From: Patescibacteria group bacterium | Lineage (GTDB): Bacteria > Patescibacteriota > Patescibacteriia > UBA9934 > GWF2-40-263 | Direction of reading: 5' to 3' | Assembly (NCBI GenBank): GCA_038065075.1 | Contig: JBBTRQ010000011.1 | Coordinates: 5,924 to 69,923, forward strand | DNA: 64,000 nucleotides | Shown: one piece after another, positions 1 through 64,000 of the stretch | Layout: each line of letters opens with the position of its first letter | How positions within the stretch are numbered: the stretch's first letter is position 1 | Made by a program: the position numbers and the translations under genes | Notes under the pieces: generated by a model | What the model saw: the letters and a program-made list of their open reading frames with translations, nothing else | Databases searched by the model: none | What the model was told of the DNA's origin: nothing

Positions 1-1766
1 CTTGCCGATCTCGTCGCGGATGCGATCACGGGTGTACTTGGGGTCGGCGGCCGATTTTGGATCGTTGTCGTCGATGGCTTTCTTCACTTGGTCACGAGTC
101 TGTTTGATGAGCTCTTGATGCTCCTTCATGAAGATGAAGCCGCGGCTGATGATGTCTGGGTAGCCCACGATCTTGCCAGTCTTCTTTTCAATCTGGGCGA
201 TGACGATCACCATGCCGTCTTCGGCCAAGACTTGGCGGTCACGCAGAACGACTTGGGAGACGTCGCCCACGCCCAGTCCGTCGACGAACACGTAATCGGT
301 CGGGACTTTTTCGTTCGTGAGGACGCCACCGTCTTTCCAGAACTCCATGACTTGTCCGTTGTCAACGATGAAGACGTTCTCTTTTGCCCATCCCATGGAG
401 TAGGCGACTTTCGCGTTCTCGCGCAGGAGGAAGTGGTTGCCTTCGATGGGGACGTAGTATTTTGGTTTGAAGAGCGCCAGCATGAGCTTGATGTCCTCTT
501 TCTTGGCGTGACCGCCGGCGTGCACGTCCATCATTTTGTAGTTGATGACGTTGGCGCCCTTGCGATAAAGCGTGTCCATGAGGCGTTGCACAGAGCCTTC
601 GTTTCCAGGGATCACCGATGAGGAAAAGATCACCGTATCGGTTTCTCGGACGCGAACATTGCGGTGCTCGTTGTTGGCGATGCGGTTCAGAGCCGCGTTC
701 TTCTCGCCTTGAGCTCCCGTGCAGATGAGCACGATTTTTTCATCGGGATAGCCGTCCATCTGTTCGGGCTTGATGAGAGTCGATTGGTTGCACTTGATGA
801 ACCCCATGGTCTTGGCGATCTCGACGTTGGTCTTCATGGAGTAGCCGTCGATGGCAACTTTCTTTCCGAGTTTCTCGGAAGCTTCGATAATCTGCTTTAC
901 GCGGGCAAGGAGTGACGCGAACGTGCCAATGATGACACGACCAGGAGCTTTCTCAATGATCGTCGTGAGTTCTTCACCAATGACTTTCTCGGAGATCTGG
1001 TGGCCTTCATGGTTGGCGTTGGTAGAGTCGCCCATGAGGCATAGCACACCTTCTTTTCCGAGCGCCGCGATTTGTTGAAAGTCGGCGTGCTCGGTGCCTT
1101 CGGGATGGAAATCGAATTTCCAGTCGCCGGTATGGCAGACACGGCCCATGGGGGTGTCGATCACAATACCCACGGCGTCGGGAATGGAATGGTTGATGTG
1201 GAAGAAGGAGACCGTGAGGTTTCCCAGGCGCAGAACGTCGCTCACTTTCGTAATCTTCACGTTGAGCTGGCGCGTGTGGAAGTCCTCTTGGCGGCGTTTA
1301 ATGATGGCCGCGGACATGGGCAGAGCGTAGATCGGCGGGTTGCCGATGTTGGGGACGGTGTGCGGGATGGCACCGATGTGGTCGTAGTGACCATGGGTGA
1401 TGATCACGCCGCGGATGTTTTTTTCCTTCCCCTTGAGATAACTCATGTTGGGGATGATGTAGTCCACACCGGGCATGTCCTCTTCAGGGAATTGGAGACC
1501 CATGTCCACAAGGATGATGTCATTCTTGTACTCGATGAGCGTGCAGTTGCGACCGACCTCCTCACAGCCCCCGAGGACCATGATGCGAAGTTTGTCACCG
1601 GCGGGAGAGCGGATCACTTTGGTTTGTGTTTGTCCTTGTGGATCCTGGTACTGTCCTGGTCGGTTGGATCGAAAGACTCGACCTTTGAACTTAGGTTTGC
1701 CCGGTGGTCGATGTCCGGGTTTGCCAGGCTGATGCCCGGGCTTACGTGGTGATTGTTGTTGAACCA
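1..1766 (-). CDS. rnj: Ribonuclease J (metallo-beta-lactamase/beta-CASP RNase), 3' end truncated by the window edge
   Basis: My reverse-complement translation from the ATG at 1766 (rc) gives MVQQQSPRKPG...RIMVLGGCEEVGRNCTLIEY...GVIITHGHYDHIGAIP (HxHxDH)...FHINHSIPDA...HTGDWKFD...HAGGHAKKEDIKLM, the RNase J hallmarks. The ORF runs off position 1, so it is absent from the ORF track. The + strand ORFs 88-1752 are antisense artefacts. Confidence 0.8.
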
Positions 1767-1913
1767 TAAAAAAGAAAAAAGGGAATAGAGAATTTAGGGA
1801 ATTGAGGCAAGTTGGAATATTCAGTTGTGAAGGGACGAGGGAAACGGGGGTGATCTTTTGGGAAGAGACGAGCGCTGGCTCATCTCTTTGGCAAAAGGTC
1901 ATCGTTGTTGTTT

Positions 1914-1998
1914 TGGTGCGGATGGAGGGACTCGAACCCTCAAGGTTTGCACCATACGCTTCTGAGACGTACGCGTATACCAGTTCCGCCACATCCGC
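1914..1998 (-). tRNA. tRNA-Leu (anticodon CAG), type II with long variable arm, CCA encoded
   Basis: The rc reads GCGGATG-TG-GCG-GAACTGGTATA-CGC-G-TACGT-CTCAGAA-GCGTA-(13-nt variable arm)-GAGGG-TTCGAGT-CCCTC-CATCCGC-A-CCA. It folds into a cloverleaf with a 7-bp acceptor, T-loop TTCGAGT and anticodon loop CUCAGAA. Confidence 0.8.
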
Positions 1999-2011
1999 AT
2001 GGCGCCCCCCG

Positions 2012-3760
2012 TTACCGAAGGGCCTTTTTTGTTTTGATGTACCAACTCGTGATGTCCGAGAATCGGTCAGAGGGGATTACGATCTGCTCGATTCCCGGGT
2101 GCTGGAGCTTTTTGGGAAGCGCGTAGCCGTAGGTCGACTGATAGAGATACAGGACGGGAAGATCTTTGGCAAGGAGAGCCTGAAACGCTTTGTATTTTTC
2201 TGCGCGAGCCGTGGTGTCCGTCAAGGCGCGACCCTCGACCAGAAGTGTATCGACTTCACTGTTACTGTATCCGACGAGATTGAGGCCCGACCCCTTACTT
2301 TGGGAGGAATGCCAGAAGGTGTACGGATCCGGATCAGCCTCGAATAGGATTGGGGCGAGGAGGAGTTCAAAGTTGCGCGGGGCGATCACGTCGGTGGCGA
2401 TCAGTTCAGGGGAGACGAAGGAGAGTTCCACTTCCATCCAGATCGCGCGCAGGTTGCCTTGGATCTTTTCTGCGACCAGGCGCATATCAGGCAGGTCAGT
2501 GCTTGTGAGAGTAAGACGCAACGTTTTTCCGGGTTCTTCCTCTGACTGCAGGGAGGATTTCAACAGCCGAATGTCTGAGCCTTCTTCTTGTGCGTATCCG
2601 GAGTCGGTCAGAAGCGTATTGGCTACGCTTGGATCGTAGGTGTCGACGAGGGTTTCGTCATATCCGACTTGGCCCGGGAGGATCTGCGCGTGGATGACAC
2701 GGGCGGACTCCCCGTACACGTCGTTCACGAGAGTGGATTTGTCGATCGCCTTTTGGATCGCTTGGCGCACAGAGAGATCTTTGAGAGCGACACTCAAGTT
2801 TTGGTTGAAATAGAGTACGGTCTCACGCAGGCTGAAGGGTTCGACCAGCTCGACGTTGCGGTTATTCTGAACATCCTCACGAGCCTCATATCCGACCACG
2901 CTCGCCCCCTCAACATTTTTATTTGCGAGAGCTTCTTGAAGCGCGATGGCGTCTGGATAGAACTTGAAGGTCAACTCTTCAATATACGGTGCCTGCGCGT
3001 AATAGTCGTCGTTGCGTTTGAGCGTGTAACTTCGGATGGATCCTTTTTTGTCTTTGGAAAATTCCGCGAACTCATAGGGACCGGAACCGACCGGCTGAAG
3101 GTTGAGGGCGGCCAGTGGCGCGTTCTGCGGAAGGATCTCCGCCCAGAGTCCGGCCGGGAGAATCCCCACGGTGAGAGATTGGACAAACGGCGCGAATGCA
3201 CCCTCCAGAACAAACGAAACCGTTTTGTCGTCTTCTTGTACCACGGTCACGTTGTAGAATTGGTCAGCGAGGGGACTGCGGTAGCTGGTGTTTTGAATGG
3301 CATTGATGGTGAAGAGGACATCGCGCGCACGCACATCCTCGCCATTGTGGAACTTGGCGTTGTCACGAATCTTGAGGGTATAGACCGTGCCGTCTTCATT
3401 GATGGTGAGAGACTCGGCAAGATCGGGAATGAATCCTTCCTCTGGATCCCAGCGCATGAGCCCGGAGTAGATGAGGCTCGCCAGATCTTGATCGACATCG
3501 CTTTGGATGGCGTACAGAGGATTGATGAACTGTGGTTCCCCAATAAGTCCTTCCGTGTACTGTCCGCCGACCGCGGGAATTTCTACGCGGTGGCTCACGA
3601 CATACGTGCCACCCCAACCGAGAATCGAGAGGATGAGAACAACGATGGCTCCGCCTAGGATGCGGCGTTCTGTTTGCGTGAGGATGCCAGGGAGCTGTTG
3701 CCACTGCTTCCACGAGGGGAAACCCTTCATCTTTCGTACCGCAAAGACCTGACGCATGGT
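2012..3760 (-). CDS. ABC transporter substrate-binding protein, family 5 (oligopeptide/nickel-binding OppA-like) with N-terminal TM anchor
   Basis: The 603-aa ORF (track 2012..3823) begins with GTG. The first ATG gives MRQVFAVRKMKGFPSWKQWQQLPGILTQTERRILGGAIVVLILSILGWGG (TM helix), then typical SBP_bac_5 sequence (GGQYTEGLIGEPQFINPLYA..., DGTVYTLKIRDNAKFHNGEDV...). The start is uncertain between 3823 and 3760. Confidence 0.7.
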   Translation of the reverse strand, partial: TMRQVFAVRKMKGFPSWKQWQQLPGILTQTERRILGGAIVVLILSILGWGGTYVVSHRVEIPAVGGQYTEGLIGEPQFINPLYAIQSDVDQDLASLIYSGLMRWDPEEGFIPDLAESLTINEDGTVYTLKIRDNAKFHNGEDVRARDVLFTINAIQNTSYRSPLADQFYNVTVVQEDDKTVSFVLEGAFAPFVQSLTVGILPAGLWAEILPQNAPLAALNLQPVGSGPYEFAEFSKDKKGSIRSYTLKRNDDYYAQAPYIEELTFKFYPDAIALQEALANKNVEGASVVGYEAREDVQNNRNVELVEPFSLRETVLYFNQNLSVALKDLSVRQAIQKAIDKSTLVNDVYGESARVIHAQILPGQVGYDETLVDTYDPSVANTLLTDSGYAQEEGSDIRLLKSSLQSEEEPGKTLRLTLTSTDLPDMRLVAEKIQGNLRAIWMEVELSFVSPELIATDVIAPRNFELLLAPILFEADPDPYTFWHSSQSKGSGLNLVGYSNSEVDTLLVEGRALTDTTARAEKYKAFQALLAKDLPVLYLYQSTYGYALPKKLQHPGIEQIVIPSDRFSDITSWYIKTKKALR

Positions 3761-3840
3761 GAGGTCATGGGCTCTGGATTTCGGATCCCTGTCTCGTTTA
3801 AAGAATGTGCGTATGTCTGGCACAAGTGCGGGCGCGCTCT

Positions 3841-4062
3841 TTAGACAAGAGCATTCGCCAGAGCGACTCCAAAGAATAGAATGGACAGCACGATGGTGAG
3901 CTGAAAGAGTTTCTTTTCAGCTCCCCGTTTTGTTCGATAGACGTTTCCGCCGCCACCGAATGCCGCGCCCAGTCCCGTGCCACGAGCTTGTAGAAGGATC
4001 GCGGCGACGAGAAGAATGGCGAGGATAATTTGCGATGTGTTGAGGATCGATTCGACGTTCAT
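3841..4062 (-). CDS. secG: Preprotein translocase subunit SecG
   Basis: 73 aa with two TM segments and the SecG signature ILLQARGTGLGAAFGGGG. ATG start at 4062 (rc). Confidence 0.7.
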   Translation of the reverse strand: MNVESILNTSQIILAILLVAAILLQARGTGLGAAFGGGGNVYRTKRGAEKKLFQLTIVLSILFFGVALANALV

Positions 4063-4192
4063 AGTTCGACGTTACCCACTACGGGTACGGATTTTTGATT
4101 CGTCGAAATGCTATCAGAGAACCCTCATTTGGTCAATTCCATGATATACTTTTTCTATCATCCACGCTATTTATAGTGAGTCATATCGAACT

Positions 4193-4927
4193 ATGGAGGC
4201 AGACGCACACATCCATCGTCGCCGTGGCCTTATCGCCACGATTGTCACGCTCGCGGTCTTGGGGCTGTTGGGAGTTTTTGTAGTGCGCGTGGTGCACTAT
4301 GTCAACCTCATTCGTTCAGGGGACATCGACTATTCCTCCTTGAGTTTCAATTCCATGTTTTCCACGAGCGCCGTCTTGGCGAGCCAGCCCGTCACAGATG
4401 GGATATTCGATCTTGCGACGTTTGATGATCCGAGTTTGGGGTCTGGCTCGGCTGCCGTGACCATTGTGGAGTTTGCGGATTTCGGATGTCCTTACTCGCG
4501 TGAATCGAGTTTCATCGTGCGCGAGCTGGCCAACCAGTATCCTGAAGATGTGCGCTTCGTGTATCGAGATTTTCCGCTTTCAGATATTCATCCGATTGGG
4601 CAAAAGGCCGCGGAAGCAGGGGAATGCGCGCAGGATCAAGGAAAGTTTTGGGAGTATCACGACAAGCTCTATCAAAACCAATCGGGCTTGACACAGGAGA
4701 GCTTGGTCGAGTTTGCCGCCGAGCTCAACATGAACGCGTATCAGTTTGAGACCTGCTTGGATTCGGGTCGGTATGCAGATGAGGTCATTGAAGATTATCA
4801 AGCGGGTGTCGAAGCTGGCGTGCGCGGGACACCGACGTTTTTCGTGAACGGCAACCGTATTGCCGGCGCGATCCCGAAAGATATTTTGGACGCGATCATT
4901 CAATCCGTTTTGAATCGAGAGGAATAG
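4193..4927 (+). CDS. DsbA-like thioredoxin-fold thiol:disulfide oxidoreductase, CxxS active-site variant (CPYS)
   Basis: N-terminal TM anchor. Active site ADFGCPYSRESS reads C-P-Y-S, a CxxS variant rather than CxxC (nucleotides 4480-4500 re-read to confirm). DsbA-family downstream motif GECAQDQGKFWEYHDKLYQNQ and C-terminal GTPTFFVNG. It ends 2 nt before the next gene. Confidence 0.65.
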   Translation: MEADAHIHRRRGLIATIVTLAVLGLLGVFVVRVVHYVNLIRSGDIDYSSLSFNSMFSTSAVLASQPVTDGIFDLATFDDPSLGSGSAAVTIVEFADFGCPYSRESSFIVRELANQYPEDVRFVYRDFPLSDIHPIGQKAAEAGECAQDQGKFWEYHDKLYQNQSGLTQESLVEFAAELNMNAYQFETCLDSGRYADEVIEDYQAGVEAGVRGTPTFFVNGNRIAGAIPKDILDAIIQSVLNREE

Positions 4928-4929
4928 CT

Positions 4930-6504
4930 ATGCAACGTCGTCGACTTTTGTTCACGATCGGACTTGTCTTCATCACGGCGACGTCTTTTGTTGCTCCCGT
5001 AGAGACGTTCGCCGCCGAAGATACGTGCGAATGTTGGTGCGAAAGCAAAGAAGGAGCCGTTTCGTATGCGCAGGGAACAGATTTGGAGATACCCGCTTCA
5101 GACTGTCGTACTTTTTGTGCGCAGGACTATCCTGGGTATCAAATGGCAGTTTGTGCAACCTCGTCCAATCAGTTGCCAAGCCAAAATATCAATTGCTTTA
5201 CCGCCGATGAATGCACCAAGCAAAAGGGTGAGCCTGATAAAAAGTATCAGCCGCCGGAATGCATGAATGGCAGATATTACTGTTATCCTGATTCCTCCAA
5301 GGCGGCCAAGGTAACGCTCTCGACATCCATCGGGGGACTGCAGGTGACGGGGGATCTGGGCGAGTACATCTCCAAGGTCTACACCTGGCTCATCGGTACC
5401 GCCACGACCATTGCCATTGTCTTCATCATGGTTGCCGGATTGCGCTGGACGTTGGGAGGGTTGAGCGCGGATCAGGTGGGCAAGGCCAAGAAGCTCATCC
5501 AAAATTCCGTCACCGGCCTGGTGCTCTTGTTGGGGACCTACCTTCTGTTGGCCACGATCAACCCGCAACTGTTAAAATTGCAAGTGCCGAGATTTCCGAT
5601 GATCAAGCAGATTGGCTTGGTTACGGCGGGCACGAGTTGTGGGTATCTTACAGGGGACAATGGTTACGGCGGGCCGTACCCAGGGTCACCGCACAATAGA
5701 AGCACGTTTAGGTCAGAGGATCCCAAAGCTGGGAAGCCGTATAAGCTCGAAGATGCTACTGGTACAAAATGTGGAGACGTCGCGAAAGTCGTAGAAGATT
5801 GGGAGGGCGAATCGTTGCCAGATGGAACAACATGCACCTATGACTCCTGCCCGACTCCGCCCCCGGTTCTGACATCTGAAAATGCCAACCAGTTCACCAA
5901 GTGCTTTATCAATGTAACGGGTGGTCAGTGTCTCTCATGTGGCCAGATCGTTGTGGGGAATCTGTTTATTGAGCCCAGTTCAAGCGTGTGCGCACAGTTG
6001 TCGCTCCCAGAGAAAAGCAAACCTGTTACGAGAAAGGTCACGACGCGTGTGCGGAATTTCTGGCCAGACGCGGGTGAGTGGCAGAGGAATGTTTCCGTGC
6101 CCATCATCAACCAATGCTTTTGGACGAAAGCCGGATCCATGATGGATGGAATCAACGGTCCAATTGATGCGCTTACGTCTTCTGGCACATGTGCCATGTT
6201 ACAGATTGATTGTACGAAGATTAATGACTGCGAGGATTACGACACAGTGCCAGAGGTCGTGAACGCTCAACAAACCGCGGATTTAGAAGCTATTCGCAAT
6301 CACGGAGTGCATAATGTCGCCTACGGTTTAGCTCAGGTAAATACCGGCGATTTGTCGCTTACTTCGATTTGCAATGATGATCCTTGCGAAGTTGAGGTGG
6401 AGGGAAAGACACAGTGTCGGAGCAACCAACTAGAACCACGTGTTGAATCTTGGACGGAGTTTGTCTCTTTACAGGGGAACGATTGCGTGACAGTGAACGA
6501 TTGA
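4930..6504 (+). CDS. Secreted Cys-rich (26 Cys) membrane protein with central TrbC/VirB2-like pilin-type double-TM domain
   Basis: Signal peptide MQRRRLLFTIGLVFITATSFVAPVETFA. Cys-rich N-terminal region. Core KVYTWLIGTATTIAIVFIMVAGLRWTLGGLSADQVGKAKKLIQNSVTGLVLLLGTYLLLATINPQLL resembles T4SS pilin TrbC/VirB2 and CPR 'pilin-like' proteins. Cys-rich C-terminal ~300 aa. Confidence 0.5.
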   Translation: MQRRRLLFTIGLVFITATSFVAPVETFAAEDTCECWCESKEGAVSYAQGTDLEIPASDCRTFCAQDYPGYQMAVCATSSNQLPSQNINCFTADECTKQKGEPDKKYQPPECMNGRYYCYPDSSKAAKVTLSTSIGGLQVTGDLGEYISKVYTWLIGTATTIAIVFIMVAGLRWTLGGLSADQVGKAKKLIQNSVTGLVLLLGTYLLLATINPQLLKLQVPRFPMIKQIGLVTAGTSCGYLTGDNGYGGPYPGSPHNRSTFRSEDPKAGKPYKLEDATGTKCGDVAKVVEDWEGESLPDGTTCTYDSCPTPPPVLTSENANQFTKCFINVTGGQCLSCGQIVVGNLFIEPSSSVCAQLSLPEKSKPVTRKVTTRVRNFWPDAGEWQRNVSVPIINQCFWTKAGSMMDGINGPIDALTSSGTCAMLQIDCTKINDCEDYDTVPEVVNAQQTADLEAIRNHGVHNVAYGLAQVNTGDLSLTSICNDDPCEVEVEGKTQCRSNQLEPRVESWTEFVSLQGNDCVTVND

Positions 6505-6513
6505 GATTTCATG

Positions 6514-6548
6514 CACCGGGCGCAACTCTTGCCCGGTGTTTTGTTTTG
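6514..6548 (+). terminator. Rho-independent terminator after the Cys-rich protein gene
   Basis: CACCGGGC-gcaactctt-GCCCGGTG hairpin followed by TTTTGTTTTG. Confidence 0.55.
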
Positions 6549-6587
6549 TGGTAGTGTGGCGAGCGCTTTATAGCCACAGATTTCATA

Positions 6588-6601
6588 GGGGCTTTAGCCC
6601 C
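6588..6601. repeat. GC hairpin GGGGCTTTAGCCCC inside a 25-nt exact repeat (TTTCATAGGGGCTTTAGCCCCGTCC) whose second copy sits at ~32893-32917 in inverted orientation
   Basis: Direct comparison: 6581-6605 equals the reverse complement of ~32893-32917 over 25 nt. Confidence 0.6.
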
Positions 6602-6672
6602 GTCCGTGTTCGACGCCCCTCCCGCCGTCGCTGAAGCTATGGCGGGCAGGAAAGGGGCTGTGAAGATTTATT

Positions 6673-9549
6673 ATGTCCAACAAGATTTCTGTTCGAGGAG
6701 CCCGCGTTCACAACCTCAAGAACATCAGTGTCGACATCCCAAAGAATCAGCTCGTCGTCATTACCGGTCTTTCCGGTTCGGGGAAATCCTCTCTGGCCTT
6801 TGACACCATTTACGCCGAAGGTCAGCGCCGCTACATGGAGTCGCTGTCTTCTTACGCCCGTCAGTTCCTTGAGCTTCAAGACAAACCAGACGTCGATGAG
6901 ATCCTTGGTCTCTCGCCGACGATCGCCATCGACCAAAAATCTTCGTCGCACAACCCGCGCTCTACCGTGGGGACCGTGACGGAGATTTATGATTTTTTAC
7001 GCGTCTTGTTCGCGCGTGCCGGCCGACCGCATTGTCCAAAATGTGGCGCACCGGTGTCTGAGCAGTCACTTCCGCAGATCGTGACACAGGTGAGCAAGTC
7101 GCTCGGGGAAAACCGTATCCTCCTCTTGGCTCCCGTTGTTCACCAACTTAAAGGCGAGCACAAACCTGCCTTGCAGGGCGCGCTCAATGCCGGGTTTACG
7201 CGTGTGCGTTTTGATGGATTTTTGATGGACACGCAAGAGGCGCTCACGATGCGCAAAGATAAGAAGAAGGATCACGACATCGACGTCGTCATATTCGATT
7301 TTGACCCGACTCAGACGTACTCCATGGAAACGGTGACCGTGCAAGTTCAGAAAGCCCTTGAGTATGGCAATGGTTTCGTGACGCTTTTGAACGACGACAA
7401 CGGAGACGAGTCCACCCTCTCTCAAAGTTTCATGTGCACCAACTGCAACCTCAACCTTCCTAAACCTGAACCGCGACTCTTCTCGTTTAACTCTCCGTTC
7501 GGTGCCTGCCCAGAATGTACGGGCCTAGGGGAGAAGCTTGTGCTTGAACCGGATCTCGTGATCCCTAACCGTCGCCTCACGTTTGAAGAGGGAGCCGTGC
7601 GGCCATGGACGCGCATTGCCGGCAACCAGACGAGCTACATGGACATCTTGAAGCTGGTCGCGAAGAAACATCGCATCCCCATGGACGCGCCCATCAGCAA
7701 AATCGCCAAGGCAAAATTAGAATTGCTTCTGAACGGAACGGGTGATGACGAGTACTCGTACAAGGGTGAGATGGTGACGTTCCCTGGAATCCTCGTCCAA
7801 CTTGAGCAGAAGTACCGCGAAACGGATTCTGAGTATGTCCGTGCTGAACTCGAGGGCTATATGCGCCGCATGCTATGTCCCCGTTGTCAGGGGAAACGTC
7901 TCCAGCCATCGGTGTTGGCGATCACCATTGCAGACAAATCGATTTCGGATGTCGTGAATATGCCCGTGGAGGAAGTGAAGGAATTTTTTGAGAAGGTAGC
8001 GAAGGTGGAACCCGCCTTCGCCAAGGCTATGGCGGGCAAGAAGGTGGCGAAGGTGGAAAAGGGACTCACGAATGAGGAGCGTCTTGTGGTGGAGCGCGTC
8101 GCCAAGGAGGTGCGGGCTCGCATCGACCAGCTCATGCAGGTTGGCCTTGGGTATCTCACCCTCGACCGTAGTGCGATGACGCTTTCGGGCGGAGAGAGCC
8201 AGCGCGTGCGGCTTGCGACCCAGCTTGGCAGTCAGCTCTCCGGTGTTATCTATATTTTGGATGAGCCCTCCATCGGTCTGCACCCACGCGACAACGACCA
8301 TCTCATTGAAACGATCCGTGCGCTGAAAGACTTTGGCAACTCTGTCATCGTCGTCGAGCACGATAAGGCCATGATCGAGGCGGCCGACTATGTGTTTGAT
8401 GTGGGTCCGGGTGCGGGCGAGTACGGCGGACAGATCGTCGCGGAAGGAACGCCTGCCCAGATCAAGAAGAATAAAGATTCGCTCACGGGCCAATACCTCA
8501 CGGGCAAGAAAGAGATTCCGCTCCCGAAGAAGTACCGCAAAGGAAATGGCAAGAAGATTACCGTGCAAGGGGCAACCGCGTTCAACCTCAAGAACGTCGA
8601 CGTCGATATCCCACTTGGAAAACTTGTCTGCGTGACAGGCGTTTCAGGATCGGGAAAGTCGACGCTCATTTTGGATATCTTAGGCAAGGCGCTGAGCCGG
8701 AAGTTTTACCGCGCCAAGGTGTATCCGGGTGACCACAAGGCAATCCACGGCATTGAGAACATCGACAAGGTCGTTGCGGTGGACCAGTCGCCGATTGGTC
8801 GAACCCCGCGTTCCAACCCAGCAACGTACACCGGCGTCTTCACGGCGATCCGAGATCTCTTCACAGATCAACCTGAAGCGAAGATGCGCAAGTTTGACGC
8901 CGGCAAGTTTAGTTTCAACGTGAAGGGTGGAGGACGTTGTGAAGCCTGCGGGGGAGATGGCATGCGTCGGATTGAAATGCAGTTCTTGCCCGACGTGTAC
9001 GTCGAGTGTTCCGAGTGCCGTGGCACGCGCTACAACCAAGAGGCGCTTGAGATCCACTACAAACAAAAACACATCGCCGATGTGCTCAACATGACGGTGG
9101 AGGAGGCGCGTCGCTTCTTCGCAGATCAGACGGCGATCTTTGATAAGCTCAACATCCTGCACGAGGTGGGACTGGGATACCTGCGCCTTGGACAGAGCGC
9201 CACAACGCTCTCCGGCGGAGAGGCTCAGCGCGTGAAACTCGCCACCGAGCTTTCTCGTCGCGCCACCGGCCGGACACTCTACATTCTGGACGAGCCCACG
9301 ACAGGTCTTCACTTCGAAGACATCAAGCGGCTCCTGGGCGTCTTGCACCAGCTGGTCGACAAAGGGAACACCGTCGTCATCATCGAGCACAACCTCGACG
9401 TCGTGAAAGGCGCTGACTGGGTGATCGACATGGGACCCGACGGGGGCATTAAGGGGGGAGAAGTAGTGGCCGTTGGTACACCTAAAGATATTGTGAAGAT
9501 AAAGAGGAGTATCACTGGACAGTACCTAAAAGCAGTCTTGAAAGGTTGA
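6673..9549 (+). CDS. uvrA: Excinuclease ABC subunit A (UvrA)
   Basis: 958 aa. Two ABC ATPase modules (GLSGSGKSSLAF... and GVSGSGKSTL...), LSGGE signatures x2, and Zn-finger Cys clusters (CPKCG, CTNCN, CPECTG, CEACGGDG...CSECRG). Confidence 0.95.
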   Translation: MSNKISVRGARVHNLKNISVDIPKNQLVVITGLSGSGKSSLAFDTIYAEGQRRYMESLSSYARQFLELQDKPDVDEILGLSPTIAIDQKSSSHNPRSTVGTVTEIYDFLRVLFARAGRPHCPKCGAPVSEQSLPQIVTQVSKSLGENRILLLAPVVHQLKGEHKPALQGALNAGFTRVRFDGFLMDTQEALTMRKDKKKDHDIDVVIFDFDPTQTYSMETVTVQVQKALEYGNGFVTLLNDDNGDESTLSQSFMCTNCNLNLPKPEPRLFSFNSPFGACPECTGLGEKLVLEPDLVIPNRRLTFEEGAVRPWTRIAGNQTSYMDILKLVAKKHRIPMDAPISKIAKAKLELLLNGTGDDEYSYKGEMVTFPGILVQLEQKYRETDSEYVRAELEGYMRRMLCPRCQGKRLQPSVLAITIADKSISDVVNMPVEEVKEFFEKVAKVEPAFAKAMAGKKVAKVEKGLTNEERLVVERVAKEVRARIDQLMQVGLGYLTLDRSAMTLSGGESQRVRLATQLGSQLSGVIYILDEPSIGLHPRDNDHLIETIRALKDFGNSVIVVEHDKAMIEAADYVFDVGPGAGEYGGQIVAEGTPAQIKKNKDSLTGQYLTGKKEIPLPKKYRKGNGKKITVQGATAFNLKNVDVDIPLGKLVCVTGVSGSGKSTLILDILGKALSRKFYRAKVYPGDHKAIHGIENIDKVVAVDQSPIGRTPRSNPATYTGVFTAIRDLFTDQPEAKMRKFDAGKFSFNVKGGGRCEACGGDGMRRIEMQFLPDVYVECSECRGTRYNQEALEIHYKQKHIADVLNMTVEEARRFFADQTAIFDKLNILHEVGLGYLRLGQSATTLSGGEAQRVKLATELSRRATGRTLYILDEPTTGLHFEDIKRLLGVLHQLVDKGNTVVIIEHNLDVVKGADWVIDMGPDGGIKGGEVVAVGTPKDIVKIKRSITGQYLKAVLKG
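7993..8058 (+). repeat. 66-nt in-frame mini-insertion in uvrA with 18-bp direct repeats flanking a 27-nt palindromic core; a diverged copy lies in the uvrA 5' leader at ~6615-6660
   Basis: AAGGTAGCGAAGGTGGAA - CCCGCCttcgccaaggctatGGCGGGC - aag - AAGGTGGCGAAGGTGGAA encodes KVAKVEPAFAKAMAGKKVAKVE. The leader copy CCCGCCgtcgctgaagctatGGCGGGCaggaaaggggctgtgaag matches roughly 35 of 46 positions. Confidence 0.45.
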
Positions 9550-9582
9550 CGTATTTAGGAAAATAGGCTAGTTTTGTTCGCT

Positions 9583-11238
9583 ATGAAACGACTTGCCTCA
9601 TCCCTCCTCTTGCTTGCACTTTTCCTGGGGAACGCCCCTGGAATCTCTGCCGCAACACTTACCCTGGTTGATTCAGGTCAACCGTTCTATCCATTGTCTG
9701 CCGTAACGTCGGAAGCCGTTTGGAATTATGGAACCCATGAGGTTGAGCGAACATCCATCGCGAAAGGCTTTGTTGGTCCGGTAAAATTCCAAGATGGCCT
9801 TCTTGTAAACGATGGGAGCCAGACGCTGTATCTGCGTGGTGGGCTCGCGTTTGAGTACCCAACGTTTATTGACCTCACCGACCCGGATTTTTATACAACG
9901 CCCATTGAAGAAAATGGATTGGCTGTGCTTGATCACTACGGTGAGGTTTTGAGTGGCGGAGCCTACATCGGCGCATTCACCTATGACTACGCGACTATGT
10001 ATGAAGGACTCCGCGGCGAAGAGTCGCAAGCCCAGTATGTCGAATCCGTTCGTGAGATCACAGATTCATTCGGGTCACTTGCGGGTGATTTCCTTCAGAC
10101 ATTTGTTGATCGACTTCTGGCCAACGCGGTACAGGATCAACTAAAGAATACAAACATTGTTTCAACGGACGTCGTCGCTTTCTCGCAAGAGGGCGAACAG
10201 CTCGTTGTCGTTGTACAGCTGACCTTCAAGGACGGTTCATCTCAGCTGTGGTACGCCGATGATGAAGACACACTCAAAGTGGTTACGGACTCTTGGATCG
10301 CCAAGGACGGCGACTTGCGTGGCGTACATGTGATGGAAAGCGGGTTGATCGCCTTTTTCCGGAATCACTACTATCGGATTTTCAATCCCAAGACCGGTCG
10401 TACAACAGATGAGTCTTCGGGTGGTCGTCTGAGTTGGACGGTTTCCGAACAAAAGAGCCTGCGTATTCAGGACGGCACAGCGGTATGGTTGGATCCTGAT
10501 GGAAGACTCCGATTCGCCGGTACAGGTTTTGTTGGCATCTGGGGAGAGGTTCATGAGAATGAGTTTGCCGTTGTGAACGATCGTCTCTACGCGCGTACCG
10601 AAGGTGCAAATCACGTCGTGGACCTTACCAATGGCACTACGACAAACAATGTCGACCTACTCGTCATGGATGAATTTGACGGGTTCCAAGTCGGTTTGAT
10701 CGGAGATCGCATCGTGTATCGCCATACAAAAACAGGAAAGGATTTGACCATTGGCTATGGCTCACGCCCCATGCTCTCCGGCGCGAATCACGTGTATTGG
10801 ACGGGCGCGGACGGGAAGTTCTATCACGCGACGATTCGTCCCAGCCTCGTAAAGACGTCACAGGTTCAGGCTTGGAAGCAGGCGGGAAGCCCGATTGTGT
10901 ATCTCGTAAAAGATGGTTGGCGTTATGCCATCCCAGATGAGACCACCTACTTCACCTGGTTTGATTCTTGGTCGCAGGTGAAGACGGTTGGGAATGAGAT
11001 CTACAGCGTTCCTATTGGTGGAGCGGCCTCCATGAATATCGGATCACTCGTGAAGTTGGTCGGAGATGATCGGGTCTATATGGTGACAGACTGGCGGCGA
11101 CTTCAGCACCTGGATAACGAAGCCGTGGTCATCAGTGATTACGGAAAAACCTGGGCCACGCAAGTCAAACAGATTGGTACAGCTCCGGCAAAGCACTATA
11201 CATTTGGTCAGCCGTTCAGTACGGTTGTACATGAATAA
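9583..11238 (+). CDS. Secreted hypothetical protein (paralog A of the 26595..28286 product)
   Basis: The track ORF 9574 starts with TTG. The first ATG at 9583 gives MKRLASSLLLLALFLGNAPGISAATL (signal peptide). The C-terminal region shares motifs with the 26595 protein (HVYWTGADGKFYHATI / HAYWQGADGNIYEVTF; TYFTWFDSW / VYFTWFDSW). Confidence 0.6.
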   Translation: MKRLASSLLLLALFLGNAPGISAATLTLVDSGQPFYPLSAVTSEAVWNYGTHEVERTSIAKGFVGPVKFQDGLLVNDGSQTLYLRGGLAFEYPTFIDLTDPDFYTTPIEENGLAVLDHYGEVLSGGAYIGAFTYDYATMYEGLRGEESQAQYVESVREITDSFGSLAGDFLQTFVDRLLANAVQDQLKNTNIVSTDVVAFSQEGEQLVVVVQLTFKDGSSQLWYADDEDTLKVVTDSWIAKDGDLRGVHVMESGLIAFFRNHYYRIFNPKTGRTTDESSGGRLSWTVSEQKSLRIQDGTAVWLDPDGRLRFAGTGFVGIWGEVHENEFAVVNDRLYARTEGANHVVDLTNGTTTNNVDLLVMDEFDGFQVGLIGDRIVYRHTKTGKDLTIGYGSRPMLSGANHVYWTGADGKFYHATIRPSLVKTSQVQAWKQAGSPIVYLVKDGWRYAIPDETTYFTWFDSWSQVKTVGNEIYSVPIGGAASMNIGSLVKLVGDDRVYMVTDWRRLQHLDNEAVVISDYGKTWATQVKQIGTAPAKHYTFGQPFSTVVHE

Positions 11239-11693
11239 CGTCGCTGAGATTCCATGAGGGAAACTTCGTGGAATCGATTGCGGCGTTCATCCCGAGCGCT
11301 CAGAGGGAGAAGCCAGATGCCTGCACTCCGAGAAGCACCCCAGAAGCTGAGGCGCGACTCGCGCCCACCTTCCCGCCAGGCGGTCTACTTGATCTACATC
11401 GCCCAGGACCGCGGACTCCTCGCCATGGACTACGGGGGCATCTCCTTCACCCTGCTGGACGAGCTCTACCGCGAGCACATCTACATCTGTGCCCCGGTCT
11501 CGCTTGGAGTCTATTAAGGCGCTTTCAAGCACCCTTCTACGTGCTCACCAACCCTGCTCCGGTCGCATCGAACTTTGGGCGGCTGATACATGCTGGCACA
11601 CGAAAACAGGGGTATCGGGGTTGAGTGTCTTACTGGCAATTTTCGGCTTATGTTCGCCTGTTTCCGGCGAGACAGATATCGTCACCCCTCGAA

Positions 11694-13238
11694 TTATTCG
11701 ACGCCGTATTTAGTATCCGTACCCTTATCAGACACTTTCAAAAAGAGATGGCGGTTAGCACTTACTCGAAACCTCAAATACAGTAGATGGGTCGATGTAC
11801 TGGGATCCGGCCCGCTGATCTCTAAAGTGGGGTGTTCAGCCTGAAGTATTTTTATGACTTCGTCGACTTTCTGACCAACGTCCGACGAGTTGTACAAACG
11901 TGAGTGGACACGCATGGCAAGTTCATTCATCCAGATATCCTCTTCAGAACGAAGCGTCTTTTTCTTTGGCTCAACGACATCCACTGCCTTCTGAAGGACA
12001 AGTATATGTTTTGATGCATCAAAACTATCTGGCGCATTCAGATAATCCTGAGCAGAATCGAGGAACGTTCCACTGAAGTGGAGCACATCTTCATATTCGG
12101 CGATATAAATGTTGTACTCTTCAAGCTTTGCCTTCTGCTCTTTGAGTGACAACTCTTTATCGATTCCTAGATCATCACAGAATGGAGCGAGAATCTCATC
12201 TTTAAATGATTTTTCGTGGCCGGATTTCGGCGCGTCAAAGATGACCCTAGTCTCCTTATCAAAGCTTCGCCACAATTTCCAGAATTGGTATGTCATGTTA
12301 TTTCCACCAGTGCTCACCATAAATACACGACGGCTCCAATCGACCCTATTATCGGTCTTCAGTTTGCCGAAAATAATCTCGTCTGACATTCCTTCAATGA
12401 AAAGTGTAACAGGCGCATAAAGGAACGCGCGCTTGTTTGCATCGAGAAACGGTCCAAGTTTCTCGATCAGAACATCGGCTCCGTTTTCGCTTGCTTGAAT
12501 GATATGTGTATCACGTAGGCGATCCTTCAGATTGAAGTACGAGTAGGTATAGGTATCGGGGTTTCCGACACGAATCATTTCGGGATTATGCGTTGCAAAC
12601 ACGAACTGTTTCCCATAACCTATTTCAGCGTGTATCTCCTCAAGAAGGAATGAAATCATGTCTGGATGGAGATAAAGTTCTGGTTCGTCCACTGCAAGAA
12701 AAAGACACTTTGGGTGGTAAACGTAGGTTAGAAGTAACGACAAACGCCGTAGTCCATCACTTTCGTGTTGAGGTGAATACGATGGGACTTCTTCGTCATT
12801 TTCACGCAGAAACCCCATTACATTTTTCACGCCTCGCTTTTGAAGATTTGGGTAACGACCAAGGTACTTTTGGAGGGCATCACGAATCTTAATTCTGATT
12901 TCTGGATAATCCTCGAGGTGCTGATAGAACGTCTGTCCCGTAACCTCTTCGCTGTCGAGATCCGACTGGCTTGCCGATTTGTCCAAAATTGACTGGCTCT
13001 CCTGATACAGATCGTGTTGTGGCGACGCGGTGATGTACTGTGCAAAATAACCATCACGATTTCGACCGCTATTTGTAATTACTTGCTTCGCCTGTTTGGT
13101 CACGGTTCTAAGAACCAAACTTTTCCCAGAACCATTCGGTCCAAAAAAATAATTGATAGCCTTAAACGTCAGTTTTTTGTCTTGGTGCAAACCATGTGGT
13201 AGGCCGCTCACCTGCGCCTCTTTGAGAAGAAGTTCCAT
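11694..13238 (-). CDS. OLD-family / PARIS(AriAB)-like ABC-type ATPase fused to a Toprim-like nuclease domain (anti-phage defence nuclease)
   Basis: 514 aa. Walker A FGPNGSGKS, Walker B/D-loop LFLAVDEPELYLHPD, H-loop FVFATHNPEMI (AAA_21/ABC-like ATPase). The C-terminal FIEGMSDEIIFGKL...VFMVSTGG...VIFDAP resembles the Toprim E-G...D motifs of OLD nucleases and DUF4435. Confidence 0.6.
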   Translation of the reverse strand: MELLLKEAQVSGLPHGLHQDKKLTFKAINYFFGPNGSGKSLVLRTVTKQAKQVITNSGRNRDGYFAQYITASPQHDLYQESQSILDKSASQSDLDSEEVTGQTFYQHLEDYPEIRIKIRDALQKYLGRYPNLQKRGVKNVMGFLRENDEEVPSYSPQHESDGLRRLSLLLTYVYHPKCLFLAVDEPELYLHPDMISFLLEEIHAEIGYGKQFVFATHNPEMIRVGNPDTYTYSYFNLKDRLRDTHIIQASENGADVLIEKLGPFLDANKRAFLYAPVTLFIEGMSDEIIFGKLKTDNRVDWSRRVFMVSTGGNNMTYQFWKLWRSFDKETRVIFDAPKSGHEKSFKDEILAPFCDDLGIDKELSLKEQKAKLEEYNIYIAEYEDVLHFSGTFLDSAQDYLNAPDSFDASKHILVLQKAVDVVEPKKKTLRSEEDIWMNELAMRVHSRLYNSSDVGQKVDEVIKILQAEHPTLEISGPDPSTSTHLLYLRFRVSANRHLFLKVSDKGTDTKYGVE

Positions 13239-13286
13239 ATCTGTAGTGCAGACTATATCATGCCGTTACAATTCAGAGCTGTAAAC

Positions 13287-13889
13287 TTAGAAAGAATATG
13301 AAATCACTCCACGGACGACGCCTTCGATCCTAAAATCTTTATCGGCAACGAACGGATCGTATTTCTTGTTTTCAGAGATCAGGATGATGGCGTTATCGGA
13401 TTTTTGAATCCGTTTGATTAACGCTTCACCTCGATTTACGCACACGACGATCTCGCCGTTCTGCGCGTCATCTGACTTTTTCACCAGAACGAGATCTTTA
13501 TTATGAATTTTCGGCGTCATCGAATCTCCAGAAGCTCTTACCAGGAATGCACCCCCCGCCGGGAAGCCGAGAATCTTTGTTGAGATCGGGACTTGCTCGA
13601 TAGGGTCGCCGTCGAGGACTGAACCGTTCGGTCCACATTTGGCAAACCCGTAAAGATTCAGGTAGGCCACCTTTGCGTCGCCTGTGCCGGAAACGACCTG
13701 GTAATCCCTAGGGTTAGAAGGATTGCGACGCAGACGCCCCTTTTCTTCGAGCTGACGGATGTGGTGGAGAACTACACTCGGAGAAGAGACTCCGAGCTCC
13801 TCCTGAAGATCACGGATGGAGAGTTGCTCGTGCCGATGCCTTTCCAAGAGAACAAGTAGCTTCGCTTGGGTGGGATGGAGCTCCTGCAT
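13287..13889 (-). CDS. LexA / phage-CI-like repressor (wHTH + S24 peptidase)
   Basis: 200 aa. N-terminal wHTH (LSIRDLQEELGVSSPSVVLHHIRQLEEKGRL). S24 catalytic Ser in ASGDSMTP and Lys in EALIKRI, plus the self-cleavage region. Confidence 0.85.
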   Translation of the reverse strand: MQELHPTQAKLLVLLERHRHEQLSIRDLQEELGVSSPSVVLHHIRQLEEKGRLRRNPSNPRDYQVVSGTGDAKVAYLNLYGFAKCGPNGSVLDGDPIEQVPISTKILGFPAGGAFLVRASGDSMTPKIHNKDLVLVKKSDDAQNGEIVVCVNRGEALIKRIQKSDNAIILISENKKYDPFVADKDFRIEGVVRGVISYSF

Positions 13890-14005
13890 ATGTGGACAAC
13901 TATACGCTGTGGATAACTTTCAGTCAAGAACATCCTTGTATTGTTCTACGATTTGTTCTACTCTCGGAATATGCTCGCCGAAACAGTTGATGGTTCTCGT
14001 CCCGC
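13890..14005. promoter_or_regulatory. Divergent control region between the repressor gene and the + strand module; candidate operator direct repeat TTGTTCTAC x2
   Basis: tattGTTCTACgattTGTTCTACtc at ~13935-13960. CACGTG...CGTGTCACATG quasi-palindrome at ~14023-14048. Confidence 0.3.
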
Positions 14006-14419
14006 ATGCACAGCCGATTAATGGCCACGTGCTTAATTACGTGTCACATGAACGTTGGGACACTCATGCTGGCGCATAACACCAATTCGTCCCATGCATA
14101 TATGGTTCAACCCTATAACGGCCATCATCCCTACACGCAGGTGTGTGTCGGAGGATGGCAATACGCCCTGACCGGCGTGTATTACTGCGGCTACCTCGGA
14201 GCTGACGGACGGCTTCAACCGCTCTACATCGGCCGCGCAATTGGCGACGGCGGAATCCGTGGCCGTCTGCTCGATCATCTCCGAGATGATGTGTGGCCTG
14301 GTGTGACACATTTCGGATTCGCGGTTTGTGCCACTGCGCAAGAAGCTATCACTCATGAAGCGGCGGAGATTCGGCGCTTTCAGCCACGTTTTAACACACA
14401 AGGAAAATCCTATGGCTAA
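14006..14419 (+). CDS. Small GIY-YIG nuclease-domain protein (start uncertain; possibly M33 at 14102)
   Basis: GVYYCGYLGADGRLQPLYIGRAIGDGGIRGRLLDHL...THEAAEIRRFQPRFN fits GIY-(x10)-YIG...R...H...E...N. Its stop overlaps the next start (ATGGCTAA). Confidence 0.5.
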   Translation: MHSRLMATCLITCHMNVGTLMLAHNTNSSHAYMVQPYNGHHPYTQVCVGGWQYALTGVYYCGYLGADGRLQPLYIGRAIGDGGIRGRLLDHLRDDVWPGVTHFGFAVCATAQEAITHEAAEIRRFQPRFNTQGKSYG

Positions 14420-14636
14420 CCAACATGTTCTGAAACGCGAAGACGGCTGGGGTGTACGCCGCGAAAAAGCTTCCCGCGACACCGTCATCGTCCCCACGCA
14501 GAAGGCAGCAGAAAAGATCGCAAAGGAAATCGCCACGAATCAGGGAGGAGATGTCTTTATTCATCGGCAGACGGGCAGCCAATGGCGCGAACGCAACACC
14601 TATGGAAAAATCGACCACAATCCCCCGAGGGGATGA
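14412..14636 (+). CDS. DUF2188-family small protein
   Basis: MANQHVLKREDGWGVRREKASRDTVIVPTQKAAEKIAKEIATNQGGDVFIHRQTGSQWRERNTYGKIDHNPPRG matches the DUF2188 pattern (GW.V.....A......K.eAi..A...A...g.e..IH...G.i....syg.DP.PP.G). AGGAAA Shine-Dalgarno 5 nt upstream of the ATG. Confidence 0.6.
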   Translation: MANQHVLKREDGWGVRREKASRDTVIVPTQKAAEKIAKEIATNQGGDVFIHRQTGSQWRERNTYGKIDHNPPRG

Positions 14637-14994
14637 TGCTTCGACAGGCGTTCAGATTCAGGAATCTGAGACGGAGGTGGCGGTGATCATCACGAACCTC
14701 CACCTCCACACGACCGTGCTGCGCAAGCCCAAGACCTTCGCGGAAGGCGTCCGACGTTCCCTTACAAGCGGGAAGGCCGGCCGCGTTCACCAGTCGGACG
14801 GGTTCGAAATCGCTCCAGACGGACAAACGTTCAAGTTCACGATTCCAATCGAAGGGATGGACAGGGTGGTCGCCGATGCCGCCGCCAAAGGCCAACGCGT
14901 CCGCTTCTACATTCCGAGGGATGGCCTGCCTCTCTACATAGGCAAGGATCTTATCCAGCGCACCGAGGCTCTGAAACGCCAGGACAAGGTGTGA
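14602..14994 (+). CDS. Hypothetical protein (start uncertain; alternative GTG at ~14683 with a GGAGG 6 nt upstream)
   Basis: ORF in the same orientation as its neighbours, ...VIITNLHLHTTVLRKPKTFAEGVRRSLTSGKAGRVHQSDGFEIAPDGQTFKFTIPIEGMDRVVADAAAKGQRVRFYIPRDGLPLYIGKDLIQRTEALKRQDKV. No recognisable domain. Confidence 0.3.
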   Translation: MEKSTTIPRGDDASTGVQIQESETEVAVIITNLHLHTTVLRKPKTFAEGVRRSLTSGKAGRVHQSDGFEIAPDGQTFKFTIPIEGMDRVVADAAAKGQRVRFYIPRDGLPLYIGKDLIQRTEALKRQDKV

Positions 14995-15050
14995 TGTAAT
15001 ACCAGTAGATCGTTCCAACTTCACGTCTACAACGTGGTGTATCACTAATT

Positions 15051-15180
15051 CCGGCTCCGGCCGGTAGGAGGCGCGGTAACGCGCCGAAGAGGCATCGCCT
15101 CGGTCGTGCCCGCTCTGTAGAGCTAGTTCGAAAGTCTATTTGGATTTTTCGTGCTCGCTCTACGGAGCGGGCACTTTTTG
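15051..15180 (+). promoter_or_regulatory. Cluster of four consecutive GC hairpins ending in an 18-bp stem / 33-nt loop hairpin plus T-run (terminator, structured leader, ncRNA or pac/ori candidate)
   Basis: CCGGC-tccg-GCCGG (15051-64). GCGCG-gtaa-CGCGC (15071-84). GAGG-catcg-CCTC. GTGCCCGCTCTGTAGAGC (15106-23) ... GCTCTACGGAGCGGGCAC (15157-74) with one G.U pair, then TTTTT. Confidence 0.45.
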
Positions 15181-15214
15181 TTCCCTCACTAACTTATTCA
15201 TCACATTCAGTCAT

Positions 15215-16597
15215 ATGGCCAAACACAACCTTACTCAACACGACGGCACCAAAATTGCCGTTCAGTACGTCCCGCTCGCTTCCCTGAAGCTCGCGGAATA
15301 CAACCCGCGTCGCCATGACGCGGAGCAAGCCGCCAAGCTCAAGGACGGCATCAAAAAGTTCGGGCTGGTCGACCCGATCATCGTGAACGCGGCTCCCGAA
15401 CGCGAGAACATCATCATCGGTGGTCACTTCCGAGCGGAGATCGCAAAGGAGCTTGGCATGACCGAGGTTCCGGTCGTCTTCGTGAACATACCCGACATTG
15501 GGCGCGAGAAGGAATTGAACCTTCGCCTTAATCGCAACACGGGCGAATTCGACCTGGAACTCCTGGCCGAGTTCGACGAGTCCCTACTCACAGACATCGG
15601 CTTCACAACGAACGAGCTCGACCAAATCTTCGAGGCCGAGGAGACGCCCGAGATGTTCGACCTCAATAAGGAGCTGGCCAAACTCGATATCAAACAGATC
15701 GAGATCCAGAAGGGCGACGTATGGCAACTCGGCGAGAGTCAGCTTATGTGCGGGGATTCAACAGTTGAGGTGGACATGTTCACACTCATGGGTGGCGAAC
15801 GAGCGGACATGTGCTTCACCGATCCTCCATACATCCTCGACTATCTCCATGGGAAGAGAAAGGAGGGTCAAGCTGTCACCGGCTTCGGGGCGAAGCGCAA
15901 TCGCCGCTATCTTGAGACCGATGTTCTGCCGCCCGACTTTACGGAAAAATGGATGGGCAGCGTGGTCAAGGTGGCCGCGTCCAACTTCTCGATCATCGTG
16001 TACGAGAATTGGAAGAATATCCGTACGATCTGGGGCGAGATGGAGAAGTATTGGAAGGTAAAAAACATGATCGTTTGGCATCTCGAGAACCGCCACCAAG
16101 GGTTCTCATCCAAGTACAAATTTTTCAACAAGCACGATATCGCCGTGGTCGGCGCGGGCGGTGACGTGCCGTATAACTTCGATCCCGAAGAGGCACCGCT
16201 CCAGGAGGAATACGAGACAGCGCTTTATGCCATCTCCGGAAAGCCACAATGGGAGCCGTACCAAAAGGGCAAGAAAAACTGTCCGACGGACTTTATCGAG
16301 TTCCGTGCGTCCGATGAGAAGCATTCCGGCCAGGGTGTCATCTTTGGCACCAAGCCGACGGAAATTCTCATCCCGTACATCAAGGTGCTCACGAAACGCA
16401 ATGATATCATCCTTGAACCCTTCGGTGGATCCGGTTCGACGTTGATCGCCGCGACGAAGATGAGTCGCCGATGCCGAATCATGGAAAAGTCGCCGGTGTA
16501 CGCGGAAGTGATTCGCAAGCGTTGGGAAAAACTCACAGGGCAGAAAGCAGTCCGTATTTCGTGCGGCATCTATGGAAAATCCAACCCTACATCCTAA
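15215..16597 (+). CDS. ParB-like nuclease N-terminal domain fused to a DNA (N6-adenine/N4-cytosine) methyltransferase
   Basis: First ATG gives MAKHNLTQHDGTKIAVQYVPLASLKLAEYNPRRHD... (ParB-N/ParB-like nuclease). Motif IV FTDPPY precedes motif I ILEPFGGSGSTLIAA (beta-class amino-MTase order). The track ORF 15140 has an N-terminal extension across the hairpin and is rejected. Confidence 0.8.
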   Translation: MAKHNLTQHDGTKIAVQYVPLASLKLAEYNPRRHDAEQAAKLKDGIKKFGLVDPIIVNAAPERENIIIGGHFRAEIAKELGMTEVPVVFVNIPDIGREKELNLRLNRNTGEFDLELLAEFDESLLTDIGFTTNELDQIFEAEETPEMFDLNKELAKLDIKQIEIQKGDVWQLGESQLMCGDSTVEVDMFTLMGGERADMCFTDPPYILDYLHGKRKEGQAVTGFGAKRNRRYLETDVLPPDFTEKWMGSVVKVAASNFSIIVYENWKNIRTIWGEMEKYWKVKNMIVWHLENRHQGFSSKYKFFNKHDIAVVGAGGDVPYNFDPEEAPLQEEYETALYAISGKPQWEPYQKGKKNCPTDFIEFRASDEKHSGQGVIFGTKPTEILIPYIKVLTKRNDIILEPFGGSGSTLIAATKMSRRCRIMEKSPVYAEVIRKRWEKLTGQKAVRISCGIYGKSNPTS

Positions 16598-17030
16598 CGC
16601 TCGGCGCACACAGGCAAAGCGGGACGCGGAGAAAGTTCGGCTTGTCGAGGCATTTAGGAAAACGCCCATCGTTCAACTCGCTTGCCAGTCGGCCGGTGTC
16701 CAGAGTCGATCGAGCTATTACCGGTGGCGCAAGGAGGATCCCGAATTCGCCAAGGCCTGTGACGACGCGATTGGCGAGGGTGTTGAACTTGTCTCGGATC
16801 TTGCAGAATCCAAACTTATCCAAGCCATCAAGGAGCAGAACTACTCCGCGATTAGTTTCTGGCTGCGCCATCGGCACCCCGCCTACGCTGACAAACTTAA
16901 CATTCAAGCCAAGGTAGAAGTCGATAAGCCATTAACTTCGGAGCAAGAGGCGGTGATCCGTCGCGCCATCGAGCTTGCCAGGCTCCCACCACCTTATGAC
17001 CAATCCAAACCTTCTACCCCTGCCGAATGA
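16572..17030 (+). CDS. Putative phage terminase small subunit (HTH DNA-binding)
   Basis: 152 aa. N-terminal HTH with SRSSYYRWRKEDPEFAKACDDA, typical of TerS. It lies immediately upstream of and overlaps the TerL gene. Confidence 0.55.
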   Translation: MENPTLHPNARRTQAKRDAEKVRLVEAFRKTPIVQLACQSAGVQSRSSYYRWRKEDPEFAKACDDAIGEGVELVSDLAESKLIQAIKEQNYSAISFWLRHRHPAYADKLNIQAKVEVDKPLTSEQEAVIRRAIELARLPPPYDQSKPSTPAE

Positions 17031-18519
17031 GGACCCTGAGACGGTGAGCGACCTCGTGCACCTCATGATTCGCGACCAGCGGATCCGTACCGAGGTGACG
17101 CGCGGAAGCCATATGTGGTTCTTTCTGACCTACCTCGCGGATTATGTCCGCTATCCCTTCGCGCCGTTCCATCGCGAGATGTTCGCCCTATCTGAGGACG
17201 ACACCCTGCCAATGTTGGTACTCATGGCGTTCCGCGGGTCGGCCAAGTCTACAATCTTCACTCTCTCGTATCCGATTTGGGCGATCCTCGGACAACAGAA
17301 AAAGAAGTTCATCGTCATCCTCGGCCAGACGCAGCAACAGGCACGACAGTATCTCGCCAACCTCAAACGTGAGCTGGAGCGCAACGATCTGCTCCGGCGA
17401 GATCTCGGTCCATTCGAGGAGCGCGACGAGGAATGGAGCGCTGGAAGCATCGTCATTCCTAAATACGATGCCCGCATCACCGCCATTTCCTGCGAGCAAG
17501 GCATCCGTGGACTTCGTCACGGTGCATACCGCCCCGACCTCATCATCTGCGACGACCTGGAGAACCTCGACAGCGTGCGGACGCGCGATGGCCGCCAAAA
17601 ACTCTACCAATGGCTCATGGGCGAGGTCATTCCTGCTGGGGACGTGAACACCCGTATCGTAATCGTCGGCAACTGCCTGCACGATGACGGAATCATGATG
17701 CGGCTCCAGCGAGAGATCACGGCTGGCGCAAGGTTGGGCGTGTTCCGATCGTTCCCACTTCTTGATGACGAAGGTATTTGTTTGTGGCCAGGCAAGTTCC
17801 CAGATCCCGAATTGGTCGAGTCATTTAAGCGGTCGGTGGTGGACGAGATCACCTGGCAACGGGAGTACTTATTAAGAATCATCGCTGGGGTCGATACTGT
17901 GATCCATCGCGACTGGATTCAGTATTACGACGAGGCGGAGATGGCAGCGTGCGGAGAGAAGTTCCGCTACGTGGGGATCGGCATCGATTTGGCGATCTCC
18001 GACAAGGATACCGCCGACTACACCGCCATGGTGACGGCACACGTGTACGGACGAATCAAAAAACTTCGAATCTTCATCCAACCGCATCCGACAAATGAGC
18101 GGCTTGGGTTTCCGGATACCTACGAGCGAGTAAAGGCCATGGCAAATCTCCACACAGACAAAGCAAAGCTCAAAATTTTCATCGAAGATGTAGGCTATCA
18201 AGGCGCACTAATTCAGATGCTCGAAAAAGACGGGTACCCGGCCGAGGGCGTGAAACTTCACGGTGCGGATAAGCGATCTCGTCTTGCGCTTACGAGTCAT
18301 CTGATCAAAAACGGGGTAATTCGCTTTCCTCGGATTGGCGCAGAGGAATTGATCGAGCAACTGACCGGCTTCGGCTCGGAACGCCACGATGACCTCGCGG
18401 ATGCATTCTCGAGTTTGATCATCAAAATCAAAGAGCATGACAAACCCGCGCCGTGCATCGGGTTCATCTCGTTCGGATGGGACGGATCGGTGCGAGATAC
18501 GCGGATTGAACTGGACTAA
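16996..18519 (+). CDS. Phage terminase large subunit (ATPase + nuclease)
   Basis: Walker A-like MAFRGSAKST, Walker B LIICDDLEN, and C-terminal RNaseH-like nuclease region (IGIDLAISDKDTADYTAMV...). The track ORF starts at TTG 16975; the first ATG is at 16996. Confidence 0.85.
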   Translation: MTNPNLLPLPNEDPETVSDLVHLMIRDQRIRTEVTRGSHMWFFLTYLADYVRYPFAPFHREMFALSEDDTLPMLVLMAFRGSAKSTIFTLSYPIWAILGQQKKKFIVILGQTQQQARQYLANLKRELERNDLLRRDLGPFEERDEEWSAGSIVIPKYDARITAISCEQGIRGLRHGAYRPDLIICDDLENLDSVRTRDGRQKLYQWLMGEVIPAGDVNTRIVIVGNCLHDDGIMMRLQREITAGARLGVFRSFPLLDDEGICLWPGKFPDPELVESFKRSVVDEITWQREYLLRIIAGVDTVIHRDWIQYYDEAEMAACGEKFRYVGIGIDLAISDKDTADYTAMVTAHVYGRIKKLRIFIQPHPTNERLGFPDTYERVKAMANLHTDKAKLKIFIEDVGYQGALIQMLEKDGYPAEGVKLHGADKRSRLALTSHLIKNGVIRFPRIGAEELIEQLTGFGSERHDDLADAFSSLIIKIKEHDKPAPCIGFISFGWDGSVRDTRIELD

Positions 18520-19508
18520 AATTCGTCTAGATTCAATCCTGGAACCTGATAAAGTTGTTCAATCGCTTTACGCTCCTCGTCTGACAAAAGTTGTACCCCG
18601 CGATTATAAAGAAATTTTACGAATTCATTTACATCCTGGTCATCATGAACCCAATGGATCTGATTATTTTGGATTGCGGCTTGAAGCATCGATCGCAATT
18701 CGTCATCGGTAAATTCTGAAAACTTGCTCAATACAGCAACTGATTTATGTGTAGTCTCAAAATTTCTAGTGTTCGCGAAACCGTCAATAGCGAGGCTTCT
18801 GGCAAGCTCATCGGCCAGTTGAATATTAGGGTACTTATCTCTAAAGAACTGCGATAGGTCAGGATAAAGATATACTTGGGAATTTTTCTTGATTTTCCAT
18901 TCATCTTTCAGGCAATCAAGTATTTCGCCATCGTGTAAAGGTGAGCGGTAATCAGAATCTTTTGAAATGAGATACAAGTCTTCTTTTTGTGGGACGTTGG
19001 CTAAAAGCGAAAGCCAGCAAATCGCGTCTCCGTATGAATTATTTTTTCCTGGCGGGTGTCCGAGGTCCATTCTTCTGACAGCCTTATCGATAATTGTTGC
19101 TGTTTCCAGAACAATTGCCTTAGAGAATATTTCTTCCAAGGTTTTATCAGCTTTTAAACCATCCTGAGCTGCCTCCTCTCTGATGTTCTGTACCGCCTTC
19201 GAGATGAGTTTAGAGAATTCTCTCGCTGCCACGCTCAAAGCAGTGTGGTTTGCGTCGAGCTGAACCAATTGAGGAAATTTCGAGACGGTGTTCCTCAATT
19301 GGAATTCCCGAATGGCATCGGCGATTTTCGTCTCTCTGTTTCGTCGAAATTCAGACCTCGCATGGTCAGGTAAATACAAAACGATACCGCGTTGATCAAG
19401 TGCTGTGACGAGTTTTTTTAATGCCTCAAGATCGTCATCGGTATAATGATAAAAAGAGAGGTATATGTTTGTATCAATGAAGACGTGTAATGCCACAAGA
19501 AATTTCAC
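18516..19508 (-). CDS. PIN-like domain protein (DUF4935-like), last gene of the type I R-M operon
   Basis: N-terminal VFIDTNIYLSFYHYTDDDLEALKKL (PIN-type acidic motif). GTG start at 19508 directly abuts the hsdS stop codon (19509-19511). 330 aa. Confidence 0.55.
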   Translation of the reverse strand: MKFLVALHVFIDTNIYLSFYHYTDDDLEALKKLVTALDQRGIVLYLPDHARSEFRRNRETKIADAIREFQLRNTVSKFPQLVQLDANHTALSVAAREFSKLISKAVQNIREEAAQDGLKADKTLEEIFSKAIVLETATIIDKAVRRMDLGHPPGKNNSYGDAICWLSLLANVPQKEDLYLISKDSDYRSPLHDGEILDCLKDEWKIKKNSQVYLYPDLSQFFRDKYPNIQLADELARSLAIDGFANTRNFETTHKSVAVLSKFSEFTDDELRSMLQAAIQNNQIHWVHDDQDVNEFVKFLYNRGVQLLSDEERKAIEQLYQVPGLNLDEF

Positions 19509-20693
19509 CTATAAAAGCTGTGCGGTCAAAGCTGAAAATGCTTCGTCGATCAATTGTCCACGATGCAGTTGTTTTCCTCGGATTTTTGCCGAATTTTCTA
19601 CAAGCTCAACAAATTCAACCTGCTTATCTTTTGGAGGCACCAAAATATCCAAACCCGTCAGTGCATCGGTGTTAAGACTCTGAACAGTCGCTCCGGTTTT
19701 GATCAGTGTTAACAGATGTCTTTCTAAACCACGCAATTGCCAATACAGAAAAATCGGATTGATCTCTGCCGAAGGGATCAGAGCTTTGATATCTTGGTTA
19801 ATCGCCACTGGTCTAGCTGTGATCGCGATCGGTACCGTATGCTTCAAGATTCCACTGCGAGTAACCACCAATAATGAATTGGGAGGTATCAGATTTGTAG
19901 CTGATTCCGCAATTGCTTCTTGAGTTATGTGATCCTCAGTATCCTCAATAAACTCATCCCCCATGTCCTTCGGGGAGACCCATGGAATCACTCCGTTCCA
20001 AAATTTTCCCATTTGTTTCGAAGGTGTACCCCCACCCTTAACGGTTACCACGTCGCTCAATTTTTTTGTCAAAAAGTTTTGGTCAATTGAGTTACCAAAC
20101 ATTTGGTCAAACAATGCAGGAGCGAAGTCAGACAAAATTTTGTATGCGCTATCACGTTTTGTTTTCAATTCCAGTACCTGATCCAAAGTCGACACAATTT
20201 GCTTCTGTGTCTTCAAAGGAGGAACGGGAATTAACAACTTTCCGTAACGCCGTGTCTCTAGATTTCTAATTCCTGACGTCTGTCTCTGAAGGGAGTTGGT
20301 AACGCCTTTCATATACAGATTCTGGAGGCAGTGCCAGAGGAATCGCGGATCAATCATCCCTGCGTCTTTTACTCGAATCCGAGCAGTAAAGTTACTATAG
20401 GTATACCCAGGTTTGTCCAATTGAAAGAGCGCAACTCGACCCACAGGTTGTTTGGGCCCACCACCAGATTTTTCTAAAATAATATCACCGGGCTTTAGCT
20501 CCCTTGTAGAAAACTGTCGATCTTCAACGAGATGCTCTGCCACATCATCAAAATCCAAATGACCACCCGCTTTAAAATTTGTATTACGGATAATTCTCGC
20601 CTGACGCATCGTTCCTGATTTACCAATCCAAAGACCACCCGTTATGTCACATAGTTCATCCAGATTTTTTTCGATATACGGTGAACCATGCAT
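19509..20693 (-). CDS. hsdS: Type I restriction-modification specificity subunit HsdS
   Basis: 394 aa with two target-recognition domains and central/C-terminal conserved helices. ATG at 20693 lies 1 nt after the hsdM stop. Confidence 0.85.
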   Translation of the reverse strand: MHGSPYIEKNLDELCDITGGLWIGKSGTMRQARIIRNTNFKAGGHLDFDDVAEHLVEDRQFSTRELKPGDIILEKSGGGPKQPVGRVALFQLDKPGYTYSNFTARIRVKDAGMIDPRFLWHCLQNLYMKGVTNSLQRQTSGIRNLETRRYGKLLIPVPPLKTQKQIVSTLDQVLELKTKRDSAYKILSDFAPALFDQMFGNSIDQNFLTKKLSDVVTVKGGGTPSKQMGKFWNGVIPWVSPKDMGDEFIEDTEDHITQEAIAESATNLIPPNSLLVVTRSGILKHTVPIAITARPVAINQDIKALIPSAEINPIFLYWQLRGLERHLLTLIKTGATVQSLNTDALTGLDILVPPKDKQVEFVELVENSAKIRGKQLHRGQLIDEAFSALTAQLL

Positions 20694-20694
20694 A

Positions 20695-22170
20695 TCAAAC
20701 CTGTTTTAGGAGATTCTCGACTTCCGATACGATTTCCTTCTCAAGCTTAACGACCTCTCGCAAAATTTCCTTTGGATCACGGTGATCGATGGCTGTTGTT
20801 TCTATGGTTCGATAGCGACCAATAGCCAAACTTAAATCAGAATCCTTTTTAATGGTTTCTGCACTGATCAGGAAACTATTTACACTGGATTTGCGTTCCG
20901 GCCATGCCGCAAGCACATCCGGAATATTGTTTTTATTGATGGGTTGTCGTCGATCATCTAAGGTGTAACCATCGGCTTTGAGGTCGTAAAACCAAACGTC
21001 CTGTGTCGCACCACCCTTCTTGAAAATCAAAACACCCGTTGCGACACCGGAGTATGGCTTGAACACTCCTGGTGGCAAATTAATCACAGCCTGAAGTTCG
21101 CAAGTGTCGAGCAAAAGTTCGCGAATTTTTCTGGCAGCACGGTTTGTTGCAAAAAGCACACCATTCGGAACAATCACAGCTGCCCGACCGCCGCCCGTAA
21201 GGTGGTCAATAAACCACTTACAAAACAAGAGCTCTGTGCTAGTGGTGAGCAAGTTGATGTCTGCAAGGATGCTTTCTTGCTGGATTGATCCAGCGAAAGG
21301 AGGATTCGCAAGAATCACATCGTAGCGGTCGCTATAGTGACGAGGATCAGTGAGCGGGTTATAAAAAAGGATTCGTGCCTTCTCAAGCTGGTGCAGGTAA
21401 AGGTTCATGATTGCGACTTTCACCATGTTCGCGTCGTTGTCGAAGCCGGTGAACGCCTGCTCCTCGAGGAATTTCCATTGGGCAGTTGATAGCTCATCAC
21501 CTGTGTTTTGACCCTTGGTCTGCGAGCCTTTTGAGGTATGCGTACGCTTGATGTGATCGAAAGCGGCAATCAAAAATCCACCCGTACCACAAGCTGGATC
21601 ACAGATGCGTTCACCCGGCTGAGGGGCTACCATTTCCACCATCATCGCGATGATGTGTCGCGCTGTGCGGAACTGACCGGCGTTACCCTGCATTGAAAGG
21701 TTGCTGAGCAGGTACTCATATGCGTCTCCCTTGATATCGATTCCTTGAAGCGGCTTGAGTTCCATCGAATGAATCGTCTGGATGACGGCACGGAGCGTTG
21801 GGCGATCGTAGATTTTTAGGGTCGCGCGTGCGAACAGAAGTTTTCCTGTCTCGGATAGGTTCGGAAGCTCGTGGATATTCTCAATCGCGGCGCGGGCGGC
21901 ATCAAAAAGGGCGTCACCGGTTAGGGTGACGAAATTGCCCCAGCCGTACTTCGACCACTCGCCTGAAAAAATCGGCTTGTAGTTCTTGTCGAGACGAGCA
22001 AGTTGCTCGTCTCGTTCGGAAAGGATTCGCAAGAACAACAGATAAGAAATCTGCTCGATCGCATCAATCGGATTATTGACCCCTCCTGAGTAAAGTGAGT
22101 CCATCAGCTGGTCGATCTTTGACTTGAGATCGGAGGAAGTAAAAAGCTCTTGGGAACGCATTGATACCAT
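20695..22170 (-). CDS. hsdM: Type I R-M N6-adenine DNA methyltransferase HsdM
   Basis: NPPFAGS motif IV, motif I DPACGTGGFLIAA, HsdM N-terminal domain. Confidence 0.9.
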   Translation of the reverse strand: MVSMRSQELFTSSDLKSKIDQLMDSLYSGGVNNPIDAIEQISYLLFLRILSERDEQLARLDKNYKPIFSGEWSKYGWGNFVTLTGDALFDAARAAIENIHELPNLSETGKLLFARATLKIYDRPTLRAVIQTIHSMELKPLQGIDIKGDAYEYLLSNLSMQGNAGQFRTARHIIAMMVEMVAPQPGERICDPACGTGGFLIAAFDHIKRTHTSKGSQTKGQNTGDELSTAQWKFLEEQAFTGFDNDANMVKVAIMNLYLHQLEKARILFYNPLTDPRHYSDRYDVILANPPFAGSIQQESILADINLLTTSTELLFCKWFIDHLTGGGRAAVIVPNGVLFATNRAARKIRELLLDTCELQAVINLPPGVFKPYSGVATGVLIFKKGGATQDVWFYDLKADGYTLDDRRQPINKNNIPDVLAAWPERKSSVNSFLISAETIKKDSDLSLAIGRYRTIETTAIDHRDPKEILREVVKLEKEIVSEVENLLKQV

Positions 22171-22176
22171 AGAATT

Positions 22177-24579
22177 TTAAAGCTCAGCCAGATCCGCTTG
22201 GCGAACGATTGGGGTAAGACGCAGGGCATCGAATACTTCATCACGTTCGTTGAATGCGAGCAGACCTTCAAGTCCGCCGAGGGCGTTGAATTGACTGGTG
22301 TTAAAAATGGTCATGTCCTTTGCGAAGAAGCGTCGGCGAGCATCCTTATCTTCCACCAACATCTTCACAATAGCGTCCACCCAGCGCTGATCGTTAAACC
22401 GCAGATTGAACTGCGATGCGATAGTTTCGACAGTATCCTCGACAATCCGCGCCTTCGTTGGGATCGGCTTTTTCCCAAGGGGACCGTAGACGAAGGTCGG
22501 CACCGGGGCTGGGATACCGTAAGCCTGTACAAGTTTGCCAGGGGTGTAGAACATTTTCGGTCGGTTGAAAAACCGTTCCCCCATAATGGTTTCAATAGCG
22601 TCATCGTCCTCGTCATCAACTGCGTTTTTGAATTCTCCATCCTTTTTGTATAGATCCTTTATGTCTTTTTCGTATGAGCCGCGGAATGTCATAACATCGA
22701 CCTTTTCGCCGTCGGGTCCGACGATTTTAATCTCGGTGGTTTGGACAATATCGGTGCCAGTCCAGACAGGAATCTCTGGCTTGAGATGGCCTCCAGCCGC
22801 CGGTTCAGCTACAGTTACACCTTCTCCAGTAGGCAGAGCCTCGGACTTGGAGCCTTTCTTTCCTTTTGCAGGTTTTACCTCTCGCGGTACCACCAGCGGA
22901 ACGGTATAGTCATATTTTTCTTGGAAATACTCGGCTACGCCGCAAAAATCCAAAATCAGGAAATTTTCCTTCTTGTATGCCGTGTTGCCAACTTTAAACG
23001 TATGAAGACGCGTCCCGCGTCCTTTGATCTGGATGTACTCAGTCGGGGAAAAGATCGGGCGAGCAAGGACGATATTGAGAATGTCCGTGCAGTTATACCC
23101 AGTCGAAAGCATGTCGACGGAAACAGCAACGCGCTCATTGCGTTTCCCATCACGGAAATCTTTTGCGATTGCCGCTGCATCTTGGATGCGGGAAGTGATG
23201 GTGAGTGCAACCTCGGGCTGGATGGCGTTCAGCATCTTTGTCAGAGTCGTTGCATGGGTTTGGTTCACAGCAAAAATAATGGTTCTGCCGATTTGACCAT
23301 CGGGAGCACGAAGCGCATTTTTGAAAAACTGCTCGCAGATAATTTTGTTACGCTCGGGAGTGAAGATTTTCCGCTCAAGATCGCGAATCTTGTAGCTCTC
23401 TTCCTGCTCGTTGACCGTGACAGTCCATCCGCCTTCCTCGAGCGCCTTGGTAGTGATTTCAGAACGGATATCCCAAATTTTAGGCAGGCAAAGGAATGGA
23501 CCCTCGGGATCCTTTACCGCATCGACGATGTCATATCGGAACGTCGGCAACCCAGGCTTACAGCCGAAATAGTGATACGTGTCCCGTAGTTGGCGAGCTT
23601 CAAGAGCTTTGGGATTCTCCTCCTCAAGTTGAGTGAGATCGACATTTTTTAAATATGCCTTCGGGGTTGCCGTTAGACCAACACGTGTGGCCTGGAAATA
23701 CTGAAGGACTTCACGCGCGTCACCGTAGATAGAACGATGCGCTTCATCGTTAACCACAAGGTCAAAGTGATACGGTGTAAATGCCTCACGGTAACGCCTA
23801 TCAACTAAAAGCGACTGAATGGTGGCGATCACAACGCTCGAAGCCATGAGCTCAGCAGGCTTGTGACGTGCAGTTTTAAAAATGACCGGCTTGTAATCGC
23901 GCAGGATAAATTCGAATGTCTCCAGCGTTTGCTTGGCAAGCTCAATTCGGTCAACGACAAAAAGCACGCGCTCGGCGTTACGTGTCATGAGGAAACGCCG
24001 GATCATCGCAGCACACATAAGTGTTTTCCCAGTACCCGTCGCCATTTCCAAAAGGAATTTCCTTCGGCCGGATTCATCGAACTGTTTGGCAACTTCGTCG
24101 AGTGCACGAATTTGGTAGCCGCGAACCTTAAGTGCCGGATCGATACCAGCAAGCGAATTTGGAGTGAGTCTTTCAGTAAGCAACGGTCTTGGTGGTTGAA
24201 GGTTTTTTAATTTCAACCGTTCAAGATCGGCTCGGGATGGAAGTGATTCGATGCGATATGCATCTTCCTGATTCTTGCGCGTGAAATTCCAAAAATAATG
24301 AACCGTCCCATTTGAGAGGATGACAAATGGCGCTTTTAAATTATCGGCATACCCACGCGCCTGATCCTTTGCATCGTATGGATCAAGATCTTCGCGCTTC
24401 GCTTCAAGGATGCAAAGCGGAAAGCCGCGATCATCTTTCAGAATGTAGTCAGAGCGCCCGGTCGTTGAGGAAACTTCCAATGTGACCTGTTGCGTATCGA
24501 GCAGATTCCAGCCGCTCCCTTCAAGTGCCTTATCGATTAAGATGCGGGAAAAAGCTTCGGGTTGTCCTTTTGCGACCAT
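22177..24579 (-). CDS. hsdR: Type I restriction endonuclease subunit HsdR
   Basis: 800 aa. N-terminal PD-(D/E)xK nuclease (DYILKDDRGFPLCILEAKRE), helicase motif I EMATGTGKT, motif II VVNDEAHR, motif VI QIKGRGTR. Confidence 0.9.
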   Translation of the reverse strand: MVAKGQPEAFSRILIDKALEGSGWNLLDTQQVTLEVSSTTGRSDYILKDDRGFPLCILEAKREDLDPYDAKDQARGYADNLKAPFVILSNGTVHYFWNFTRKNQEDAYRIESLPSRADLERLKLKNLQPPRPLLTERLTPNSLAGIDPALKVRGYQIRALDEVAKQFDESGRRKFLLEMATGTGKTLMCAAMIRRFLMTRNAERVLFVVDRIELAKQTLETFEFILRDYKPVIFKTARHKPAELMASSVVIATIQSLLVDRRYREAFTPYHFDLVVNDEAHRSIYGDAREVLQYFQATRVGLTATPKAYLKNVDLTQLEEENPKALEARQLRDTYHYFGCKPGLPTFRYDIVDAVKDPEGPFLCLPKIWDIRSEITTKALEEGGWTVTVNEQEESYKIRDLERKIFTPERNKIICEQFFKNALRAPDGQIGRTIIFAVNQTHATTLTKMLNAIQPEVALTITSRIQDAAAIAKDFRDGKRNERVAVSVDMLSTGYNCTDILNIVLARPIFSPTEYIQIKGRGTRLHTFKVGNTAYKKENFLILDFCGVAEYFQEKYDYTVPLVVPREVKPAKGKKGSKSEALPTGEGVTVAEPAAGGHLKPEIPVWTGTDIVQTTEIKIVGPDGEKVDVMTFRGSYEKDIKDLYKKDGEFKNAVDDEDDDAIETIMGERFFNRPKMFYTPGKLVQAYGIPAPVPTFVYGPLGKKPIPTKARIVEDTVETIASQFNLRFNDQRWVDAIVKMLVEDKDARRRFFAKDMTIFNTSQFNALGGLEGLLAFNERDEVFDALRLTPIVRQADLAEL

Positions 24580-24668
24580 ATGTCCGAATTATGCCTGAAA
24601 AGAGCCTTATCTGCAATGAGTTTTTGTCCCTTTTGTTACCTACAAGTAGGGCTAGGCACCCAGGACAG

Positions 24669-24694
24669 ATGTGGCATTAATGTCCATGCCACAT
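24669..24694. promoter_or_regulatory. Perfect 9-bp inverted repeat ATGTGGCAT-n8-ATGCCACAT, 12 nt upstream of the recombinase start (candidate operator / recombinase-binding site)
   Basis: Read directly from the sequence. It lies in the divergent region between hsdR (-) and the recombinase (+). Confidence 0.4.
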
Positions 24695-24705
24695 AACGGC
24701 CATTT

Positions 24706-26037
24706 ATGAACAATCCAGCCCAACAAGCAGTACCAGTGCCACAGCCGATCCGCTACTGCCTTTACTCACGCAAGAGCACCGAGCAAGACGAGCAACAATC
24801 CCTCTCGATTGAATCCCAAGTGAAAGAAATGCTCGCGGCGGCGGAGCGGGACGGGCTTTTGGTAACGGAGATCCGGCGCGAGAGTCACTCGGCTAAGGCG
24901 TCTGGCCAGCGACCCGAGTTTAACCGGCTCATCGATGATATACGCCTTCAACGGTTTGACGGCATCCTTGCCTGGGCGCCAGACCGCTTGAGCCGTAACG
25001 CGGGAGACCTGGGAACCATCGTGGACTTAATGGATCAAGGTGTTATCCGCGAAATTCGCACCAATGGATCCCGGTTCACGAATTCGCCGAGCGATAAGTT
25101 CATGCTCATGATGCTCTGCAGCCAGGCCAAGCTAGAAAACGATAACAAGAGCATCAACATCAAGCGCGGGCTCAAGGCGAAAGTCGAAATGGGCTATCGG
25201 CCTAACATGGCTCCGATGGGGTACTTGCATGACAAGAATGCTGACAAGGGTACGAAGCGGATTTACATCGATCCCGAACGCGCGCCGGGCATCCGTGAGA
25301 TGTTTGAAAAAGTCGGATATCGATTCTGGTCAGGGCGACAGGTTAAACGATGGCTTGATAACGATGCAATGTTCAGGTCACGAACGGGTAGAAAGGTTGC
25401 GTTGAGTAGTATCTACATGATGCTTTCAAATCCATTTTACACCGGCCGATACGAATTCCCGATGAAGAGCGGGAAGTGGTACAAGGGCAAGCATGACGCG
25501 ATCATCTCACAAGAGCTATTCGATCGGGTGCAGGAGAACCTCAGTGTGATCCCCAAAGGTACACATGGATCAAAGGAGTTCTCGTTCACCAGATTGTTCT
25601 CCTGTGGCGCGTGCGGAGCCGGCATTACGGCCGAGGAGAAGGTGAAGCGGCTCAAGGACGGTACGGTCAAACGGTATGTGTACTATCATTGCACAAAACA
25701 GGTCGATAGGAATTGCCGTGAGTCGTTCCTGCGTGAGGAGTCTCTCATCGAGCAGCTGCTGAAGATCGTCGATAAGCTTAGCATCGATGAACTTGGGATG
25801 GCCGAGATCGTAAAAGCAGAGATGGAAAAATTTCAACGGCTCCTTGTGGTCGTGTCCAAGCTGGATTCGAACCAGCAAAACATCATGGTTCTTCCGAAAC
25901 TGGACGTACGAGCCTGCGCGAAACTGATCCTTCAGGACGGATCAAAAGAAGACAAGCGGAAACTGCTCGAGCAACTCAAGAGCCGCATCATCCTGAAGGG
26001 GGGCAAGCTGAGTATAGAAAAGAAGAGAAAAACCTAA
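24706..26037 (+). CDS. Large serine recombinase (resolvase-like catalytic domain + recombinase domain + Zn-ribbon)
   Basis: N-terminal YCLYSRKSTEQDEQQSLSIESQ (catalytic Ser). Recombinase domain. C-terminal CGACGAGI...YYHCTK zinc ribbon and coiled-coil. 443 aa. Confidence 0.9.
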   Translation: MNNPAQQAVPVPQPIRYCLYSRKSTEQDEQQSLSIESQVKEMLAAAERDGLLVTEIRRESHSAKASGQRPEFNRLIDDIRLQRFDGILAWAPDRLSRNAGDLGTIVDLMDQGVIREIRTNGSRFTNSPSDKFMLMMLCSQAKLENDNKSINIKRGLKAKVEMGYRPNMAPMGYLHDKNADKGTKRIYIDPERAPGIREMFEKVGYRFWSGRQVKRWLDNDAMFRSRTGRKVALSSIYMMLSNPFYTGRYEFPMKSGKWYKGKHDAIISQELFDRVQENLSVIPKGTHGSKEFSFTRLFSCGACGAGITAEEKVKRLKDGTVKRYVYYHCTKQVDRNCRESFLREESLIEQLLKIVDKLSIDELGMAEIVKAEMEKFQRLLVVVSKLDSNQQNIMVLPKLDVRACAKLILQDGSKEDKRKLLEQLKSRIILKGGKLSIEKKRKT

Positions 26038-26051
26038 GGGTCGCCAAATCG

Positions 26052-26086
26052 AAAACCCGCATTCCATGAGGAGTACGGGTTTTCTT
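26052..26086 (+). terminator. Rho-independent terminator after the recombinase gene; its loop contains the right copy of the 11-bp repeat
   Basis: AAAACCCG-cATTCCATGAGGagta-CGGGTTTT-CTT. Confidence 0.6.
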
Positions 26087-26531
26087 GGTCACCCCCTGTT
26101 CCGGTCGCCAGGAACAGGTCGTGATGGTTCTGGAGCAAGAGATTCGAACCGAATCTCGACCATCTGTCACAGATCGTCGGTCTCCTGCAGGCAGCCTTGC
26201 TGGACCTCGACCAGGCGCTCGCGCCGTTTCGGATCCGCATCGCGCGTGTCGAGGCGCGTCGGGACCACGTCCCGCTGTGGAACTTCAGCGGTCAGTTGAC
26301 CCAGCTGGTCGTCGAGGGCTTCCACAACGGCCACTACTTCCACACCTTCCCCGGCGGGAGGATCGACGACAACCTCGCAGAGATGGAGATGGCGGAGTTC
26401 AACCGCCTGGTCATCCACTGCGAGGCCGTCAGGTAGCCTTCCGTCCGCTCAACGCGCTCTAGCCACCCGGCTGGAGCTTTTCATTTTGGCTAAATTTAGC
26501 CCATAGATGCCCACTCAGTGGGTTTCACCGA

Positions 26532-26560
26532 TTGACAAAAGCGCTATTTTCTGGTATCTT
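26532..26560 (+). promoter_or_regulatory. Candidate sigma70-type promoter for the 26595 gene
   Basis: TTGACA - 17 nt - TATCTT, ~35 nt upstream of the ATG. Confidence 0.3.
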
Positions 26561-26594
26561 TTTACGTTAAATTAGCAAAAACTATTTAATCTCT

Positions 26595-28286
26595 ATGCTT
26601 AAGAAACTACTTATCTTGGCCGTTGCGGTTGCCATAGGTGTGAGTCCTCTGCTTCCCCGTGTCTTTGCTGACTCGGGATCTTGGACAAACACCGTTGCCA
26701 GCGCGGCTTGGGACTACGATTTTTACCGCGTTGAGCGCCTGGCGCTTGATGAGGTTTCGGGTCCTTATGACTTTAACGACGCCGTCTTCGTAACCTCCAC
26801 GTCAGGATTGGAGACCGTTGACATGACCATCTTCCAGGATGGAGAAGCCTTCGAGATTGAAGGTGTCGACGAGCGCGTCAGCTCTGCCTTCTGGCACACC
26901 GCGCAGGACGGCCGTTTCATCTACCTCGTCCCGTCTGACGACGGTGAGATTTGGGGCACGGTTTACGAGTATGACTCCACGACCGGAACCTCCACCGTGC
27001 TCACGCAGATTGAACAGACACCAGACGATCTTGATTTCATGACGTTCGCCACCGATGGCGACCGCGTCTACTTTGGTACCATCCACTCGGATGAGGATAC
27101 CGGAAAGATCGAGTCCGAACTCTCTGTCCACGATTACGACTCCACCTATGGCCGCGATGACTTTTCTTATACGCTCACCGCGCCTTGGCAGGAGATCGTC
27201 GATGTCCAAGATGGACTTGCACTCGTGAAGTTCCAGTTCTCCGGTGGCTTTGAACAGCTCTGGCTTATCGACCAGACGGCCCGTTCTATGGAAGCCATTC
27301 CAGACACCTGGACGGAAGATCCGGGCGAGATTGTCGGCGCGCATTTTGTGAGCGATGGATCAGTCCGCTACTTCCGCAACTTCCGACTCTTTAGCTACAA
27401 CCCAGAAACCGACACAACCCCGACAGACGCCGGTGGCGCGTATCTCTCCTGGTTTGATGAGGTTGGCGATGCCGTGCAGATTGTCGGCGACCGCATGGCC
27501 TATATCGACGATGAGGACGGCCTCTACGTGTCTAGCGTCGACGGCGTGAGCAAGTTCGGTGTTGCAAAAAATGGTTTGTTCAACCTCGACGAGGATGCGA
27601 TCTACTTCCAAAATCTCGACGGCGAGTATGTGGGTTATCATTTCTCGACCCGAGAATGGGAGACACTCAGCTTCCTCGTGACCGATACGTATGAGGATAT
27701 CCGTGTCGGGATAGACACAGACGACAACGTCTGGTACCAGAACCTCACGACCGGACACCTCTTGAACGTCGGTTTCGGTAATGAGCCCGTGGTCCTCTCC
27801 GACCGTGAACATGCCTATTGGCAGGGCGCGGACGGCAACATCTATGAGGTGACGTTCTCGCCTTTGCTCGATCTCGCTCGCGAGGATGTGGAAGCGTTTA
27901 GCTCCTACACCTCCGACGGGATCTACCTCGTGGCGGACGGCAACATGTGGCTCATCCCTGACCCGACCGTCTACTTCACTTGGTTTGATTCATGGGATGA
28001 TACCCTTGAGGTCAGCCAGGCGACGATCAATGTCTATCTTGAGACGTACGAGTACAAGGGCGATCTCAAACTCGCCGCGGGAACGCGCGTGAAGTCTGAT
28101 GTGTCCAACAAGGTCTATGTCGTGGGCTCTGACGAGAAGCTTCACTGGATCACCACAGAGACGGTCGCCGATGAGGTCTACGGCTCCGATTGGAACCAAG
28201 GGATCATCGAAGTGACCAGCACCTACCTCTGGAAATACGCCACCGGTTCGAGCATCGCTTCGACCGACGACGTCCGAAGTATCTAA
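26595..28286 (+). CDS. Secreted hypothetical protein (paralog B of the 9583..11238 product)
   Basis: Signal peptide MLKKLLILAVAVAIGVSPLLPRVFA. Shares C-terminal motifs with paralog A. Confidence 0.6.
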   Translation: MLKKLLILAVAVAIGVSPLLPRVFADSGSWTNTVASAAWDYDFYRVERLALDEVSGPYDFNDAVFVTSTSGLETVDMTIFQDGEAFEIEGVDERVSSAFWHTAQDGRFIYLVPSDDGEIWGTVYEYDSTTGTSTVLTQIEQTPDDLDFMTFATDGDRVYFGTIHSDEDTGKIESELSVHDYDSTYGRDDFSYTLTAPWQEIVDVQDGLALVKFQFSGGFEQLWLIDQTARSMEAIPDTWTEDPGEIVGAHFVSDGSVRYFRNFRLFSYNPETDTTPTDAGGAYLSWFDEVGDAVQIVGDRMAYIDDEDGLYVSSVDGVSKFGVAKNGLFNLDEDAIYFQNLDGEYVGYHFSTREWETLSFLVTDTYEDIRVGIDTDDNVWYQNLTTGHLLNVGFGNEPVVLSDREHAYWQGADGNIYEVTFSPLLDLAREDVEAFSSYTSDGIYLVADGNMWLIPDPTVYFTWFDSWDDTLEVSQATINVYLETYEYKGDLKLAAGTRVKSDVSNKVYVVGSDEKLHWITTETVADEVYGSDWNQGIIEVTSTYLWKYATGSSIASTDDVRSI

Positions 28287-28299
28287 AATAATCCTCGTC

Positions 28300-28375
28300 A
28301 TTGCGAGGGAGGCACCAGCCGACCGAAGCAATCCTGCAAAGATTGCTTCGTCGCTTCGCTCCTCGCAATGACGAG
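28300..28375. other. ~75-nt extended near-perfect hairpin (nested 15-bp + 13-bp stems) between convergent genes; bidirectional terminator or MITE-like element
   Basis: CTCGTCATTGCGAGG...CGACCGAAGCAATC-ctgcaaa-GATTGCTTCGTCG...CCTCGCAATGACGAG. Confidence 0.45.
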
Positions 28376-28450
28376 TGTCAAACACAGCCTCTGGAGCCCG
28401 TGTAAGCGGGCTTTAGGGATCCGTGTTGGAGCCATCTACTCCAGAAATCA

Positions 28451-28482
28451 CAAAACCGGCCTTGAGAGCCGGTGTTGTTTTT
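28451..28482 (-). terminator. Terminator of rplS (bidirectional hairpin CCGGC-cttgaga-GCCGG with flanking A/T runs)
   Basis: On the minus strand the stem is followed by TTTTGTGATTT; on the plus strand by TGTTGTTTTTTT. Confidence 0.5.
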
Positions 28483-28917
28483 TTACTTCTTTTTCTTTTC
28501 CATTCCCAGTTCCGTGTAGGTCTCTTTGAGCTTGCGCTTGAAGCCGAGCTTGAGATCCTTGAGGAAGCCGAGTTTGGCTTGGCGGACCTTGGCCGTCTTC
28601 ACCAGTTCGATCTTGGCAATGACCGGCGAGTTAATCGGGTAGATCTTCTCGACACCGACTCCATCGCTCACTTTGTGGATGGTGATCGTGCGGGAGATGC
28701 CCTTGCCACCCAAGGCGAGGATCATGCCCTCAAACACCTGGATGCGCTCGCGCTCTTCGCCTTTTGGTGAGACGTCCTTGATGCGCTCGTGGAGTCGCAC
28801 GGTCTGGCCGGCCTGGAGTTCCTTCATGCCGATGAGCTTGGAGGGAGTCTCTTTGACTGCAACGGTTGTGGTCTCTTCGACCGGAGCCTCCTGGGGTTGT
28901 ACCTGTTCTTCTGACAT
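28483..28917 (-). CDS. rplS: 50S ribosomal protein L19
   Basis: GMILALGGKGISRTITIHKVSDGVGVEKIYPINSPVIAKIELV is the L19 core, with an N-terminal extension and a Lys-rich tail. Confidence 0.9.
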   Translation of the reverse strand: MSEEQVQPQEAPVEETTTVAVKETPSKLIGMKELQAGQTVRLHERIKDVSPKGEERERIQVFEGMILALGGKGISRTITIHKVSDGVGVEKIYPINSPVIAKIELVKTAKVRQAKLGFLKDLKLGFKRKLKETYTELGMEKKKK

Positions 28918-28924
28918 AGTTGTT

Positions 28925-29030
28925 GTTTACGTCACCGTCTAGCGGACCACATCGTGCGATGGTAGCCCCGGGCTTCAGCCCGGGTGCAGCCCAGGCTAAA
29001 GCCTGGGTCTACCGCTACTCATTCGTCAGA
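28925..29030 (-). promoter_or_regulatory. Structured 5' leader of rplS with tandem GC hairpins (candidate r-protein autoregulatory leader / attenuator)
   Basis: CCCGGGC-ttca-GCCCGGG (28967-84) and CCCAGGCT-aa-AGCCTGGG (28990-29007). Flanking UAGCGG...CCGCUA long-range complementarity. Confidence 0.35.
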
Positions 29031-29089
29031 TCAGTGTTCGTGGATCGGCTGATAATGTGGCGAAATAATAGCGGCTGAAGCTTTTTTCG

Positions 29090-29644
29090 TCAAGCGTCCA
29101 TGAGGGTTTCTATCTTTGCGACGGCTTCCTCAAGTTTGTCTTGACGGTTCACGATGCGGTGGTCGGCGGAAGCGGCGAAGGTCATCTCTCGTTCGATCGC
29201 GGCTTTGCGCTCCTCGAGTCCGGCGGTTGTGTCCTTGTCCCGCTTGGCGATTCGACTCAGGAGTTCATCTACGTTTTCTGCTTCGATGAACAAGAGGACG
29301 GCATGAGGGTTGGTTTGCTTGATCGTCTTGGCGCCTGCGACGTCGACGACAAACAGGACGTCGTACCCTGCCTCCATGAGCGCTGTCACGTCCGATCGCC
29401 GACTGCCGTAGAGGTTGTCATAGTGCTCGTCCCACTCAAACATGGAGCCCTCGTCGATGAGTTTCTGGAACGTCTCCCGCGACAGGAAGTGATAGGACAT
29501 GCTGTCCGTCTCTCCCTCGCGGATAGGTCGCGTCGTGCAGGTGACGACTTTTTTGAGAGTGGATCGGCGTTTGAGGAGTTCCATCGCGACAGTCGTTTTC
29601 CCAACGCCACTGGGGCCGGTGATGATGTAGAGGTTTCCTCGCAT
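29090..29644 (-). CDS. gmk: Guanylate kinase
   Basis: MRGNLYIITGPSGVGKTT (P-loop), YHFLSRETFQKLIDEGSMFEWDEHYDNLYG. Confidence 0.9.
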   Translation of the reverse strand: MRGNLYIITGPSGVGKTTVAMELLKRRSTLKKVVTCTTRPIREGETDSMSYHFLSRETFQKLIDEGSMFEWDEHYDNLYGSRRSDVTALMEAGYDVLFVVDVAGAKTIKQTNPHAVLLFIEAENVDELLSRIAKRDKDTTAGLEERKAAIEREMTFAASADHRIVNRQDKLEEAVAKIETLMDA

Positions 29645-29649
29645 AGGTT

Positions 29650-30594
29650 CTAGCCCCGTTTAAGTTTTCCCAGGATCTCTTCAAGCTCATCCGGAAGTGG
29701 CGCTACAAAACTTTTTTCTTTTCCGTCCATCAGACGAATCGTCAGTCTATGCGAGTGGAGGAACAGGCGGCCGAGCGGAATCTCTCGGAATTTCATGCCG
29801 TGGACTTTGTAGAGCTTGTCGCCCACGATCGGATAACCCAGCGCCTGGAAGTGCACGCGGATTTGGTGCGTGCGGCCAGTGAGGATTTTGACATTCACAT
29901 AGGTCGTGATCGAGAAGCGCTCAAGGACATCATACTGGGTGATGGCGTCTTTGCCTTCCTGGTCGCCGGTGCGCGCGACCATGCGACCTTTCATTTTAGA
30001 ACGCGCGATCTTGAGCGAGATGGTGTCGGTCTCTTTGGGGAGCGTGCCGTAGACCAGCGCGAGGTATTCTTTCTTGGTCGTGCGATTTTGGAACTGGAGC
30101 TTGAGCGCGTCGAAGGCTGGCTGGGTTTTGGCGACCACCATGAGTCCCGAAACATCTTTGTCGAGGCGATGCACAATGCCGGGACGGGTGGGATCATCAC
30201 CAACATCTGCGATTTCTGGATGCCGTTCTAACAGGCCGTCCACGACGGTGACGCGATGTTCATCTTTGAGAGCTTCGTGGACGAGAAGTCCCGCGGGTTT
30301 GTTGATGACCAGCAGATCGTCGTCTTCATAGACAACGTCCAGGATCGGTGTGACACCGTCTTTTACCGGGACGGTGAGTTCGACCTCTGGGTAGAAAATC
30401 GTATCCCCGGTGGAGAGCATTTCACCGGTTTTGACGCTCTTTCCGTTGAGCGTAATGCCCCCTTGCTTGATGAGTCGCTGGATCTGCGAGCGGGAGGCCT
30501 CCATGGCGTCGGTCAGGTATTTGTCGAGTCGTTCGCCTTTGTGGTTGGCAGGAATTTCAATCGTTGGCATAGATGTTGGGATTATAGCAATCAC
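29650..30594 (-). CDS. RluA-family 23S rRNA pseudouridine synthase (RluD-like, S4 domain + catalytic domain)
   Basis: S4-like N-terminus (ERLDKYL...), catalytic HRLDKDVSGLMVVAKT, 314 aa. Confidence 0.85.
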   Translation of the reverse strand: MIAIIPTSMPTIEIPANHKGERLDKYLTDAMEASRSQIQRLIKQGGITLNGKSVKTGEMLSTGDTIFYPEVELTVPVKDGVTPILDVVYEDDDLLVINKPAGLLVHEALKDEHRVTVVDGLLERHPEIADVGDDPTRPGIVHRLDKDVSGLMVVAKTQPAFDALKLQFQNRTTKKEYLALVYGTLPKETDTISLKIARSKMKGRMVARTGDQEGKDAITQYDVLERFSITTYVNVKILTGRTHQIRVHFQALGYPIVGDKLYKVHGMKFREIPLGRLFLHSHRLTIRLMDGKEKSFVAPLPDELEEILGKLKRG

Positions 30595-30643
30595 GCGCAG
30601 GATTGACAGCCTTGGGTGGTATACTAGTGTAAACCAACAATAT

Positions 30644-30720
30644 AGGGGCGTAGCTCAGTTGGTTAGAGCTCCGAGCTTATACCTCTGTGGTCGATGGTTC
30701 GACTCCATCCGCCCCTACCA
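30644..30720 (+). tRNA. tRNA with anticodon UAU (putative tRNA-Ile reading AUA); CCA encoded
   Basis: AGGGGCG-TA-GCTC-AGTTGGTTA-GAGC-T-CCGAG-CTTATAC-CTCTG-TGGTC-GATGG-TTCGACT-CCATC-CGCCCCT-A-CCA. There is one C.U mismatch in the anticodon stem, so identity should be confirmed with tRNAscan-SE. Confidence 0.6.
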
Positions 30721-30728
30721 AAACACCT

Positions 30729-30899
30729 ATGCCTTTTCTTATTCTTGGAGTCATCATGCTCATCATCGGTATCATCTTCCTGCGTCGGGCCATCAGAGGT
30801 CAGGACAAGGAAGGAGTGATTGGCGTTATGGCGCTCATCATCGCTTCGGTTATCATGATTCTGTTTTTCGGGCTCTTCTACACCTTGACCATTTTTTAG
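30729..30899 (+). CDS. Small 2-TM membrane protein (56 aa)
   Basis: MPFLILGVIMLIIGIIFLRRAIRGQDKEGVIGVMALIIASVIMILFFGLFYTLTIF. The track ORF 30687 (GTG) overlaps the tRNA, so the first ATG is used. Confidence 0.4.
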   Translation: MPFLILGVIMLIIGIIFLRRAIRGQDKEGVIGVMALIIASVIMILFFGLFYTLTIF

Positions 30900-30900
30900 T

Positions 30901-31353
30901 ATGGATGCCGAACTCACTTCCTTTCTCATCGTGCTTTCGCTTCTCTGGTTTGTGGTCTACTGGGTCTTGGGCGGAGTCTTCTTTGCCGTCGTGACGATGA
31001 TGCGACTTGGCCGTTTGCGCAAGGTTCGCTTCAGTTGTCTATTCTCGATTCTTTCGCTTGTCATCGGGATCGGCGTAGCTTATATCGGAGTCAAAGGTTC
31101 GCAAGAGGCGGTGAGTGATTGTCTGGGAGAGGCCGTGACGAATGCCGAGAAGATGACGGCCGTGCTGGGATGCGGCGCCGCGAGTATCTTCGGGATGTTT
31201 CTCTTGGGCGCGCTTGTCCTCACGATCGGCGGGTTCCTCATCATGGCCGTTTCCAAAAGTAAGAGCCAGCCATGGATCGTCCTGGATCACGAGGAGATGC
31301 AGGATCAGCCACCACAAGACGACATCCCCAAAAGTCAGTTCTTTGAGGGTTGA
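30901..31353 (+). CDS. Hypothetical 4-TM membrane protein
   Basis: 150 aa with four predicted TM helices and an acidic C-terminal tail. Starts 2 nt after the previous gene. Confidence 0.5.
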   Translation: MDAELTSFLIVLSLLWFVVYWVLGGVFFAVVTMMRLGRLRKVRFSCLFSILSLVIGIGVAYIGVKGSQEAVSDCLGEAVTNAEKMTAVLGCGAASIFGMFLLGALVLTIGGFLIMAVSKSKSQPWIVLDHEEMQDQPPQDDIPKSQFFEG

Positions 31354-31410
31354 CGATTCGAACCTTTCCTCGTACACTTTTGCCTGTCTTGAAAAGACAC
31401 AAGTCTAGCC

Positions 31411-31487
31411 GGGCGGTTAGCTCACTTGGTTAGAGCGCTACATTGACATTGTAGAGGTGACTGGTTCGAGTCCAGTACCGCCCACCA
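31411..31487 (+). tRNA. tRNA-Val (anticodon GAC), CCA encoded
   Basis: GGGCGGT-TA-GCTC-ACTTGGTTA-GAGC-G-CTACA-TTGACAT-TGTAG-AGGTG-ACTGG-TTCGAGT-CCAGT-ACCGCCC-A-CCA. Confidence 0.85.
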
Positions 31488-31521
31488 AAAATCCCCCAGT
31501 CTAGCTGGAGGATTTTTGTTT
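31488..31521. terminator. Bidirectional terminator hairpin after tRNA-Val, overlapping the convergent minus-strand gene end
   Basis: AAAATCCCCCAG-tcta-GCTGGAGGATTTT followed by TGTTT. Confidence 0.45.
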
Positions 31522-32880
31522 GAGTTCCTGTTCGAGCCAGTCCAGAGCATCTTCGCGGCGCATGAGCAGTCCATCGAGTTGTCGATCGCGTACCTGGTCG
31601 AGTAAGAGACGGATCTGCGGTCCTGCGAGGACTCCCAGGGCGAGGACATCTTGTCCCGACACCAGGGGAGCGATTGACTCATCGTGATCCACCAACCATC
31701 GGTCTTCCATCTGCTTGCGTCGTATGCGGATGGCTTGTGCCAGCTCCTTTTGACCCAGCAGATCAAGACACCGGACAAACAACAGACCTTTGCCGTTGAA
31801 GAAACAGCGTTCAAACTCGCTGGCACGCATGGCTTGGACTTCTGTTGGACGGAAGTTTTTTTGGAGCAGATCGATGAGCGCGACAATTTGGTCGGCCTCG
31901 GTGCGCCCCGCAGATCCGCGCTCCAGAGTGTCCAGTCCTGTGAAGGAAAGCGCTTGGTGAACGGCCGTCTTGTTGAGGGCGCGCAGAAGCAATGTCAGGA
32001 CGATGGTCAATTCCCCGGGAGTCGCTTGCGCAAGAGGAGTGAGGTACTTGAGATCCGTGTTCAACAGTGCTTGAATATCTGGGAACAATTCGGCGATCGC
32101 GCCGTGGGCCTGAAGTTGTTGGAGACCTCGTGTCGGGTTGCGAGAAAGAGTCTTAGCAAGTTCCACCCCGACGGTCTCTCGAGGCACGATATATTCGAGT
32201 TTTCCGTTCACCTCTTTTTGCGTGTTGATTCTTGGGAGGAGCTCCTTCATGGCAAGGCTTGTCGCTTCGTCTAGGACGAACTCGAGCTCAGAAGCGAAGC
32301 GGATGCCGCGCAGGATGCGTGAGAGATCCTCGGTGAATCGTTGCGTGGGGTTTCCCACCGCGCGGATGAGTTTGCGTTGAAGATCCGCTTGTCCGTTGAA
32401 CGGGTCGATGAGCGTTCGCGTGCGGACGTCAAAGGCCATGGCATTGATCGTGAAGTCCCTTCGTGCGAGATCGTCCTCAATAGACAGGTTGGGATCTGAT
32501 TGGACGTCAAAATCTTTGTAGCCTCCGAGGCTTCCGTCCGCTACGGCCTCGGTGCGTGGAAGCGCGATGTCGATGAACGCCATGTCACGGGTCGAGAAGC
32601 CCTTCGGCATGAATTTGTAGACGCCGAAATGTTGACCGACGAGGTTGAGCTCGCCGCGCTCACCCAGCCACGCTTCCAGGTTCGTTTGATCTAAACCCTG
32701 TACGACGAAGTCAAAGTCGAATTCTCGAATGCGACGATTCAGCAAAAGATCCCGCACGGCTCCGCCGACGAGGAACAAATTGGCCTTTGGAAATGCAAAA
32801 AGAAAATCATGAACAAACGAAAGACCTGGTTGCGATGTGAGTGTTTGAGTGATGTGTTCCTCCTGGAGCATATGACTCAT
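31501..32880 (-). CDS. tRNA nucleotidyltransferase (CCA-adding enzyme) / poly(A) polymerase family protein
   Basis: N-terminal Pol-beta-like NTase motif LFLVGGAVRDLLLNRRIREFDFDFVV, followed by PolyA_pol head and RNA-binding body domains. 459 aa. Confidence 0.8.
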   Translation of the reverse strand: MSHMLQEEHITQTLTSQPGLSFVHDFLFAFPKANLFLVGGAVRDLLLNRRIREFDFDFVVQGLDQTNLEAWLGERGELNLVGQHFGVYKFMPKGFSTRDMAFIDIALPRTEAVADGSLGGYKDFDVQSDPNLSIEDDLARRDFTINAMAFDVRTRTLIDPFNGQADLQRKLIRAVGNPTQRFTEDLSRILRGIRFASELEFVLDEATSLAMKELLPRINTQKEVNGKLEYIVPRETVGVELAKTLSRNPTRGLQQLQAHGAIAELFPDIQALLNTDLKYLTPLAQATPGELTIVLTLLLRALNKTAVHQALSFTGLDTLERGSAGRTEADQIVALIDLLQKNFRPTEVQAMRASEFERCFFNGKGLLFVRCLDLLGQKELAQAIRIRRKQMEDRWLVDHDESIAPLVSGQDVLALGVLAGPQIRLLLDQVRDRQLDGLLMRREDALDWLEQELKQKSSS

Positions 32881-32901
32881 TGTAACAGAAACGATCAGGA
32901 C

Positions 32902-32915
32902 GGGGCTAAAGCCCC
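32902..32915. repeat. Second copy (inverted) of the 25-nt GGGGCTTTAGCCCC-containing repeat; terminator-like hairpin after the GT4 gene
   Basis: The reverse complement of ~32893-32917 is TTTCATAGGGGCTTTAGCCCCGTCC, identical to 6581-6605. Confidence 0.6.
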
Positions 32916-32925
32916 TATGAAAAAT

Positions 32926-34068
32926 TTATTTCACAGCCGCTTTAGCGGCGTTCCGATAGACGTCAAACGTTTTCTCGCACATAGACTCAAAGGAAAAGTT
33001 CGACTCGACGCTGTGACGGGCTTGGAGGCCCATGGAGGTTCGGGTGTGCTCCTCGCCAATGAGTCGTGAGAGCGCGTTGACGAGTTGATCGAGATCGTCG
33101 ACCAAGATACCGCCGCCGTGCTCAAGCGCTTCGGGGATCCCACCCACACGCGAGGCAATGACGGGGATACCGGCGCTCATGGCCTCGAGGATCGAGTAGG
33201 GGAATCCTTCCCAATGTGAGAGTAAAACAAAGATGTCGGCCTGGGTACGGAGTTGCTTGAGCACTTCCTCACGGGGAAGCGCGCCCAGGAGCGTGATGTT
33301 GTCCTCAAGTTGTTGCTCGCGAATTTGTTCCTCGAGCCGTTTGAGATCAGGGCCCTCGCCGATGATCACGACGCGCACACGATCTCGGAGCTCGCGAGGG
33401 AGTCGGGCGATGGCCTCAATGAGCAGGAACGGATTTTTCGGAGGTGCGAGTCTCCCAACGAAATAGATTTGTACGCATGTCCTCATCCCACTCTTATCTG
33501 TGTCATCCCGAGCGAGGCCAACGGCCGAGTCGAGGGATCTCGAAGTTTCAATCCCATTGTATATCTGTACGAGCTTTTCCACCGGAGCGATGCGATTCGC
33601 GCGAGCCAGCTTCAAGTCATTCTGCGAAACACAAATAATGCGTTTCGAGAACCTCCCGGCGGTGCGCTCGAGGAATGGCACCAGAAGTCGTCGCAGGCGC
33701 GGCGCTCCTTGGGTAAATCCCCAGCCATGCGCGGTGAAAATCGTTGGAATGCGACCGCGCAGACGGAGTCGTCCAACGAGACCTGCCATGGTGCTGTGGC
33801 AGGCGACGAGGTCTGGCTTGAATTCATCGACCGCCTCGAGGAAACGCCGGCTCGCACGCCACAGACGCAAGGGACTCGCGGTGTTGCCGAGCTCGTCATT
33901 GGAAAAGAATTGTCCGCCGAGTCGAGCGGTCTCTCCCTCAAGCCAACCGCCAGGCATGCTCATAACCGCAACCTCATGGCCGTGCAGGACGAGCCAACGG
34001 GTAAGTTGTGCGACATGCGTTTGTGCCCCGCCTTGCTCTGACTTTGTGATGAAGAAGAATACGCGCAT
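32926..34068 (-). CDS. Glycosyltransferase family 4 (GT-B)
   Basis: C-terminal EGFPYSILEAMSAGIPVIASRVGGIPE (GT4 E-x7-E region). N-terminal Glyco_trans_4-like. Confidence 0.8.
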   Translation of the reverse strand: MRVFFFITKSEQGGAQTHVAQLTRWLVLHGHEVAVMSMPGGWLEGETARLGGQFFSNDELGNTASPLRLWRASRRFLEAVDEFKPDLVACHSTMAGLVGRLRLRGRIPTIFTAHGWGFTQGAPRLRRLLVPFLERTAGRFSKRIICVSQNDLKLARANRIAPVEKLVQIYNGIETSRSLDSAVGLARDDTDKSGMRTCVQIYFVGRLAPPKNPFLLIEAIARLPRELRDRVRVVIIGEGPDLKRLEEQIREQQLEDNITLLGALPREEVLKQLRTQADIFVLLSHWEGFPYSILEAMSAGIPVIASRVGGIPEALEHGGGILVDDLDQLVNALSRLIGEEHTRTSMGLQARHSVESNFSFESMCEKTFDVYRNAAKAAVK

Positions 34069-34070
34069 AC

Positions 34071-36218
34071 CTAGTTCAACGACTCAATAAACGCATCGGC
34101 CTGCTTCGCCATGCTGGGGTCGAGTTCCTTGAGACGTGTGGCCGCATCGATGGCCTCTTGGGTTTGACCGACGGTGGCATAGGTGGCAGCGAGGTTGGCC
34201 AGCAAGGACGGATCCTCTGGATTTTCCTCTAGCCATGCCTCATAGAGCTCGATAATCTTTCCGTATTCTTGTTGGGCGAGGAGCAATTCCGCGATCCATG
34301 ACACCTGCTCCTTAGAAGCCACCTGGATGTCTCCCAACGTTCCTCGATATCCATACTTCGCGGTTAAGGCCAGGTCGCCCTCTTTGAACGCGATTTCAGA
34401 CAAGATTAAGTAGAGGCTAGGCGTGTCTGGGTATGAGGCCACGAGAGATTCGACGAGTACCTTGGCCTGCGCGACATCGCCGTTGCGCAGGAAGATAAGG
34501 GCAAGAACTCGTTTGGGTTCAAATCGCGCCGGGGCGAGTTCGATGGCGCGTTGAGCCGCGTCCAACCCTTCTTGTACCACAGGGGCATCTTGAAGAGTTG
34601 CCTTGAGGTAATAGAGAAAGCCCAGATCGCTCCACACACGCGCTCGAAATGGATGACGACTCGTGCTGAGTTGATGTTGACGGATCGCTTCATCGACAAC
34701 CTCCTCCTCAAGCGTCGAGGACTTCACAAAGGACTGAACGAGCAAGACATACTTGTTCGCGATGAGGGTGTCGTCCAGGACGATGTTTTGTGAGGCGGCG
34801 GCTTGATAGGACGCACGGGCGGTTTGAGGGTCGTCTTCTAGAAAGCGTTGGCCAGTTCCGATCGTGTAGGCAAGAGTATGGTAGGGGAGGACGAAGGTAA
34901 TGATTCCAACCAGAGCCACCGTGCATCCGACAAAAAAGGCTGGTGTGGAACCATGCGAAGGATGAGTGACGTGTTTTTGTGTGAGCTCGGGTGTGGCACT
35001 GATAAGGGCGATCAAAAAAAGGAACGTCAGCAGTTCACTAAACGTATGGAAGACAAATTGGCCCTGGATCACGTAGGCGGTAAGTCCGGCCAAAAGGATG
35101 AGAGATTGGGTCGTGCGGAGACGCAAGCCCTGTCGATACAGAAGAACCAGCAGAGCCAGGTAGAGGCCAAAGCCGATAAGGCCTGTGGTGGTGAGCCATT
35201 CGATGGCGATGTTGTGAGGCTTGTCCGGCCAGGTCGTTGAGCTGTCGTAGGTTTCTTCTGTGAACAACTGGTCGGCGATGCGATAAAAATTTCCCGGTCC
35301 CAACCCAAGGACAGGTGCTTGTTGCCATCCTCGCAAGCCCATCTCCCAGTAGGCCAAACGCGAGAGCACGTTGGTATCACCCACTTGGACGAGACGGGAC
35401 AAACCGGTTTGTTCAGGAGCGAACGTCACGACCGCAAAAAGAAGCGCGACGCCGATGGCGACCACCGCAAGGGATTTTGTGAGGAAGGGTTTGAGAGAGG
35501 TCCGATGCGTGGTGATGTGAGAGACAAACCAGAACAGACCGCCTGCCAGAAGCCCAACGAACGCTCCGCGCGTTCCCGAGAGGAGGATCGCTCCCATCAT
35601 GATTGTGCTTGCGAGGCGATACAGGGTTTTGTGTTTCTTCGCGCCGTCAGACGCACGCGCGAGACTCAAGAAAAGCGGGAGAATGAGAAAGCTCGACAAG
35701 AAGATGGGGTTTCCCAGAACACTTGCCACGCGACCTTCTTGGCTCACAAATGAAGGAAAGAGCCAGCCTTCAAACAGCGCATAGAACGCGATGAGCGTGG
35801 CAACGCCAATGAGGATGTTCGTGTACGTTCGTTTCCATCGCTCCTGATGGGTGAAGAGTTCGTAGAGGTACAAGACGACCAGAAATCCATGAATGAAGAG
35901 AACCACACTCACAGGACGCTGGAGGGTCCCCAAAAAACTGTTGAGCGGATCGATGCCTAAGAGGGAGGAAAGAATCAGGGTGAGAATGAACGCGGCAAAC
36001 GTCAGGATAATCGGTTGTCGAAATACGGACCAAGGTTCTTTTTTTTGAAAGAGGATGGCTAAGTAACAAGGGAGAGCCAGGAGCGTCAGCAGAAGGAAGG
36101 CGATGACTTTCGCGGTACTCATCGCTTGGATGTAGGACGGAAAAAATAGGATGGGAGTGACCAGAATGAGGCCGCAGAGTACGCCCAGGATCGTGTAGAG
36201 ACGTTTGGTGGTAAACAT
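34071..36218 (-). CDS. O-antigen ligase/polymerase-like (Wzy_C) polytopic membrane protein with C-terminal TPR repeats
   Basis: ~10 TM helices, Wzy_C-type periplasmic loop, C-terminal TPR region. The first ATG (MFTTKRLYT) at 36218 avoids overlap with the upstream gene. Paralogous to 57928, 59889 and 61859. Confidence 0.75.
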   Translation of the reverse strand: MFTTKRLYTILGVLCGLILVTPILFFPSYIQAMSTAKVIAFLLLTLLALPCYLAILFQKKEPWSVFRQPIILTFAAFILTLILSSLLGIDPLNSFLGTLQRPVSVVLFIHGFLVVLYLYELFTHQERWKRTYTNILIGVATLIAFYALFEGWLFPSFVSQEGRVASVLGNPIFLSSFLILPLFLSLARASDGAKKHKTLYRLASTIMMGAILLSGTRGAFVGLLAGGLFWFVSHITTHRTSLKPFLTKSLAVVAIGVALLFAVVTFAPEQTGLSRLVQVGDTNVLSRLAYWEMGLRGWQQAPVLGLGPGNFYRIADQLFTEETYDSSTTWPDKPHNIAIEWLTTTGLIGFGLYLALLVLLYRQGLRLRTTQSLILLAGLTAYVIQGQFVFHTFSELLTFLFLIALISATPELTQKHVTHPSHGSTPAFFVGCTVALVGIITFVLPYHTLAYTIGTGQRFLEDDPQTARASYQAAASQNIVLDDTLIANKYVLLVQSFVKSSTLEEEVVDEAIRQHQLSTSRHPFRARVWSDLGFLYYLKATLQDAPVVQEGLDAAQRAIELAPARFEPKRVLALIFLRNGDVAQAKVLVESLVASYPDTPSLYLILSEIAFKEGDLALTAKYGYRGTLGDIQVASKEQVSWIAELLLAQQEYGKIIELYEAWLEENPEDPSLLANLAATYATVGQTQEAIDAATRLKELDPSMAKQADAFIESLN

Positions 36219-36225
36219 AGGCGGG

Positions 36226-37158
36226 TTATCTGAGCGAATGATGGGCGTAGATTTTTTGGCCGAACACATGGACGCGTGCCCATCGAACGATCGAGAGTGG
36301 AAGGATGGAGGCGATGAAGGGTTTGAGAAGATAGATCGCGTTCCAGAGTGGATAGTCGCCTCGACGCAGAGCGCTCACGCGAGCACGTACGGCACAGCGT
36401 AGTTGTGCCCGCTCGCTCGCAAAGGAGATCATGTTTTTGACCAGACGTTTTTGCATGAGAACTTCAGGTAGGTTGGCCATGCGGCTTGTGCGTGAGAGCC
36501 TAAGCCAGAGATCGTAGTCTTGGGCGCGACGGTAGGATTCATCGTAGCCGTGCACGCGATCTAGCGTTGTGCGGCGTATCATCACGGAGCTGTGGAGCAG
36601 GGGATTGGTGCGCGGGAGCGTGCGGTGGATGTCATCGGGGTCGGTGATGACGTGTGGGCGGCCGATGACTCTGTCGTCTTCGTCGATCCACTCGTAGGCT
36701 GTTCCTACGACGTCGATGTCTGGATGTGTTTCTAGGAACGCGACTTGTTTCTCGAGTCGGTGAGGGAGGGCCACGTCATCCGCGTCCATGCGGGCGATGA
36801 AGTTGCCGCGCGCTTGTGCAAGGGCGATGTTGAGCGATTTCGTGAGCCCGAGGTTTGTGGGGTTGGTGATGACGCGGATATGGACATCTTGCGCGGCGAG
36901 CTCGCGCAGGATCTCCGACGTTGCGTCTGTTGAGGCGTCATCGATGATCAAGAATTCAAAATCACGGAAGGTCTGGTTCAGGAGGCTCTCGACCGCCTGG
37001 TGCACGAATCGCTCGGCATTATGGACGGATAGAAGGATGGAAATTTTTATGCGCGTGTTCACATGGGGATGGCTCAGATTGATGGAAAGATTAGTTGCAA
37101 GATACGATTCAATCTTTTTTTGAAAACATACAGGAGATGTCTTGTCTGATGTTTCCAT
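36226..37158 (-). CDS. Glycosyltransferase family 2
   Basis: ISILLSVHNAERFVHQAVESLLNQTFRDFEFLIIDDASTD (GT2 DxD region). The ATG at 37158 overlaps the upstream MTase by 85 nt, so a GTG at ~37062 is an alternative start. Confidence 0.8.
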   Translation of the reverse strand: METSDKTSPVCFQKKIESYLATNLSINLSHPHVNTRIKISILLSVHNAERFVHQAVESLLNQTFRDFEFLIIDDASTDATSEILRELAAQDVHIRVITNPTNLGLTKSLNIALAQARGNFIARMDADDVALPHRLEKQVAFLETHPDIDVVGTAYEWIDEDDRVIGRPHVITDPDDIHRTLPRTNPLLHSSVMIRRTTLDRVHGYDESYRRAQDYDLWLRLSRTSRMANLPEVLMQKRLVKNMISFASERAQLRCAVRARVSALRRGDYPLWNAIYLLKPFIASILPLSIVRWARVHVFGQKIYAHHSLR

Positions 37159-37979
37159 AGGGCTGTTTTAATCTTTCTCAGGCTTTCCTTTCGAAATTCC
37201 TTATGTTCTCCCGGTTTGGCAAGGACGCTGATCCCTCTGTCGGTTACTTCTTGTATGATCGTTTGGAAGCCAGTTTTTGAAAGGAGGTTTGTGATAGTTA
37301 TTGGTGTGAACATCATCATATGAATGCTAGAGAAATAGTCAAAAATGGTTCGATCCGCTCTCATTGAGAAGATATTCGGAACCTCGATGAATAGCACGCC
37401 ATGTTGGGATAATTTCGAGTGTACAGCATTCAGGAACACGACGGGATTTGTTGTGTGTTCAATTACGTGGAGCGCGATAATGAGATTAAATGTTTCGTTT
37501 TGGAAAGTTGTTTCATTGAAGAAGCCAGTCTGAATGTCTAAGCCGAGGTTTTCTCTAGCATATTGTGAGAGGGGGAAAGAAGGCTCCACACCACGCACAT
37601 TCCAACCTTCCTCTCGTAACGAATGAAGCAAAAAACCTGATGAGCTCCCAATTTCCAGAACGCTACCCCTTTCGTTTTTGTTGAGATGTTTCTGAAGCCA
37701 TGCTGTTTTTTTTTGGGCGTCGAGTTTCGAGCACTTGAAATATTTTCCTGATGTTTCTAACTCGAATTCTCCCTGTTTGTAAAATGCGTTTAATGACAGG
37801 TGGTCTGGCTGGGGATTTTGGAAGGCGAATCCACAATATTCGCACGAGACGTATTGGATATCAGCGCAGGCGATTTTTTTTATGTATCGATCTTTTTTGT
37901 GTCGTAATAATCGGCGTTGTTGTTTTGAATAACAGATCGGACAAGGCAAGTCTGTGTTCGTAGCTGGTTCAGCACACAT
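37074..37979 (-). CDS. Class I SAM-dependent methyltransferase with N-terminal Cys4 zinc-ribbon (sugar C-/O-methyltransferase-like, TcaB9-type N-domain)
   Basis: CPICYSKQQ...CEYCGFAF zinc ribbon. MTase motif I VLEIGSSSGFLLHSLREEGWNVRGVEPS. Confidence 0.7.
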   Translation of the reverse strand: MCAEPATNTDLPCPICYSKQQRRLLRHKKDRYIKKIACADIQYVSCEYCGFAFQNPQPDHLSLNAFYKQGEFELETSGKYFKCSKLDAQKKTAWLQKHLNKNERGSVLEIGSSSGFLLHSLREEGWNVRGVEPSFPLSQYARENLGLDIQTGFFNETTFQNETFNLIIALHVIEHTTNPVVFLNAVHSKLSQHGVLFIEVPNIFSMRADRTIFDYFSSIHMMMFTPITITNLLSKTGFQTIIQEVTDRGISVLAKPGEHKEFRKESLRKIKTALWKHQTRHLLYVFKKRLNRILQLIFPSI

Positions 37980-38098
37980 AGCTATTTTTGATTTCTCTTA
38001 GGAAGCAATAGAGATCCGTGGTGATTTAGGCTCCTTCCCGCTGTAGCTCTTTTTCACCTGAAGACGGACATGATGACAGAGATCGTCATGGCAGAATA

Positions 38099-39076
38099 TC
38101 AGATGATTTTGTTCACTCGCACACGTTCGCGCCACCTTACAAACGTCTTACTCAGCCAAGGAATACACATCTTCATGAGCACACGCATCGGGATACTATT
38201 CGCAATATACTTATAGAGAAATGCATCTCGATCATGCTGTCGTTTGTAGTTTTGAATGATTTTTTGGATGGTTTCGTGGTTGTCAGTTTGTGTCAATGTG
38301 TGTGGTTCAGTCATGCGGGCGAGGACGCAGATGCCTCGCGGAACGTGCCCTTGTGCCACGACGCGGAATCCGTGCTTAGCCAGAAGTCGGGTCAGAGACG
38401 TCTGGGAGAACGTATAGAGATGGGGTGCGGCAAAGTACGACGTATAGAACGCACTTTTGGGATGATAGATATCGGGAACTTCAACATAGAGATATCCGTC
38501 TGGACGCAGTACTTCGCGGATATCGGTGAGGATCTCTCCGGGATTTTCCAGGTGCTCGAGCGTGTGCAGGAGCGTGACCAGGTTAAACGTCTGGTCAGGA
38601 AAGGTGCCTTTTTGAAACAGTTGTATATGGATTTGTTCAAGATCGTAGTGCTTGCGCGCGATGTCGCTCATGTTCTTGGAGGGCTCTACGCCATGTCCTT
38701 CCCAACCCGCTTGGACAAAGAGTGACAGAAACGCACCGGTGTTACTTCCAATGTCGAGGACAGTGAATCCTGGCGATGGCTGTCGCACGGGAATCTGCCC
38801 GGCGATCCAATTAAATGACTGCGAGGCGTACTCATCCTTTTTCTGAATATATTTATCTGAGACGTTCTGCTCCGCGCGGTCGTAGTAATCGCGTGAATAC
38901 AGCGATTCGATTTCGTGCGATTCCAACTTCGGGTTTTGATACACAAATCCACAGTTCGTACAGATGTCGTAACATGTGTGTGTTGACCCGATCCGTTTTC
39001 CGAATGGGTCTTGGGTGTTCGTAAGAAGTCTCTCGCGCTGAGATCCCTCGCACAGTAAGCAAGTAACGTGTTTCAT
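38099..39076 (-). CDS. Zn-ribbon class I SAM methyltransferase (paralog 2)
   Basis: CLLCEGSQRE...CTNCGFVYQNP. VLDIGSNTGAFLSLFVQAGWEGHGVEPS. Confidence 0.7.
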   Translation of the reverse strand: MKHVTCLLCEGSQRERLLTNTQDPFGKRIGSTHTCYDICTNCGFVYQNPKLESHEIESLYSRDYYDRAEQNVSDKYIQKKDEYASQSFNWIAGQIPVRQPSPGFTVLDIGSNTGAFLSLFVQAGWEGHGVEPSKNMSDIARKHYDLEQIHIQLFQKGTFPDQTFNLVTLLHTLEHLENPGEILTDIREVLRPDGYLYVEVPDIYHPKSAFYTSYFAAPHLYTFSQTSLTRLLAKHGFRVVAQGHVPRGICVLARMTEPHTLTQTDNHETIQKIIQNYKRQHDRDAFLYKYIANSIPMRVLMKMCIPWLSKTFVRWRERVRVNKII

Positions 39077-40035
39077 AGCTCAGTTTTTGCGATTACATGC
39101 AGGTTATCCCCATAGCCAATCCAGTCGAGCAGACGGACGAGCGGTTTGAGGAGGAGATTAAGAAGGTGATGGCGACGAAGGCGACCATCCACGAGGGGAA
39201 CATGTAGGGCGTCACGCAGAAAATATTCGATGGATCCTGTCCAACCTTTCGTACTCGAGGCGGTGTAGAGATCGAGAACCTCGAAACCTTCTTCTTGAAG
39301 GAGTGTTCGCAAGGTGGAAGGGGAGAAGAGGAGGTTGTGGCGCGGAGCATCAAGGTTAAACCAGAAACTGCGAAATACTTGCGCAACCACACTCTGATTG
39401 GTTGGCATGTTTAGATACAGGATACCACCCTGTGTAAGAGCCTGTCGGGCATCTCGTAAGATTTGTCGTGGGTCCGTCAGATGTTCGAAGACTTGGTTGA
39501 GGACCACAACATCGAACGTCGGCTCCTTCCATTGCTCAGCAATCGAGAATCCTTGTCGAACATCCAGTCCCCAGCTGCGACTTTGTTCCACCATGGATTG
39601 ACTCGGCTCAAGACCAGAGACGTTCCAACCCAAGTGTTGTTGAGTGAGTAGAAATGTTCCCGCTCCACTCCCAACGTCGAGGAGCCGTTTCCCGTGCCCG
39701 AGCATTTTGAATGGCGTGTGACGGAAGAAGCCTGTTCGGCGGAACAGGCGGGAGAAGAACGAAGGATTTTGTTCCCAAGCACGCTCGCGTTCCTGCATGA
39801 GTCGAAGACGACGTGCGGTGTCCGATGGAACGCGTGGACGCTCCGCGACATGGGAGAGATACTGTGCGTCGTAGTGTTGGTCGTACGACTGAGAAGTTGT
39901 TTGCGGATGAAGGAAGGTGAGGCCGCACGTCAAACAACGATAATAGGCGTGGTGATCCAGAGGCTTGTTTCGCAGGCGGTCCTGGCAGGAGATCCATCGA
40001 CGCGCATTGGGGCTTTGGCAGGAAGGACAGATCAT
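39073..40035 (-). CDS. Zn-ribbon class I SAM methyltransferase (paralog 3)
   Basis: ICPSCQS...CLTCGLTFLHPQ. LLDVGSGAGTFLLTQQHLGWNVSGLEPS. Confidence 0.7.
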   Translation of the reverse strand: MICPSCQSPNARRWISCQDRLRNKPLDHHAYYRCLTCGLTFLHPQTTSQSYDQHYDAQYLSHVAERPRVPSDTARRLRLMQERERAWEQNPSFFSRLFRRTGFFRHTPFKMLGHGKRLLDVGSGAGTFLLTQQHLGWNVSGLEPSQSMVEQSRSWGLDVRQGFSIAEQWKEPTFDVVVLNQVFEHLTDPRQILRDARQALTQGGILYLNMPTNQSVVAQVFRSFWFNLDAPRHNLLFSPSTLRTLLQEEGFEVLDLYTASSTKGWTGSIEYFLRDALHVPLVDGRLRRHHLLNLLLKPLVRLLDWIGYGDNLHVIAKTEL

Positions 40036-41543
40036 AGGGATGTGCCGATCTCTTCCAAGGTGCTTGTCACCAAATGGACAGGATCGCTAGGGAGATTCAT
40101 GTAGTCTTTTAAGAAGGATTCCGCCTGTGCCGCGAGTTGATTGAGTACGGATGTTTGTGTGCTGGCTTCGAGTGTGTCGACGAGTTCGGAAATGGTATGA
40201 GCTCCAAGCCCGGCGCCTTGCGTGACCATTTCCATGTCCTGAATGCCATCGATGTTCAAAAGGATAACAGGAGTTTTCAAACGTGTCGCCTCTACGTGCA
40301 AGGTGGAGGAAGAGGTCACGAGGACCTCGCTCACTTGGATGAGATCGTACACGGTTTCTTTTGCTGAACGGATGAACACGTGTTCGTTTTCCTTGAGTCC
40401 AACCTGCGCAAGGAGTGCCTGATAAAAACCTGGAGTCGTATATGGACTCTTGGCTGGGTGAGGGGTGATGACGAGTTTGGTAGTCGGATGTTTTGCTTGG
40501 TGTTGGATAAATGCTTCAAGCATCATCCGCGCGAGAGCGGAATTTTTTTCACGGTCGAAATGCTGTCCAGAAAACAAGATGAACCCTCCTTCGGGAAGGG
40601 AGAAGCGCGAGCGAATTTCCTCCGGGCTCAAAGCAAGTGTGGGGTTGATCGAAGAAAGAGCAGGAGATCCCGTGACCCAGATGCGTTCCGGTTGTACTTT
40701 GTGCGCGAGGAAGTAACGTTTCGCGGCCTCGCCCCAGACGCATAGCCGGGAGGCAATCGAAGGTGTATTGACGACGAGATTTTTGACGGTCTCATTGGTG
40801 ACGCCGTGTTGGATCAGAATGGTTGGGATCTGACGCATGTTCGCCCGGGTGAACACACATCGTTCCATCGGGTGCATTTCCGTGGCGGATACAATGACTT
40901 GTTTCTGGTGGAGTCGGGTTCGCAATCGGGCGTTCAATGCGAGAAAGCGTGGAGCATGGAAGAAGAGGGTCGAGAGAGATAGGAGAATGTCTGCTCGCTG
41001 AGGAGAAACAAGCAAAGGCACGCTCGTTCGCCAGAGCATGGAAGCAAGCCGAATAATCTCGGAGAGATTGAGATGTGCTTGCCCGATATTTTCACATCGC
41101 CACGATGGGTACTGCGCGTGCAAGGCGACTCGTGCAGCTTCATCGAATGTCCAAATGGTAATGGTTTCCCCGCGGGTGTGCAGAGCTTCCATTACAGGCT
41201 GGAGGTGTTTGGCGATGGCTCCGTGGGGGACGGATTTTGCCATCAAAAAAACGTACTCACGGCCAGGAGGTTGTGGGGATTCCGCTTCGCGCGATCCCCA
41301 CAAACGCACACAGGCTTCGGTGCAGGAGATCATTGCTCGCAGGAGTGTTCCCCACGAGCCAGTCTGTTTATCATCGTCTTGCTTAGACAAAAAAACCGGC
41401 AGTCTCAGCAGGTGTCCAAAAGAGATGCCGTCGATGTCGGTGAGGTCCTTTCCGTCCGAGAGAAACCAGTGGTCCGCGAACTCACGACTCCTGGAGTCGC
41501 TCGCGTGTCGGGCGGATGCGTCAAAGGAGTTCGTGGCAGACAT
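40032..41543 (-). CDS. Hypothetical GT-B-fold-like transferase (possible TagB/TagF-type glycerophosphotransferase or capsule polysaccharide biosynthesis protein)
   Basis: 503 aa. Rossmann-like C-terminal half with VITPHPAKSP (HP motif as in TagF-family). No strong match otherwise. Confidence 0.35.
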   Translation of the reverse strand: MSATNSFDASARHASDSRSREFADHWFLSDGKDLTDIDGISFGHLLRLPVFLSKQDDDKQTGSWGTLLRAMISCTEACVRLWGSREAESPQPPGREYVFLMAKSVPHGAIAKHLQPVMEALHTRGETITIWTFDEAARVALHAQYPSWRCENIGQAHLNLSEIIRLASMLWRTSVPLLVSPQRADILLSLSTLFFHAPRFLALNARLRTRLHQKQVIVSATEMHPMERCVFTRANMRQIPTILIQHGVTNETVKNLVVNTPSIASRLCVWGEAAKRYFLAHKVQPERIWVTGSPALSSINPTLALSPEEIRSRFSLPEGGFILFSGQHFDREKNSALARMMLEAFIQHQAKHPTTKLVITPHPAKSPYTTPGFYQALLAQVGLKENEHVFIRSAKETVYDLIQVSEVLVTSSSTLHVEATRLKTPVILLNIDGIQDMEMVTQGAGLGAHTISELVDTLEASTQTSVLNQLAAQAESFLKDYMNLPSDPVHLVTSTLEEIGTSL

Positions 41544-41548
41544 AGTGC

Positions 41549-42250
41549 TTAGGGATGGATGTATCGATCACTCCACTCAGACAAGATGAGCTCCGCCAAT
41601 CGGAGTTCGTCGCGGGTATGGATATCGACCGTCATGTTGAGGTCGTCGAATTCATGAATCAAGATGTTTGGACCGAGGCGCTCGCCGCGAGCCATGAATG
41701 CGGCTCGTGTGCAGGTGATAAGACCACTATAGCAGATGTAGATTTGGTCGGGTTTGAGTTGTCGAACCGTGAATCCACTGTCGAGACGCTCCAAACCATG
41801 TTCGGTTTTTTTCCAAACAGACTTGTGTTCGTGCACACCGCTGATGACCGAGTCATATCCGCCTTCGAGCATCGCCGTGAGAGCCTCGTCCAAAAAAGTT
41901 GGTGGGCGCACGGGGCGGGTTGGGTCGACAAAACAAATGTACTCGACAGAAGGATCTTGCTCCAAGAGCCAGGTGGTCATGTAGGCGAACGTGTCTTCAA
42001 GTCGGGTGTGGTCTTCTACAAGATGTTCAGGCAAGAGGAAGGGGACTTCGGCGCCGTAGGTAGTCGCCACGTCGGCGATCTGTTGGTCATCGGTCGCCAT
42101 CAGAACACGTCCGATGTGTTTGGATTGTTTTGCTGCCTCAATCGCATACGCCATGAGCGGGTGGCCGTTTACGGGTTGGAGATTTTTTTTGGGAAGGCCC
42201 TTGGACCCCCCTCGTGCGGGAATGATGGCAACGATGTTTGGCATACTCAT
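41549..42250 (-). CDS. Acylneuraminate cytidylyltransferase family protein (CMP-ulosonic-acid synthetase; NeuA/KdsB/PseF-like)
   Basis: [40 protein letters not shown] (CTP_transf_3 N-terminus). 233 aa. Confidence 0.8.
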   Translation of the reverse strand: MSMPNIVAIIPARGGSKGLPKKNLQPVNGHPLMAYAIEAAKQSKHIGRVLMATDDQQIADVATTYGAEVPFLLPEHLVEDHTRLEDTFAYMTTWLLEQDPSVEYICFVDPTRPVRPPTFLDEALTAMLEGGYDSVISGVHEHKSVWKKTEHGLERLDSGFTVRQLKPDQIYICYSGLITCTRAAFMARGERLGPNILIHEFDDLNMTVDIHTRDELRLAELILSEWSDRYIHP

Positions 42251-43656
42251 AGGCCGATCTCATGTCGTTTAAGAAAGAGGTGTTTGGCCACTTCTCGTTC
42301 TGAAGGTTCTTGAATGTCTAGGAGGAGCACGGTGTGATCCATCGGAATAACGGCGACAGACTCACCCAAGCGCGACCCAGCCAGAATGAAGGGAAGCTTG
42401 GTAATGCACCCAAGGCCGGTGTATCCCATCCAGAGGGGATCCTTTTCGGAACGCTTAATAAAGCCGCTGTCCTTTCGGACCAGTCTTCCTTGGTCCAGGG
42501 CCCAGATTGCTCGATACTCTTTTTTGGCGACGAAGACCGAGTCGGCTTTTTCAATGAGGGCTTTTTTTACCAGCTCGTTGAGAAGTTCTGCCGTACGGAA
42601 TACATGCGTTGCTTTCACGAACAGGACATGACTGGGTTCGAAGGAGGTTGTTTCTTGGATGTGCGTCACACTCGCTCGCAAGACTTCCTCCAGAGAGGCC
42701 GAGGGTCCATCGAAGGTTGGTGTTTGGTAGCGAAAGACCGAGAATCCAAACGTGCTTGCGAGGTCCATGGCCGCGGCGTGCTTGGTAGCAACAACGACAT
42801 GCGTGAGTAAGTTCGCCCGAGCGATCTCCCCAAACACATGATCCAAGAACGAGTGATCTAAGCCAAGAGGTTTCTCCAGGAGAAGTTCCGCGTCCGCATC
42901 AGAAAGTGGCACGACGGTCAGAATACGCTGGACTCCATCGGAGGCAAGCTGTCGATCTAGGGCGTCAACACTTATTCCTGTCGGCTCAAGTTGTTCTAAG
43001 ATCGTGACGGTGGTTTGTGCGCGACTCGTGTTGCCATATTGGTGAATGCCATGATGGTGATAGACCCGAGCCTCTGGTTCGTACACGACAACGTACCCTG
43101 CTTCCTGAACGGCTTTCGTCCAGATGCGGTCTTCGATATTGGTCGCCTCCTCGTCAAAAGGAATTCGATCCCAGATATCTCGACGGATGATCGAGTTTGC
43201 GTTGTGAAAAAAGCTATCTTTGCGCTGGATTTTTTTCTCCGGTCCAAACGTAATAATGAGGTCGCGCTTATCAAACGGCGAGGACTCTGGGAGGGGAAGC
43301 TGGCGGCCGTAGACTCCAGCGATCTGTGGGTCCTCCGAGATGGTGCGAACCAATGTCTCAAGCCAAATGGAGTCTGTGGGTACGGCGTGCGCGGAAAGAA
43401 GGACGAGTAGTTCGCCATGGGAGGCACGGATTCCCGCGTTTAACGAAGCTCCCGGGCGATAGGGAGAAGCGTCGTATGGAAGAATTGTGCACGGAAAATT
43501 TTTGACGAGCTCGAGGGTCCGATCTGTGGAGCCGGAGTCAACGACAAGAATCTCGTAGTTTCGATACGTCTGGGATTCAATCGCACTTAACGTACGTGCC
43601 ACCCAGTCTTCCTCGTTTTTTGTTCGGATGATGATCGAAACCAGAGGTTGGCTCAT
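42247..43656 (-). CDS. Glycosyltransferase family 2 with C-terminal nucleotidyltransferase-like domain
   Basis: [40 protein letters not shown] (GT2). C-terminal ~200 aa ([10 protein letters not shown]...HVVVATKH...) resembles a cytidylyltransferase fold. Confidence 0.65.
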
Positions 43657-44579
43657 AGCGTTCTTCCAACGGCTGGGGCGATGGTTCGAAGATCAGTCAT
43701 CAACTGACCGAACATCTCGAAGTTGAGAGCTTGGAGCGGATCAACCCAGGCATGTTCTGGATCCGGGTGGACGTCGATCAGGAGGCCATCCGCTCCGGCG
43801 GCAATGGCGGCTCGACTCATGGCGCAGACATAGGAACGCTTGAAGGTTGAATGGCTTGGATCGGCAATAACCGGAATGGTTGGAGCGTACTCATTGAGCG
43901 CCACAATGGCCTGGATGTCCAAGATCGCTCGTGAGGAGACATTGTGCGTATGAGGAACCGCCACGCCGCGCTCGCAGATGACGAGGTTCTTTTTTCCACG
44001 AGCATAAAAATGTTCCACCATGCCAAGAAGGCTGCGAATGGATTCGCCGGCGTGGCGTTTGAGCAAAACCGGTTTGTCGCTTTCACACAGTCGGTAAAGG
44101 AGATCCATGTTAAACATGGATCGATAACCAACTTGGTACATGTCGGCGTACGGCTCCATGAGATCGATCGCTTCGGCAAAAGTTGGTTCTGAGACGATGG
44201 GAAGCCCGACGGATTTTCCAGCCTCGGCGAAATAGACAAATCGAGGTTCGGCCCGCTCAAGAACTTCCTTTTTGGAGAGGATGCGGGTTCGAGGCAAATC
44301 TTCACCGCCACTTCCTGCGTCAGAAAGGAGGAGGGGATCGCCGTAGGGGAAGGTGAGTGGTTTGAAGACGCCTCCGCGCAGGAGCGTGGCACCGGCAGCT
44401 TTCACCGCCTGAGCAATCGCGAAAACTTGGTCGCGACTTTCCACCGTGCAAGGACCGGCCATGACGCTTAGCGTCTTTCCACCCACTTCGGTATTTCCGA
44501 CTTGCACCGGACGTTTCTCACCCGCGACACTGCACAGGGGGATGTTATTTTTCAGGTCATTCTCACTCAAGTCTTTCAT
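43653..44579 (-). CDS. DAH7PS/KDO8PS-family (type Iβ) PEP-utilising aldolase with an altered phosphate-binding motif
   Basis: [27 protein letters not shown] (vs canonical KPRTSPYSFQG), [58 protein letters not shown]. Aligns along its length to P. furiosus/T. maritima DAH7PS, with a ~20-aa insertion after the KPxT motif. Confidence 0.8.
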
Positions 44580-45493
44580 AGGAGTTGTGAGGCGGTTTGC
44601 ATGAGGGAGTTAATCGTTTGGGAAGTCGGGATTCCTATACCTTGAAGCGTTTTTTCAAAAGCCATGACAGCTTGTTCGAGGTTCATTTCTTTTCCATTGA
44701 GGGTTTGTGCGCCGTGCGCTCGCGCGAGTCGCAACAAAGGTGTCTCTGGCGGTTGGTAGATGAGATCGAACACCCAGGTGTCTGGTTGCAGACGGCTCAT
44801 CGTCAAGCTTTCGATCGGGGAAAGGTCTTCTTGTCCGGATCCTTGGAAGCCCATGGTGGTCGCGTTCACGATGATGTCTGCCTGTGTGAGGGTCTCTTCT
44901 TGAATCGGCCATGTGACAACGGTCGTCGGACAAAGCTTCGAGGATTTTTGGGCAAAGACGTTGGCGGTTTCCTGCGTTCGATTCGCTACGAGGAGTGTGC
45001 CTGCAGATCCAAGCGCGCGAGCTAGATAGATCCCAACGGCTTGCCCAGCTCCTCCCAGACCCAGGAGCAGAACGGTCTTTCCCGCGAGGGAACCCACGTG
45101 GGACTCAAGACTTTTGATGGCGGCGGCCCCGTCCGTGTTGGCGCCGACGAGCTTTCCATCTTTGCGGTAGAGGGCATTCACCGCACCGATCAGACGCGCT
45201 TCTTCTTCCATGTCGTCCAGATAGGGGAGGATAGCTTGTTTATGGGGAGTGGTTATCGCGCCGCCGATGAAGCGAGGATCCCGTTTGAGTTCTGCCACGA
45301 TCTCGGACAAATCTTCTGAGTTCACGTCCATAGGATGCATGCGTGCGCTGACCCCGAGTCCTTCAAACGCGGCATTCCACAGTTTCGGTGAGCGTGCCCC
45401 CTGCGATGGTCGAGCGCCTAAAATGGCGGCATACAGCGCCGTGGCGTCCAACAAGAGGGACTCTCGATTTTGTACGCCGGAGAGGTTCATCAT
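44576..45493 (-). CDS. Shikimate/quinate 5-dehydrogenase (AroE) family protein
   Basis: [15 protein letters not shown] (SPxxHN-like substrate motif). Rossmann [19 protein letters not shown]. 305 aa. Confidence 0.75.
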
Positions 45494-45494
45494 A

Positions 45495-46568
45495 TTAGAG
45501 AGAACGATTTCCTAAACGAGAAGAACGTACATCCTCATTCACTTCAACCCAGCGATGTTCTTCCGTGCTCTTATAAAGGGCATGGACAATCCGAACACTC
45601 GCCAGCGCATCTTCCGCGCTGATGGGAGGATCGATACGGCCGTCATTGAGTCGGTTGAAAATTTCTTGAAGGAGTGGACCGTGAGAGAGGCCGTAGCCGG
45701 TCGGGACGTCTTGAGAATGTTGGGTGACAACGAGTTCATCACCTTCCTGTGACTCCGTGAATTGCCAGTGCACGATGTTGTTTAAGGCAATGCCGGCGAC
45801 TTGTGCAGATCCATGTTCGGCGACGATAGAGATCGAAGCCTCCTTATCCTCTGGTCGTGCCGCGGTCGTTACTTCAATCGTCCCGAGCCCGCCATTCTGG
45901 AATCGCACAAGCGCGACGGTTGTATCTTCTGCTTCAAGTTGGTTGAGGGCATTTTGTTGCGCGCTCACGACTTCTTGGATCGGACCACAAATCCACTGGA
46001 GGGCATCGATGTGATGGATGGCCTGCTGGCTAATGACGCCTCCGTCCATCGCCCACGTTCCGTGCCATCCATCTTGATAGTAGTCCTGGTAGCGGCACCA
46101 AATGAGTCGGATGCTTCCGAGGATAAGTTTTCCAAATCGTCCGGAATCCACAACCTCTTTGAGGTGAGCGATCGCGGGATTGAATCGATTCTGTTTTACC
46201 GCGGCGTACATGAGCCCCTTCTCTTTCGCTAGGGCGATGTTTTCCATGACTTCTTGCGCGATGAGGCCCACAGGTTTCTCGACGATGACATGCTTCCCAG
46301 CTTCAAGCGCCGCGCGCGCGTGCTGTGCGTGTTTACCTGACTCTGTCAGTACCAGAACAACGCTCACCTCTGGACTGGTGATGACCTCCTGTAGATCGTA
46401 CACCGCTCGAGCGCCCAGTCGCTTGGCCATGGTGTCAGCCTTTTCCTGAACGCGGTCACAGACCATAACAACGTTCACGCCATTCATTCCTCGCTCGAGG
46501 AATTGAGCGATGTGATTCGCGACGCGTCCGCATCCGAGAATACCTATCTGTTGCATAGTTTCAATCAA
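45495..46568 (-). CDS. Gfo/Idh/MocA-family NAD(P)-dependent oxidoreductase
   Basis: IGILGCGRVANHIAQFL (Rossmann), EKPVGLIAQEVMENIALAKEKG (EKP motif), C-terminal alpha/beta domain. Confidence 0.8.
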   Translation of the reverse strand: MIETMQQIGILGCGRVANHIAQFLERGMNGVNVVMVCDRVQEKADTMAKRLGARAVYDLQEVITSPEVSVVLVLTESGKHAQHARAALEAGKHVIVEKPVGLIAQEVMENIALAKEKGLMYAAVKQNRFNPAIAHLKEVVDSGRFGKLILGSIRLIWCRYQDYYQDGWHGTWAMDGGVISQQAIHHIDALQWICGPIQEVVSAQQNALNQLEAEDTTVALVRFQNGGLGTIEVTTAARPEDKEASISIVAEHGSAQVAGIALNNIVHWQFTESQEGDELVVTQHSQDVPTGYGLSHGPLLQEIFNRLNDGRIDPPISAEDALASVRIVHALYKSTEEHRWVEVNEDVRSSRLGNRSL

Positions 46569-46599
46569 GGGGAAGAACCCTTGTTTGCTTCGTCTCGCA

Positions 46600-46640
46600 A
46601 TAAAAAAGCAGGGTTATGTTGCCATAATCCCTGCTTTCGG
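46600..46640 (-). terminator. Rho-independent terminator after the ABC exporter gene
   Basis: On the minus strand: GCAGGGATTAT-ggcaac-ATAACCCTGC followed by TTTTTTATT. Confidence 0.5.
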
Positions 46641-46656
46641 TCAATGAAAACGCTGG

Positions 46657-48438
46657 TTATTCGATCGCGGCCATGCGCGAAAAATAGGAGTCAGGTTTAC
46701 GTAAGAGATCAGCTGGGGCGCCCTCCTCAACAATCTGACCATCGACAATAGCAAGAATACGATCGGCCATGCTGAGGGTGGAGAGTCGATGGGCCACCAT
46801 GATAATCGTTGTTGTTGATCCCTTCATGGACTCAATGACGCGCTTGAGCTGTTCTTGAGAGGCATTGTCCAGGGCGCTCGTTGCTTCATCCAGAATGAGG
46901 ACCTCGGGATGTTTTGCAAGGGCTCGTGCCAGAACAATGCGCTGGCGCTGACCCATGGAGAGGTTGATCCCTTGTTCTCCAACCTGGGCCTCCGATTGTT
47001 CGGGAAGGCGTGACACAAATTCATTTGCCTGAGCGAGATCAATCGCGCGCGCAACGTCTGCGGCCGTAACCGTTGGATCAAAGAAACGAATATTCTCCGT
47101 GATGGTTCCGTTCAGAAGGAAAAGATCCTGGGGGACATATCCCACGTTTTGCCTCCAGGCTTCTCGCGTAATTGTTCGGCTGTCCACGCCATCGACCAGA
47201 AGAGCCCCACGGGTTGGTGTGAGCAAACGAAGGAAGAGATTAATAAGCGTTGTTTTTCCAGATCCAGAGGGGCCGATGATGCCGAGCAACTCTCCCTTCT
47301 TCACAGAAAACGAAAGTCCACGCAGAGCGGCACCATTTTTTGGGTAGGAAAATTCGATCTGCTCGGCACGAATCTCTTTCTCAAAGAGAAACGTGTTCGT
47401 CCCATGATCCGTCGTGACGTGCTCCTGTGCGAGCTTCTGGGACGCGATACTGCTTTCCAGGTGAGGGAGAAGTTCACTCACTTTTTGGAGTTTCCCGAGA
47501 GTTCCTTCAATGTAAGAAAAGATTTGGTGAACGAGGTACACCATGACCGCAAAGACGCTGAATGTGAACCCAGGTTGTCGATACATGATTCCAAAAAGGG
47601 CTAACAAAAAAATGATCACGATGGGTTGGGCAAAAATTGTTCCAAGACCATGAAAGATATACAGCCGTCGCCGAGAGTGTTTCAAGGATTCAAAGAGATG
47701 GTTGGCTTGTTTCGTTAGTTCAGCAGGAACGGCACGTGTTTTAATCGACTTAATCCCAAGGAAAATTTGGTTTACAAAGTGACCAACGCGTTTGTTGTCT
47801 TCTGCAAAGCGACGCGCTGTTTTAGCCGTTTTCCGAAAGATCGGTTTGAACGTAAGAAAAAAGATGGCTCCCGCAATGAGAGCGATGAGGGTAATACGGG
47901 AAGAAATCGAAAAGGCGACAATAGAGTAGATACACAAGTTCGTGAGAGAGAGAATGAGCATGCTTACGACGCGCAGGAGGTTCGTTGCACCTGTGATATC
48001 AAGCGTCAGGGCTTTATCCAAGTATCCCATTTTTTCTCTCGAGAGAAACAGCCAGTCCGCGCCGAGCATCGAACCAAAGAGTCGCTCACGTTCTCGTCGT
48101 TCGTATTCGGAGGTGATTGAGGCACTGACGACCTGAAAGGCAAGCAAGACAAATGCTTTCAGAATGAACAGTCCGCCGATTAGGAAGAAAAGGATCCGCA
48201 AGGAAAGATCGGTCTGGAACAACTCGAAGAGGGAACGGACCGCTTCCATAATCAGACCACTTGTTTCCGGAACGTCTCCCAGAATGAATCCAAGAAATGG
48301 AATGAGGGCATTGATGCCGATTCCTTCCAAGACACCTCCGAGGAATCCAAGAGCAACCAATGCAGACAGCTCCCGTCGATAGGGACGGAACCCTCGGAGG
48401 ATGACGCGGATGAGATGAGGGGTCTTGAGGATGTTCAT
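46657..48438 (-). CDS. ABC exporter (fused TMD-NBD; MsbA/PglK-like lipid-linked glycan flippase candidate)
   Basis: 6-TM domain plus NBD with GPSGSGKTTL, LSMGQRQRIVLARAL, ILDEATSALD. Confidence 0.85.
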   Translation of the reverse strand: MNILKTPHLIRVILRGFRPYRRELSALVALGFLGGVLEGIGINALIPFLGFILGDVPETSGLIMEAVRSLFELFQTDLSLRILFFLIGGLFILKAFVLLAFQVVSASITSEYERRERERLFGSMLGADWLFLSREKMGYLDKALTLDITGATNLLRVVSMLILSLTNLCIYSIVAFSISSRITLIALIAGAIFFLTFKPIFRKTAKTARRFAEDNKRVGHFVNQIFLGIKSIKTRAVPAELTKQANHLFESLKHSRRRLYIFHGLGTIFAQPIVIIFLLALFGIMYRQPGFTFSVFAVMVYLVHQIFSYIEGTLGKLQKVSELLPHLESSIASQKLAQEHVTTDHGTNTFLFEKEIRAEQIEFSYPKNGAALRGLSFSVKKGELLGIIGPSGSGKTTLINLFLRLLTPTRGALLVDGVDSRTITREAWRQNVGYVPQDLFLLNGTITENIRFFDPTVTAADVARAIDLAQANEFVSRLPEQSEAQVGEQGINLSMGQRQRIVLARALAKHPEVLILDEATSALDNASQEQLKRVIESMKGSTTTIIMVAHRLSTLSMADRILAIVDGQIVEEGAPADLLRKPDSYFSRMAAIE

Positions 48439-48439
48439 A

Positions 48440-49520
48440 TTAGACGAGGATGTCTGGAATCGCTGTGAGCGTCGGATGGGGGAGTAAATGTTTCATGAGA
48501 CTCAGGCCCCAAAAGAACAGGACGGTCGCATGGATATCAGGTTCGTTCAACCCTCGAGTGACCCTCGCGCCGTAGTAGTGTCGGTTGGCGGCATCGCGAT
48601 GGAAGGAAAATCCTCCTACCTGTGCATGGTAGTACACCGACCACTCATGCAGGGTTTTCTCGCAGAACGCCTGAATCTCTTTGTGGCGATGCGTGCCTCC
48701 ACACCATTCGTTTGCGTATCGCAGCACGAGAATTTGATTGATCTGATCACAGGCATCATGTTGCGCTTGTGCGGGATTGGTGAGGCACAGATCGATGAGT
48801 GCCTTGGAATCTGGTGCTTGTGCACCGATAAGGGTCAAACCAGACAACACTTTCATCGCCCCGTTCACGCGCTGTCTGGCGCTGGGACTTCCGGTGTACC
48901 ACGATCCGTTTGTTTGTTGAATTCCCGTCAGGAAGGTTTGGATCGTCTGTACGGCTTGCGTGTAAGTGGTCTCGTCGATGGTTCCAGTATTACGCAATAG
49001 AGTAAGAAAGAAGAGCTGGTGACTCAGATGTGATCCAGCGCTCCAAGGATTGGTCCAGTCGAGGCTTGAGAGGTACGACGTCAGCTCATGTGAATCTGTT
49101 GTGACGGACAGGGGAATGAAATCGGGAAGGCGATCGTGAATCCAGAGCGCGGCGTACGCTTGGCGAGTTTCAGCGCGGATATAGTCTTCGTCGATGGAGC
49201 GTGGAAGCTGGCCGCGTTTGAGCGTGCCAAGGAATGTGCGGATGCGTCGTTTGCGCAAGACGAACGGATCGGCAAATGTCCCGTCTGACGATTGGAATGA
49301 AAGGACTCGTTGCGTGGTGTCCGCGATGAGATCTGGGTTCGTTACGCCGAGCAAATGAAACAGCTTGAGCGCAAAAATACTGCCCGCAAGATTTTGGCGG
49401 GTGTGTTCAGAGAAAATGTCACCTGTGAGCGAATAAGAAAAATAGTCAGGAGTAGCTGGATCCTGGAGACGGGAGAGAAACTCCCGCGCGCGCGGCTGTA
49501 TATCGTTGAGCCAATCCATA
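48440..49520 (-). CDS. Prenyltransferase/squalene-cyclase-like (alpha/alpha)6-barrel repeat protein
   Basis: Repeats QSSDGTFADPF, QQTNGSWYTG, QVGGFSF resemble PFTB/SQHop_cyclase Q-x2-DG-x-W/F repeats. The track ORF starts at TTG 49564; the first ATG at ~49520 abuts the upstream stop. Confidence 0.4.
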
Positions 49521-50636
49521 TCAGCGAAGAGGTGTCGTTTCCATGAGAGAAAAGAGTCGCTCAAGATAGTGATCCCATGTCAGATGAGCCAGGATCGTTT
49601 CATGACCTCGACGAGCCATGGTTTGAGCTTCATCAGGGGAGCCGACAATTCTGTCGATGGCATGTGTCAGGGCGTCCGGATCTTCTGGGGGGATAAACAG
49701 AACATTGTCTTGGTCTGTGAGGAAATAGCCGTGTTTGATCGCACCGGTCCGAGTCACAACGACCGGCTTCTCCATTGCCATACATTGTAGCAGGGTTGTT
49801 GTGGCCCCGGAGTAAGAATTGTTGTGAAGAGGTAATACGATGGCGCGTGCATTGGCGATGAAGGAAGGGATGTCTGCGAATGGTACGTCTGTCTTGAGGG
49901 TTATGTTTGGAGGGAGTTCGCTCCAACGGTCACGGAGCTTCTGCGCGTGCGCGGCGCTCGTGATGATAAGGAACGGTTCGCTCCGTCGCTGAGCCACTTC
50001 AACAAGTAAATCAAAATCTCGATGCGGATCAGCACCGATGGAGGTGATGGGTCCTTGCGAGGAAGTAGGACGTGGTTGAAACAGGCTCGTGTCGACACCA
50101 AACGGGAGAAAGTGGACCTTGAGTGAATCGTTGGCGAGAATGTCTTGGAGCCGTTGTGACTCTTCGTAGCCGTAGCACACGATGTGGGAAACTGTTTTTT
50201 GGAAGGCCCATCGGTATAGGCGACGCATGGGAGCACGCATTTTGTCCCAGCGTTCTGGGAGGCCGATGCTCATGTAGAGAATTGGTCGCGATGGAACAAG
50301 ACCGACGGCCATAAGAAGAACGAGGGGGATTCCTACGCGGTCAGCGGTTGAGATGATCAAGTCGGCGCGTGCGAGAGGCTTTCGGAGCGCAAGAATGTGA
50401 AACCAATTTCCTCCAGAACCTCCCATGGCAGACCAAATGTTATTGATCAATCTATCAATAACGTTCTCGATCCTCGTCCGTTTTGATCGATGATACAGAT
50501 CCGCATCGACTGTATGTCCAAAGCGATTCGCCTGGTCCATGCCATACCAGAGTGAAGCCTGTCCTCCATAGCGGTGACCAGGTTGTGCGATCGAGGTGCG
50601 GGACGTGGGATCTGGAAAAAGGTAGAACAATTTCAT
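49521..50636 (-). CDS. Glycosyltransferase (GT-B fold, GT4-like)
   Basis: C-terminal LLQCMAMEKPVVVTRTGAIKHG. 371 aa. Confidence 0.65.
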   Translation of the reverse strand: MKLFYLFPDPTSRTSIAQPGHRYGGQASLWYGMDQANRFGHTVDADLYHRSKRTRIENVIDRLINNIWSAMGGSGGNWFHILALRKPLARADLIISTADRVGIPLVLLMAVGLVPSRPILYMSIGLPERWDKMRAPMRRLYRWAFQKTVSHIVCYGYEESQRLQDILANDSLKVHFLPFGVDTSLFQPRPTSSQGPITSIGADPHRDFDLLVEVAQRRSEPFLIITSAAHAQKLRDRWSELPPNITLKTDVPFADIPSFIANARAIVLPLHNNSYSGATTTLLQCMAMEKPVVVTRTGAIKHGYFLTDQDNVLFIPPEDPDALTHAIDRIVGSPDEAQTMARRGHETILAHLTWDHYLERLFSLMETTPLR

Positions 50637-51274
50637 ACCCGTTTCTTACACACAATCATGTAATGGAAGGGGTTCTCAAAGAGAGGATAGTGTTTGGTGA
50701 TCTCCCAGCCCTGGGCGGGGAAAAGAGCAAGAACATCTTTGAGTCGGTAGCCGCGTTTTCCAATCTCCCAGAAGTGACCGCCCGGACGTGAATCAGGATG
50801 GCGCTTGGGGAACAGGGTAAAACAGCCGATCCATCGAAACTCCTTGATGAACGGGAAGATTTTTATGAGGAGGCGGGGCTTGTATGTTCCCAAGGTGGAG
50901 TAAGGAAGCGTGACAATCAGGTGCTCATTGGAGAGCTTGTGAAAGTCTCGGAGAACCTGCGGGACGTCTTCGTAGGGAATGTGTTCGAGTGTCTGACAGC
51001 ACAGGATGACGTCGACGGGTGCGCGCACGATGCCCAGGAGGGAGCGGACGTCGGCGACGTAGTCTGGGTGTGTCTGAGGATCCATGTCTACGGTTTTGAC
51101 ATCGTAACCCATTTGTCGCAAGACGGATGTGACGATCGTATTTCCGACGCCGACTTCCAGAATCGTTTTGACTCGCGGGAGGCTTGTCACTTCATGGAGT
51201 TGATACCAATAGGAGTTCCACCGTTGTTTGGTGAGGTAGGCCATGGAGGAATAGTTGGGAGCGAGTTGTGTCAT
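50633..51274 (-). CDS. Class I SAM-dependent methyltransferase
   Basis: Motif I ILEVGVGNTIVTSVLRQMGYDVKTVDMDP. Confidence 0.7.
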   Translation of the reverse strand: MTQLAPNYSSMAYLTKQRWNSYWYQLHEVTSLPRVKTILEVGVGNTIVTSVLRQMGYDVKTVDMDPQTHPDYVADVRSLLGIVRAPVDVILCCQTLEHIPYEDVPQVLRDFHKLSNEHLIVTLPYSTLGTYKPRLLIKIFPFIKEFRWIGCFTLFPKRHPDSRPGGHFWEIGKRGYRLKDVLALFPAQGWEITKHYPLFENPFHYMIVCKKRV

Positions 51275-52326
51275 ACGCGGTCGCGGAGTTTGAGCATCGT
51301 GAGAGAAAGGGCTTTTTGAAAACGGTGAAACGTCGTGAACCGGTCACTTGGCCGCGCGGCGAGGATGGGTTTTTTTTGTGCCAGAAGGGTTTCAAAAAGA
51401 CGCAGATAGGCTCCGCACATGGATGGCGCATCGTTTGGATAGGCGCCGAGTTTGTCGGCGAACTGATCATATCGGGTGATGAGCGTCTCAAGTGAGCGCT
51501 CAACGTCAGAGACGTCTTGAAATGGGACGCCGTATCCTTGGCAGTATTCAGGCAGTGCTCCGCTCATGCGGTAGAGCAGGGGCAATCCGCACAGGGCGGC
51601 TTCGATATGGTGCATCCCCGCTGGTTCGTTGAGAGAAGCTGTGATGTAGAGGTCGTGTCGATGGAGTTCTCTCGCCAATTCACTCCCAGATTTCGGGGTG
51701 ATGACCTGGATAGCTTGTAAGGCGGCCTGCGCGGGGACGTTCCCAATATACGAGAACGTGAGACGGTTACCCAATTCGGTGGTGGCTAGGAGGTGATCCA
51801 GATGCATGTAGACATCCCATCCTTTTTTCCAGTTTCCACTCCAGTGGTGAGTGACGAGTCGGATTTTTTGGTCGGTGGGAAGATGATGTCTTTGATAGGA
51901 AAAAACGGAACGATCCGCTCCGTTCAAAATGACAGAAGAGTTTTTTGTAAACGGGTTTTGCTCTCGATGGAGTTGCTCCAACCAAGACGAGATGAAAACC
52001 GTATGATCCATGATGTCATTGGCGGTGGAGAGAAATTGGTTGAGCGTTTTGGTGTCTTTGCGTTCGTCACACTCATTGATTCGATGGACAAGCAGGACAG
52101 AAGGGTTTGTGTGTTGGACGTAACGCATGATCTGGAGCGGACCGAACGCGACTGAACGCAAGGATGTCCGCGGGTCGGTCATAAGCACCAGGTCAAGATC
52201 CGGTTCGCGAAGGTCAAAAAAAACCTCATGGCCATGCTGGCGCAGATGCTGTGTGAGGAGTTTACCGAACTGGTTTCCTCCACCAAAAGCTCCCTCTTGA
52301 AGATTCATCCCGATCGCGATTTTCAT
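51271..52326 (-). CDS. Glycosyltransferase (GT-B fold, family 1/4-like)
   Basis: MKIAIGMNLQEGAFGGGNQFGKLLTQHLRQHGHEV N-terminal GT-B domain. 351 aa. Confidence 0.55.
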   Translation of the reverse strand: MKIAIGMNLQEGAFGGGNQFGKLLTQHLRQHGHEVFFDLREPDLDLVLMTDPRTSLRSVAFGPLQIMRYVQHTNPSVLLVHRINECDERKDTKTLNQFLSTANDIMDHTVFISSWLEQLHREQNPFTKNSSVILNGADRSVFSYQRHHLPTDQKIRLVTHHWSGNWKKGWDVYMHLDHLLATTELGNRLTFSYIGNVPAQAALQAIQVITPKSGSELARELHRHDLYITASLNEPAGMHHIEAALCGLPLLYRMSGALPEYCQGYGVPFQDVSDVERSLETLITRYDQFADKLGAYPNDAPSMCGAYLRLFETLLAQKKPILAARPSDRFTTFHRFQKALSLTMLKLRDRV

Positions 52327-52342
52327 ATGTGGTCACGCGTCC

Positions 52343-53362
52343 CTATGATACCCGATGGAGCTCCGCTTCGACCATCCTTTTTACGAGTTCTGGGAAAGCG
52401 ACAGATGGACGCCATCCTAGAAGTGTTTTGGCCTTTGTGGCGTCGCCTAAAATCGTATCGACTTCCGCCGGTCTGAAATATTGGGGGTCGATGGCCACGA
52501 GGGTTTTTCCCGTGGAGAGATTGAGACCAACTTCGTCGGTTCCTTCGCCCTGCCAGGTGATGTCCATCCCCACAACTCTGAATGCTTCCACGATGAACTC
52601 ACGGACGCTGTGGTTTTCTCCCGTGGCCAGGACAAAGTCATCTGCGAACGTATGTTGGAGGATCATCCACATACCCTTGGCACAGTCTCCCGCGTACCCC
52701 CAATCTCGTTTGGCATCCATGTTCCCGATGAGGAGCGGTTTTGTTCCACCTTTGCCGATCCGAGCAACCGCCATGGCAATTTTCCTTGTCACGAATTCTT
52801 TGCCGCGATGCTCAGACTCGTGATTGAAGAGGATGCCGTTGCTCATGAAGAGGTGATAGGCCTCGCGGTAATTTTTTACCGTCCAGAATCCTGCAAGTTT
52901 GGAAACGCCATAGGGACTGCGCGGGTAAAACGGTGTCAACTCATTTTGCGGAGTCTGCTGGACTTTCCCGTAGAGCTCAGAGGTTGCGGCGAAATAGAAT
53001 CGAGAATGTTTTGAGTATTCCTTGATCGCGTTGACGAAGTTCAACGTCCCCTCGATGTTGGTTTTGTAGGTGAGACTTGGATTGGTGAAACTCGCGCCTA
53101 CGAAACTCTGCGCCGCGAGATGGTAGATCTCGTCGTATTGTCCCTCACGGACGACCGAGTCCACGATCGTGTGATCTGTCACGTCACCCCATTGGATCGT
53201 GATCCGTTTAAGTTCGTCTTCACGCAGGGCATGGAGATTTCCCAGAGAGGCGGCACTGTTGCGTCGAACAAAGCCATGCACCTCGTACCCGAGGTCTAGG
53301 AGCCAACGTGAAAGAAAAAAACCGTCTTGGCCGGTGATTCCCGTGATGAGTGCTTTTTTCAT
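52343..53362 (-). CDS. gmd: GDP-mannose 4,6-dehydratase
   Basis: MKKALITGITGQDGFFLSRWLLDLGYEVHGFVRRNS...ATSELYG...YGVSKLAGFWTVKNYREAYHLFMSNGILFNHESEHRG, the GMD signature. Confidence 0.9.
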   Translation of the reverse strand: MKKALITGITGQDGFFLSRWLLDLGYEVHGFVRRNSAASLGNLHALREDELKRITIQWGDVTDHTIVDSVVREGQYDEIYHLAAQSFVGASFTNPSLTYKTNIEGTLNFVNAIKEYSKHSRFYFAATSELYGKVQQTPQNELTPFYPRSPYGVSKLAGFWTVKNYREAYHLFMSNGILFNHESEHRGKEFVTRKIAMAVARIGKGGTKPLLIGNMDAKRDWGYAGDCAKGMWMILQHTFADDFVLATGENHSVREFIVEAFRVVGMDITWQGEGTDEVGLNLSTGKTLVAIDPQYFRPAEVDTILGDATKAKTLLGWRPSVAFPELVKRMVEAELHRVS

Positions 53363-54417
53363 AGGAGAGGTTTGTAAAGTTCACTCCAGTAACGGTCGAT
53401 CAGAACCTCCCATCCATACGGCTTGACCTCCTCCAAGCCCTGCGTGATCAGATTCTGTCGTAGAGTTGGATTTTCAAAGAGGCGTCTGATAGCGAAAGTC
53501 AGCTTATCACGATCTTCAATATCGGCAAGAAGCGCCGTTTTGTCGTCTTTGGCGACATCTGCGACCATTCCCACACGCGTACTGACAAGGGGTGTACCGG
53601 TTGCCCAGCTTTCGAGTAAGGCGAGCGGGACACCCTCCGTTCGCGAGGAAATCAGGTAGACATCTAACGCCTGGTAGAGCGTGTTTACTTCTTGATAGGC
53701 ATTGAGAAAACGATGCGTGAAGGGAACGTTAGCCTTGGTGAGGCGGGCCTTCACGTATCCACGGGACGGTCCGCTTAAGAGAACATGGACAGGTAGATCT
53801 TTGGCAAGGCGCTCGATGACATCACAAAACACATCCGGCCCCTTGATCAGCTTGGGGTTCATCCCTTCCCCCCAGCCGTCCCCATCTTTTTGAAATGATC
53901 CGATGACGAACGCCTCCGTCGGGATCCCAAGTGATTCTCGTGTCCGTTTTTTTGTTTCAGGTGAGGATGACGAAAAGATGTTGAGATCGATTCCCATGGG
54001 GACCACACGAATTTTGTCTTCGGGGAATCCATGTTGGATCAGCGTTTGTTTGGTCTTCTGTGCCGTGGTGTGCAAGAGGTCGATTCGTGAAGCGACTTCC
54101 TGCATCTGTGTGAGGCGTGGATCATCTTGATTCACGTGGTACCACGTCGCGAGGACGCGATTGGTTTTGTAACGGCGGGGGACAGGAACCGAGTTGAAAT
54201 GGAGGAGCTTGTTTCGCGAGAAATGAAAAAATGGGTTTGCAGAAACACGAGCAAGACCCTTCCTGGCAATTTCAGACGAGAGACTTTTCGAAATTTCACT
54301 CACTACCCAATCGTAACCGTCGGTGATGATTTGGATGTCTTCTTGTTTCCAGAGGTTGGGAATGCTTCTAAGCCATCGGTTGACGTTTCTTGTGATGTAC
54401 TGTGTAAGAACTGTCAT
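53359..54417 (-). CDS. Glycosyltransferase family 4
   Basis: EGVPLALLESWATGTPLVSTRVGMVADV. Confidence 0.75.
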   Translation of the reverse strand: MTVLTQYITRNVNRWLRSIPNLWKQEDIQIITDGYDWVVSEISKSLSSEIARKGLARVSANPFFHFSRNKLLHFNSVPVPRRYKTNRVLATWYHVNQDDPRLTQMQEVASRIDLLHTTAQKTKQTLIQHGFPEDKIRVVPMGIDLNIFSSSSPETKKRTRESLGIPTEAFVIGSFQKDGDGWGEGMNPKLIKGPDVFCDVIERLAKDLPVHVLLSGPSRGYVKARLTKANVPFTHRFLNAYQEVNTLYQALDVYLISSRTEGVPLALLESWATGTPLVSTRVGMVADVAKDDKTALLADIEDRDKLTFAIRRLFENPTLRQNLITQGLEEVKPYGWEVLIDRYWSELYKPLL

Positions 54418-55049
54418 AAGTCGTGTGGTTGAGACACGACCGCCCAGATCTCGCCGAACTGGATGGAGTGTGAGCGAATGAAGAGTCCGGCGTCGTGGAG
54501 TTCCTTGGTGAAGTTTTCGAGTGTGTACTCGGTTTCGTGCGTGGTGTCGAGTCGATATTCGAGTCCGAGTTCCTTTTTGTACAGCGTGATCCAGTCACGG
54601 TCGAGCATGGGGACACGGATGAGAAAGAGAGGAGCGAGGTGTTTGACGCGTTTCAAAAACTCGACGCGATGCTCGATATGCTCCAGGACATTGGACAGCA
54701 CGACGACGTCGAAACGTTCTTCTGGTGAGAATGTCGTCGCGTCTGCCACCAGGTACAGAAGGTTCCCGCGAGCGAATCGAGTTTCCCAAGCCTGTTTGTT
54801 CTTTTTGTTAAGATCGATTCCTGTGACGTGCGCGGTTTTCCCTGCGAGATCATACGCGAGTGCTCCATTCCCACAACCGATGTCGAGCACGCGGTCAGTC
54901 GGGCGGATATGGTCGAGGAAAAACTGGTGGTAATTCATCAGCCGATGTTTGGGATGAAGTCCTCCTTCGGCACCAATCGCAAACCGGCTCGCGAGTTTGT
55001 AAGAGAGGGTGTGGAGTTTTAACGCGAGGCGGACGAGGATTTTTTGCAT
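54414..55049 (-). CDS. Class I SAM-dependent methyltransferase
   Basis: VLDIGCGNGALAYDLAGK. Confidence 0.7.
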   Translation of the reverse strand: MQKILVRLALKLHTLSYKLASRFAIGAEGGLHPKHRLMNYHQFFLDHIRPTDRVLDIGCGNGALAYDLAGKTAHVTGIDLNKKNKQAWETRFARGNLLYLVADATTFSPEERFDVVVLSNVLEHIEHRVEFLKRVKHLAPLFLIRVPMLDRDWITLYKKELGLEYRLDTTHETEYTLENFTKELHDAGLFIRSHSIQFGEIWAVVSQPHDL

Positions 55050-55822
55050 ACGAGCAGAATCATGTGGCCGGTCAGGCGAGCCAAGAGAAGAGTGAGTAGG
55101 TAGCGCGCTGCGCGTGCGAGTATGAATCGGCTCTTGTAAAGCCGTTGAAGGACCGGAGACAGGAAAGCGATTTCGTCCTTCACGCCTTTGAGGGCGTCAT
55201 ACGGGTATTTCTCGACACACGTGAAGCCTTGAGATTCGAGTTCCTTGATGACGGATTGCTCATCGAGCATGAATTCATAGAACGTGTCTGGGTGCTGGAC
55301 GTCGATGTTTGCGTAGCGTCCGAGATGTGCTTTGAGCCGACGCAGAGGCGACATCCACGGGAAGGTGAGAAAGAGGAAACCTCCAGGCTTGAGGACGCGC
55401 GCGGCTTCTTTGGTAATAGGATCGAAACCATCCCAGAAATGTTCGATGACCCCTAGCGACCAGTAACCATCGAAGGTGCTGTCTGTGAAGGGAAGCTGGC
55501 GGACGTCGCCGACCTGTACGCGTAGCTCGGGAATGAGTTCTTTCACGGTCTCGATCGTCCTTGTGGCGTAGTCGATGCCATGTGCCTCGTAACCCCACGT
55601 GTCCATCGCATACACGACTTGTCCAGTTCCACATCCGCCTTCCAAGATGCCCCCACCAGCTGGAACATACTTCATCGTCACACGTTTGAGAAAGTGATAC
55701 GTGTTGCCAGACGTAATGTCTTTGAGGAGTTTTTCTTTGCTCCATTGTTCATCCCAAAATTCCGGCGTGGCTTCACGTGTGAACATGGCAAGTCGTTTGT
55801 TGGTGGCGTCGTAGGCGATCAT
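55019..55822 (-). CDS. Class I SAM-dependent methyltransferase
   Basis: GGILEGGCGTGQVVYAMDTWGYEAHGIDYA. Confidence 0.7.
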   Translation of the reverse strand: MIAYDATNKRLAMFTREATPEFWDEQWSKEKLLKDITSGNTYHFLKRVTMKYVPAGGGILEGGCGTGQVVYAMDTWGYEAHGIDYATRTIETVKELIPELRVQVGDVRQLPFTDSTFDGYWSLGVIEHFWDGFDPITKEAARVLKPGGFLFLTFPWMSPLRRLKAHLGRYANIDVQHPDTFYEFMLDEQSVIKELESQGFTCVEKYPYDALKGVKDEIAFLSPVLQRLYKSRFILARAARYLLTLLLARLTGHMILLVCKKSSSASR

Positions 55823-56967
55823 GAGTAGAAGGAGAGTTCGTTTTGAATGGCTTGGTCGAGCGAGGCGGTGGACAGAATCTGTTTACGCGCCTGTTCTCCA
55901 ATTCGATTCTGGAGTTCGTGATTGTTGAGCAGTCGTTTCAGTGTTTCTTGTAGCGAGTTTGCAGTTGTCTCGCACAGGAGCCCCGTCTCCTTGTCTTTGA
56001 TGAGCGTATTGATTCCTTCGACGTTCGTGCCCACGACCGGCAATCCGCAGGCCATAGCCTCGAGAAGCACTTTCGGATTTCCTTCGTAGAGAGATGGAAG
56101 CACGAAGATCTCGCAAGCATTGAGCGCGGCGGGCAGTTCCTCGTTGGCCACACGGCCGCGGAACTTCACATCGACACCCAGGGCACGCGCTTGTTCCTCG
56201 AGTGTGTGTTGCAGAGAGCCTTCGCCGTATACGATGAGCCTCGCGTTCAAGCCTTGCATCGCTTCTACGAGTGTATCAAGATTTTTTTGCTTCTCGAGCC
56301 GTCCGACGTAGCAGACCGTTCTGGGTTGTTTCTCGACCGTCATGAGTCGAAACAATTCCGTGTCGACCCAGTTGGGAATGACATGAATTTTTCCTCGCGG
56401 AATGTGGTAGCGGGTTGCGACGAAGTCTGCATCTGCTTGTGTCGTGTGGATGATGGCGCCTGCGGATCGGTAGGCAAGGCGTTCGATCATCGAGATCGCG
56501 GCCCGTTTTAATCGCGACGCTCCCTGACGCTTGGCAAAGCGATACCATTGGAACCCTGCGCGCACGATGAGTGGTTTGCGATAGAGCCAGTGCGCGAGGA
56601 GCGCTGGAATCGCGCCAGCAACCTGGTGGATCCGTATTGCGTCGACTTGCTTGAGCTGTTTGCGGTAGACGAACGGAAGCATGAGTGCGTAATGGCTTGG
56701 TGGACATTTACAGTTTTTTTGGAATAGACGGATGTTGGGCCCAAGGCGGTTGAGATATTGCTCGTCGTGTTCGCCGTAGGTAAACAACCACACCTCACCG
56801 ACCTCACGAGCGAGTTCTTGGTAGAACTGTACTTCGCGCGAAAACATTCCGCGCTTCTCCCAAAGTTCGAGAGAAACGCCATGCGTGAAAAAGACGGCGA
56901 TGCGTTTGTCTGGACTAAACGCCATAGTAGCCTCGATACCATTCCACGAATTTCGGAATACCTTCAT
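55819..56967 (-). CDS. Glycosyltransferase family 4
   Basis: EGNPKVLLEAMACGLPVVGTNVEGINTLIKDKETG. Confidence 0.8.
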   Translation of the reverse strand: MKVFRNSWNGIEATMAFSPDKRIAVFFTHGVSLELWEKRGMFSREVQFYQELAREVGEVWLFTYGEHDEQYLNRLGPNIRLFQKNCKCPPSHYALMLPFVYRKQLKQVDAIRIHQVAGAIPALLAHWLYRKPLIVRAGFQWYRFAKRQGASRLKRAAISMIERLAYRSAGAIIHTTQADADFVATRYHIPRGKIHVIPNWVDTELFRLMTVEKQPRTVCYVGRLEKQKNLDTLVEAMQGLNARLIVYGEGSLQHTLEEQARALGVDVKFRGRVANEELPAALNACEIFVLPSLYEGNPKVLLEAMACGLPVVGTNVEGINTLIKDKETGLLCETTANSLQETLKRLLNNHELQNRIGEQARKQILSTASLDQAIQNELSFYS

Positions 56968-57898
56968 CGAGGTTTACGCGCGGTTCCCAGCTTAGAGTCG
57001 TCTTCGCGCGAGAGATGTCGGCCCAGGTCTGTCGCACGTCGCCAGGTTGCATTTCTATAAATGTCTTCTCGATTGTTTTTCCAGTGGCTTGTTCCACAAG
57101 CTCGATCATGTGCATCAGTGGCTCGGCCTTGCCACGTCCAAGATTGAGAATCTCCCATGCAGAAGGTGTTTCAAGCGCGTGGACAATACCGTCAACGATA
57201 TCGTCGATGTAAGTGAAGTCGCGCGCCATTTCTCCTTGGCCAAAGATGCGAATAGGTGTGCCGTCGAGTGCCGCCTTCGTAAAAGAAAAAAACGCCATGT
57301 CCGGCCGGCCCCATGGCCCGTACACCGTGAAGAACCGCAAACAGGTGATGGAGAGGCCGTAGAGATGATGATAGCTATGTGCCATCAGCTCGCAAGATTT
57401 TTTTGTCGCGGCGTAGAGCGAGATGGGTGCATCGGTCGCGTCCGTTTCTTTGACTGGGTACTGTCGGGCATCGCCGTAGACGGAGGAGCTTGAGGCCATG
57501 ACGATTCTGCTCACGTGAAACTCGCGGGCGAGTTCGAGTATTGAGAGCGTACCGCGTAGGTTACTTTGCTCGTAGACAAAGGGAGCTTGGGCCGCATAAC
57601 GCACACCCGCTTGCGCACCCAGGTGACAGATTTTGTCGATGTCATGTTTCTCAAAAATGTCCCGCATCGCGGCGTGGTCGGCAATATCGACGCGGTACAG
57701 GGTGTGGGGGATGTTCGCGAGGAGTGTCTGAACGCGTGCTTCCTTAAGCGTTGGGTCGTAATAAGGGTTGAAATTATCGACGATCACAAGCTCGTTCCCA
57801 AGCTCACCGAGCCGTTTGGCCACCGCCGAGCCGATGAATCCCGCGCCTCCCGTCACGAGAATAGACCCATTGTCATGTGGTTGGAGCATAGTGGGCAT
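56915..57898 (-). CDS. NAD-dependent nucleotide-sugar epimerase (UDP-glucuronate 4-epimerase-like SDR)
   Basis: ILVTGGAGFIGSAVAKRL...VDNFNPYYDPTLKEARVQTLL...YAATKKSCELMAHSYHHLYGL. Confidence 0.85.
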   Translation of the reverse strand: MPTMLQPHDNGSILVTGGAGFIGSAVAKRLGELGNELVIVDNFNPYYDPTLKEARVQTLLANIPHTLYRVDIADHAAMRDIFEKHDIDKICHLGAQAGVRYAAQAPFVYEQSNLRGTLSILELAREFHVSRIVMASSSSVYGDARQYPVKETDATDAPISLYAATKKSCELMAHSYHHLYGLSITCLRFFTVYGPWGRPDMAFFSFTKAALDGTPIRIFGQGEMARDFTYIDDIVDGIVHALETPSAWEILNLGRGKAEPLMHMIELVEQATGKTIEKTFIEMQPGDVRQTWADISRAKTTLSWEPRVNLDEGIPKFVEWYRGYYGV

Positions 57899-57927
57899 AT
57901 TTTACACATATTCTCAGATGAATCACA

Positions 57928-59883
57928 ATGGAAGCGTTGCACGGTATGAAACACACATCACATCTTTTGGAACGGTTCGCTCATTGGGGGATTTCTGCGC
58001 TGTTGGCTACCCCGTTGTTGTTTTCCAATAGCTTCCTGTTTCCCGCGATGGCTCCCAAGTTGTTGTGGTTTTTTTTTGTTTCTGAGGTGACGTTCGTGTT
58101 GTGTGTGTGGTTGTGGAGGGTCAAACCATCGTCGCCGCCAAGAACATCGCTTCCGCTTGTCCTCTTTTTTATCTTTCTTGTCGTTCTCGCTCTCTCTGCC
58201 GTGCTTGGGGTGTATCCGCTCAATAGTTTTTGGGGCAGTTTGGAGACGAACACGAGCGTCCTTGTTTGGATTCACCTGGGTCTGGTACTCGTGAGTCTCC
58301 TCACTGTTGCGAAGACACCGCAGGCGTGGACCAACATCGCGGTTGTTGCGACCGTCATTGGCCTGAGTGTCTCCGTCTTGCATCTGACTTCTTTTGCCCC
58401 TGAGACTTCTGTTATCGGGTTTAATAGCGGTTCAACGTTGGGGAATTCAGGTTTCCTGGGGACGTATCTCTTGTTCTCGCTTTTTTTTGCTGCCTTCTTG
58501 ACCCTGTGTGTCGCCGCCCGGGCACGGATGTTGGGAATGGTCGCCGTTGCCGTCTTCTTGTACACGTTATTTTCTAGCGATGCCGCCGCCGCTTCCATCG
58601 GTGCATTGGGAGGTTTGTTGTTGTTTGCTTCGCTTTTGCTGTGCGCGTCTAAAGACAAGCATCGGCGATCCTTGGGACTTGCCGTGATTTTTTTCCTTGG
58701 TGCCGCCTTTGTGAGTGCGGCTTGGCTTGCGATTCATGACGGGAATGCGGTGCACGCGTGGATTTTGGAGCACAGTTCCGGTTCTCGGTTCGTGGTTGCC
58801 AAGATCGCTTGGGGATCGTTTTTGGAGCATCCCATTCTTGGTTGGGGTCCAGAGAATTTTCGTTTCGCGTTCCTCTCCCATTTTGCCCCTTGTTTTGGTG
58901 GAGAGTACTGCGGGGGGAACATTCTCTTTGACCGCGCCCATAACGTCTTTCTGGATATCCTTGTGACCGTTGGGTTGGTTGGGCTCGTTGCCTATGCGGC
59001 GTTGTGGGTCGGGATGTTCTCTTATCTTTGGCAGGTATTTAGACGCAATGCGATATCCATCCGTGCCGCCGCACTTGTCGTGAGCGTATTGGCCGCCTAT
59101 TTCGTCCAGAATCTGACTACCTTTGATACGGTCGTCTCGCTTCTCTTTTTCGTCTTCGTATACGCGTTCGTCGCCAGCCACACACATGAGCCTGTGTCTG
59201 ATACGAGGATCAACATTGTTGCTCCGGCGCTTGTCACGATCCTCTTGCCCGTATGCCTGTTTTTCTTTGTGGTTGAACCTCTGCGCGGTGTCATGAACGT
59301 GAAAGTTGCCGCGACGAGTCTCAATTCAATTGTGCGCTTTGGCGCCTACCAAACGGCTGTGACTGTTTCGCCGTTGGGCAGGGATGTCCGCCGCAACTTT
59401 CTTGCGCTTCAGACAGCAAACCTCTTGTGGGGATATGACCCTGTTGCCCAAGCGGACGTCGTGGCAAAGCTCAAGCCGTACTTCGTGGAGGAAATCGCTC
59501 TTGCCAAAGACACCCTTGGCGATACACTATCGCGTTCGCCCGATGACCTACGGGGGTACCTCTACCTGCTTAAACTCCTCCAGGTGCAAGGTCGCCTGTA
59601 CGATCAAGACGCATTTGTGCAGGCAGGGCTTGTCTTGGATGAGGCTCGAGCCCGCAACCCAAACCAAACGATTTTTCTTTGGGTAGGCGTCGCCCTTCGT
59701 TTAGAGCAAGGGGATCAAACGGGGGCTATCGAGATCGCCAAAGAGGCAATTGCGCTTGCTCCAGACCACGAGACAACACAACGAAACCAAACATTGCTCG
59801 AGGCCTATCTTGATAAGGTTACATTCACAATCGCAACGCCCAGCGAGCTTACATACATATTGCTTCAGTTCTATTTAGATTGA
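57928..59883 (+). CDS. O-antigen ligase-like (Wzy_C) membrane protein with C-terminal TPR repeats
   Basis: Polytopic. WGPENFRFAFLSHFAPCFGGEYCGGNILFDRAHNVFLDILVTVGLVG (Wzy_C loop). TPR C-terminus. Confidence 0.75.
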   Translation: MEALHGMKHTSHLLERFAHWGISALLATPLLFSNSFLFPAMAPKLLWFFFVSEVTFVLCVWLWRVKPSSPPRTSLPLVLFFIFLVVLALSAVLGVYPLNSFWGSLETNTSVLVWIHLGLVLVSLLTVAKTPQAWTNIAVVATVIGLSVSVLHLTSFAPETSVIGFNSGSTLGNSGFLGTYLLFSLFFAAFLTLCVAARARMLGMVAVAVFLYTLFSSDAAAASIGALGGLLLFASLLLCASKDKHRRSLGLAVIFFLGAAFVSAAWLAIHDGNAVHAWILEHSSGSRFVVAKIAWGSFLEHPILGWGPENFRFAFLSHFAPCFGGEYCGGNILFDRAHNVFLDILVTVGLVGLVAYAALWVGMFSYLWQVFRRNAISIRAAALVVSVLAAYFVQNLTTFDTVVSLLFFVFVYAFVASHTHEPVSDTRINIVAPALVTILLPVCLFFFVVEPLRGVMNVKVAATSLNSIVRFGAYQTAVTVSPLGRDVRRNFLALQTANLLWGYDPVAQADVVAKLKPYFVEEIALAKDTLGDTLSRSPDDLRGYLYLLKLLQVQGRLYDQDAFVQAGLVLDEARARNPNQTIFLWVGVALRLEQGDQTGAIEIAKEAIALAPDHETTQRNQTLLEAYLDKVTFTIATPSELTYILLQFYLD

Positions 59884-59888
59884 CGTTC

Positions 59889-61862
59889 ATGCCCCGTCGC
59901 ATCTGCCAATGGCTTTTATACTCACTTACCCTAACCCCGCTCTTGGTTTGGAAGGGGTTGTATTATGAGTTCACGACAACAGAAGCCTTTTTTGTCATGG
60001 GGGTCGTGGAGGTGATGGTGCTGTGTTTTATTTGGGCGGCCTATAAAGATCCGCAGGTAAGACCAAGGCTCGGCCTGGTCGGGAAAGCCTTCCTCGTATT
60101 CGTGGCTATCCTTGTGCTTGCGTCGGCCTTTGGGGTGGATCCAACGCTCAGCTTCTGGTCGAGCTTTGACCGTCTCACGGGCGTTGTCTTTTGGTTTCAT
60201 CTCTCGGCACTGTTTGTTGTGGGCAGTGGGATTCTTCGCACATCAGAAGATTGGCGCAGGTTGTTCTTTTGCTCAACCTTCGTGGGATTTTTCGTTTCTG
60301 TATTCCATCTTCTTTCCTTCGCGGGATTTGATGGTGTGTGGCTCGTCAACCGTAGCGCCACCATTGGCAACTCGACTTTCTTTGCGGTGTACATTCTGTT
60401 CCAATTAGCTTTTTCTTTGCTCATTCTCGTCCGCGCGTCCGGAATATGGCGAGCCTATGCCATTTTTGTCGCCATTGTTTTCGCCATGGCGATTTACACA
60501 AGCGAAGCGCAAGCGGTGATTCTCTCCTCGGTTGGGGGGCTGGTTCTCATTGTGGCTCTTATGGGAGTACGGCGAGGAAAGGCGGCTCGTGTTGTGGGTA
60601 TATCGATCATTGCCGTGCTTGTGTTGGCATTTTTCGTCGGGCTTCTTGGGTTATTCCAACCTTCCTCCGCCGTCCGACAATGGTTGATAGAACATTCGTC
60701 CGGTTCCCGCTTTACCCTTTGGGAGATCGCCGGGAAGGGGATAGAGGATCGTCCGTTGCTTGGTTGGGGTTCAGAGAATTTCGGGTCGGTGTTTACCCAG
60801 TATTACAACCCCTGTTTTGGTTCGTTCGCCTGTGGGGCACAGAATTTGTTTGATCGGGCGCATAACAAGGTACTCGACGTCTTGGTCGAGACCGGCGTGG
60901 TTGGTCTTTTGGGATACCTCGCCATTTTTGTTGCGGCCATTTGGAGCCTCTGGCGGCGGAATTGGGAGCCTCGTGACGCGTTGATCCCCATGGTCGTGAC
61001 GGGCGCTCTGGCGGCATATGTTGTCCAAGATCTTGTGGCGTTGGATGTTCCACTGACGTTGCTGTTTTTGGTATTTTTACTTTTGTTCACAGACCAGACG
61101 GGAAGCACGGCCGTCTTGGCAGGAAAAAAACGACGATTCATGCCGATGGCTGTGCCTGTGTGTGTAACCATTTTTGTCCTTGTGGTTTTTTTCGTAAACG
61201 TAATCCAGCCCTTGCGCGCAAACCTCTCTGTGGCGCAGTGGTTTGAAGCGGATAGTGACACAGAACGCTTGGCGGCGCTTGACCGTGCGACAGGACTCTC
61301 CAAGGTTGGGATAGAGGATCGTCTTGCGTTCATGGCCAGACAAAGCGCTGGGAAACTCTGGATTGAGTCCATTAAGGGTGAGGCGATGACGGATGAGGCG
61401 GGTGAGGAGACGGTTCTTTTGTACGATCGACTTTTGGCGTTTGAGCAAACGCATTCACTGTCTTTATCCGTGCAAACTCAGTTGGGATTTGTTCTCCACA
61501 CCAGCGGAAAGTTTTTTGACGAGGACGCTTTCCAAGCGGCAGAGAACGTCCTGCAGGAAGCCATCGATCGCTACCCCAACCACCCACAGCCACGATGGGC
61601 GCTGGCCTCCGTGTACCTTGAACAGGGGAAGATGGAGCAAGCCATAGCCATAACCCAAGCGGCGTTTGACCTGGACCCCGCAGTCGTAGAGTCCCATATT
61701 CAGCGGCTCATTGCCGTAAAGTTTTCGCAAAATCAAGAGTTGTTTATGCGCTATGTCCAGGAGGCCATGGCTCTTTCTCCTGAGTCGGAAGCAGAAATCC
61801 GTCTCATTTACGAGGCGGATCTTGCACGCAAACGGGATCAGCTTTTATTTGAACTCTATTAA
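59889..61862 (+). CDS. O-antigen ligase-like (Wzy_C) + TPR membrane protein (paralog)
   Basis: WGSENFGSVFTQYYNPCFGSFACGAQNLFDRAHNKVLDVLVETGVVG. First ATG at 59889 (track TTG 59880 overlaps the previous stop). Confidence 0.75.
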   Translation: MPRRICQWLLYSLTLTPLLVWKGLYYEFTTTEAFFVMGVVEVMVLCFIWAAYKDPQVRPRLGLVGKAFLVFVAILVLASAFGVDPTLSFWSSFDRLTGVVFWFHLSALFVVGSGILRTSEDWRRLFFCSTFVGFFVSVFHLLSFAGFDGVWLVNRSATIGNSTFFAVYILFQLAFSLLILVRASGIWRAYAIFVAIVFAMAIYTSEAQAVILSSVGGLVLIVALMGVRRGKAARVVGISIIAVLVLAFFVGLLGLFQPSSAVRQWLIEHSSGSRFTLWEIAGKGIEDRPLLGWGSENFGSVFTQYYNPCFGSFACGAQNLFDRAHNKVLDVLVETGVVGLLGYLAIFVAAIWSLWRRNWEPRDALIPMVVTGALAAYVVQDLVALDVPLTLLFLVFLLLFTDQTGSTAVLAGKKRRFMPMAVPVCVTIFVLVVFFVNVIQPLRANLSVAQWFEADSDTERLAALDRATGLSKVGIEDRLAFMARQSAGKLWIESIKGEAMTDEAGEETVLLYDRLLAFEQTHSLSLSVQTQLGFVLHTSGKFFDEDAFQAAENVLQEAIDRYPNHPQPRWALASVYLEQGKMEQAIAITQAAFDLDPAVVESHIQRLIAVKFSQNQELFMRYVQEAMALSPESEAEIRLIYEADLARKRDQLLFELY

Positions 61863-63856
61863 CGGTGGAACAGTGTCAGGAGTTCCTGGGACTGTGTGGA
61901 AATGTCTGCTGTCCTCAGTTCATCGATGTCTGCTTTCAAGGCAGGAACGGCGAGGAGCGCTTTTTTGGCGAGATCCTCAAACGCGGCCTCGTCATCCATC
62001 CATTTGAGTACGAGGAGTTGGTAGTTATAAGCCTGGGGGGAGAATGGGGATGCAGAAAGCACATCCTGCGTGAGAGCGAGAGCCTCATCAGCTCTCCCCA
62101 TATCAAGATACACACCCGCGAGCGTCCATTTAGGTTGCGGGATCAGTGGGTAGAGGTCGATGGCTTCAAGCAAAACGGCCTCTGCTTTTTCAAATCCGGC
62201 TGGATTGAAGAAATGGCCTTCCGTTTGCTCCATGATGCCCAGGGCGATGTGGGCGCGTAGCTCTTGGCTTTTGTGAGTGAGGCTTTCTTTCAGACCTGCT
62301 TGTGCCATTCCTAATTCTATTCGTGCCGCCGACTCAATATCCTTGAGTCGCTCAGGAGCGATGTTCCAGAACACACGCTCCGTCTGGGCTGAGAGCCATG
62401 CCCGGCGCATGTCTCTCCCAAGAGGAGAGAGAGTTGTCGCTCGCTCGTAAGCTTCAACCCTCTCTTGGAGCGACGTGGCATTGAGGGTTTGTGCAAAGGC
62501 CAGATTACCGCGAACGGGTTGGATGACAAAGAAGAAGAGGAGGAATGGAAGGAAAATCGTTGCGAAAGATGGGACGAGGGCGGACAAAGGAGTTCGTTTT
62601 TCGGTCGGGGGTCTGTTAAGGGTGCTTCCAAATGCGAGAATCAGAGTCCAAAATAAGAGGCTTGTGTTTGTGTCCAAGACAGTGAGGTTTTGGACGAAAT
62701 AGGTCGCGAGAGCCGAGACGAACACAACGAACGTGAAAGGCGTGATGCGGCGATTTTTTCTTGCCGTGTTAAGTGCGTAGAGCGTGGCCACAAAGAGACT
62801 CAGGTAAATGGAGAGGCCCACGACCCCCGATTCAATCCACACGTCCAACACCTTGTTGTGTGCGCGGTCGAACCACATTTCAAATCCACACGCCTGAGAT
62901 CCCAAGCAAGCGTCGTAGTATTTAAGTGAGACGGTGCCAAAATTTTCTAGACCCCAACCGAGCACGGGTCGTTCCCGGATGCCTTTCCAAGCCATGTCCC
63001 ACAAGGCGAATCGGGATCCTGAAGAGAGGTCGATGAAGGTGCGGTGGAGGAAACTGTCTGGCACGAAGATTAACGTGCTCGTTGCCAAGAAAGATACAAT
63101 GAGGGCTCCCAATACAAACCACCCAATTATTCGCTTCCACCTTTGAGCCGTCAAGATCAGGAGAAGAGACACAAGCAAAATGATACCGCCCAGTAAGCTG
63201 TATTGTACAGCGACCGCACTGATAGTCCTTAACGTAAAGAAAAAGAAAGCGGCAAACATGATCCACACAAGCCGGCGACTCGTTTTGATCTGTTCGCCCG
63301 CGACATAGAGCGCAAAAAAGAAATGGAAGAGAAGGTACACGGCAAGGAAGGAAGAGTTCCCAAATGTGGATCCACCATGTGCTTCGGGGATCAAGGAATC
63401 TCCTCCAAGTGAAAAGAGATGGACGAGAGCAACGGCCAGGGCAACGAGAGTCGAGAAGGAAAAAAACTGTACCCAATCGCTCTGGGAACGCAGGATGTTT
63501 ACGGCCAGAAAAAAGACCAAAACAAGATGCAACCACGTAAGGACACCGCCCATGCGATCCAGGCTCCCCCAAAAGCTATAAGCGGGATTCACTCCAGTGA
63601 GGGAGGTGAGAATGAGGACGCTCAGGTAAAGCAGGACAAGTTTTCCGATAGGGGAGAGAGGAGCCCGCACAAGAGACGTGCGAGATTTAAACCACAAGAA
63701 ACACACGAGAGACAGTTCGCTTAATGCGTACAAGGCATACGTTTTGGGTGTTGTGTGGAGGAATAGGAGTTTGCTCCAGTACAAGACTGGGATGAGCAAG
63801 AGAGCGAACAAGAACAGTCGAGATGCTTTCAAGAGAGGATCGTCGTGGGTCTGCAT
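61859..63856 (-). CDS. O-antigen ligase-like (Wzy_C) + TPR membrane protein (paralog, convergent)
   Basis: WGLENFGTVSLKYYDACLGSQACGFEMWFDRAHNKVLDVWIESGVVG. ATG at 63856 (rc). Confidence 0.75.
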   Translation of the reverse strand: MQTHDDPLLKASRLFLFALLLIPVLYWSKLLFLHTTPKTYALYALSELSLVCFLWFKSRTSLVRAPLSPIGKLVLLYLSVLILTSLTGVNPAYSFWGSLDRMGGVLTWLHLVLVFFLAVNILRSQSDWVQFFSFSTLVALAVALVHLFSLGGDSLIPEAHGGSTFGNSSFLAVYLLFHFFFALYVAGEQIKTSRRLVWIMFAAFFFFTLRTISAVAVQYSLLGGIILLVSLLLILTAQRWKRIIGWFVLGALIVSFLATSTLIFVPDSFLHRTFIDLSSGSRFALWDMAWKGIRERPVLGWGLENFGTVSLKYYDACLGSQACGFEMWFDRAHNKVLDVWIESGVVGLSIYLSLFVATLYALNTARKNRRITPFTFVVFVSALATYFVQNLTVLDTNTSLLFWTLILAFGSTLNRPPTEKRTPLSALVPSFATIFLPFLLFFFVIQPVRGNLAFAQTLNATSLQERVEAYERATTLSPLGRDMRRAWLSAQTERVFWNIAPERLKDIESAARIELGMAQAGLKESLTHKSQELRAHIALGIMEQTEGHFFNPAGFEKAEAVLLEAIDLYPLIPQPKWTLAGVYLDMGRADEALALTQDVLSASPFSPQAYNYQLLVLKWMDDEAAFEDLAKKALLAVPALKADIDELRTADISTQSQELLTLFHR

Positions 63857-64000
63857 ACTTTGTCTATTGTAAAGATCGCGATAAGATACTGCAATAAGAT
63901 CAACGTCGAAGTATGGGTTTTCTTTTTAGAAAATTGTCTCTGCTTTTGGGGGACATTCTGCTTTTATATGGCTCGCTTTTTTTAGCTTTGTTTGTTGGTT

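Follow-up and report, generated by a model that had tools for sequence, protein, structure and literature searches.

A 14.6-kb mobile island placed by a serine integrase in a small host gene of a groundwater Candidatus Uhrbacteria genome

What kind of element carries terminase genes and several anti-phage systems without any virion structural gene, and where does it begin and end? This question is raised by a locus in a 64,000-nucleotide stretch of DNA (the window) from a groundwater Candidatus Uhrbacteria genome (CPR/Patescibacteria). The first-pass annotation had proposed an integrated island of about 15 kb, to be checked against relatives with an empty site, and this comparison confirms the island: it occupies positions 11490-26132 (14,643 bp), with junctions at 11489|11490 and 26132|26133. 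In the related Candidatus Uhrbacteria genome L005, the site is uninterrupted and a single ORF of about 153 aa lies between the same two flanking genes, while its counterpart in the window is split in two by the island. Seven intact homologs of the split ORF, all about 153 aa long and all from Uhrbacteria, were found, and the window copy is broken at ...W|SK... with respect to them. The N-terminal piece (11317..11489, plus strand; the B arm of attL), preceded by the ribosome-binding site GGGAG at 11305-11309, aligns with residues 1-~55 of the seven homologs; its last ~120 nt (11371-11489), though collinear, have diverged to an unusual extent, and its frame continues into the island up to a stop at 11517. 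The C-terminal piece (26133..26436, plus strand; the B' arm) shows 76% amino acid identity with L005 and is collinear with the seven homologs from the break onward; a terminator scan placed the host terminator 3' of the ORF at 26456-26487. The GC-rich segments at the two ends (63.6% and 63.2% GC), formerly taken to be non-host DNA, are the two halves of this split ORF, which is itself GC-rich (65.4% GC in the intact L005 copy).

The overlap common to both junctions is only 4 bp long, TCTG (11486..11489 in attL and 26129..26132 in attR), and reads CCTG in the uninterrupted L005, where homology to the window restarts at 26130-26133. This is the size expected in the case of a large serine recombinase (LSR), and the caveat in the first-pass annotation that serine integrases leave tiny identical cores was correct. 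The same annotation had nevertheless tentatively taken two copies of ATTCCATGAGG to be the att core of an island running from 11249 to 26071. The window does contain two copies of this sequence and no more, at 11249-11259 and 26061-26071, one close to each end: the left copy begins 10 nt past the stop codon (11236-11238) of a 554-aa gene, and the right copy lies in the apex of the terminator hairpin following the recombinase gene. Since the left copy is part of a non-coding host stem-loop (11238..11298, plus strand) also present in L005, it is host DNA located 241 bp outside the island; in the uninterrupted L005, it is found with one mismatch, along with the ~240 bp to its right. The stem-loop is identical at 59/60 positions between the window and L005, versus 75-80% in the flanking coding DNA, and its predicted fold has an energy of -36.4 kcal/mol (z = -4.3). 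The right copy lies 61 bp inside the island, host homology restarting only at 26130, and the homologous P arms at the island ends of loci L098 and L100 lack it. The 64-kb window contains as many as 958 different 11-mers in two or more copies, and an 11-mer common to the two terminal intergenic stretches was obtained in 304 of 5000 shuffles (p ~0.06). The junction is put at TCTG by three relatives. The idea that ATTCCATGAGG is the att core is thus refuted by the empty-site and attP comparisons, and we give it practically no chance of being right.

The right end of the island carries the gene of the large serine recombinase (24706..26037, plus strand; Pfam Resolvase 4e-21, Recombinase 1e-12, Zn_ribbon_recom 9e-5; PHROG integrase 1e-65), which is related to the TP901-1 and A118 integrases on the basis of matches to PDB structures. 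The catalytic Ser24 and the four Zn-ribbon cysteines are invariant in 29 homologs. Downstream, the P arm (26038..26132) contains the recombinase terminator hairpin (26052-26083) and a second hairpin, CCTGTTCC..GGAACAGG (~26095-26118), shows 94% identity with L098 11392-11438, and ends in ...GTGATGGTTCTG. The P' arm at the left end (11490..11693), which consists of about 200 nt of non-coding DNA, is collinear with L098 11439-11540 and L101 159-345. Copies of a subterminal repeat are present at ~11541-11565 in the left end and at 26085-26108 in the right one, and a match of this quality was reached in 0/500 shuffles. In L098, the right-end sequence runs straight into the left-end sequence, forming an attP-like P|P' junction between two elements (L098/L099), which is a junction within a tandem array and not an excised circle. 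In L098 and L101, independent attL junctions pass into the P' arm at the base where this happens in the window, and the P arm of L100 likewise stops where that of the island does, abutting a tRNA-Gln gene. Both att arms of the island are intact and conserved. The recombinase domains, the uninterrupted attB in relatives, the short core and the contiguity of P and P' elsewhere are those of an LSR element: an attP (...GTGATGGTTCTG|TGCCCCGGTCTCGC...) was recombined by the right-end LSR with a target within a small ORF specific to Uhrbacteria, which was split in the process. A search for a circular contig or an attP/attB junction of this strain yielded none.

The relatives of this recombinase insert at the 3' ends of tRNA genes: in addition to the tRNA-Gln gene of L100, a tRNA gene is located 95-190 nt 3' of the recombinase in three other loci. 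Since the first ~25 nt of the C-terminal ORF piece contain GATTCGAACC, which resembles a tRNA T-loop when compared with the L100 junction, the insertion site in the window seems to be a secondary target that resembles a tRNA. Gene-interrupting elements with serine integrases are also known among Firmicutes prophages or prophage remnants with structural genes, such as the skin element in sigK, SPbeta in spsM and A118 in comK. The island resembles them in its TP901-1/A118-type LSR, its insertion inside a protein-coding gene and its tiny core overlap, but differs from them in that the usual target of its family is the 3' end of a tRNA gene, the ORF hit looking secondary. To our knowledge, the split ORF has not been linked to any regulated gene reconstitution.

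The switch in gene content described in the first-pass annotation was borne out. A LexA/CI-like repressor consisting of a winged-helix DNA-binding domain and an S24 autopeptidase (13287..13889, minus strand; Pfam Peptidase_S24 6e-24, LexA_DNA_bind 8e-9; PHROG transcriptional repressor 1e-26) has a promoter-like site at 13927-13899 according to a promoter scan, and members of its family also occur upstream of the packaging module in six other loci. Divergent from it are two small early ORFs (14006-14419 and 14452-14994, plus strand) with no assigned family: Pfam, PHROG and PADLOC searches gave no match, and their AlphaFold2 models (pLDDT 39-42) were unusable; a homolog of the second, with 58% identity, is present in L009. 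These ORFs are the only candidates for an excision factor (recombination directionality factor) and may otherwise be regulators. A strong intrinsic terminator with 28-nt arms and a T-run (15106..15185, plus strand), recognized as an inverted repeat in the sequence and by the terminator scan, separates them from the packaging operon. This operon, on the plus strand, comprises a ParB-N domain fused to an N6/N4 DNA methyltransferase (15215..16597, 15215 being the annotated start and the longest ORF beginning at 15140; Pfam N6_N4_Mtase 1e-19, ParB_N 3e-9; PHROG_498 2e-80), with orthologs showing 72-82% identity in three loci including L009; the small terminase subunit TerS (16572..17030; PHROG terminase small subunit 5.6e-11), which has orthologs in 47 loci and matches Pfam HTH_Tnp_1_2 at 1.3e-5 (25.8 bits, under the 27.9-bit cut-off); and the large subunit TerL (16975..18519; PHROG_38 4e-76). 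TerL is full length with its active-site residues intact, its Walker A and B motifs and nuclease acidic residues being invariant across 28 homologs, and its profile matches T7 maturase B and another TerL structure.

The remaining genes, all on the minus strand, are defence cargo. Convergent with terL lies the gene of a PIN_12-domain nuclease (18516..19508; Pfam PIN_12 1.4e-18; PADLOC candidate PDC-S34 1e-10), followed by a Type I restriction-modification (R-M) operon (19509..24579) composed of hsdS (19509-20693; Pfam Methylase_S), hsdM (20695-22170; N6_Mtase/HsdM_N) and hsdR (22177-24579; ResIII/HSDR_N), which match the PADLOC Type I S, M and R models, respectively. The system is a Type I R-M system in its composition: an HsdR with helicase and nuclease domains, an HsdM N6 methyltransferase and an HsdS with two target-recognition domains, encoded in one operon. 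The cargo on the left side encodes an OLD-family-like protein with a clear ATPase and a putative TOPRIM nuclease (11694..13238; Pfam AAA_21 6e-18), in which the Pfam OLD-like_TOPRIM domain scored 1.9e-4 and 22.3 bits, just under the 23.2 cut-off; the PADLOC AriA and Old models both match (Old 4.8e-13), as does the OLD nuclease structure 6p74 in the PDB (2e-4).

The first-pass annotation had spoken of packaging genes without structural genes, which holds true. No island ORF has a Pfam or PHROG match to virion structural genes or fragments thereof, and no member of the phage-class portal, capsid and protease families, the identities of which were verified, is present in the ORF set of window positions 8001-30000, which includes the island. 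Neither a replication gene nor an excision factor was identified among the island ORFs with Pfam and PHROGs, two ORFs being without annotation. No signs of decay (truncation or frameshift) were detected, every island gene being full length.

The island is one member of an extensive modular family of patescibacterial elements, characterized by conserved P/P' ends and recombinase, a methyltransferase, TerS, usually TerL, a variable cargo slot between TerL and the recombinase, and the lack of portal, capsid, tail and lysis genes. This order is common to about 60 relatives, in which TerL identity ranges from 41 to 87% and no portal or capsid gene was found; in 17 minimal loci, the recombinase lies directly 3' of TerL. 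The seven contexts picked by TerL similarity all include the methyltransferase, TerS, TerL and cargo, and usually the recombinase. In a survey of 80 IMG/VR loci, none of the 46 recombinase-linked TerLs was portal-linked, and the smallest clade containing all 46 had 61 members, likewise with no portal-linked one, all 25 of the portal-linked phage TerLs sampled falling outside it; the surveys of this family are based on crude ORF calling, loci chosen by sequence patterns and neighbour-joining without bootstrap support. When 80 metagenome loci were anchored on the recombinase instead, a portal or capsid gene was found in none, and TerL was present upstream of the recombinase in 21 of the 52 loci with at least 3 kb of upstream sequence; others carry the methyltransferase, TerS and the recombinase with no room for TerL. 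The nearest relatives of the recombinase (83-85% identity) come from elements in which no terminase module is seen (L098 element 1 and one further locus), so that the recombinase module can be separated from the packaging module. Members of this family, no earlier description of which was found in the literature, could be satellites of phages that infect these ultra-small bacteria.

The reading we prefer, with a probability of roughly 0.55, is that of an intact integrative mobile element, satellite-like and helper-phage-dependent, which would use its own TerS and TerL to fill helper procapsids with its DNA. The S24 repressor would keep the element silent until DNA damage or helper-phage infection, upon which expression would begin with the early genes and proceed to the packaging operon beyond the strong terminator. 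The element would excise, its DNA would be pre-methylated by the methyltransferase, and TerS and TerL would package it into procapsids supplied by the helper. This helper would probably be an HK97-type phage of the kind that encodes the closest phage relative of the island TerL. As long as the element is at rest, the Type I R-M system, the PIN nuclease and the OLD-like protein may guard both host and element from phages. For packaging, TerL would need to engage a portal that is not its own, and a TerL without portal or capsid genes lies outside the satellite types described so far. It might be argued instead that the structural and lysis modules of a formerly complete temperate phage gave way to the R-M and PIN genes, leaving an immobile or merely excisable defence island with a terminase as leftover: the CI-like repressor, ParB-methyltransferase, TerS and TerL are typical phage genes in phage order, the convergent non-phage gene immediately after TerL is what a deletion would leave, and the nearest TerLs outside the islands belong to real phages with portal and capsid. 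Independent decay would not, however, repeatedly yield the same capsid-less product in some 60 relatives, and neither the invariant catalytic residues of TerL and the recombinase, the intact ORFs and att arms nor the single TerL clade free of portal-linked members is in line with it. We take this history to be quite unlikely. Because the genes are intact, dozens of diverged relatives repeat the architecture without capsid genes and their TerLs form a clade of their own, the evidence favours the "satellite-like" half of the earlier formulation over the "decayed prophage" half.

A possible, if doubtful, alternative is that the terminase-methyltransferase module of a mobile island serves interference with phage packaging, or DNA processing and release for competence uptake, and not its own transfer. 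The module is always accompanied by defence cargo, no replication gene was found with Pfam and PHROG, and natural competence is common in CPR bacteria. Known satellites block helper packaging by means of TerS-like proteins, and one satellite is reported to move by competence (PMC13376191; 10.1101/2025.02.27.640495, the latter on terminase-targeting defence). On the other hand, the conservation of a full catalytic TerL, with both ATPase and nuclease, goes beyond what interference needs, the TerS-only variants fit the classic satellite logic of redirecting the helper's TerL, and the methyltransferase, when searched with PADLOC, matched methyltransferase models only.

In comparison with known satellites, the preferred reading of a helper-dependent element finds parallels in the phage-inducible chromosomal islands (PICI) and the minimalist satellites (PICMI), which are likewise small integrated islands with an integrase at one end, a divergent master repressor, their own TerS, anti-phage cargo and no capsid or tail genes; the strategy of helper-terminase redirection is matched by TerS-only relatives (L107, L114 and L174). 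Unlike these, the island has a serine instead of a tyrosine integrase, a full TerL and a ParB-methyltransferase, a CPR host and a putative helper dependence, and neither a primase/replicase, as judged from Pfam and PHROG searches of its ORFs, nor capsid-size-redirection genes were detected. The capsid-forming PICIs (cfPICIs) are the sole described satellite class with both terL and terS in the core (PMC10085698), but they also encode the major capsid protein, portal, protease and head-tail adaptors, whereas only terS and terL of this set are present in the island, and its ~60 relatives have none of these structural genes. The PLE of Vibrio cholerae and the VEIMEs of marine virus particles, the latter also carrying TerS, methyltransferases and R-M or Abi cargo (PMC9618062), are satellites with LSR integration, the resemblance of the island to them being one of integrase type and gene content; they use the helper's TerL, and their packaging has been demonstrated, whereas that of the island is only inferred. 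In P2-like phages and P4-like satellites, defence hotspots are fixed slots with interchangeable anti-phage systems (PMC9122126). The island has such a slot and, as with the P2 old gene, an OLD-like nuclease on a temperate element, but its backbone, integrase type and host phylum are all different. An OLD-like gene is also present at the equivalent position in one relative (L017).

The island was found to extend from 11490 to 26132 (14,643 bp, 49.9% GC), between host genes encoding UvrA and a 554-aa protein on the left and a 563-aa protein, L19, guanylate kinase and RluD on the right. These limits are based on an uninterrupted site in L005, the genome of a related Candidatus Uhrbacteria, and on the junctions present in four loci carrying related large serine recombinases (LSRs; L098 to L101), and they both confirm and precisely map the island proposed in the first-pass annotation. 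The window is nearly identical to the Patescibacteria metagenome-assembled genome GCA_964359885.1. No empty site was found in the same species: an exact look-up of the right-flank protein yielded only near-identical strains, all of which carry the island, and an exact-protein look-up of the left-flank gene yielded zero matches. In L005, a species-level relative (75–80% nucleotide identity), both flanking genes are kept, the island is absent and a single small ORF lies between them; two alignment blocks match L005 positions 17–2679 to 8749–11370 and positions 2778–4954 to 26130–28287. Seven further intact homologs of this ORF (~153 aa, 61–79% identity) occur in Uhrbacteria or on unnamed short contigs, and its N- and C-terminal pieces in the window join at ...EIH.W/SK... 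(the slash marking the junction). TCTG is present at both junctions (11486–11489 and 26129–26132), the uninterrupted L005 position reading CCTG; the true 2-bp crossover is not resolvable within this 4-bp overlap, and the earlier caveat about the very small core left by serine integrases was correct.

In L098 and L099, where the LSR is 84% identical, the sequence following the recombinase matches the right end of the island (94% identity over 47 nt) and runs straight into that of its left end, the junction reading ...GTGATGGTTCTG/CGGCCCGGTCT... L098 also supplies an attL at the same base as in the window, and a third attL is present in L101 (LSR 81% identical), followed by ~190 nt collinear with 11490–11690. 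The right arm of L100 (LSR 83% identical) stops at the same base, against a tRNA-Gln gene. The predicted attP and attB are GTCGTGATGGTTCTG/TGCCCCGGTCTCGCTTGG and GAGCACATCTACATCTG/GAGCAAGAGATTCGAACC, respectively, and no clear palindromic symmetry was detected around the crossover in either reconstructed site. An excised circle and an assembly artefact were considered as sources of the intact attP of L098 and rejected, since two elements lie in tandem at tRNA-Gln there and this attP is the junction between them; none of the comparison loci L018–L183 showed the terminal overlaps of a circular contig. Long imperfect direct repeats between the right end of the island and the diverged left host segment were likewise rejected, 131 of 500 shuffles being equally good.

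Several features were observed around the junctions. A ~25-nt direct repeat, TG(C/G)TCACC(AA)CCCTG(C/T)TCCGGTCGC, lies inside both ends of the island (~11541–11565 and 26085–26108); it was reached by 0 of 500 shuffles and is conserved in L098. These repeats, together with a CCGGTC motif immediately past the crossover, may be bound by the recombinase or by an accessory factor. In the N-terminal host fragment, the final ~120 nt adjoining the island (11371–11489) are far more diverged from all the homologs than the rest of the gene; they carry an 18-nt insertion and are in frame and weakly collinear (beating 998 of 1000 shuffles), and a co-transferred donor flank or local decay are possible explanations. 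L003, a contig of the same strain from Hainich groundwater, terminates with its position 1 at 26024, within the final codons of the recombinase gene and ~110 bp short of the att junction; population heterogeneity may account for this break in the assembly near the edge of the island.

The boundaries had previously been placed, as a hypothesis, at two 11-bp repeats proposed as candidate att sites. The sequence ATTCCATGAGG indeed occurs exactly twice in the window (11249–11259 and 26061–26071), the left copy beginning 10 nt past the stop codon of the 554-aa gene and the right one lying in the apex of a hairpin 3' of the recombinase gene. This repeat is statistically unremarkable, since 958 different 11-mers are present at least twice in the window and an 11-mer common to both terminal intergenic stretches was obtained in 304 of 5000 shuffles. 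The left copy is host DNA, 241 bp outside the island, and the right one, 61 bp inside it, is missing in the homologous arms of L098 and L100, which refutes their role as att sites. The left copy lies within a host stem-loop (11238–11286) folding at -36.4 kcal/mol (z = -4.3), and the stem-loop region (11238–11298) shows 59/60 identity between the window and L005, as compared with only 75–80% in the neighbouring coding DNA. This non-coding region just 3' of the 554-aa gene, which carries no U-tract, could be a conserved regulatory or structural RNA or DNA element. The end segments described as GC-rich and non-host-like (63.6% and 63.2% GC) each turned out to be one half of the split host ORF, the intact L005 ORF having a GC content of 65.4%. 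The mapping therefore corrects the annotation: a host gene is split at the island, and the GC-rich end segments are host, not foreign.

The gene content of the island was checked using Pfam, PHROGs and PADLOC. On the minus strand, an OLD-like ATPase/TOPRIM nuclease (11694–13238) and a LexA/CI-like S24 repressor (13287–13889) are followed, on the plus strand, by two small ORFs of unknown function (14006–14994), a ParB-N6/N4 DNA methyltransferase (15215–16597), TerS (16572–17030) and TerL (16975–18519). The cargo consisting of a PIN_12 nuclease (18516–19508) and the Type I R-M genes hsdS, hsdM and hsdR (19509–24579) lies on the minus strand, and the LSR gene (24706–26037) on the plus strand. The Walker A/B and nuclease residues of TerL, as well as the catalytic serine and zinc-ribbon cysteines of the LSR, are invariant across homologs, and the LSR matches the TP901-1/A118 integrase type. 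The two early ORFs yielded nothing usable from Pfam at E values up to 1 or from single-sequence AlphaFold2 (pLDDT 39–42); a GIY..YIG-like motif seen by eye in 14006–14419 had no HMM support and is not claimed here. Neither a replication gene nor a directionality factor was identified among the island ORFs, and the Rfam and tRNA scans of the island gave no match. L002 is the assembly of a near-identical strain (99.9% identity, 7x coverage), in which the gene calls for hsdS (3260–4017, corresponding to ~19840–20600 in the window) and hsdR (5584–7985, ~22160–24565 in the window) are both broken in two; frameshifts in this Type I R-M cargo, or errors in its assembly, could be the cause.

Family members often have a tRNA gene (Gln, Ser or Glu) within 95–190 nt past the recombinase, on the opposite strand. 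The end of the P arm (right end of the island), GTGATGGTTCTG (reverse complement CAGAACCATCAC), resembles a tRNA 3' end, and consequently direct repeats of ~10–12 bp flank the tRNA-integrated relatives, GATGGTTCTG being present at attL and at the P-P' junction of L098. The B' arm (host side) in the window, GAGCAAGAGATTCGAACCGAATCT, contains a T-loop motif, GATTCGAACC, that is also present in the tRNA-Gln of L100 at a nearly equal distance from the crossover, and we infer from this resemblance that the split host ORF is probably a tRNA-like secondary site. Insertion into a coding gene is also known in the skin, SPbeta and A118 elements. In L098 (8650–12540) and also in L099, two related elements stand in tandem at tRNA-Gln(ttg), in the order attL, 196 aa, 88 aa, LSR, P-P' junction, a 200-aa remnant and a P arm abutting the tRNA. 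Owing to this mimicry of the tRNA 3' end by the P arm, the tRNA-Gln site seems to stay targetable once occupied.

More than 3,400 TerL homologs were obtained at E <= 1e-20, many of which are on Patescibacteria contigs up to 590 kb long. Seven independent contexts with 55–87% TerL identity were read, and all of them carry a gene of unknown function (~130–280 aa), an N6 methyltransferase, TerS and TerL, followed by variable cargo (Type I R-M, DUF4357/GIY-YIG, MarR/MFS/ADH genes, copper ATPases, or almost none); an orthologous LSR is present in four of the seven (45–51% identity in L012 and L013). IMG/VR scans with a single TerL or recombinase protein gave distant matches only, or none, and an alignment was required: 80 loci were thus found by TerL alignment and studied with crude ORF calling and BLASTP clustering. 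They fall into two classes. The first carries methyltransferase(s), TerS, TerL, 0 to 10 cargo genes and the LSR; 46 TerLs are LSR-linked, 17 of them with the LSR directly 3' of TerL. In the second, the genes 3' of TerL encode a portal-MuF fusion, a protease and an HK97 capsid protein (identities verified with Pfam and PHROGs). In six loci of the island class (L021, L023, L024, L028, L031 and L038), two tandem TerL paralogs of ~520 aa each precede the recombinase, and two separate family islands occur on single IMG/VR contigs of 25–55 kb (3300032737_000190, L022 and L049; 3300033402_000781, L051 and L056; 3300014205_009253, L050 and L058).

When 89 TerLs were placed in a neighbour-joining tree, the smallest clade to take in every LSR-linked TerL had 61 members and included no portal-linked TerLs, all 25 of which lie outside it. 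A second survey of 80 metagenome loci, anchored on the LSR, avoids selecting for TerL: neither portal nor capsid was found in any of the 80 loci, and of the 52 loci having at least 3 kb upstream, 21 have a co-directional TerL there. Some loci (L107, L114, L174 and L110) carry the methyltransferase, TerS and the LSR with no room for TerL, giving minimal elements of ~4 kb, and others lack both modules, like element 1 of L098; the closest LSRs belong to elements showing no visible terminase module. Among the cargo of other relatives are reverse transcriptases, Type III and Type IIG R-M systems and DUF2779; the recombinase context of L181 has a different cargo set and does not show the target gene split here.

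The island is an LSR-type insertion with defined attL, attR and attP, intact repressor, packaging and cargo genes, and an architecture common to a family. It had been suggested to be a prophage remnant or a satellite-like element. If it were a decayed prophage, its relatives would have lost their virion genes repeatedly and independently, and such decay would not give one conserved, catalytically intact, monophyletic architecture. The comparative sequence evidence therefore favours a modular family of integrative elements with packaging genes and no virion genes. The capsid-less TerL clade and the invariant catalytic residues argue against the remnant; a satellite-like LSR island that carries terminase genes and belongs to a large family is the more likely reading, and this part of the suggestion is retained. 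We tentatively put at about 0.4 the probability that the island and its relatives form a large, undescribed family of CPR/Patescibacteria phage satellites, that is, small serine-recombinase elements at tRNA or tRNA-like sites with their own TerS, usually TerL and a ParB-methyltransferase, and no capsid genes, which would hijack CPR-phage procapsids and move defence, R-M or metal-resistance cargo between reduced-genome hosts.

In such satellites, the S24 repressor, which has a promoter-like site (13927–13899) divergent from the early ORFs, would silence the element until DNA damage or infection occurs, and the strong terminator at 15106–15185 might gate the methyltransferase-TerS-TerL operon. 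After excision, TerS and TerL would package the island into helper-phage procapsids and the methyltransferase would protect its DNA, while the Type I R-M, PIN and OLD-like genes would defend the lysogen.

The integrase-repressor-TerS-cargo logic is common to the island and to PICIs, PICMIs, PLEs and marine virion-encapsidated elements, and PLEs and some of the marine elements also use a serine recombinase (PMC9618062); all these elements depend on the TerL of a helper, however, whereas the island has its own. Among the satellites described, terL is a core gene only in the capsid-forming PICIs, alongside capsid, portal and adaptors (PMC10085698), all of which are absent from the island. According to a 2025 preprint (10.1101/2025.02.15.638363), it "is unknown" whether the viruses of CPR or DPANN hosts also have satellites. 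A limited literature search on Patescibacteria, terminase and serine recombinase together yielded no paper, and we could not find any published description of this large family. If the satellite reading is true, no satellites of CPR hosts would have been reported before these, and their architecture, with TerL and no capsid, would be new among satellites. The CPR/Patescibacteria have tiny genomes, CRISPR is mostly absent from them, and little is known of the ways in which they gain and share defence genes. The island and its relatives offer att sites that are exactly located, together with a packaging module and a well-delimited slot for cargo, making excision (junction reads), encapsidation (virome data) and TerL-portal compatibility testable, and the family recombinases are natural serine integrases with inferable attP/attB pairs.

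Elsewhere in the window, a tRNA-Ile gene with the anticodon UAU (30644–30720) has a tRNA-Val(GAC) gene as its neighbour (31411–31487). Between 37000 and 38000, the GC content falls to 41.7% over a methyltransferase gene (37074–37979, minus strand) inside a glycosyltransferase/Wzy cluster, which looks like a typical low-GC surface-polysaccharide locus.

Follow-up and report, generated by a model that had tools for sequence, protein, structure and literature searches.

A divergent OLD-family ATPase-Toprim protein carried by a phage-derived element in Patescibacteria

The stretch of DNA analysed here (the window, 64,000 nucleotides of a Patescibacteria contig) contains a phage-derived integrative element of about 15 kb, at one end of which, on the repressor side, lies a gene for a protein that joins an ABC-type ATPase to a Toprim domain. 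The element encodes, in order, this OLD-family protein, a LexA/CI-like repressor, a DUF2188 protein, a ParB-methylase, TerS, TerL, PIN_12, a type I R-M system and a large serine recombinase. The features discussed below, in positions of the window, are:

11250..26100, no strand assigned: phage-derived integrative element (~15 kb), approximate extent
11694..13238, minus strand: OLD-family gene, 514 aa plus stop, ATG start
12444..13238, minus strand: ABC-type ATPase domain, residues 1-265
12054..12443, minus strand: Toprim domain, residues 266-395
12228..12236, minus strand: D335-A336-P337, a degenerate DxD (D335 = Ts OLD D431 and P337 = D433 by profile alignment)
11697..12053, minus strand: family-specific C-terminal domain, residues 396-514
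13239..13286, minus strand: spacer of 48 nt from the repressor gene to the OLD gene
13287..13889, minus strand: LexA/CI-like S24 repressor, 200 aa, PF01726 and PF00717 above gathering
13899..13927, minus strand: best promoter-like site of the region, TTGACT-17-TATAGT, 10/12 in a consensus scan
13927..13947, no strand assigned: perfect palindrome AGAACA-N9-TGTTCT, directly adjoining the -35 hexamer and a candidate operator for the repressor

The open reading frame had been proposed in a sequence-only reading that gave no strand; it is real, lies on the minus strand and corresponds to NCBI record MEK7619938.1 ('AAA family ATPase', Patescibacteria MAG). Translation bears out all the motifs quoted in that reading, with Walker A GPNGSGKS at residues 33-40 (13119-13142), DEPELYLHPD at residues 184-193 (12660-12689), ATHNP at residues 215-219 (12582-12596) and EGMSDE at residues 282-287 (12378-12395). 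The GC content across the gene is 0.44, against about 0.53-0.57 in its flanks, and in one public assembly the same gene is frameshifted at Walker B. On its 3′ side, a 455-bp gap without a convincing ORF is followed by a gene for an unrelated secreted-type protein. A search for att sites and element boundaries at 11239-11693 and 26038-26600 found no split gene, tRNA or ncRNA, and Rfam returned nothing but tRNAs.

Both its sequence and its modelled fold place the protein in the OLD family, as a divergent member. The Pfam profiles AAA_21 (66 bits) and AAA_15 (36 bits) match above gathering, while OLD-like_TOPRIM (PF20469) scores 22.3 bits on the 514-aa protein, below the gathering value of 23.2; the latter profile is matched by 19/19 aligned family members at E <= 0.01 (best 3.4e-7), and intermediate relatives score 40-54 bits on it. 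A family profile found Thermus scotoductus (Ts) OLD 6P74 as its top PDB sequence match (E 2.5e-10), and a profile of the family Toprim domain alone reached no solved OLD by sequence. The leading Foldseek matches of the AF2 model (pLDDT 84.7) are all full-length OLD proteins (9lp9_B, 6e-9; 6p74, 3e-8; 8sm3_A, 5.5e-8), at an overall identity of ~13% in fold alignments to Ts OLD. The best matches are not to RecF or SbcC, the non-defence ABC proteins that the sequence-only reading had set as its alternative, and a Toprim fold is present: strand-helix units alternate at residues 277-379 of the model, and the conserved glutamate of the fold (Ts E377) appears as the invariant E282.

The catalytic motifs of the ATPase are all intact, including the OLD-typical histidines of the D-loop and H-loop. 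They comprise K39 (Walker A), Q67 (Q-loop), a signature-like S160-x-G162, D184-E185 (Walker B), H191 (D-loop) and H217 (H-loop), and K39, D184-E185, H191 and H217 are never substituted, either within the family or among 153 aligned relatives. The motifs align to Ts OLD residues 273-310, with Walker B sitting 92 residues earlier than in that protein. OLD-family ATPases carry an inserted helical dimerisation domain; the AF2 model has helices inserted near residues 75-143 (pLDDT 40-86), in a region ~90 aa smaller than its counterpart in Ts OLD.

Likeness to the fused PARIS (AriA-AriB) system, which had also been suggested from the sequence, did not hold up. AriA is the best-scoring PADLOC model (7e-19) and the PADLOC AriAB model also matches (2e-12). 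However, the AriA match is restricted to the generic ATPase half (residues 72-222), with a model of 304 positions, the same length as Pfam AAA_21, and the AriAB match covers residues 180-289 only. The PDB entry for AriA is reached at E 0.002 through the Walker B and H-loop stretch (residues 179-221), compared with 2.5e-10 for Ts OLD. The Toprim domain fits OLD-like_TOPRIM and not the AriB-type DUF4435, for which Pfam gave no match at E <= 1. As the AriA and AriAB matches are confined to the shared ATPase and linker, we dropped this identity and consider a PARIS system extremely improbable. Among the other PADLOC models, Old matches residues 180-336, and GajA and ATPase-Toprim_I-B match partially.

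The protein falls in a rare clade that is confined to Patescibacteria and numbers about 23 sequences, and 23 homologues of equal length show identities of 41-87%. Only 8 representatives at E <= 1e-30 were found among 1.84 billion, and these include three fragments from the clade, two of its full-length members, and P0029 and P0030, which are near relatives. Sequenced phages and IMG/VR yielded no close homologue, GTDB genomes distant matches only, and metagenome contigs two partial clade loci (L016 and L017) and otherwise distant relatives. The clade differs from canonical OLDs in three respects: the shorter ATPase; a Toprim site with D-x-P for DxD, the GGK lysine gone and an invariant DE and RR added; and a C-terminal domain of ~120 aa, modelled by AlphaFold as helices followed by a 4-stranded sheet, for which a fold search among solved structures found no match. 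Its nearest relatives outside the clade (E 1e-42 to 1e-20) are uncharacterised OLD-like proteins of ~600-640 aa (e.g. P0032-P0041), together with P0029, P0030 and P0053 (507-553 aa), and all share with it a compact ATPase and colinearity through the Toprim domain. The three short relatives are likewise without the second Asp, reading DSN, DAN and DAG. In contrast, the ~620-aa proteins retain DxD and mostly the G-K motif, have a longer C-terminal region and lack the clade-invariant E287 and R303-R304.

Family-invariant residues of the Toprim domain are E282-G283, D286-E287, R303-R304, G311-G312, D335 and D384. E282, D286 and D335, which were chosen beforehand by homology to Ts OLD, are all invariant in the clade, and D286 corresponds to the metal-B residue D381 of Ts OLD in the profile alignment. 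At the metal-A DxD (Ts D431/D433, P2 D453/D455) the protein reads D335-A-P337, so the single aspartate pointed out in the sequence-only reading is real, and it is clade-wide. DxD is present in 126/153 aligned OLD-like proteins, the 27 exceptions being the clade (24) and its three nearest short relatives. Seven residues after the invariant D384, most of the family has a Lys, whereas the protein described here and its closest relative have a Thr (T391). In Ts OLD the metal-B ligands are D381, S478 and E480, and the catalytic Arg/Lys is R487 (K550 in P2 Old). The D384/+7 spacing equals those reported in the literature for E480/R487 and E543/K550, and this Lys may match Ts R487 or P2 K550; for the metal-B/Arg region, the alignment of a canonical relative to 6P74 stops at DxD.

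Two readings of this altered site were weighed. In P2 Old each metal-A substitution singly abolished function, and D455A, at the equivalent Asp, alone abolished activity in vivo (PMC7049728), while the anti-phage phenotypes of E. coli YbjD/OldB require the ATPase but not the Toprim (PMC13261556). Together with the clade-wide absence of the second Asp and the GGK Lys, and with T391 at a position spaced like Ts R487, these results would fit a protein of OLD descent whose Toprim is impaired in catalysis and kept as a structural or binding module, while the ATPase and C-terminal domain do the work by DNA binding or clamping, by sequestration or by recruiting another effector. However, we regard this as rather unlikely. 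Relative to the homologue of 87% identity, dN/dS is 0.064 for the whole ORF, 0.039 for the ATPase, 0.044 for the Toprim domain and 0.20 for the C-terminal domain; since the Toprim value is about 0.04, as low as that of the ATPase, the domain is not decaying. The invariance of E282, D286, D335, E287 and D384 across 41-87% identity is hard to square with a dead site, and because DNA nicking persists in metal-A triple mutants of Ts OLD, catalysis may survive when a single ligand is lost. We infer that the Toprim site has been remodelled and is not dead, with E287, R303-R304 and D384 as candidate replacements.

Among named systems, the Class 1 protein Ts OLD is the top PDB sequence match and a leading fold match, and with it the Walker A Lys and the Walker B acidic pair are shared, as are H191 (= H283), H217 (= H310), E282 (= E377, the Toprim Glu), D286 (= D381, metal B) and D335 (= D431, the first Asp of DxD). 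The Patescibacteria protein differs from Ts OLD in having Pro for D433, no GGK Lys, no residues clearly equivalent to S478 or R487, an ATPase ~90 aa shorter and the extra ~120-aa C-terminal domain. P2 Old is likewise a prophage-borne single-gene OLD with an ATPase sensor and a Toprim effector, and is expressed in lysogens, where it excludes other phages (PMC10568477, PMC12445682, bioRxiv 10.64898/2026.07.10.737580). However, it has the canonical E398, D453 and D455, each essential there (PMC7049728), and it cleaves tRNA in the anticodon arm in response to RecBCD inhibition or to hairpins of phage origins; tblastn in the phage collection detected no similarity to P2 Old. The Class 1 Vc OLD of Vibrio cholerae is also a stand-alone OLD on a mobile element, and is sufficient for defence with both ATPase and nuclease residues required (PMC12392090), but it nicks DNA with a canonical set of active-site residues and comes from a different clade in a different host phylum. 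The same fold occurs in Gabija GajA (Class 2) and the retron-Eco8 effector (Class 3), both leading Foldseek matches. These proteins are larger, however, and contain a Toprim insert or a helical domain, and they need the GajB helicase or a reverse transcriptase and ncRNA, respectively, none of which is found within the Patescibacteria element.

The gene context agrees with the single-gene form suggested by the sequence-only reading. The ATPase and Toprim are not split between genes, no UvrD-like helicase, reverse transcriptase/ncRNA or other conserved partner lies beside the OLD gene, and no GajB-type UvrD/PcrA/Rep helicase is immediately downstream. Because no helicase, reverse transcriptase or conserved partner accompanies the gene, we class it as Class-1-like by context. 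A conserved partner gene was rejected as a candidate, since an all-against-all tblastx of 11 independent family loci (2.5 kb on each side) revealed no shared flanking ORF; upstream similarities were limited to LexA-like and DUF2188 genes in three loci, and the only downstream similarity was a ~100-nt match between L007 and L008. The 87% homologue sits in a different neighbourhood, and its DNA similarity extends no more than 5 nt beyond the ORF on either side. R-M or Abi genes adjoin the OLD gene in at least 8/11 loci, a serine recombinase is at most 8 kb away in 5/11, and the position of the gene within related elements is not conserved. The gene is thus shown to act as a cassette that shifts among R-M, Abi and integrase neighbourhoods.

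Since terminase and ParB-methylase genes adjoin the OLD gene in the window and in locus L009, and since one archaeal OLD (Cran1) has been reported essential for cell-cycle progression (as cited in PMC13261556), the protein could instead serve the element or the host, for example in processing element DNA during excision or packaging, or in the cell cycle or repair. We consider such a role very unlikely, because the gene is extremely sporadic, holds no fixed position in related elements and is also found beside R-M or Abi genes at loci where terminase genes are absent.

The upstream neighbour had been described as LexA-like, co-directional with the OLD gene and 48 nt away, and both its orientation and the gap proved correct. 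The repressor has a winged-helix LexA_DNA_bind domain, a putative Cys85-Gly86 cleavage site (13632-13637), Ser123 and Lys159; C85-G86, S123 and K159 align to A84-G85, S119 and K156 of E. coli LexA. We name the protein LexA-like and not LexA because its TIGR00498 score (105 bits) is just below the 111-bit cut-off. It also resembles generic phage repressor families (phrog_4). In the spacer, consensus scans found nothing resembling a terminator, and the one promoter-like match there (TTTACA-17-CATGAT, 9/12) is weak. The best promoter-like site of the region ends nine nt (13898-13890) before the repressor ATG, which predicts a near-leaderless transcript, and it is plausible that OLD and repressor are co-transcribed from this promoter (13927-13899). 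With up to two mismatches (<=2), the palindrome beside it gave 10 matches against 2.8 expected; all but the perfect copy lie inside unrelated coding sequence, and we treat these as noise. Nor do we claim an operator in the spacer, where the resemblance of TTACA-N9-TGTAA to this palindrome is weak and not significant.

Lambda rexAB lie behind the self-cleaving immunity repressor cI and its near-leaderless maintenance promoter. The arrangement in the window, with a candidate defence gene directly downstream of and co-directional with an S24 repressor gene, is analogous to cI-rexA-rexB in layout and not homologous: the effector proteins are unrelated, the layout is not conserved across the OLD clade, and co-transcription here is inferred from consensus scans.

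The suggestion that the two genes form an SOS- or repressor-linked module stands in part. The neighbour is a phage-type LexA/CI-like repressor with predicted self-cleavage and plausible co-transcription, but its adjacency is not conserved. A LexA-like gene lies less than 1 kb from the OLD gene in three diverged loci, namely the window, L089-L091 and L001; the two are co-directional in the window, form an apparent operon in L089-L091 and are divergent in L001, where the OLD gene stands behind DUF2188. These three loci, the alignment of the Cys-Gly site and Ser/Lys dyad to E. coli LexA, and the operator candidate at the repressor promoter would be expected of a true two-component SOS-coupled module, with the repressor as an antitoxin-like regulator or damage-induced switch. 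However, we judge such a module improbable: the neighbour is absent from 8/11 loci, the three positive loci differ in orientation and their repressors are only weakly related, and the 87% homologue has the ORF alone in common, among unrelated neighbours. The repressor, with its generic phage match, also faces the ParB-methylase/terminase operon, as the element's own immunity repressor would. The link to the repressor is contextual and not a conserved two-gene module; given adjacency in 3/11 loci and a closest homologue that shares the ORF alone, the OLD gene is an autonomous cassette.

With moderate confidence, we propose that this cassette is an autonomous single-gene, Class-1-like OLD nuclease, acting in anti-phage defence or abortive infection as cargo of the phage-derived element. 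The OLD protein would be made with the repressor in the lysogenic or quiescent state, like rexAB with lambda cI or old in P2 lysogens. Its ABC ATPase dimer would sense an infection cue or switch in response to it; in characterised OLDs the cue consists of aberrant or replicating phage DNA structures. The ATPase would then license the Toprim, with E282, D286 and D335 retained and the second Asp and GGK lysine lost, to cut nucleic acid, either by DNA nicking as in Vc OLD or by tRNA cleavage as in P2 Old, and this cleavage would halt phage replication or kill the cell. Mechanistic precedents for OLD action exist (PMC7049728, PMC12392090, PMC12445682, bioRxiv 10.64898/2026.07.10.737580).

A bolder and doubtful extension is that the Toprim centre has been rebuilt, with a single Asp, Asp-Glu and Arg-Arg in place of DxD and GGK and an altered metal stoichiometry or substrate, and that in some lineages it is wired to an SOS-cleavable repressor. 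If true, inducing the carrier element would switch nuclease dosage, and ultra-small, episymbiotic bacteria would have a form of OLD immunity coupled to damage or induction. On present evidence, the clade does not reveal a new defence principle and is a variant within the OLD family.

Stand-alone (Class 1) OLDs are rare, and the three or four that have been studied vary in trigger, in substrate (DNA nicks or tRNA cleavage) and in the role of the Toprim. The clade offers a natural experiment on the Toprim site, in which DxD is lost while purifying selection is as strong as on the ATPase. It also shows genes of this kind moving as one-ORF cassettes between R-M islands and small integrative elements that bear terminase genes, and it carries the OLD family into Patescibacteria/CPR, where phage defence is poorly known.

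The sequence-only reading had described a single-gene OLD/PARIS-like ATPase-Toprim nuclease, and we recovered its ORF at the same coordinates (11694-13238, minus strand, ATG start, 514 codons), with all quoted motifs reproduced on translating the relevant sub-ranges. The protein is deposited in identical form as MEK7619938.1 ('AAA family ATPase', from a Patescibacteria-group MAG), next to MEK7619939.1 ('S24 family peptidase'). Same-length homologues (n=23) share 41-87% identity with it, and comparison with the 87% homologue gave a dN/dS of 0.064, marking this as a real gene under selection.

Pfam, a structure-database profile match and structural modelling supported the predicted ATPase-Toprim identity. 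Both AAA_21 (66 bits) and AAA_15 (36 bits) exceeded the Pfam gathering thresholds, and OLD-like_TOPRIM matched residues 274-335 at 22.3 bits, slightly below its 23.2-bit cut-off; this model was matched by 19 of the 19 aligned family members at E <= 0.01 (best 3.4e-7). The PADLOC Old model spans residues 180-336, from Walker B into the Toprim domain, and the sole significant PDB sequence match was 6P74, the Thermus scotoductus Class 1 OLD (Ts OLD; E 2e-4 for the sequence alone, 2.5e-10 for the family profile). An AlphaFold2 model from the family alignment was confident (mean pLDDT 84.7), and its best Foldseek PDB matches were exclusively full-length OLD proteins:

Retron-Eco8 effector, 6e-9
Ts OLD, 3e-8
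Gabija GajA, 5.5e-8

Since these outrank generic ABC ATPases, the protein is not a RecF/SbcC-type ATPase devoid of a Toprim fold. The top PADLOC match, 'AriA', is confined to the ATPase (residues 72-222), and a fused PARIS system, the other architecture first considered, is scarcely credible. The protein is thus an OLD-family member by homology and Class 1 by context. Its domains and motifs are as follows, with the roles of Ts OLD residues as given in PMC7049728:

Residues 1-265, ABC ATPase, including Q67 and a signature-like S160-x-G162
Residues 33-40, GPNGSGKS, with Walker A K39
Residues 184-193, DEPELYLHPD, with Walker B D184-E185 and the OLD-typical D-loop histidine H191 (Ts H283)
Residues 215-219, ATHNP, with H-loop H217 (Ts H310)
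Residues 266-395, Toprim domain
Residues 282-287, EGMSDE
Residues 335-337, D-A-P
Residues 396-514, C-terminal domain, helices plus four strands

The ATPase motifs are invariant within the family and in 153 aligned relatives. Walker B sits 92 residues nearer the N-terminus than its Ts OLD counterpart, which makes for a compact ATPase with a compact helical insert (modelled at ~residues 75-143). Unlike canonical OLDs, the protein carries an extra C-terminal domain; modelled separately it reached pLDDT 81.8, and no solved structure matched it (best E 0.15).

Toprim residues E282, D286 and D335, equivalent to Ts E377, D381 and D431, are all invariant. However, DxD, a defining catalytic feature of canonical OLDs, is absent: as first noticed, a single D remains, and in the profile alignment the second Asp, Ts D433, faces P337. 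We counted this column in the aligned top matches (n=153) obtained by searching 1.84 billion representative proteins exhaustively. DxD was present in 126, and all 27 exceptions belong either to a rare, Patescibacteria-restricted clade that includes the window protein (DxP 19, DxV 3, DxI 1, DxT 1) or to its three nearest short relatives (P0029 DSN, P0030 DAN, P0053 DAG). The clade also lacks the G-G-K lysine kept in most relatives, and it alone has fixed E287 (giving EGxxDE) and R303-R304. D384, directly past strand 4, is invariant and is followed at +7 by Lys in most members and by Thr in the window protein and its closest relative; a spacing of seven likewise separates E480 from R487 in Ts OLD and E543 from K550 in P2 Old (PMC7049728). 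Because no sequence alignment to solved OLDs covers this part of the Toprim domain, D384 and the +7 Lys are putative counterparts of these pairs. For two further defining catalytic features of Ts OLD, the S478/E480 ligands and R487, the comparison gave no clear equivalent of S478 or R487. The altered site could mean an ATPase-driven function with a crippled Toprim domain, and D455A in P2 Old, a single change at the equivalent Asp, destroyed function (PMC7049728). The Toprim region and the ATPase have equally low dN/dS (0.044 vs 0.039), which speaks against simple decay, and we consider a crippled domain rather unlikely.

A search of 5.8 billion protein clusters found 23 clade members, of which the named ones are all Candidatus Levybacteria, and the clade is covered by just two full-length clusters in the 50%-identity library. 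Below the clade, scores drop to 1e-42 (P0029, P0030) and then to many ~600-640-aa OLD-like proteins that share the compact ATPase and match OLD-like_TOPRIM at 40-54 bits. GTDB genomes gave distant matches only, two partial clade loci (L016, L017) came from metagenome contigs along with distant relatives, and no close homologues were found in GenBank phages or IMG/VR. In one public ENA assembly (99.6-kb contig) the same gene is frameshifted just before Walker B (window ~12690-12700) into 199-aa and 317-aa ORFs (P0175, P0002); either the assembly is in error or the population carries an allele inactivated naturally.

The gene lies at the edge of a phage-derived island:

6673-9549, UvrA, with a 554-aa ORF (no family match) the last upstream host gene
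~11.25-26.1 kb (11250-26100), phage-derived island of ~15 kb
11694-13238, minus, OLD gene
13287-13889, minus, LexA/CI-like repressor (phrog_4 'transcriptional repressor', 1e-26)
14006-14419, plus, 137-aa ORF opening the divergent operon
14328-14636, plus, mechanically called DUF2188 ORF
Then, plus, ParB-N6/N4 methylase, TerS and TerL (phrog_38, 4e-76)
18516-24579, minus, PIN_12 gene and, immediately downstream, a complete type I R-M system (hsdS, hsdM, hsdR)
Then a large serine recombinase (phrog_95 integrase, 1e-65)

In the island we found no genes for portal, capsid or tail, so the element is either a cryptic prophage or satellite-like; its defence cargo comprises OLD, PIN_12 and type I R-M. 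GC drops to 0.44 across the OLD gene and is low, 0.43-0.46, at 18-21 kb within the PIN_12/type I R-M stretch. A GC-rich gap of 455 bp (11239-11693) separates the OLD stop codon from the host 554-aa ORF; it yielded no convincing ORF, tRNA or Rfam match and may be the element's attachment junction or a gene remnant. The 137-aa ORF, which overlaps the DUF2188 start, matches no family; its 'YIGRA...R..L..H' stretch recalls GIY-YIG nucleases. In the unrelated host context, a 524-aa ORF (4930-6504) with a weak T4SS-pilin (TrbC/VirB2-like) match sits beside a DsbA-like thioredoxin.

The repressor is named LexA-like because it scored 105 bits on the LexA equivalog model (cut-off 111 bits). Its C85-G86, S123 and K159 fall on A84-G85, S119 and K156 of E. 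coli LexA; a Cys-Gly scissile bond is the type that UmuD uses. Among promoter-like sites in the region, TTGACT-17-TATAGT scored best (10/12). Its -10 hexamer stops nine nt (13898-13890) short of the repressor ATG, predicting a near-leaderless transcript, and a perfect palindrome, AGAACA-N9-TGTTCT (13927-13947), touches its -35 hexamer. This regulatory region, shared with the divergent operon (13890-13965), is repeat-dense, with TGTGGAYAACT direct repeats (13891, 13908) bracketing the -10 hexamer and TTGTTCTAC twice (13941, 13953); a consensus scan of it found no plus-strand promoter for the divergent operon. The gap to the OLD gene on the same strand measured 48 nt, as first reported. No terminator-like site separates the two genes and the best promoter-like match in the spacer is 9/12, which makes their co-transcription plausible.

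We compared the window with ten further independent loci (11 in total). A LexA-like gene lies within 1 kb of the OLD gene in three:

Window, LexA-like gene co-directional with OLD
L089-L091, apparent operon of LexA-like gene, 112-aa ORF, 68-aa ORF and OLD
L001, repressor divergent, OLD gene behind DUF2188

DUF2188 in L001 again adjoins the LexA-like and OLD genes; the 112-aa and 68-aa ORFs have no family match and are absent from other family loci. Neighbours in the remaining eight include type III-like and type ISP R-M, AbiTii, HEPN, a ParB-like ORF and HTH excisionase-like genes. The proposed SOS- or repressor-linked module did not hold as a conserved unit. The most direct arguments against it are that none of the 11 loci has a conserved partner ORF on either side of the OLD gene and that L088, which encodes the 87%-identical homologue, has DNA similarity to the window over little more than the ORF, reaching 2 nt ahead of the start codon and 5 nt past the stop (L088 1482-3033 vs window 13240-11689, 83%), with unrelated flanks. 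Even with LexA-like genes at three loci, a true LexA-coupled module is improbable. In L088 the gene comes after an apparent C-terminal portion of a type III restriction Res-like protein and before a SWIM-zinc-finger-like ORF. The related element at L009 (recombinase 48%, ParB-methylase 60%, TerL 45% identical) has the same core genes in another order and the OLD gene placed differently. A serine recombinase lies within 8 kb in 5/11 loci. The OLD gene is an autonomous cassette, one ORF long, that usually ends up in defence/immunity regions; R-M or Abi genes adjoin it in at least 8/11 loci. A function for the element itself or in host housekeeping is very unlikely.

We propose that the protein is probably an OLD-type nuclease that acts alone in immunity or abortive infection and is produced, alongside the element's repressor, in the quiescent state. 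Lambda cI-rexAB, and P2 old in lysogens, have a comparable layout. If it works as characterised OLDs do, its ATPase would detect a nucleic-acid cue associated with infection and then permit cleavage of DNA or tRNA by the Toprim domain. In P2 Old, the tetramer is destabilised and tRNA is then cleaved (bioRxiv 10.64898/2026.07.10.737580; PMC12445682), and Vc OLD is a DNA nickase requiring both ATPase and nuclease residues (PMC12392090). The protein would extend OLD immunity to Patescibacteria, with its clade providing a natural test of plasticity in the Toprim active site; nothing in the evidence calls for a new principle of defence.

Follow-up and report, generated by a model that had tools for sequence, protein, structure and literature searches.

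The locus at 13287-14994 of the window (the whole stretch of 64,000 nt of DNA from an ultra-small bacterium of the Patescibacteria that was analysed) sets a gene for a LexA-like repressor against three small genes that diverge from it, and it raises the question of what such a repressor controls and whether the three small genes belong together at all. The initial annotation regarded them as a single repressor-controlled module, acting either as a lysis-lysogeny-type switch that drives the terminase genes downstream or as a compact toxin or defence system. Our data suggest that the region is probably the immunity and early-control region of a satellite-like, defence-carrying integrated element. 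Comparisons were made across 44 related Patescibacteria loci, and regulators were counted in the 27 loci with upstream sequence. The features of the region are:

13287-13889, minus strand: LexA-type self-cleaving repressor (winged HTH plus S24 peptidase), 200 aa, cleavage predicted from its residues
13899-13927, minus strand: promoter-like site for the repressor gene, TTGACT-17-TATAGT, 10/12 consensus positions, abutting the repeats
13941-13961, plus strand: tandem direct repeat TTGTTCTAC-GAT-TTGTTCTAC, candidate operator, overlapping the putative early promoter
14102-14419, plus strand: stand-alone GIY-YIG endonuclease, about 102-105 aa, frame open from 14006
14412-14636, plus strand: DUF2188 protein, 74 aa, translationally coupled to the nuclease via ATGGCTAA
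14602-14994, plus strand: ORF3-family protein, 103-130 aa, alternative starts GTG 14677 or 14683
15046-15105, plus strand: three short GC-rich hairpins ahead of the terminator, a block common to L004 and L018
15108-15182, plus strand: conserved long hairpin with T-run, intrinsic-terminator-like; the hairpin (15108-15172) has 65 nt and -44 kcal/mol

The repressor gene diverges from the small genes, as first proposed, and its LexA-like nature is confirmed by its Pfam domains (Peptidase_S24, PF00717, 6e-24; LexA_DNA_bind, PF01726, 8e-9), by the NCBIfam model TIGR00498 lexA (105.3 bits, under the equivalog cut-off of 110.95) and by an end-to-end alignment to solved LexA structures in the PDB (1e-11). 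Aligned to E. coli LexA, the protein has Cys-Gly at the Ala84-Gly85 cleavage site and keeps the catalytic dyad of Ser (in GDSM) and Lys (in IKR); winged helix, S24 domain with Ser/Lys dyad and cleavage site, the hallmarks of LexA membership, are all present.

The divergent spacer comprises 13890-14101 (212 nt) and replaces the interval 13890-14005, because the nuclease starts at 14102: the equivalent Met is used by 28 of 28 aligned homologues, and 14006 is only the edge of the open frame. The annotated features are present, but this start and this spacer end had been misplaced. The tandem repeat suggested as an operator does exist: exact copies of TTGTTCTAC lie at 13941-13949 and 13953-13961 with a period of 12 nt, and only one further exact copy occurs within 64 kb. 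As a tandem, RTTCTA-N6-RTTCTA has no second occurrence there at 0 mismatches, and its single match at 1 mismatch (6431) is at chance level for this window. The closest LexA-type relative, L018, possesses ATTCTA-N6-ATTCTA at the equivalent aligned position, with the period kept. Conserved in this one relative, the TTGTTCTAC repeats are a credible candidate operator for the repressor. A palindromic LexA box, for which an AGAACA...TGTTCT inverted repeat was considered, is not favoured, because its spacing is 1 nt different in L018 whereas the direct-repeat period is retained.

The -35 block of the repressor promoter, GTCAAGAACAT, is kept in L018. On the plus strand we infer a weak promoter, TTGTAT-17-TACTCT (13936-13964), with the repeats situated in its spacer and -10; it is this -10, TACTCT, that makes the candidate early promoter weak. 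Neither the spacer nor the leader nor the hairpin matched an Rfam family at gathering or permissive thresholds, and the 5' leader of the nuclease has no unusual structure (z = +1.6).

The first of the small genes was difficult to classify from the window protein itself, which in single-sequence searches gave no Pfam match at E<=0.1 and none in PADLOC; its only PDB match, a cyclophilin (E 0.21), was dismissed as noise. Because these direct searches were empty, classification relied on a family profile and a predicted structure. The family alignment comprises 29 sequences (the window protein and 28 homologues), and its profile matches the UvrC N-terminal domain 1yd6 at 2.3e-5. PF01541 is matched weakly by eight of the 29 members (best 8.8e-5), with the window protein below the gathering score, and nine of the 29 match DUF123, which we take to be a member of the same Pfam clan as PF01541. 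The AlphaFold model (pLDDT 90, pTM 0.83) displays an alpha/beta fold with a three-stranded sheet, and its best nine Foldseek matches in the PDB are all UvrC GIY-YIG domains (probability 1.00, TM 0.59-0.69, rmsd 1.9-3.1 Å).

The catalytic residues, whose absence on alignment had been named as grounds for giving up the GIY-YIG assignment, are all kept. The motifs G25-V-Y27 (GVYYCG) and Y42-I/V-G44 are invariant in the 29 sequences, and this region aligns with the YVGKA motif of UvrC; R55 and H59 (RLLxH) and E86 are likewise invariant, N98 is at least 90% conserved, and E86 and N98 align to UvrC residues in LEMNLI...PKYN. Identity to the window protein is 44-59% in 27 of the 28 homologues and 38% in one, with a mean column identity of 61%, although the family is spread over different Patescibacteria lineages and lies beside three unrelated regulator types. 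The protein is a single domain with a family-specific N-terminal strand-helix of 24 residues; a UvrB-binding region and the C-terminal RNase H-like nuclease and HhH domains of UvrC are lacking. Judged from alignment and predicted fold, with both of which the GIY-YIG assignment agrees, the nuclease is a real, previously unclassified, stand-alone GIY-YIG subfamily with intact catalytic residues.

A nuclease of the UvrC type under a LexA-type repressor invites comparison with the chromosomal SOS regulon. The repressor might be the host LexA and the nuclease a Cho-like SOS repair enzyme, next to uvrA and without any mobile element: uvrA lies 4 kb away, the repressor scores near true LexA and aligns with LexA structures, the nuclease bears its closest resemblance to the N-terminal domain of UvrC, and there is a weak NCBIfam match to Cho (0.017). 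We consider this highly improbable. The Cho match reaches 14 bits against a cut-off of 367, the nuclease has no UvrB-binding region and the repressor stays under the LexA equivalog cut-off; the 64 kb hold no significant second copy of the operator pattern; ImmR+ImmA or HTH-Panacea regulators fill the equivalent position in sister loci; and the genes travel with terminases and a serine recombinase in different genomic contexts.

The second small gene is a clear DUF2188 member (PF09954, 1.5e-16, 60.7 bits against a gathering score of 22), which also matches phrog_3220 (7e-17) and, alone among the three small proteins, a PADLOC model, the candidate PDC-S16 (5e-21); the nuclease and ORF3 have no PADLOC match. 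Its reported overlap with the nuclease stop (ATGGCTAA) is found as described, with the DUF2188 ATG at 14412-14414 and the nuclease TAA at 14417-14419, and so is a ribosome-binding site, AGGA at 14401-14404, 7 nt 5' of the ATG.

The third open reading frame, ORF3, proved to be a real gene, its profile search retrieving 80 proteins, among them an exact match to the protein of the window. Where it starts is ambiguous: with ATG 14602 it would share 35 nt with DUF2188, and GTG 14683 has a GGAG at 6-nt spacing. The family alignment has an N-terminal LTDIxLH motif, and no Pfam domain was found in the 80 proteins. The ORF3 model (AlphaFold pLDDT 82) has no fold match in the PDB or BFVD; polyubiquitin matches of the profile in the PDB were rejected as sums of repeated sub-threshold matches.

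The claim that these three genes form one module is not upheld by the 44 loci, in which they are a mosaic: the nuclease, in about half of its loci, has a repressor but not the other two genes, and it is absent from all ten elements that were found independently of it, DUF2188 shifts its position (it lies on the repressor strand, or a 45-aa ORF takes its place), and ORF3 goes with the core as the conserved first gene of the series ParB-methylase, small terminase, large terminase and serine recombinase. What does recur is the pairing of nuclease and regulator. The nuclease adjoins a switchable repressor in 25 of 27 loci (15 with ImmR+ImmA, five LexA-like and five HTH_3-Panacea), and in about half of the nuclease loci the pair is accompanied by no further gene on the nuclease strand. 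Since it stands alone with the repressor so often, and is also carried by a full phage (L030), its function cannot depend on the packaging core. A role as recombination directionality factor was rejected because the nuclease is found without the serine recombinase and, in L030, with a tyrosine integrase. Gene neighbourhoods indicate that the nuclease is an accessory gene outside the element core.

The recurrent pair could be understood as a self-contained, gated toxin or abortive-infection module, with DUF2188 as optional partner: infection or DNA damage would inactivate the repressor, the nuclease would destroy DNA, and the cell would die or arrest, the position at the head of an operon being incidental. 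Repressor and nuclease are indeed the only invariant unit, restriction-modification or other defence genes often adjoin, and DUF2188 has its PADLOC candidate. HTH + M78 regulators responsive to DNA damage are found divergent from defence operons, DUF2188 operons included, and such CapH/CapP-type regulators gate those operons in an equivalent divergent layout (bioRxiv 10.1101/2022.04.27.489752); HTH-Panacea regulators, which are of antitoxin type, stand at the equivalent position. On the other hand, PADLOC does not recognise the nuclease, no immunity partner is consistently present, and the Panacea loci have a separate 130-aa gene on the regulator strand that is the likelier toxin. Ten loci, that of the window included, have the nuclease immediately 5' of the element's early/late genes and on their strand, so that induction of the element would also induce the nuclease. 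We regard a toxin module as unlikely.

The scattered distribution of the nuclease could also be that of a free-standing selfish gene of homing type, inserted between repressor and first early gene and spreading by cutting relatives that lack it. GIY-YIG is a classic fold of homing endonucleases (e.g. I-TevI, Seg proteins), presence or absence is polymorphic at one position of otherwise syntenic elements, and the nuclease is unusually conserved across lineages whereas the regulators are of three unrelated types. A bare catalytic domain of about 102 aa, however, has no DNA-binding modules that would give specificity, its nearest relatives in sequence and fold are UvrC domains and not I-TevI or Seg proteins, and homing does not explain the divergent orientation facing the repressor. 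This explanation is improbable.

Beyond the small genes, the features from which an integrated element can be predicted are:

11249-11259, no strand: candidate left att core ATTCCATGAGG, second copy at 26061-26071; weak
11694-13238, minus strand: OLD-family ATPase plus TOPRIM nuclease, defence cargo, 3' of the repressor and co-stranded
15215-16597, plus strand: ParB_N plus N6/N4 DNA methyltransferase, likely start ATG 15215, open from 15140
16572-17030, plus strand: small terminase-like protein (phrog_4044, 6e-11; other TerS phrogs)
16975-18519, plus strand: large terminase (phrog_38, 4e-76; NCBIfam termin_lrg_T7 and psiM2_ORF9)
18516-24579, minus strand: cargo hotspot with a PIN_12 protein and type I restriction-modification (hsdS, hsdM, hsdR)
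24706-26037, plus strand: large serine recombinase, the element's integrase (Resolvase, Recombinase and Zn_ribbon_recom domains)
26061-26071, no strand: candidate right att core ATTCCATGAGG, in a hairpin loop just past the recombinase stop; weak

The element is roughly 15 kb long (about 11.25-26.07 kb of the window), its borders being predicted ones: ATTCCATGAGG is the sole 11-mer common to both, about 0.5 such repeats are expected by chance, an empty-site (attB) search built from the 11-nt repeat gave no match, and the left-end sequence of the L034 element has no counterpart in the window. The OLD gene matches AAA_21 (6e-18) and OLD-like_TOPRIM (1.9e-4) in Pfam and AriA (7e-19), Old (5e-13) and GajA in PADLOC, and the ParB-methylase matches N6_N4_Mtase (1e-19), ParB_N (3e-9) and phrog_498 (2e-80). 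Within the predicted borders, Pfam and phrog searches detected no genes for capsid, portal or tail and none for replication. The same combination of integrase and repressor without virion structural genes is seen in L001, L015, L036 and others, and minimal versions of 7 kb exist, e.g. L036. The recombinase has 45-56% identical copies at the equivalent end of related elements. Two slots vary in content: the one behind the repressor holds TIR, CBASS or DUF2188 genes in related elements, and the one ahead of the recombinase holds type III restriction-modification in L018 and an HNH-like gene in L001. A 99.8% identical element lies beside unrelated left flanks in L034 and L035, which indirectly supports mobility.

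Between ORF3 and the packaging genes lies the conserved hairpin. The fold of 15030-15190 has z = -8.15, and an RNAalifold consensus of 10 elements retains 26 pairs, 13 of them with compensatory changes; the many G-U pairs on the plus strand render the structure strand-specific. The motif is absent from IMG/VR viral contigs. The gap to the methylase start is only about 35-45 nt, and so leaves no room for a separate methylase promoter. We infer a putative terminator that divides ORF3 from the packaging genes.

The absence of structural genes and the different G+C of cargo genes and core could be taken as signs of a decayed prophage remnant, with the three small ORFs as functionless leftovers. 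This has very little probability, because gene order, with the serine recombinase at the far end, and intact frames persist in more than 20 loci from several Patescibacteria lineages, with terminase and recombinase about 50% identical between loci; near-identical copies occur in different contexts, the catalytic residues of the nuclease are conserved, and the hairpin has been maintained through compensatory changes.

For a satellite-like element the parts could be arranged as follows. The core would be the repressor facing ORF3, then terminator hairpin, ParB-methylase, small terminase, large terminase and serine recombinase, with two slots for defence cargo: OLD behind the repressor, and PIN plus type I restriction-modification ahead of the recombinase. 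In the resting state the repressor would sit on the repeat-bearing spacer and close the rightward promoter, as suggested by where the repeats lie, by their retention in L018 and by the divergence of the genes. DNA damage, by way of the RecA filament, would lead to self-cleavage at Cys-Gly, a step predicted from the conserved residues; in sister elements ImmR+ImmA or HTH-Panacea would take the same regulatory place. Once de-repressed, the nuclease, DUF2188 and ORF3 would be expressed together as a short early operon, and transcription would then reach the conserved terminator just 5' of the methylase and terminase genes, so that late expression would need read-through. ORF3, from its lambda-Q-like position alone, is a candidate antiterminator. 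Of the functions first proposed, a lysis-lysogeny-type switch fits best, consistent with its layout in more than 20 loci, but a simple drive of the terminase genes does not, as the terminator hairpin lies between.

The most likely job of the nuclease within this model, to which we nevertheless give somewhat less than even weight, may be to cut non-element DNA after induction, i.e. the host chromosome or a competing or helper phage, while the element's own DNA could be shielded by its methylase. Alternatively, nicking might feed back on the damage-sensing repressor and commit the switch. Several observations speak against the satellite-like reading as a whole: 'satellite' is a description of form, with no helper phage known; a prophage lineage in decay, or a packaging module that has been domesticated, could present the same picture; the nuclease is independent of the packaging core; and it has no DNA-binding extension, which leaves its choice of target unexplained.

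Known systems resemble single parts of this element. The UvrC N-terminal domain (1yd6, 1ycz) is the best profile and fold match of the nuclease, with GIY, YIG, Arg, Glu and Asn aligned, and Cho, an SOS-induced UvrC homologue, shares the placement under a LexA-type repressor; in contrast to both, the window nuclease has about 102 aa, is found on mobile elements and has no UvrB-binding region. T4 endonuclease II (DenA), a small phage-encoded GIY-YIG enzyme, nicks host DNA that lacks modification. Its likeness, by description, lies in being a small, early, stand-alone GIY-YIG protein of a mobile element in which modification could protect self, but the window gene would be repressed in the resting state. 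NixI, a nuclease made on induction by the PLE satellite of Vibrio cholerae, attacks the helper phage genome (PMC9410903). As an HNH/I-HmuI-type enzyme (PMC9410903) it was rejected as a GIY-YIG relative and offers a functional analogy only. PLE and the window element also have a large serine recombinase in common.

Among regulators, ImmR/ImmA, CapH/CapP, DdrO/IrrE and the LexA/CI S24 proteins are likewise divergent, signal-cleavable repressors gating an operon, and sister loci use HTH_3 + M78; compared with the CapH/CapP type, the window regulator is of LexA-type S24 and gates a nuclease and element early genes, not CBASS. Like known satellites (PICI, capsid-forming PICI, PLE, P4-like), elements of this family are integrated and 7-15 kb long, combine an integrase and packaging genes with a repressor switch, lack virion genes and carry their defence cargo at hotspots. 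The window element differs from the known satellites in its small and large terminase with ParB-methylase, its conserved terminator hairpin and its Patescibacteria host, in the absence of a replication module and capsid-remodelling genes, and in that no helper is known. It was not detected as viral in IMG/VR, and its large terminase is about 50% identical among elements and only about 25% to GenBank phages. Lambda Q with PR' and tR' likewise has a small gene directly 5' of a strong terminator, followed by terminase genes, but ORF3 has no sequence or fold similarity to known proteins in the libraries searched.

A large part of bacterial diversity belongs to the Patescibacteria (the Candidate Phyla Radiation), of whose mobile elements and phages there is hardly any description. 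Should these elements prove to be satellites, they would be a recurrent and recognisable vehicle for OLD, Thoeris-like TIR, CBASS and restriction-modification in reduced genomes, marked by the ORF3 gene, the hairpin, the ParB-methylase, both terminase genes and the serine recombinase. A bolder proposal, which we hold to be rather doubtful, is that an undescribed family of capsid-less, terminase-encoding elements constitutes the satellites of Patescibacteria, controls packaging by hairpin and ORF3 antitermination, and employs a new nuclease subfamily under three kinds of damage-sensing repressor as a weapon against host or helper DNA or as a self-amplifying commitment device that itself produces the damage signal inactivating the repressor. 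Hairpin and ORF3 may be a new antitermination pair. With about 100 aa, complete catalytic residues and a consistent regulatory context, the nuclease is a tractable model for asking what makes a mobile element retain so bare an enzyme behind a damage switch. Two antisense ORFs in the region, 14033-14536 and 14557-15045, were taken as shadows of the sense-strand genes.

The best-supported reading of this part of the window, and one that we regard as reasonably probable, is that a satellite-like integrative element (about 11.25-26.07 kb) has its immunity and early region here. From left to right we find uvrA, a 554-aa unknown protein, a gene-poor gap, an OLD-family ATPase/TOPRIM nuclease (minus strand), a LexA-type repressor (minus strand), three small genes, a ParB-N6/N4 methylase, the small and large terminase, a PIN_12 protein with type I restriction-modification (minus strand) and a large serine recombinase. 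Between 11.2 and 26.1 kb, genes for capsid, portal, tail or replication were not found. The general kind, a temperate-element switch on a satellite-like island, is already known; new here are a GIY-YIG subfamily and a structured RNA without annotation, both carried by this island.

Features of the window
11694-13238, minus: OLD-family ATPase/TOPRIM, first defence cargo slot
13287-13889, minus: repressor gene, 200 aa (ORF listing and inspection of 13100-15200)
13941-13961, divergent spacer: tandem repeat TTGTTCTAC
14006-14419, plus: open frame of the nuclease (ORF listing)
14412-14636, plus: 74-aa ORF (DUF2188), its ATG overlapping the nuclease stop (ATGGCTAA)
ending at 14994, plus: third small ORF (ORF3), in another reading frame
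15046-15105: three short GC-rich hairpins (CCGGC..GCCGG, GGCGCG..CGCGCC, GAGGC..GCCTC), directly 5' of the putative terminator
15108-15182, plus: hairpin (15108-15172) and T-run, -44 kcal/mol
18516-24579, minus: PIN_12 protein and type I restriction-modification genes, second defence cargo slot

G+C is mostly 0.43-0.48 in the cargo stretches and the repressor region (0.49-0.52 in hsdR) and higher, 0.54-0.57, in the element core. The stretch from the left border to the OLD gene (11260-11690), about 430-440 GC-rich nucleotides, contains overlapping unsupported ORFs only, among them one of 87 aa without a Pfam match. The large flanking proteins, of 554 aa (9574-11238) and 563 aa (26595-28286), are paralogues with 27% identity over about 350 aa, and neither has a significant Pfam domain.

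The LexA-like repressor, divergent from the small ORFs as the initial annotation had it, has Pfam matches to Peptidase_S24 and LexA_DNA_bind, and solved LexA structures align with the protein end to end. Cys-Gly, at which UmuD is cleaved as well, stands at the aligned cleavage site, and the Ser/Lys dyad is kept; the score lies slightly below the NCBIfam lexA equivalog cut-off. A host SOS regulon, to which a LexA-type protein might belong, is a very improbable explanation. The tandem repeat described as a candidate operator is present in the divergent spacer. The proximal 90 nt of this spacer can be aligned to those of L018, a related Patescibacteria locus whose repressor is 57% identical, and three blocks are conserved: CTGTGGATAA, within the spacer of the repressor promoter, GTCAAGAACAT, its -35 region, and two RTTCTA units with a period of 12 nt, a pair pattern that occurs a single time in each locus. 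In both loci the repeats appear to cover the spacer and the -10 box of a putative plus-strand promoter; a repressor bound there would keep RNA polymerase off this promoter. The repressor's own -10 box (TATAGT; window 13889-13904) ends only about 10 nt upstream of its ATG, which suggests that its mRNA is leaderless or nearly so. In L018 a perfect 12-bp hairpin (AGAAATGGGGTT...AACCCCATTTCT; 9987-10021) ends at the nuclease start codon; the window's nuclease leader has no counterpart.

A Pfam search with the window nuclease gave no match and NCBIfam only weak ones, one being Cho and the other a DEDD exonuclease model that contains GIY-YIG. A homologue search led to a small family of proteins of about 102 aa. 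When these were aligned with loci from a genome scan (29 sequences), the Met equivalent to 14102 proved to be the start in all; G25, Y27, G30, Y42, G44, R55, H59 and E86 are invariant, as are M1, F71, C76 and I90, and N98 nearly so, which corresponds to the GIY / YIG / Arg / Glu / Asn pattern. A search with the family profile hits the UvrC N-terminal domain (1yd6) at 2.3e-5, motifs in register, PF01541 is touched by 8/29 members, and the nine best PDB neighbours of the AlphaFold model (pLDDT 90) are all UvrC GIY-YIG domains, lower-ranked ones being noise. Since alignment, profile, PF01541 matches and model agree, the objection that catalytic residues might be missing can be set aside, and the GIY-YIG call is retained. 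An exhaustive profile search yielded 126 cluster representatives at E<=1e-3, nearly all of 90-140 aa, and none was found in GenBank phages. A selfish homing-type gene, as the GIY-YIG fold might suggest, is quite improbable.

The relatives come without exception from Patescibacteria MAGs or metagenome contigs, and the ORF3 of the window has an identical counterpart annotated under 'Patescibacteria group bacterium'. Synteny, mapped by tblastn with clustering and from gene tables, places a switchable regulator divergent from the nuclease in 25 of the 27 loci with upstream sequence: HTH_3 + M78 peptidase (ImmR/ImmA type) in 15, LexA-like S24 in five and an HTH_3-Panacea fusion in five. In ten loci an ORF3-family gene comes after the nuclease, or methylase and terminase genes follow it directly, and six of the ten also have a serine recombinase in the sequence covered; in the remaining loci it is the last gene on its strand. 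Among the latter is L030 (IMG/VR UViG_3300025323_000018), a 35-kb phage contig with tyrosine integrase and tail genes, where (578-13349) tyrosine integrase and ImmA accompany an ImmR divergent from the nuclease, which at that point is alone on its strand and converges on tape measure, hub and fibre genes. DUF2188 follows the nuclease in four loci only, a 45-aa ORF taking its place in five, and in other elements it stands on the repressor strand beside TIR or CBASS genes. In a profile search the ORF3 family comes to 80 proteins; none has a Pfam domain, and one is identical to that of the window. Ten elements found via ORF3 or the hairpin all lack the nuclease, an ORF3-family gene being detectable in eight; in these, ORF3, or the 45-aa ORF and then ORF3, directly follows the repressor.

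Because these distributions differ across loci, the 'three-gene module' of the initial annotation does not survive as a unit, although every feature it had observed is present and its interpretation holds in part. The overlap is real (ATGGCTAA, with AGGA 7 nt ahead of the DUF2188 ATG), and the trio is a mosaic instead: an accessory nuclease tied to repressor and promoter, a mobile small protein (DUF2188, likened to a HicB-like fold in the literature) and a core gene (ORF3). A stand-alone repressor-gated toxin, which would accord with the loci where the nuclease ends its strand, is unlikely. The HTH_3-SocA/Panacea regulators facing the nuclease (L019 9025-9867, L022 1788-2555, L023 9195-9938, L024 9157-9852, L027 2303-2998) carry an antitoxin-type domain; in at least four of the five (L019, L023, L024, L027) an uncharacterised 129-130-aa gene follows on the regulator's strand and is probably a toxin partner.

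In every element, L037-L044 included, the interval from the ORF3-family gene to the ParB-methylase holds a near-perfect 62-69-nt hairpin and, after it, a T-rich run.

Hairpin in other loci
L001 8892-8955
L003 5731-5796
L004 3491-3559
L013 10959-11026
L014 10883-10949
L016 11963-12030
L018 11041-11102
L031 9405-9473
L033 9440-9508
L034 9423-9491

The stem base is conserved (GCCCACTTCG...CGAAGTGGGC) and there is covariation in the upper stem: of 26 pairs in RNAalifold, 13 show compensatory changes, and many are G-U pairs that are workable on the sense strand only. The 161-nt region including the upstream GC hairpins has a fold z of -8.15; this GC block is common to the window, L004 and L018, and ImmR-type elements have a conserved CACAATTAAATATTACAGGTGGTGCC instead. 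No Rfam family matches the hairpin, and the motif was not found in IMG/VR. The methylase starts only 35-45 nt further on, so that late-gene transcription must, on this arrangement, pass through the hairpin. It is likely a regulated terminator. ORF3, for which structure-model comparison gave no recognisable fold, is the gene immediately 5' of the hairpin wherever detected (8/10 independently found elements), and by this position we conjecture that it is a candidate read-through factor.

Gene identities, architecture, intact catalytic and self-cleavage residues and the conserved hairpin are all read directly from the sequence. Repression would act through the repeats, induction would be RecA-dependent, and termination followed by antitermination would gate the late genes; the nuclease's target is something we infer. 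HTH + M78 pairs are DNA-damage-activated and lie divergently upstream of gated operons, DUF2188 operons included (bioRxiv 10.1101/2022.04.27.489752), which supports the general switch logic.

That the element family moves is supported by L034 and L035 (6604-11416 in both; a metagenome contig from JGI and a MAG from NCBI), which hold the same element, 99.8% identical from one exact point, beside unrelated left flanks. A dead remnant, for which the lack of structural genes might speak, is highly unlikely. In L001 and L015 at least, the recombinase end adjoins a gene for a heavy-metal or cation ATPase, and such genes lie a few kb from the element in L031, L033 and L036, which suggests a possible preferred integration area.

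P-type ATPase (heavy-metal/cation), HMA or DsbD genes
L001 15078-16309
L015 17953-20088
L031 14736-17420
L033 15928-18222
L036 7504-8523

A candidate att core, the 11-nt direct repeat ATTCCATGAGG (11249-11259 and 26061-26071), is at chance level (about 0.5 matches expected); its copies lie immediately outside the two predicted ends of the element, just past the 554-aa gene stop and in a hairpin loop just past the recombinase stop, and a search with it for an empty site (attB) gave no match. Across elements, the slot behind the repressor holds OLD, TIR, CD-NTase+Cap15, DUF2188 or SEC-C proteins, and that between large terminase and recombinase PIN + type I, type III restriction-modification or an HNH-like gene.

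In a second public assembly of the window's locus (L002; ENA ERZ1286166 contig_5401) many genes are split (uvrA, OLD, repressor, terminase, hsd genes), presumably by assembly frameshift errors rather than as real pseudogenes. The window also encodes a tRNA-Ile with anticodon TAT (UAU) at 30644-30720, which is uncommon in bacteria, where AUA is mostly read by a modified CAU tRNA.
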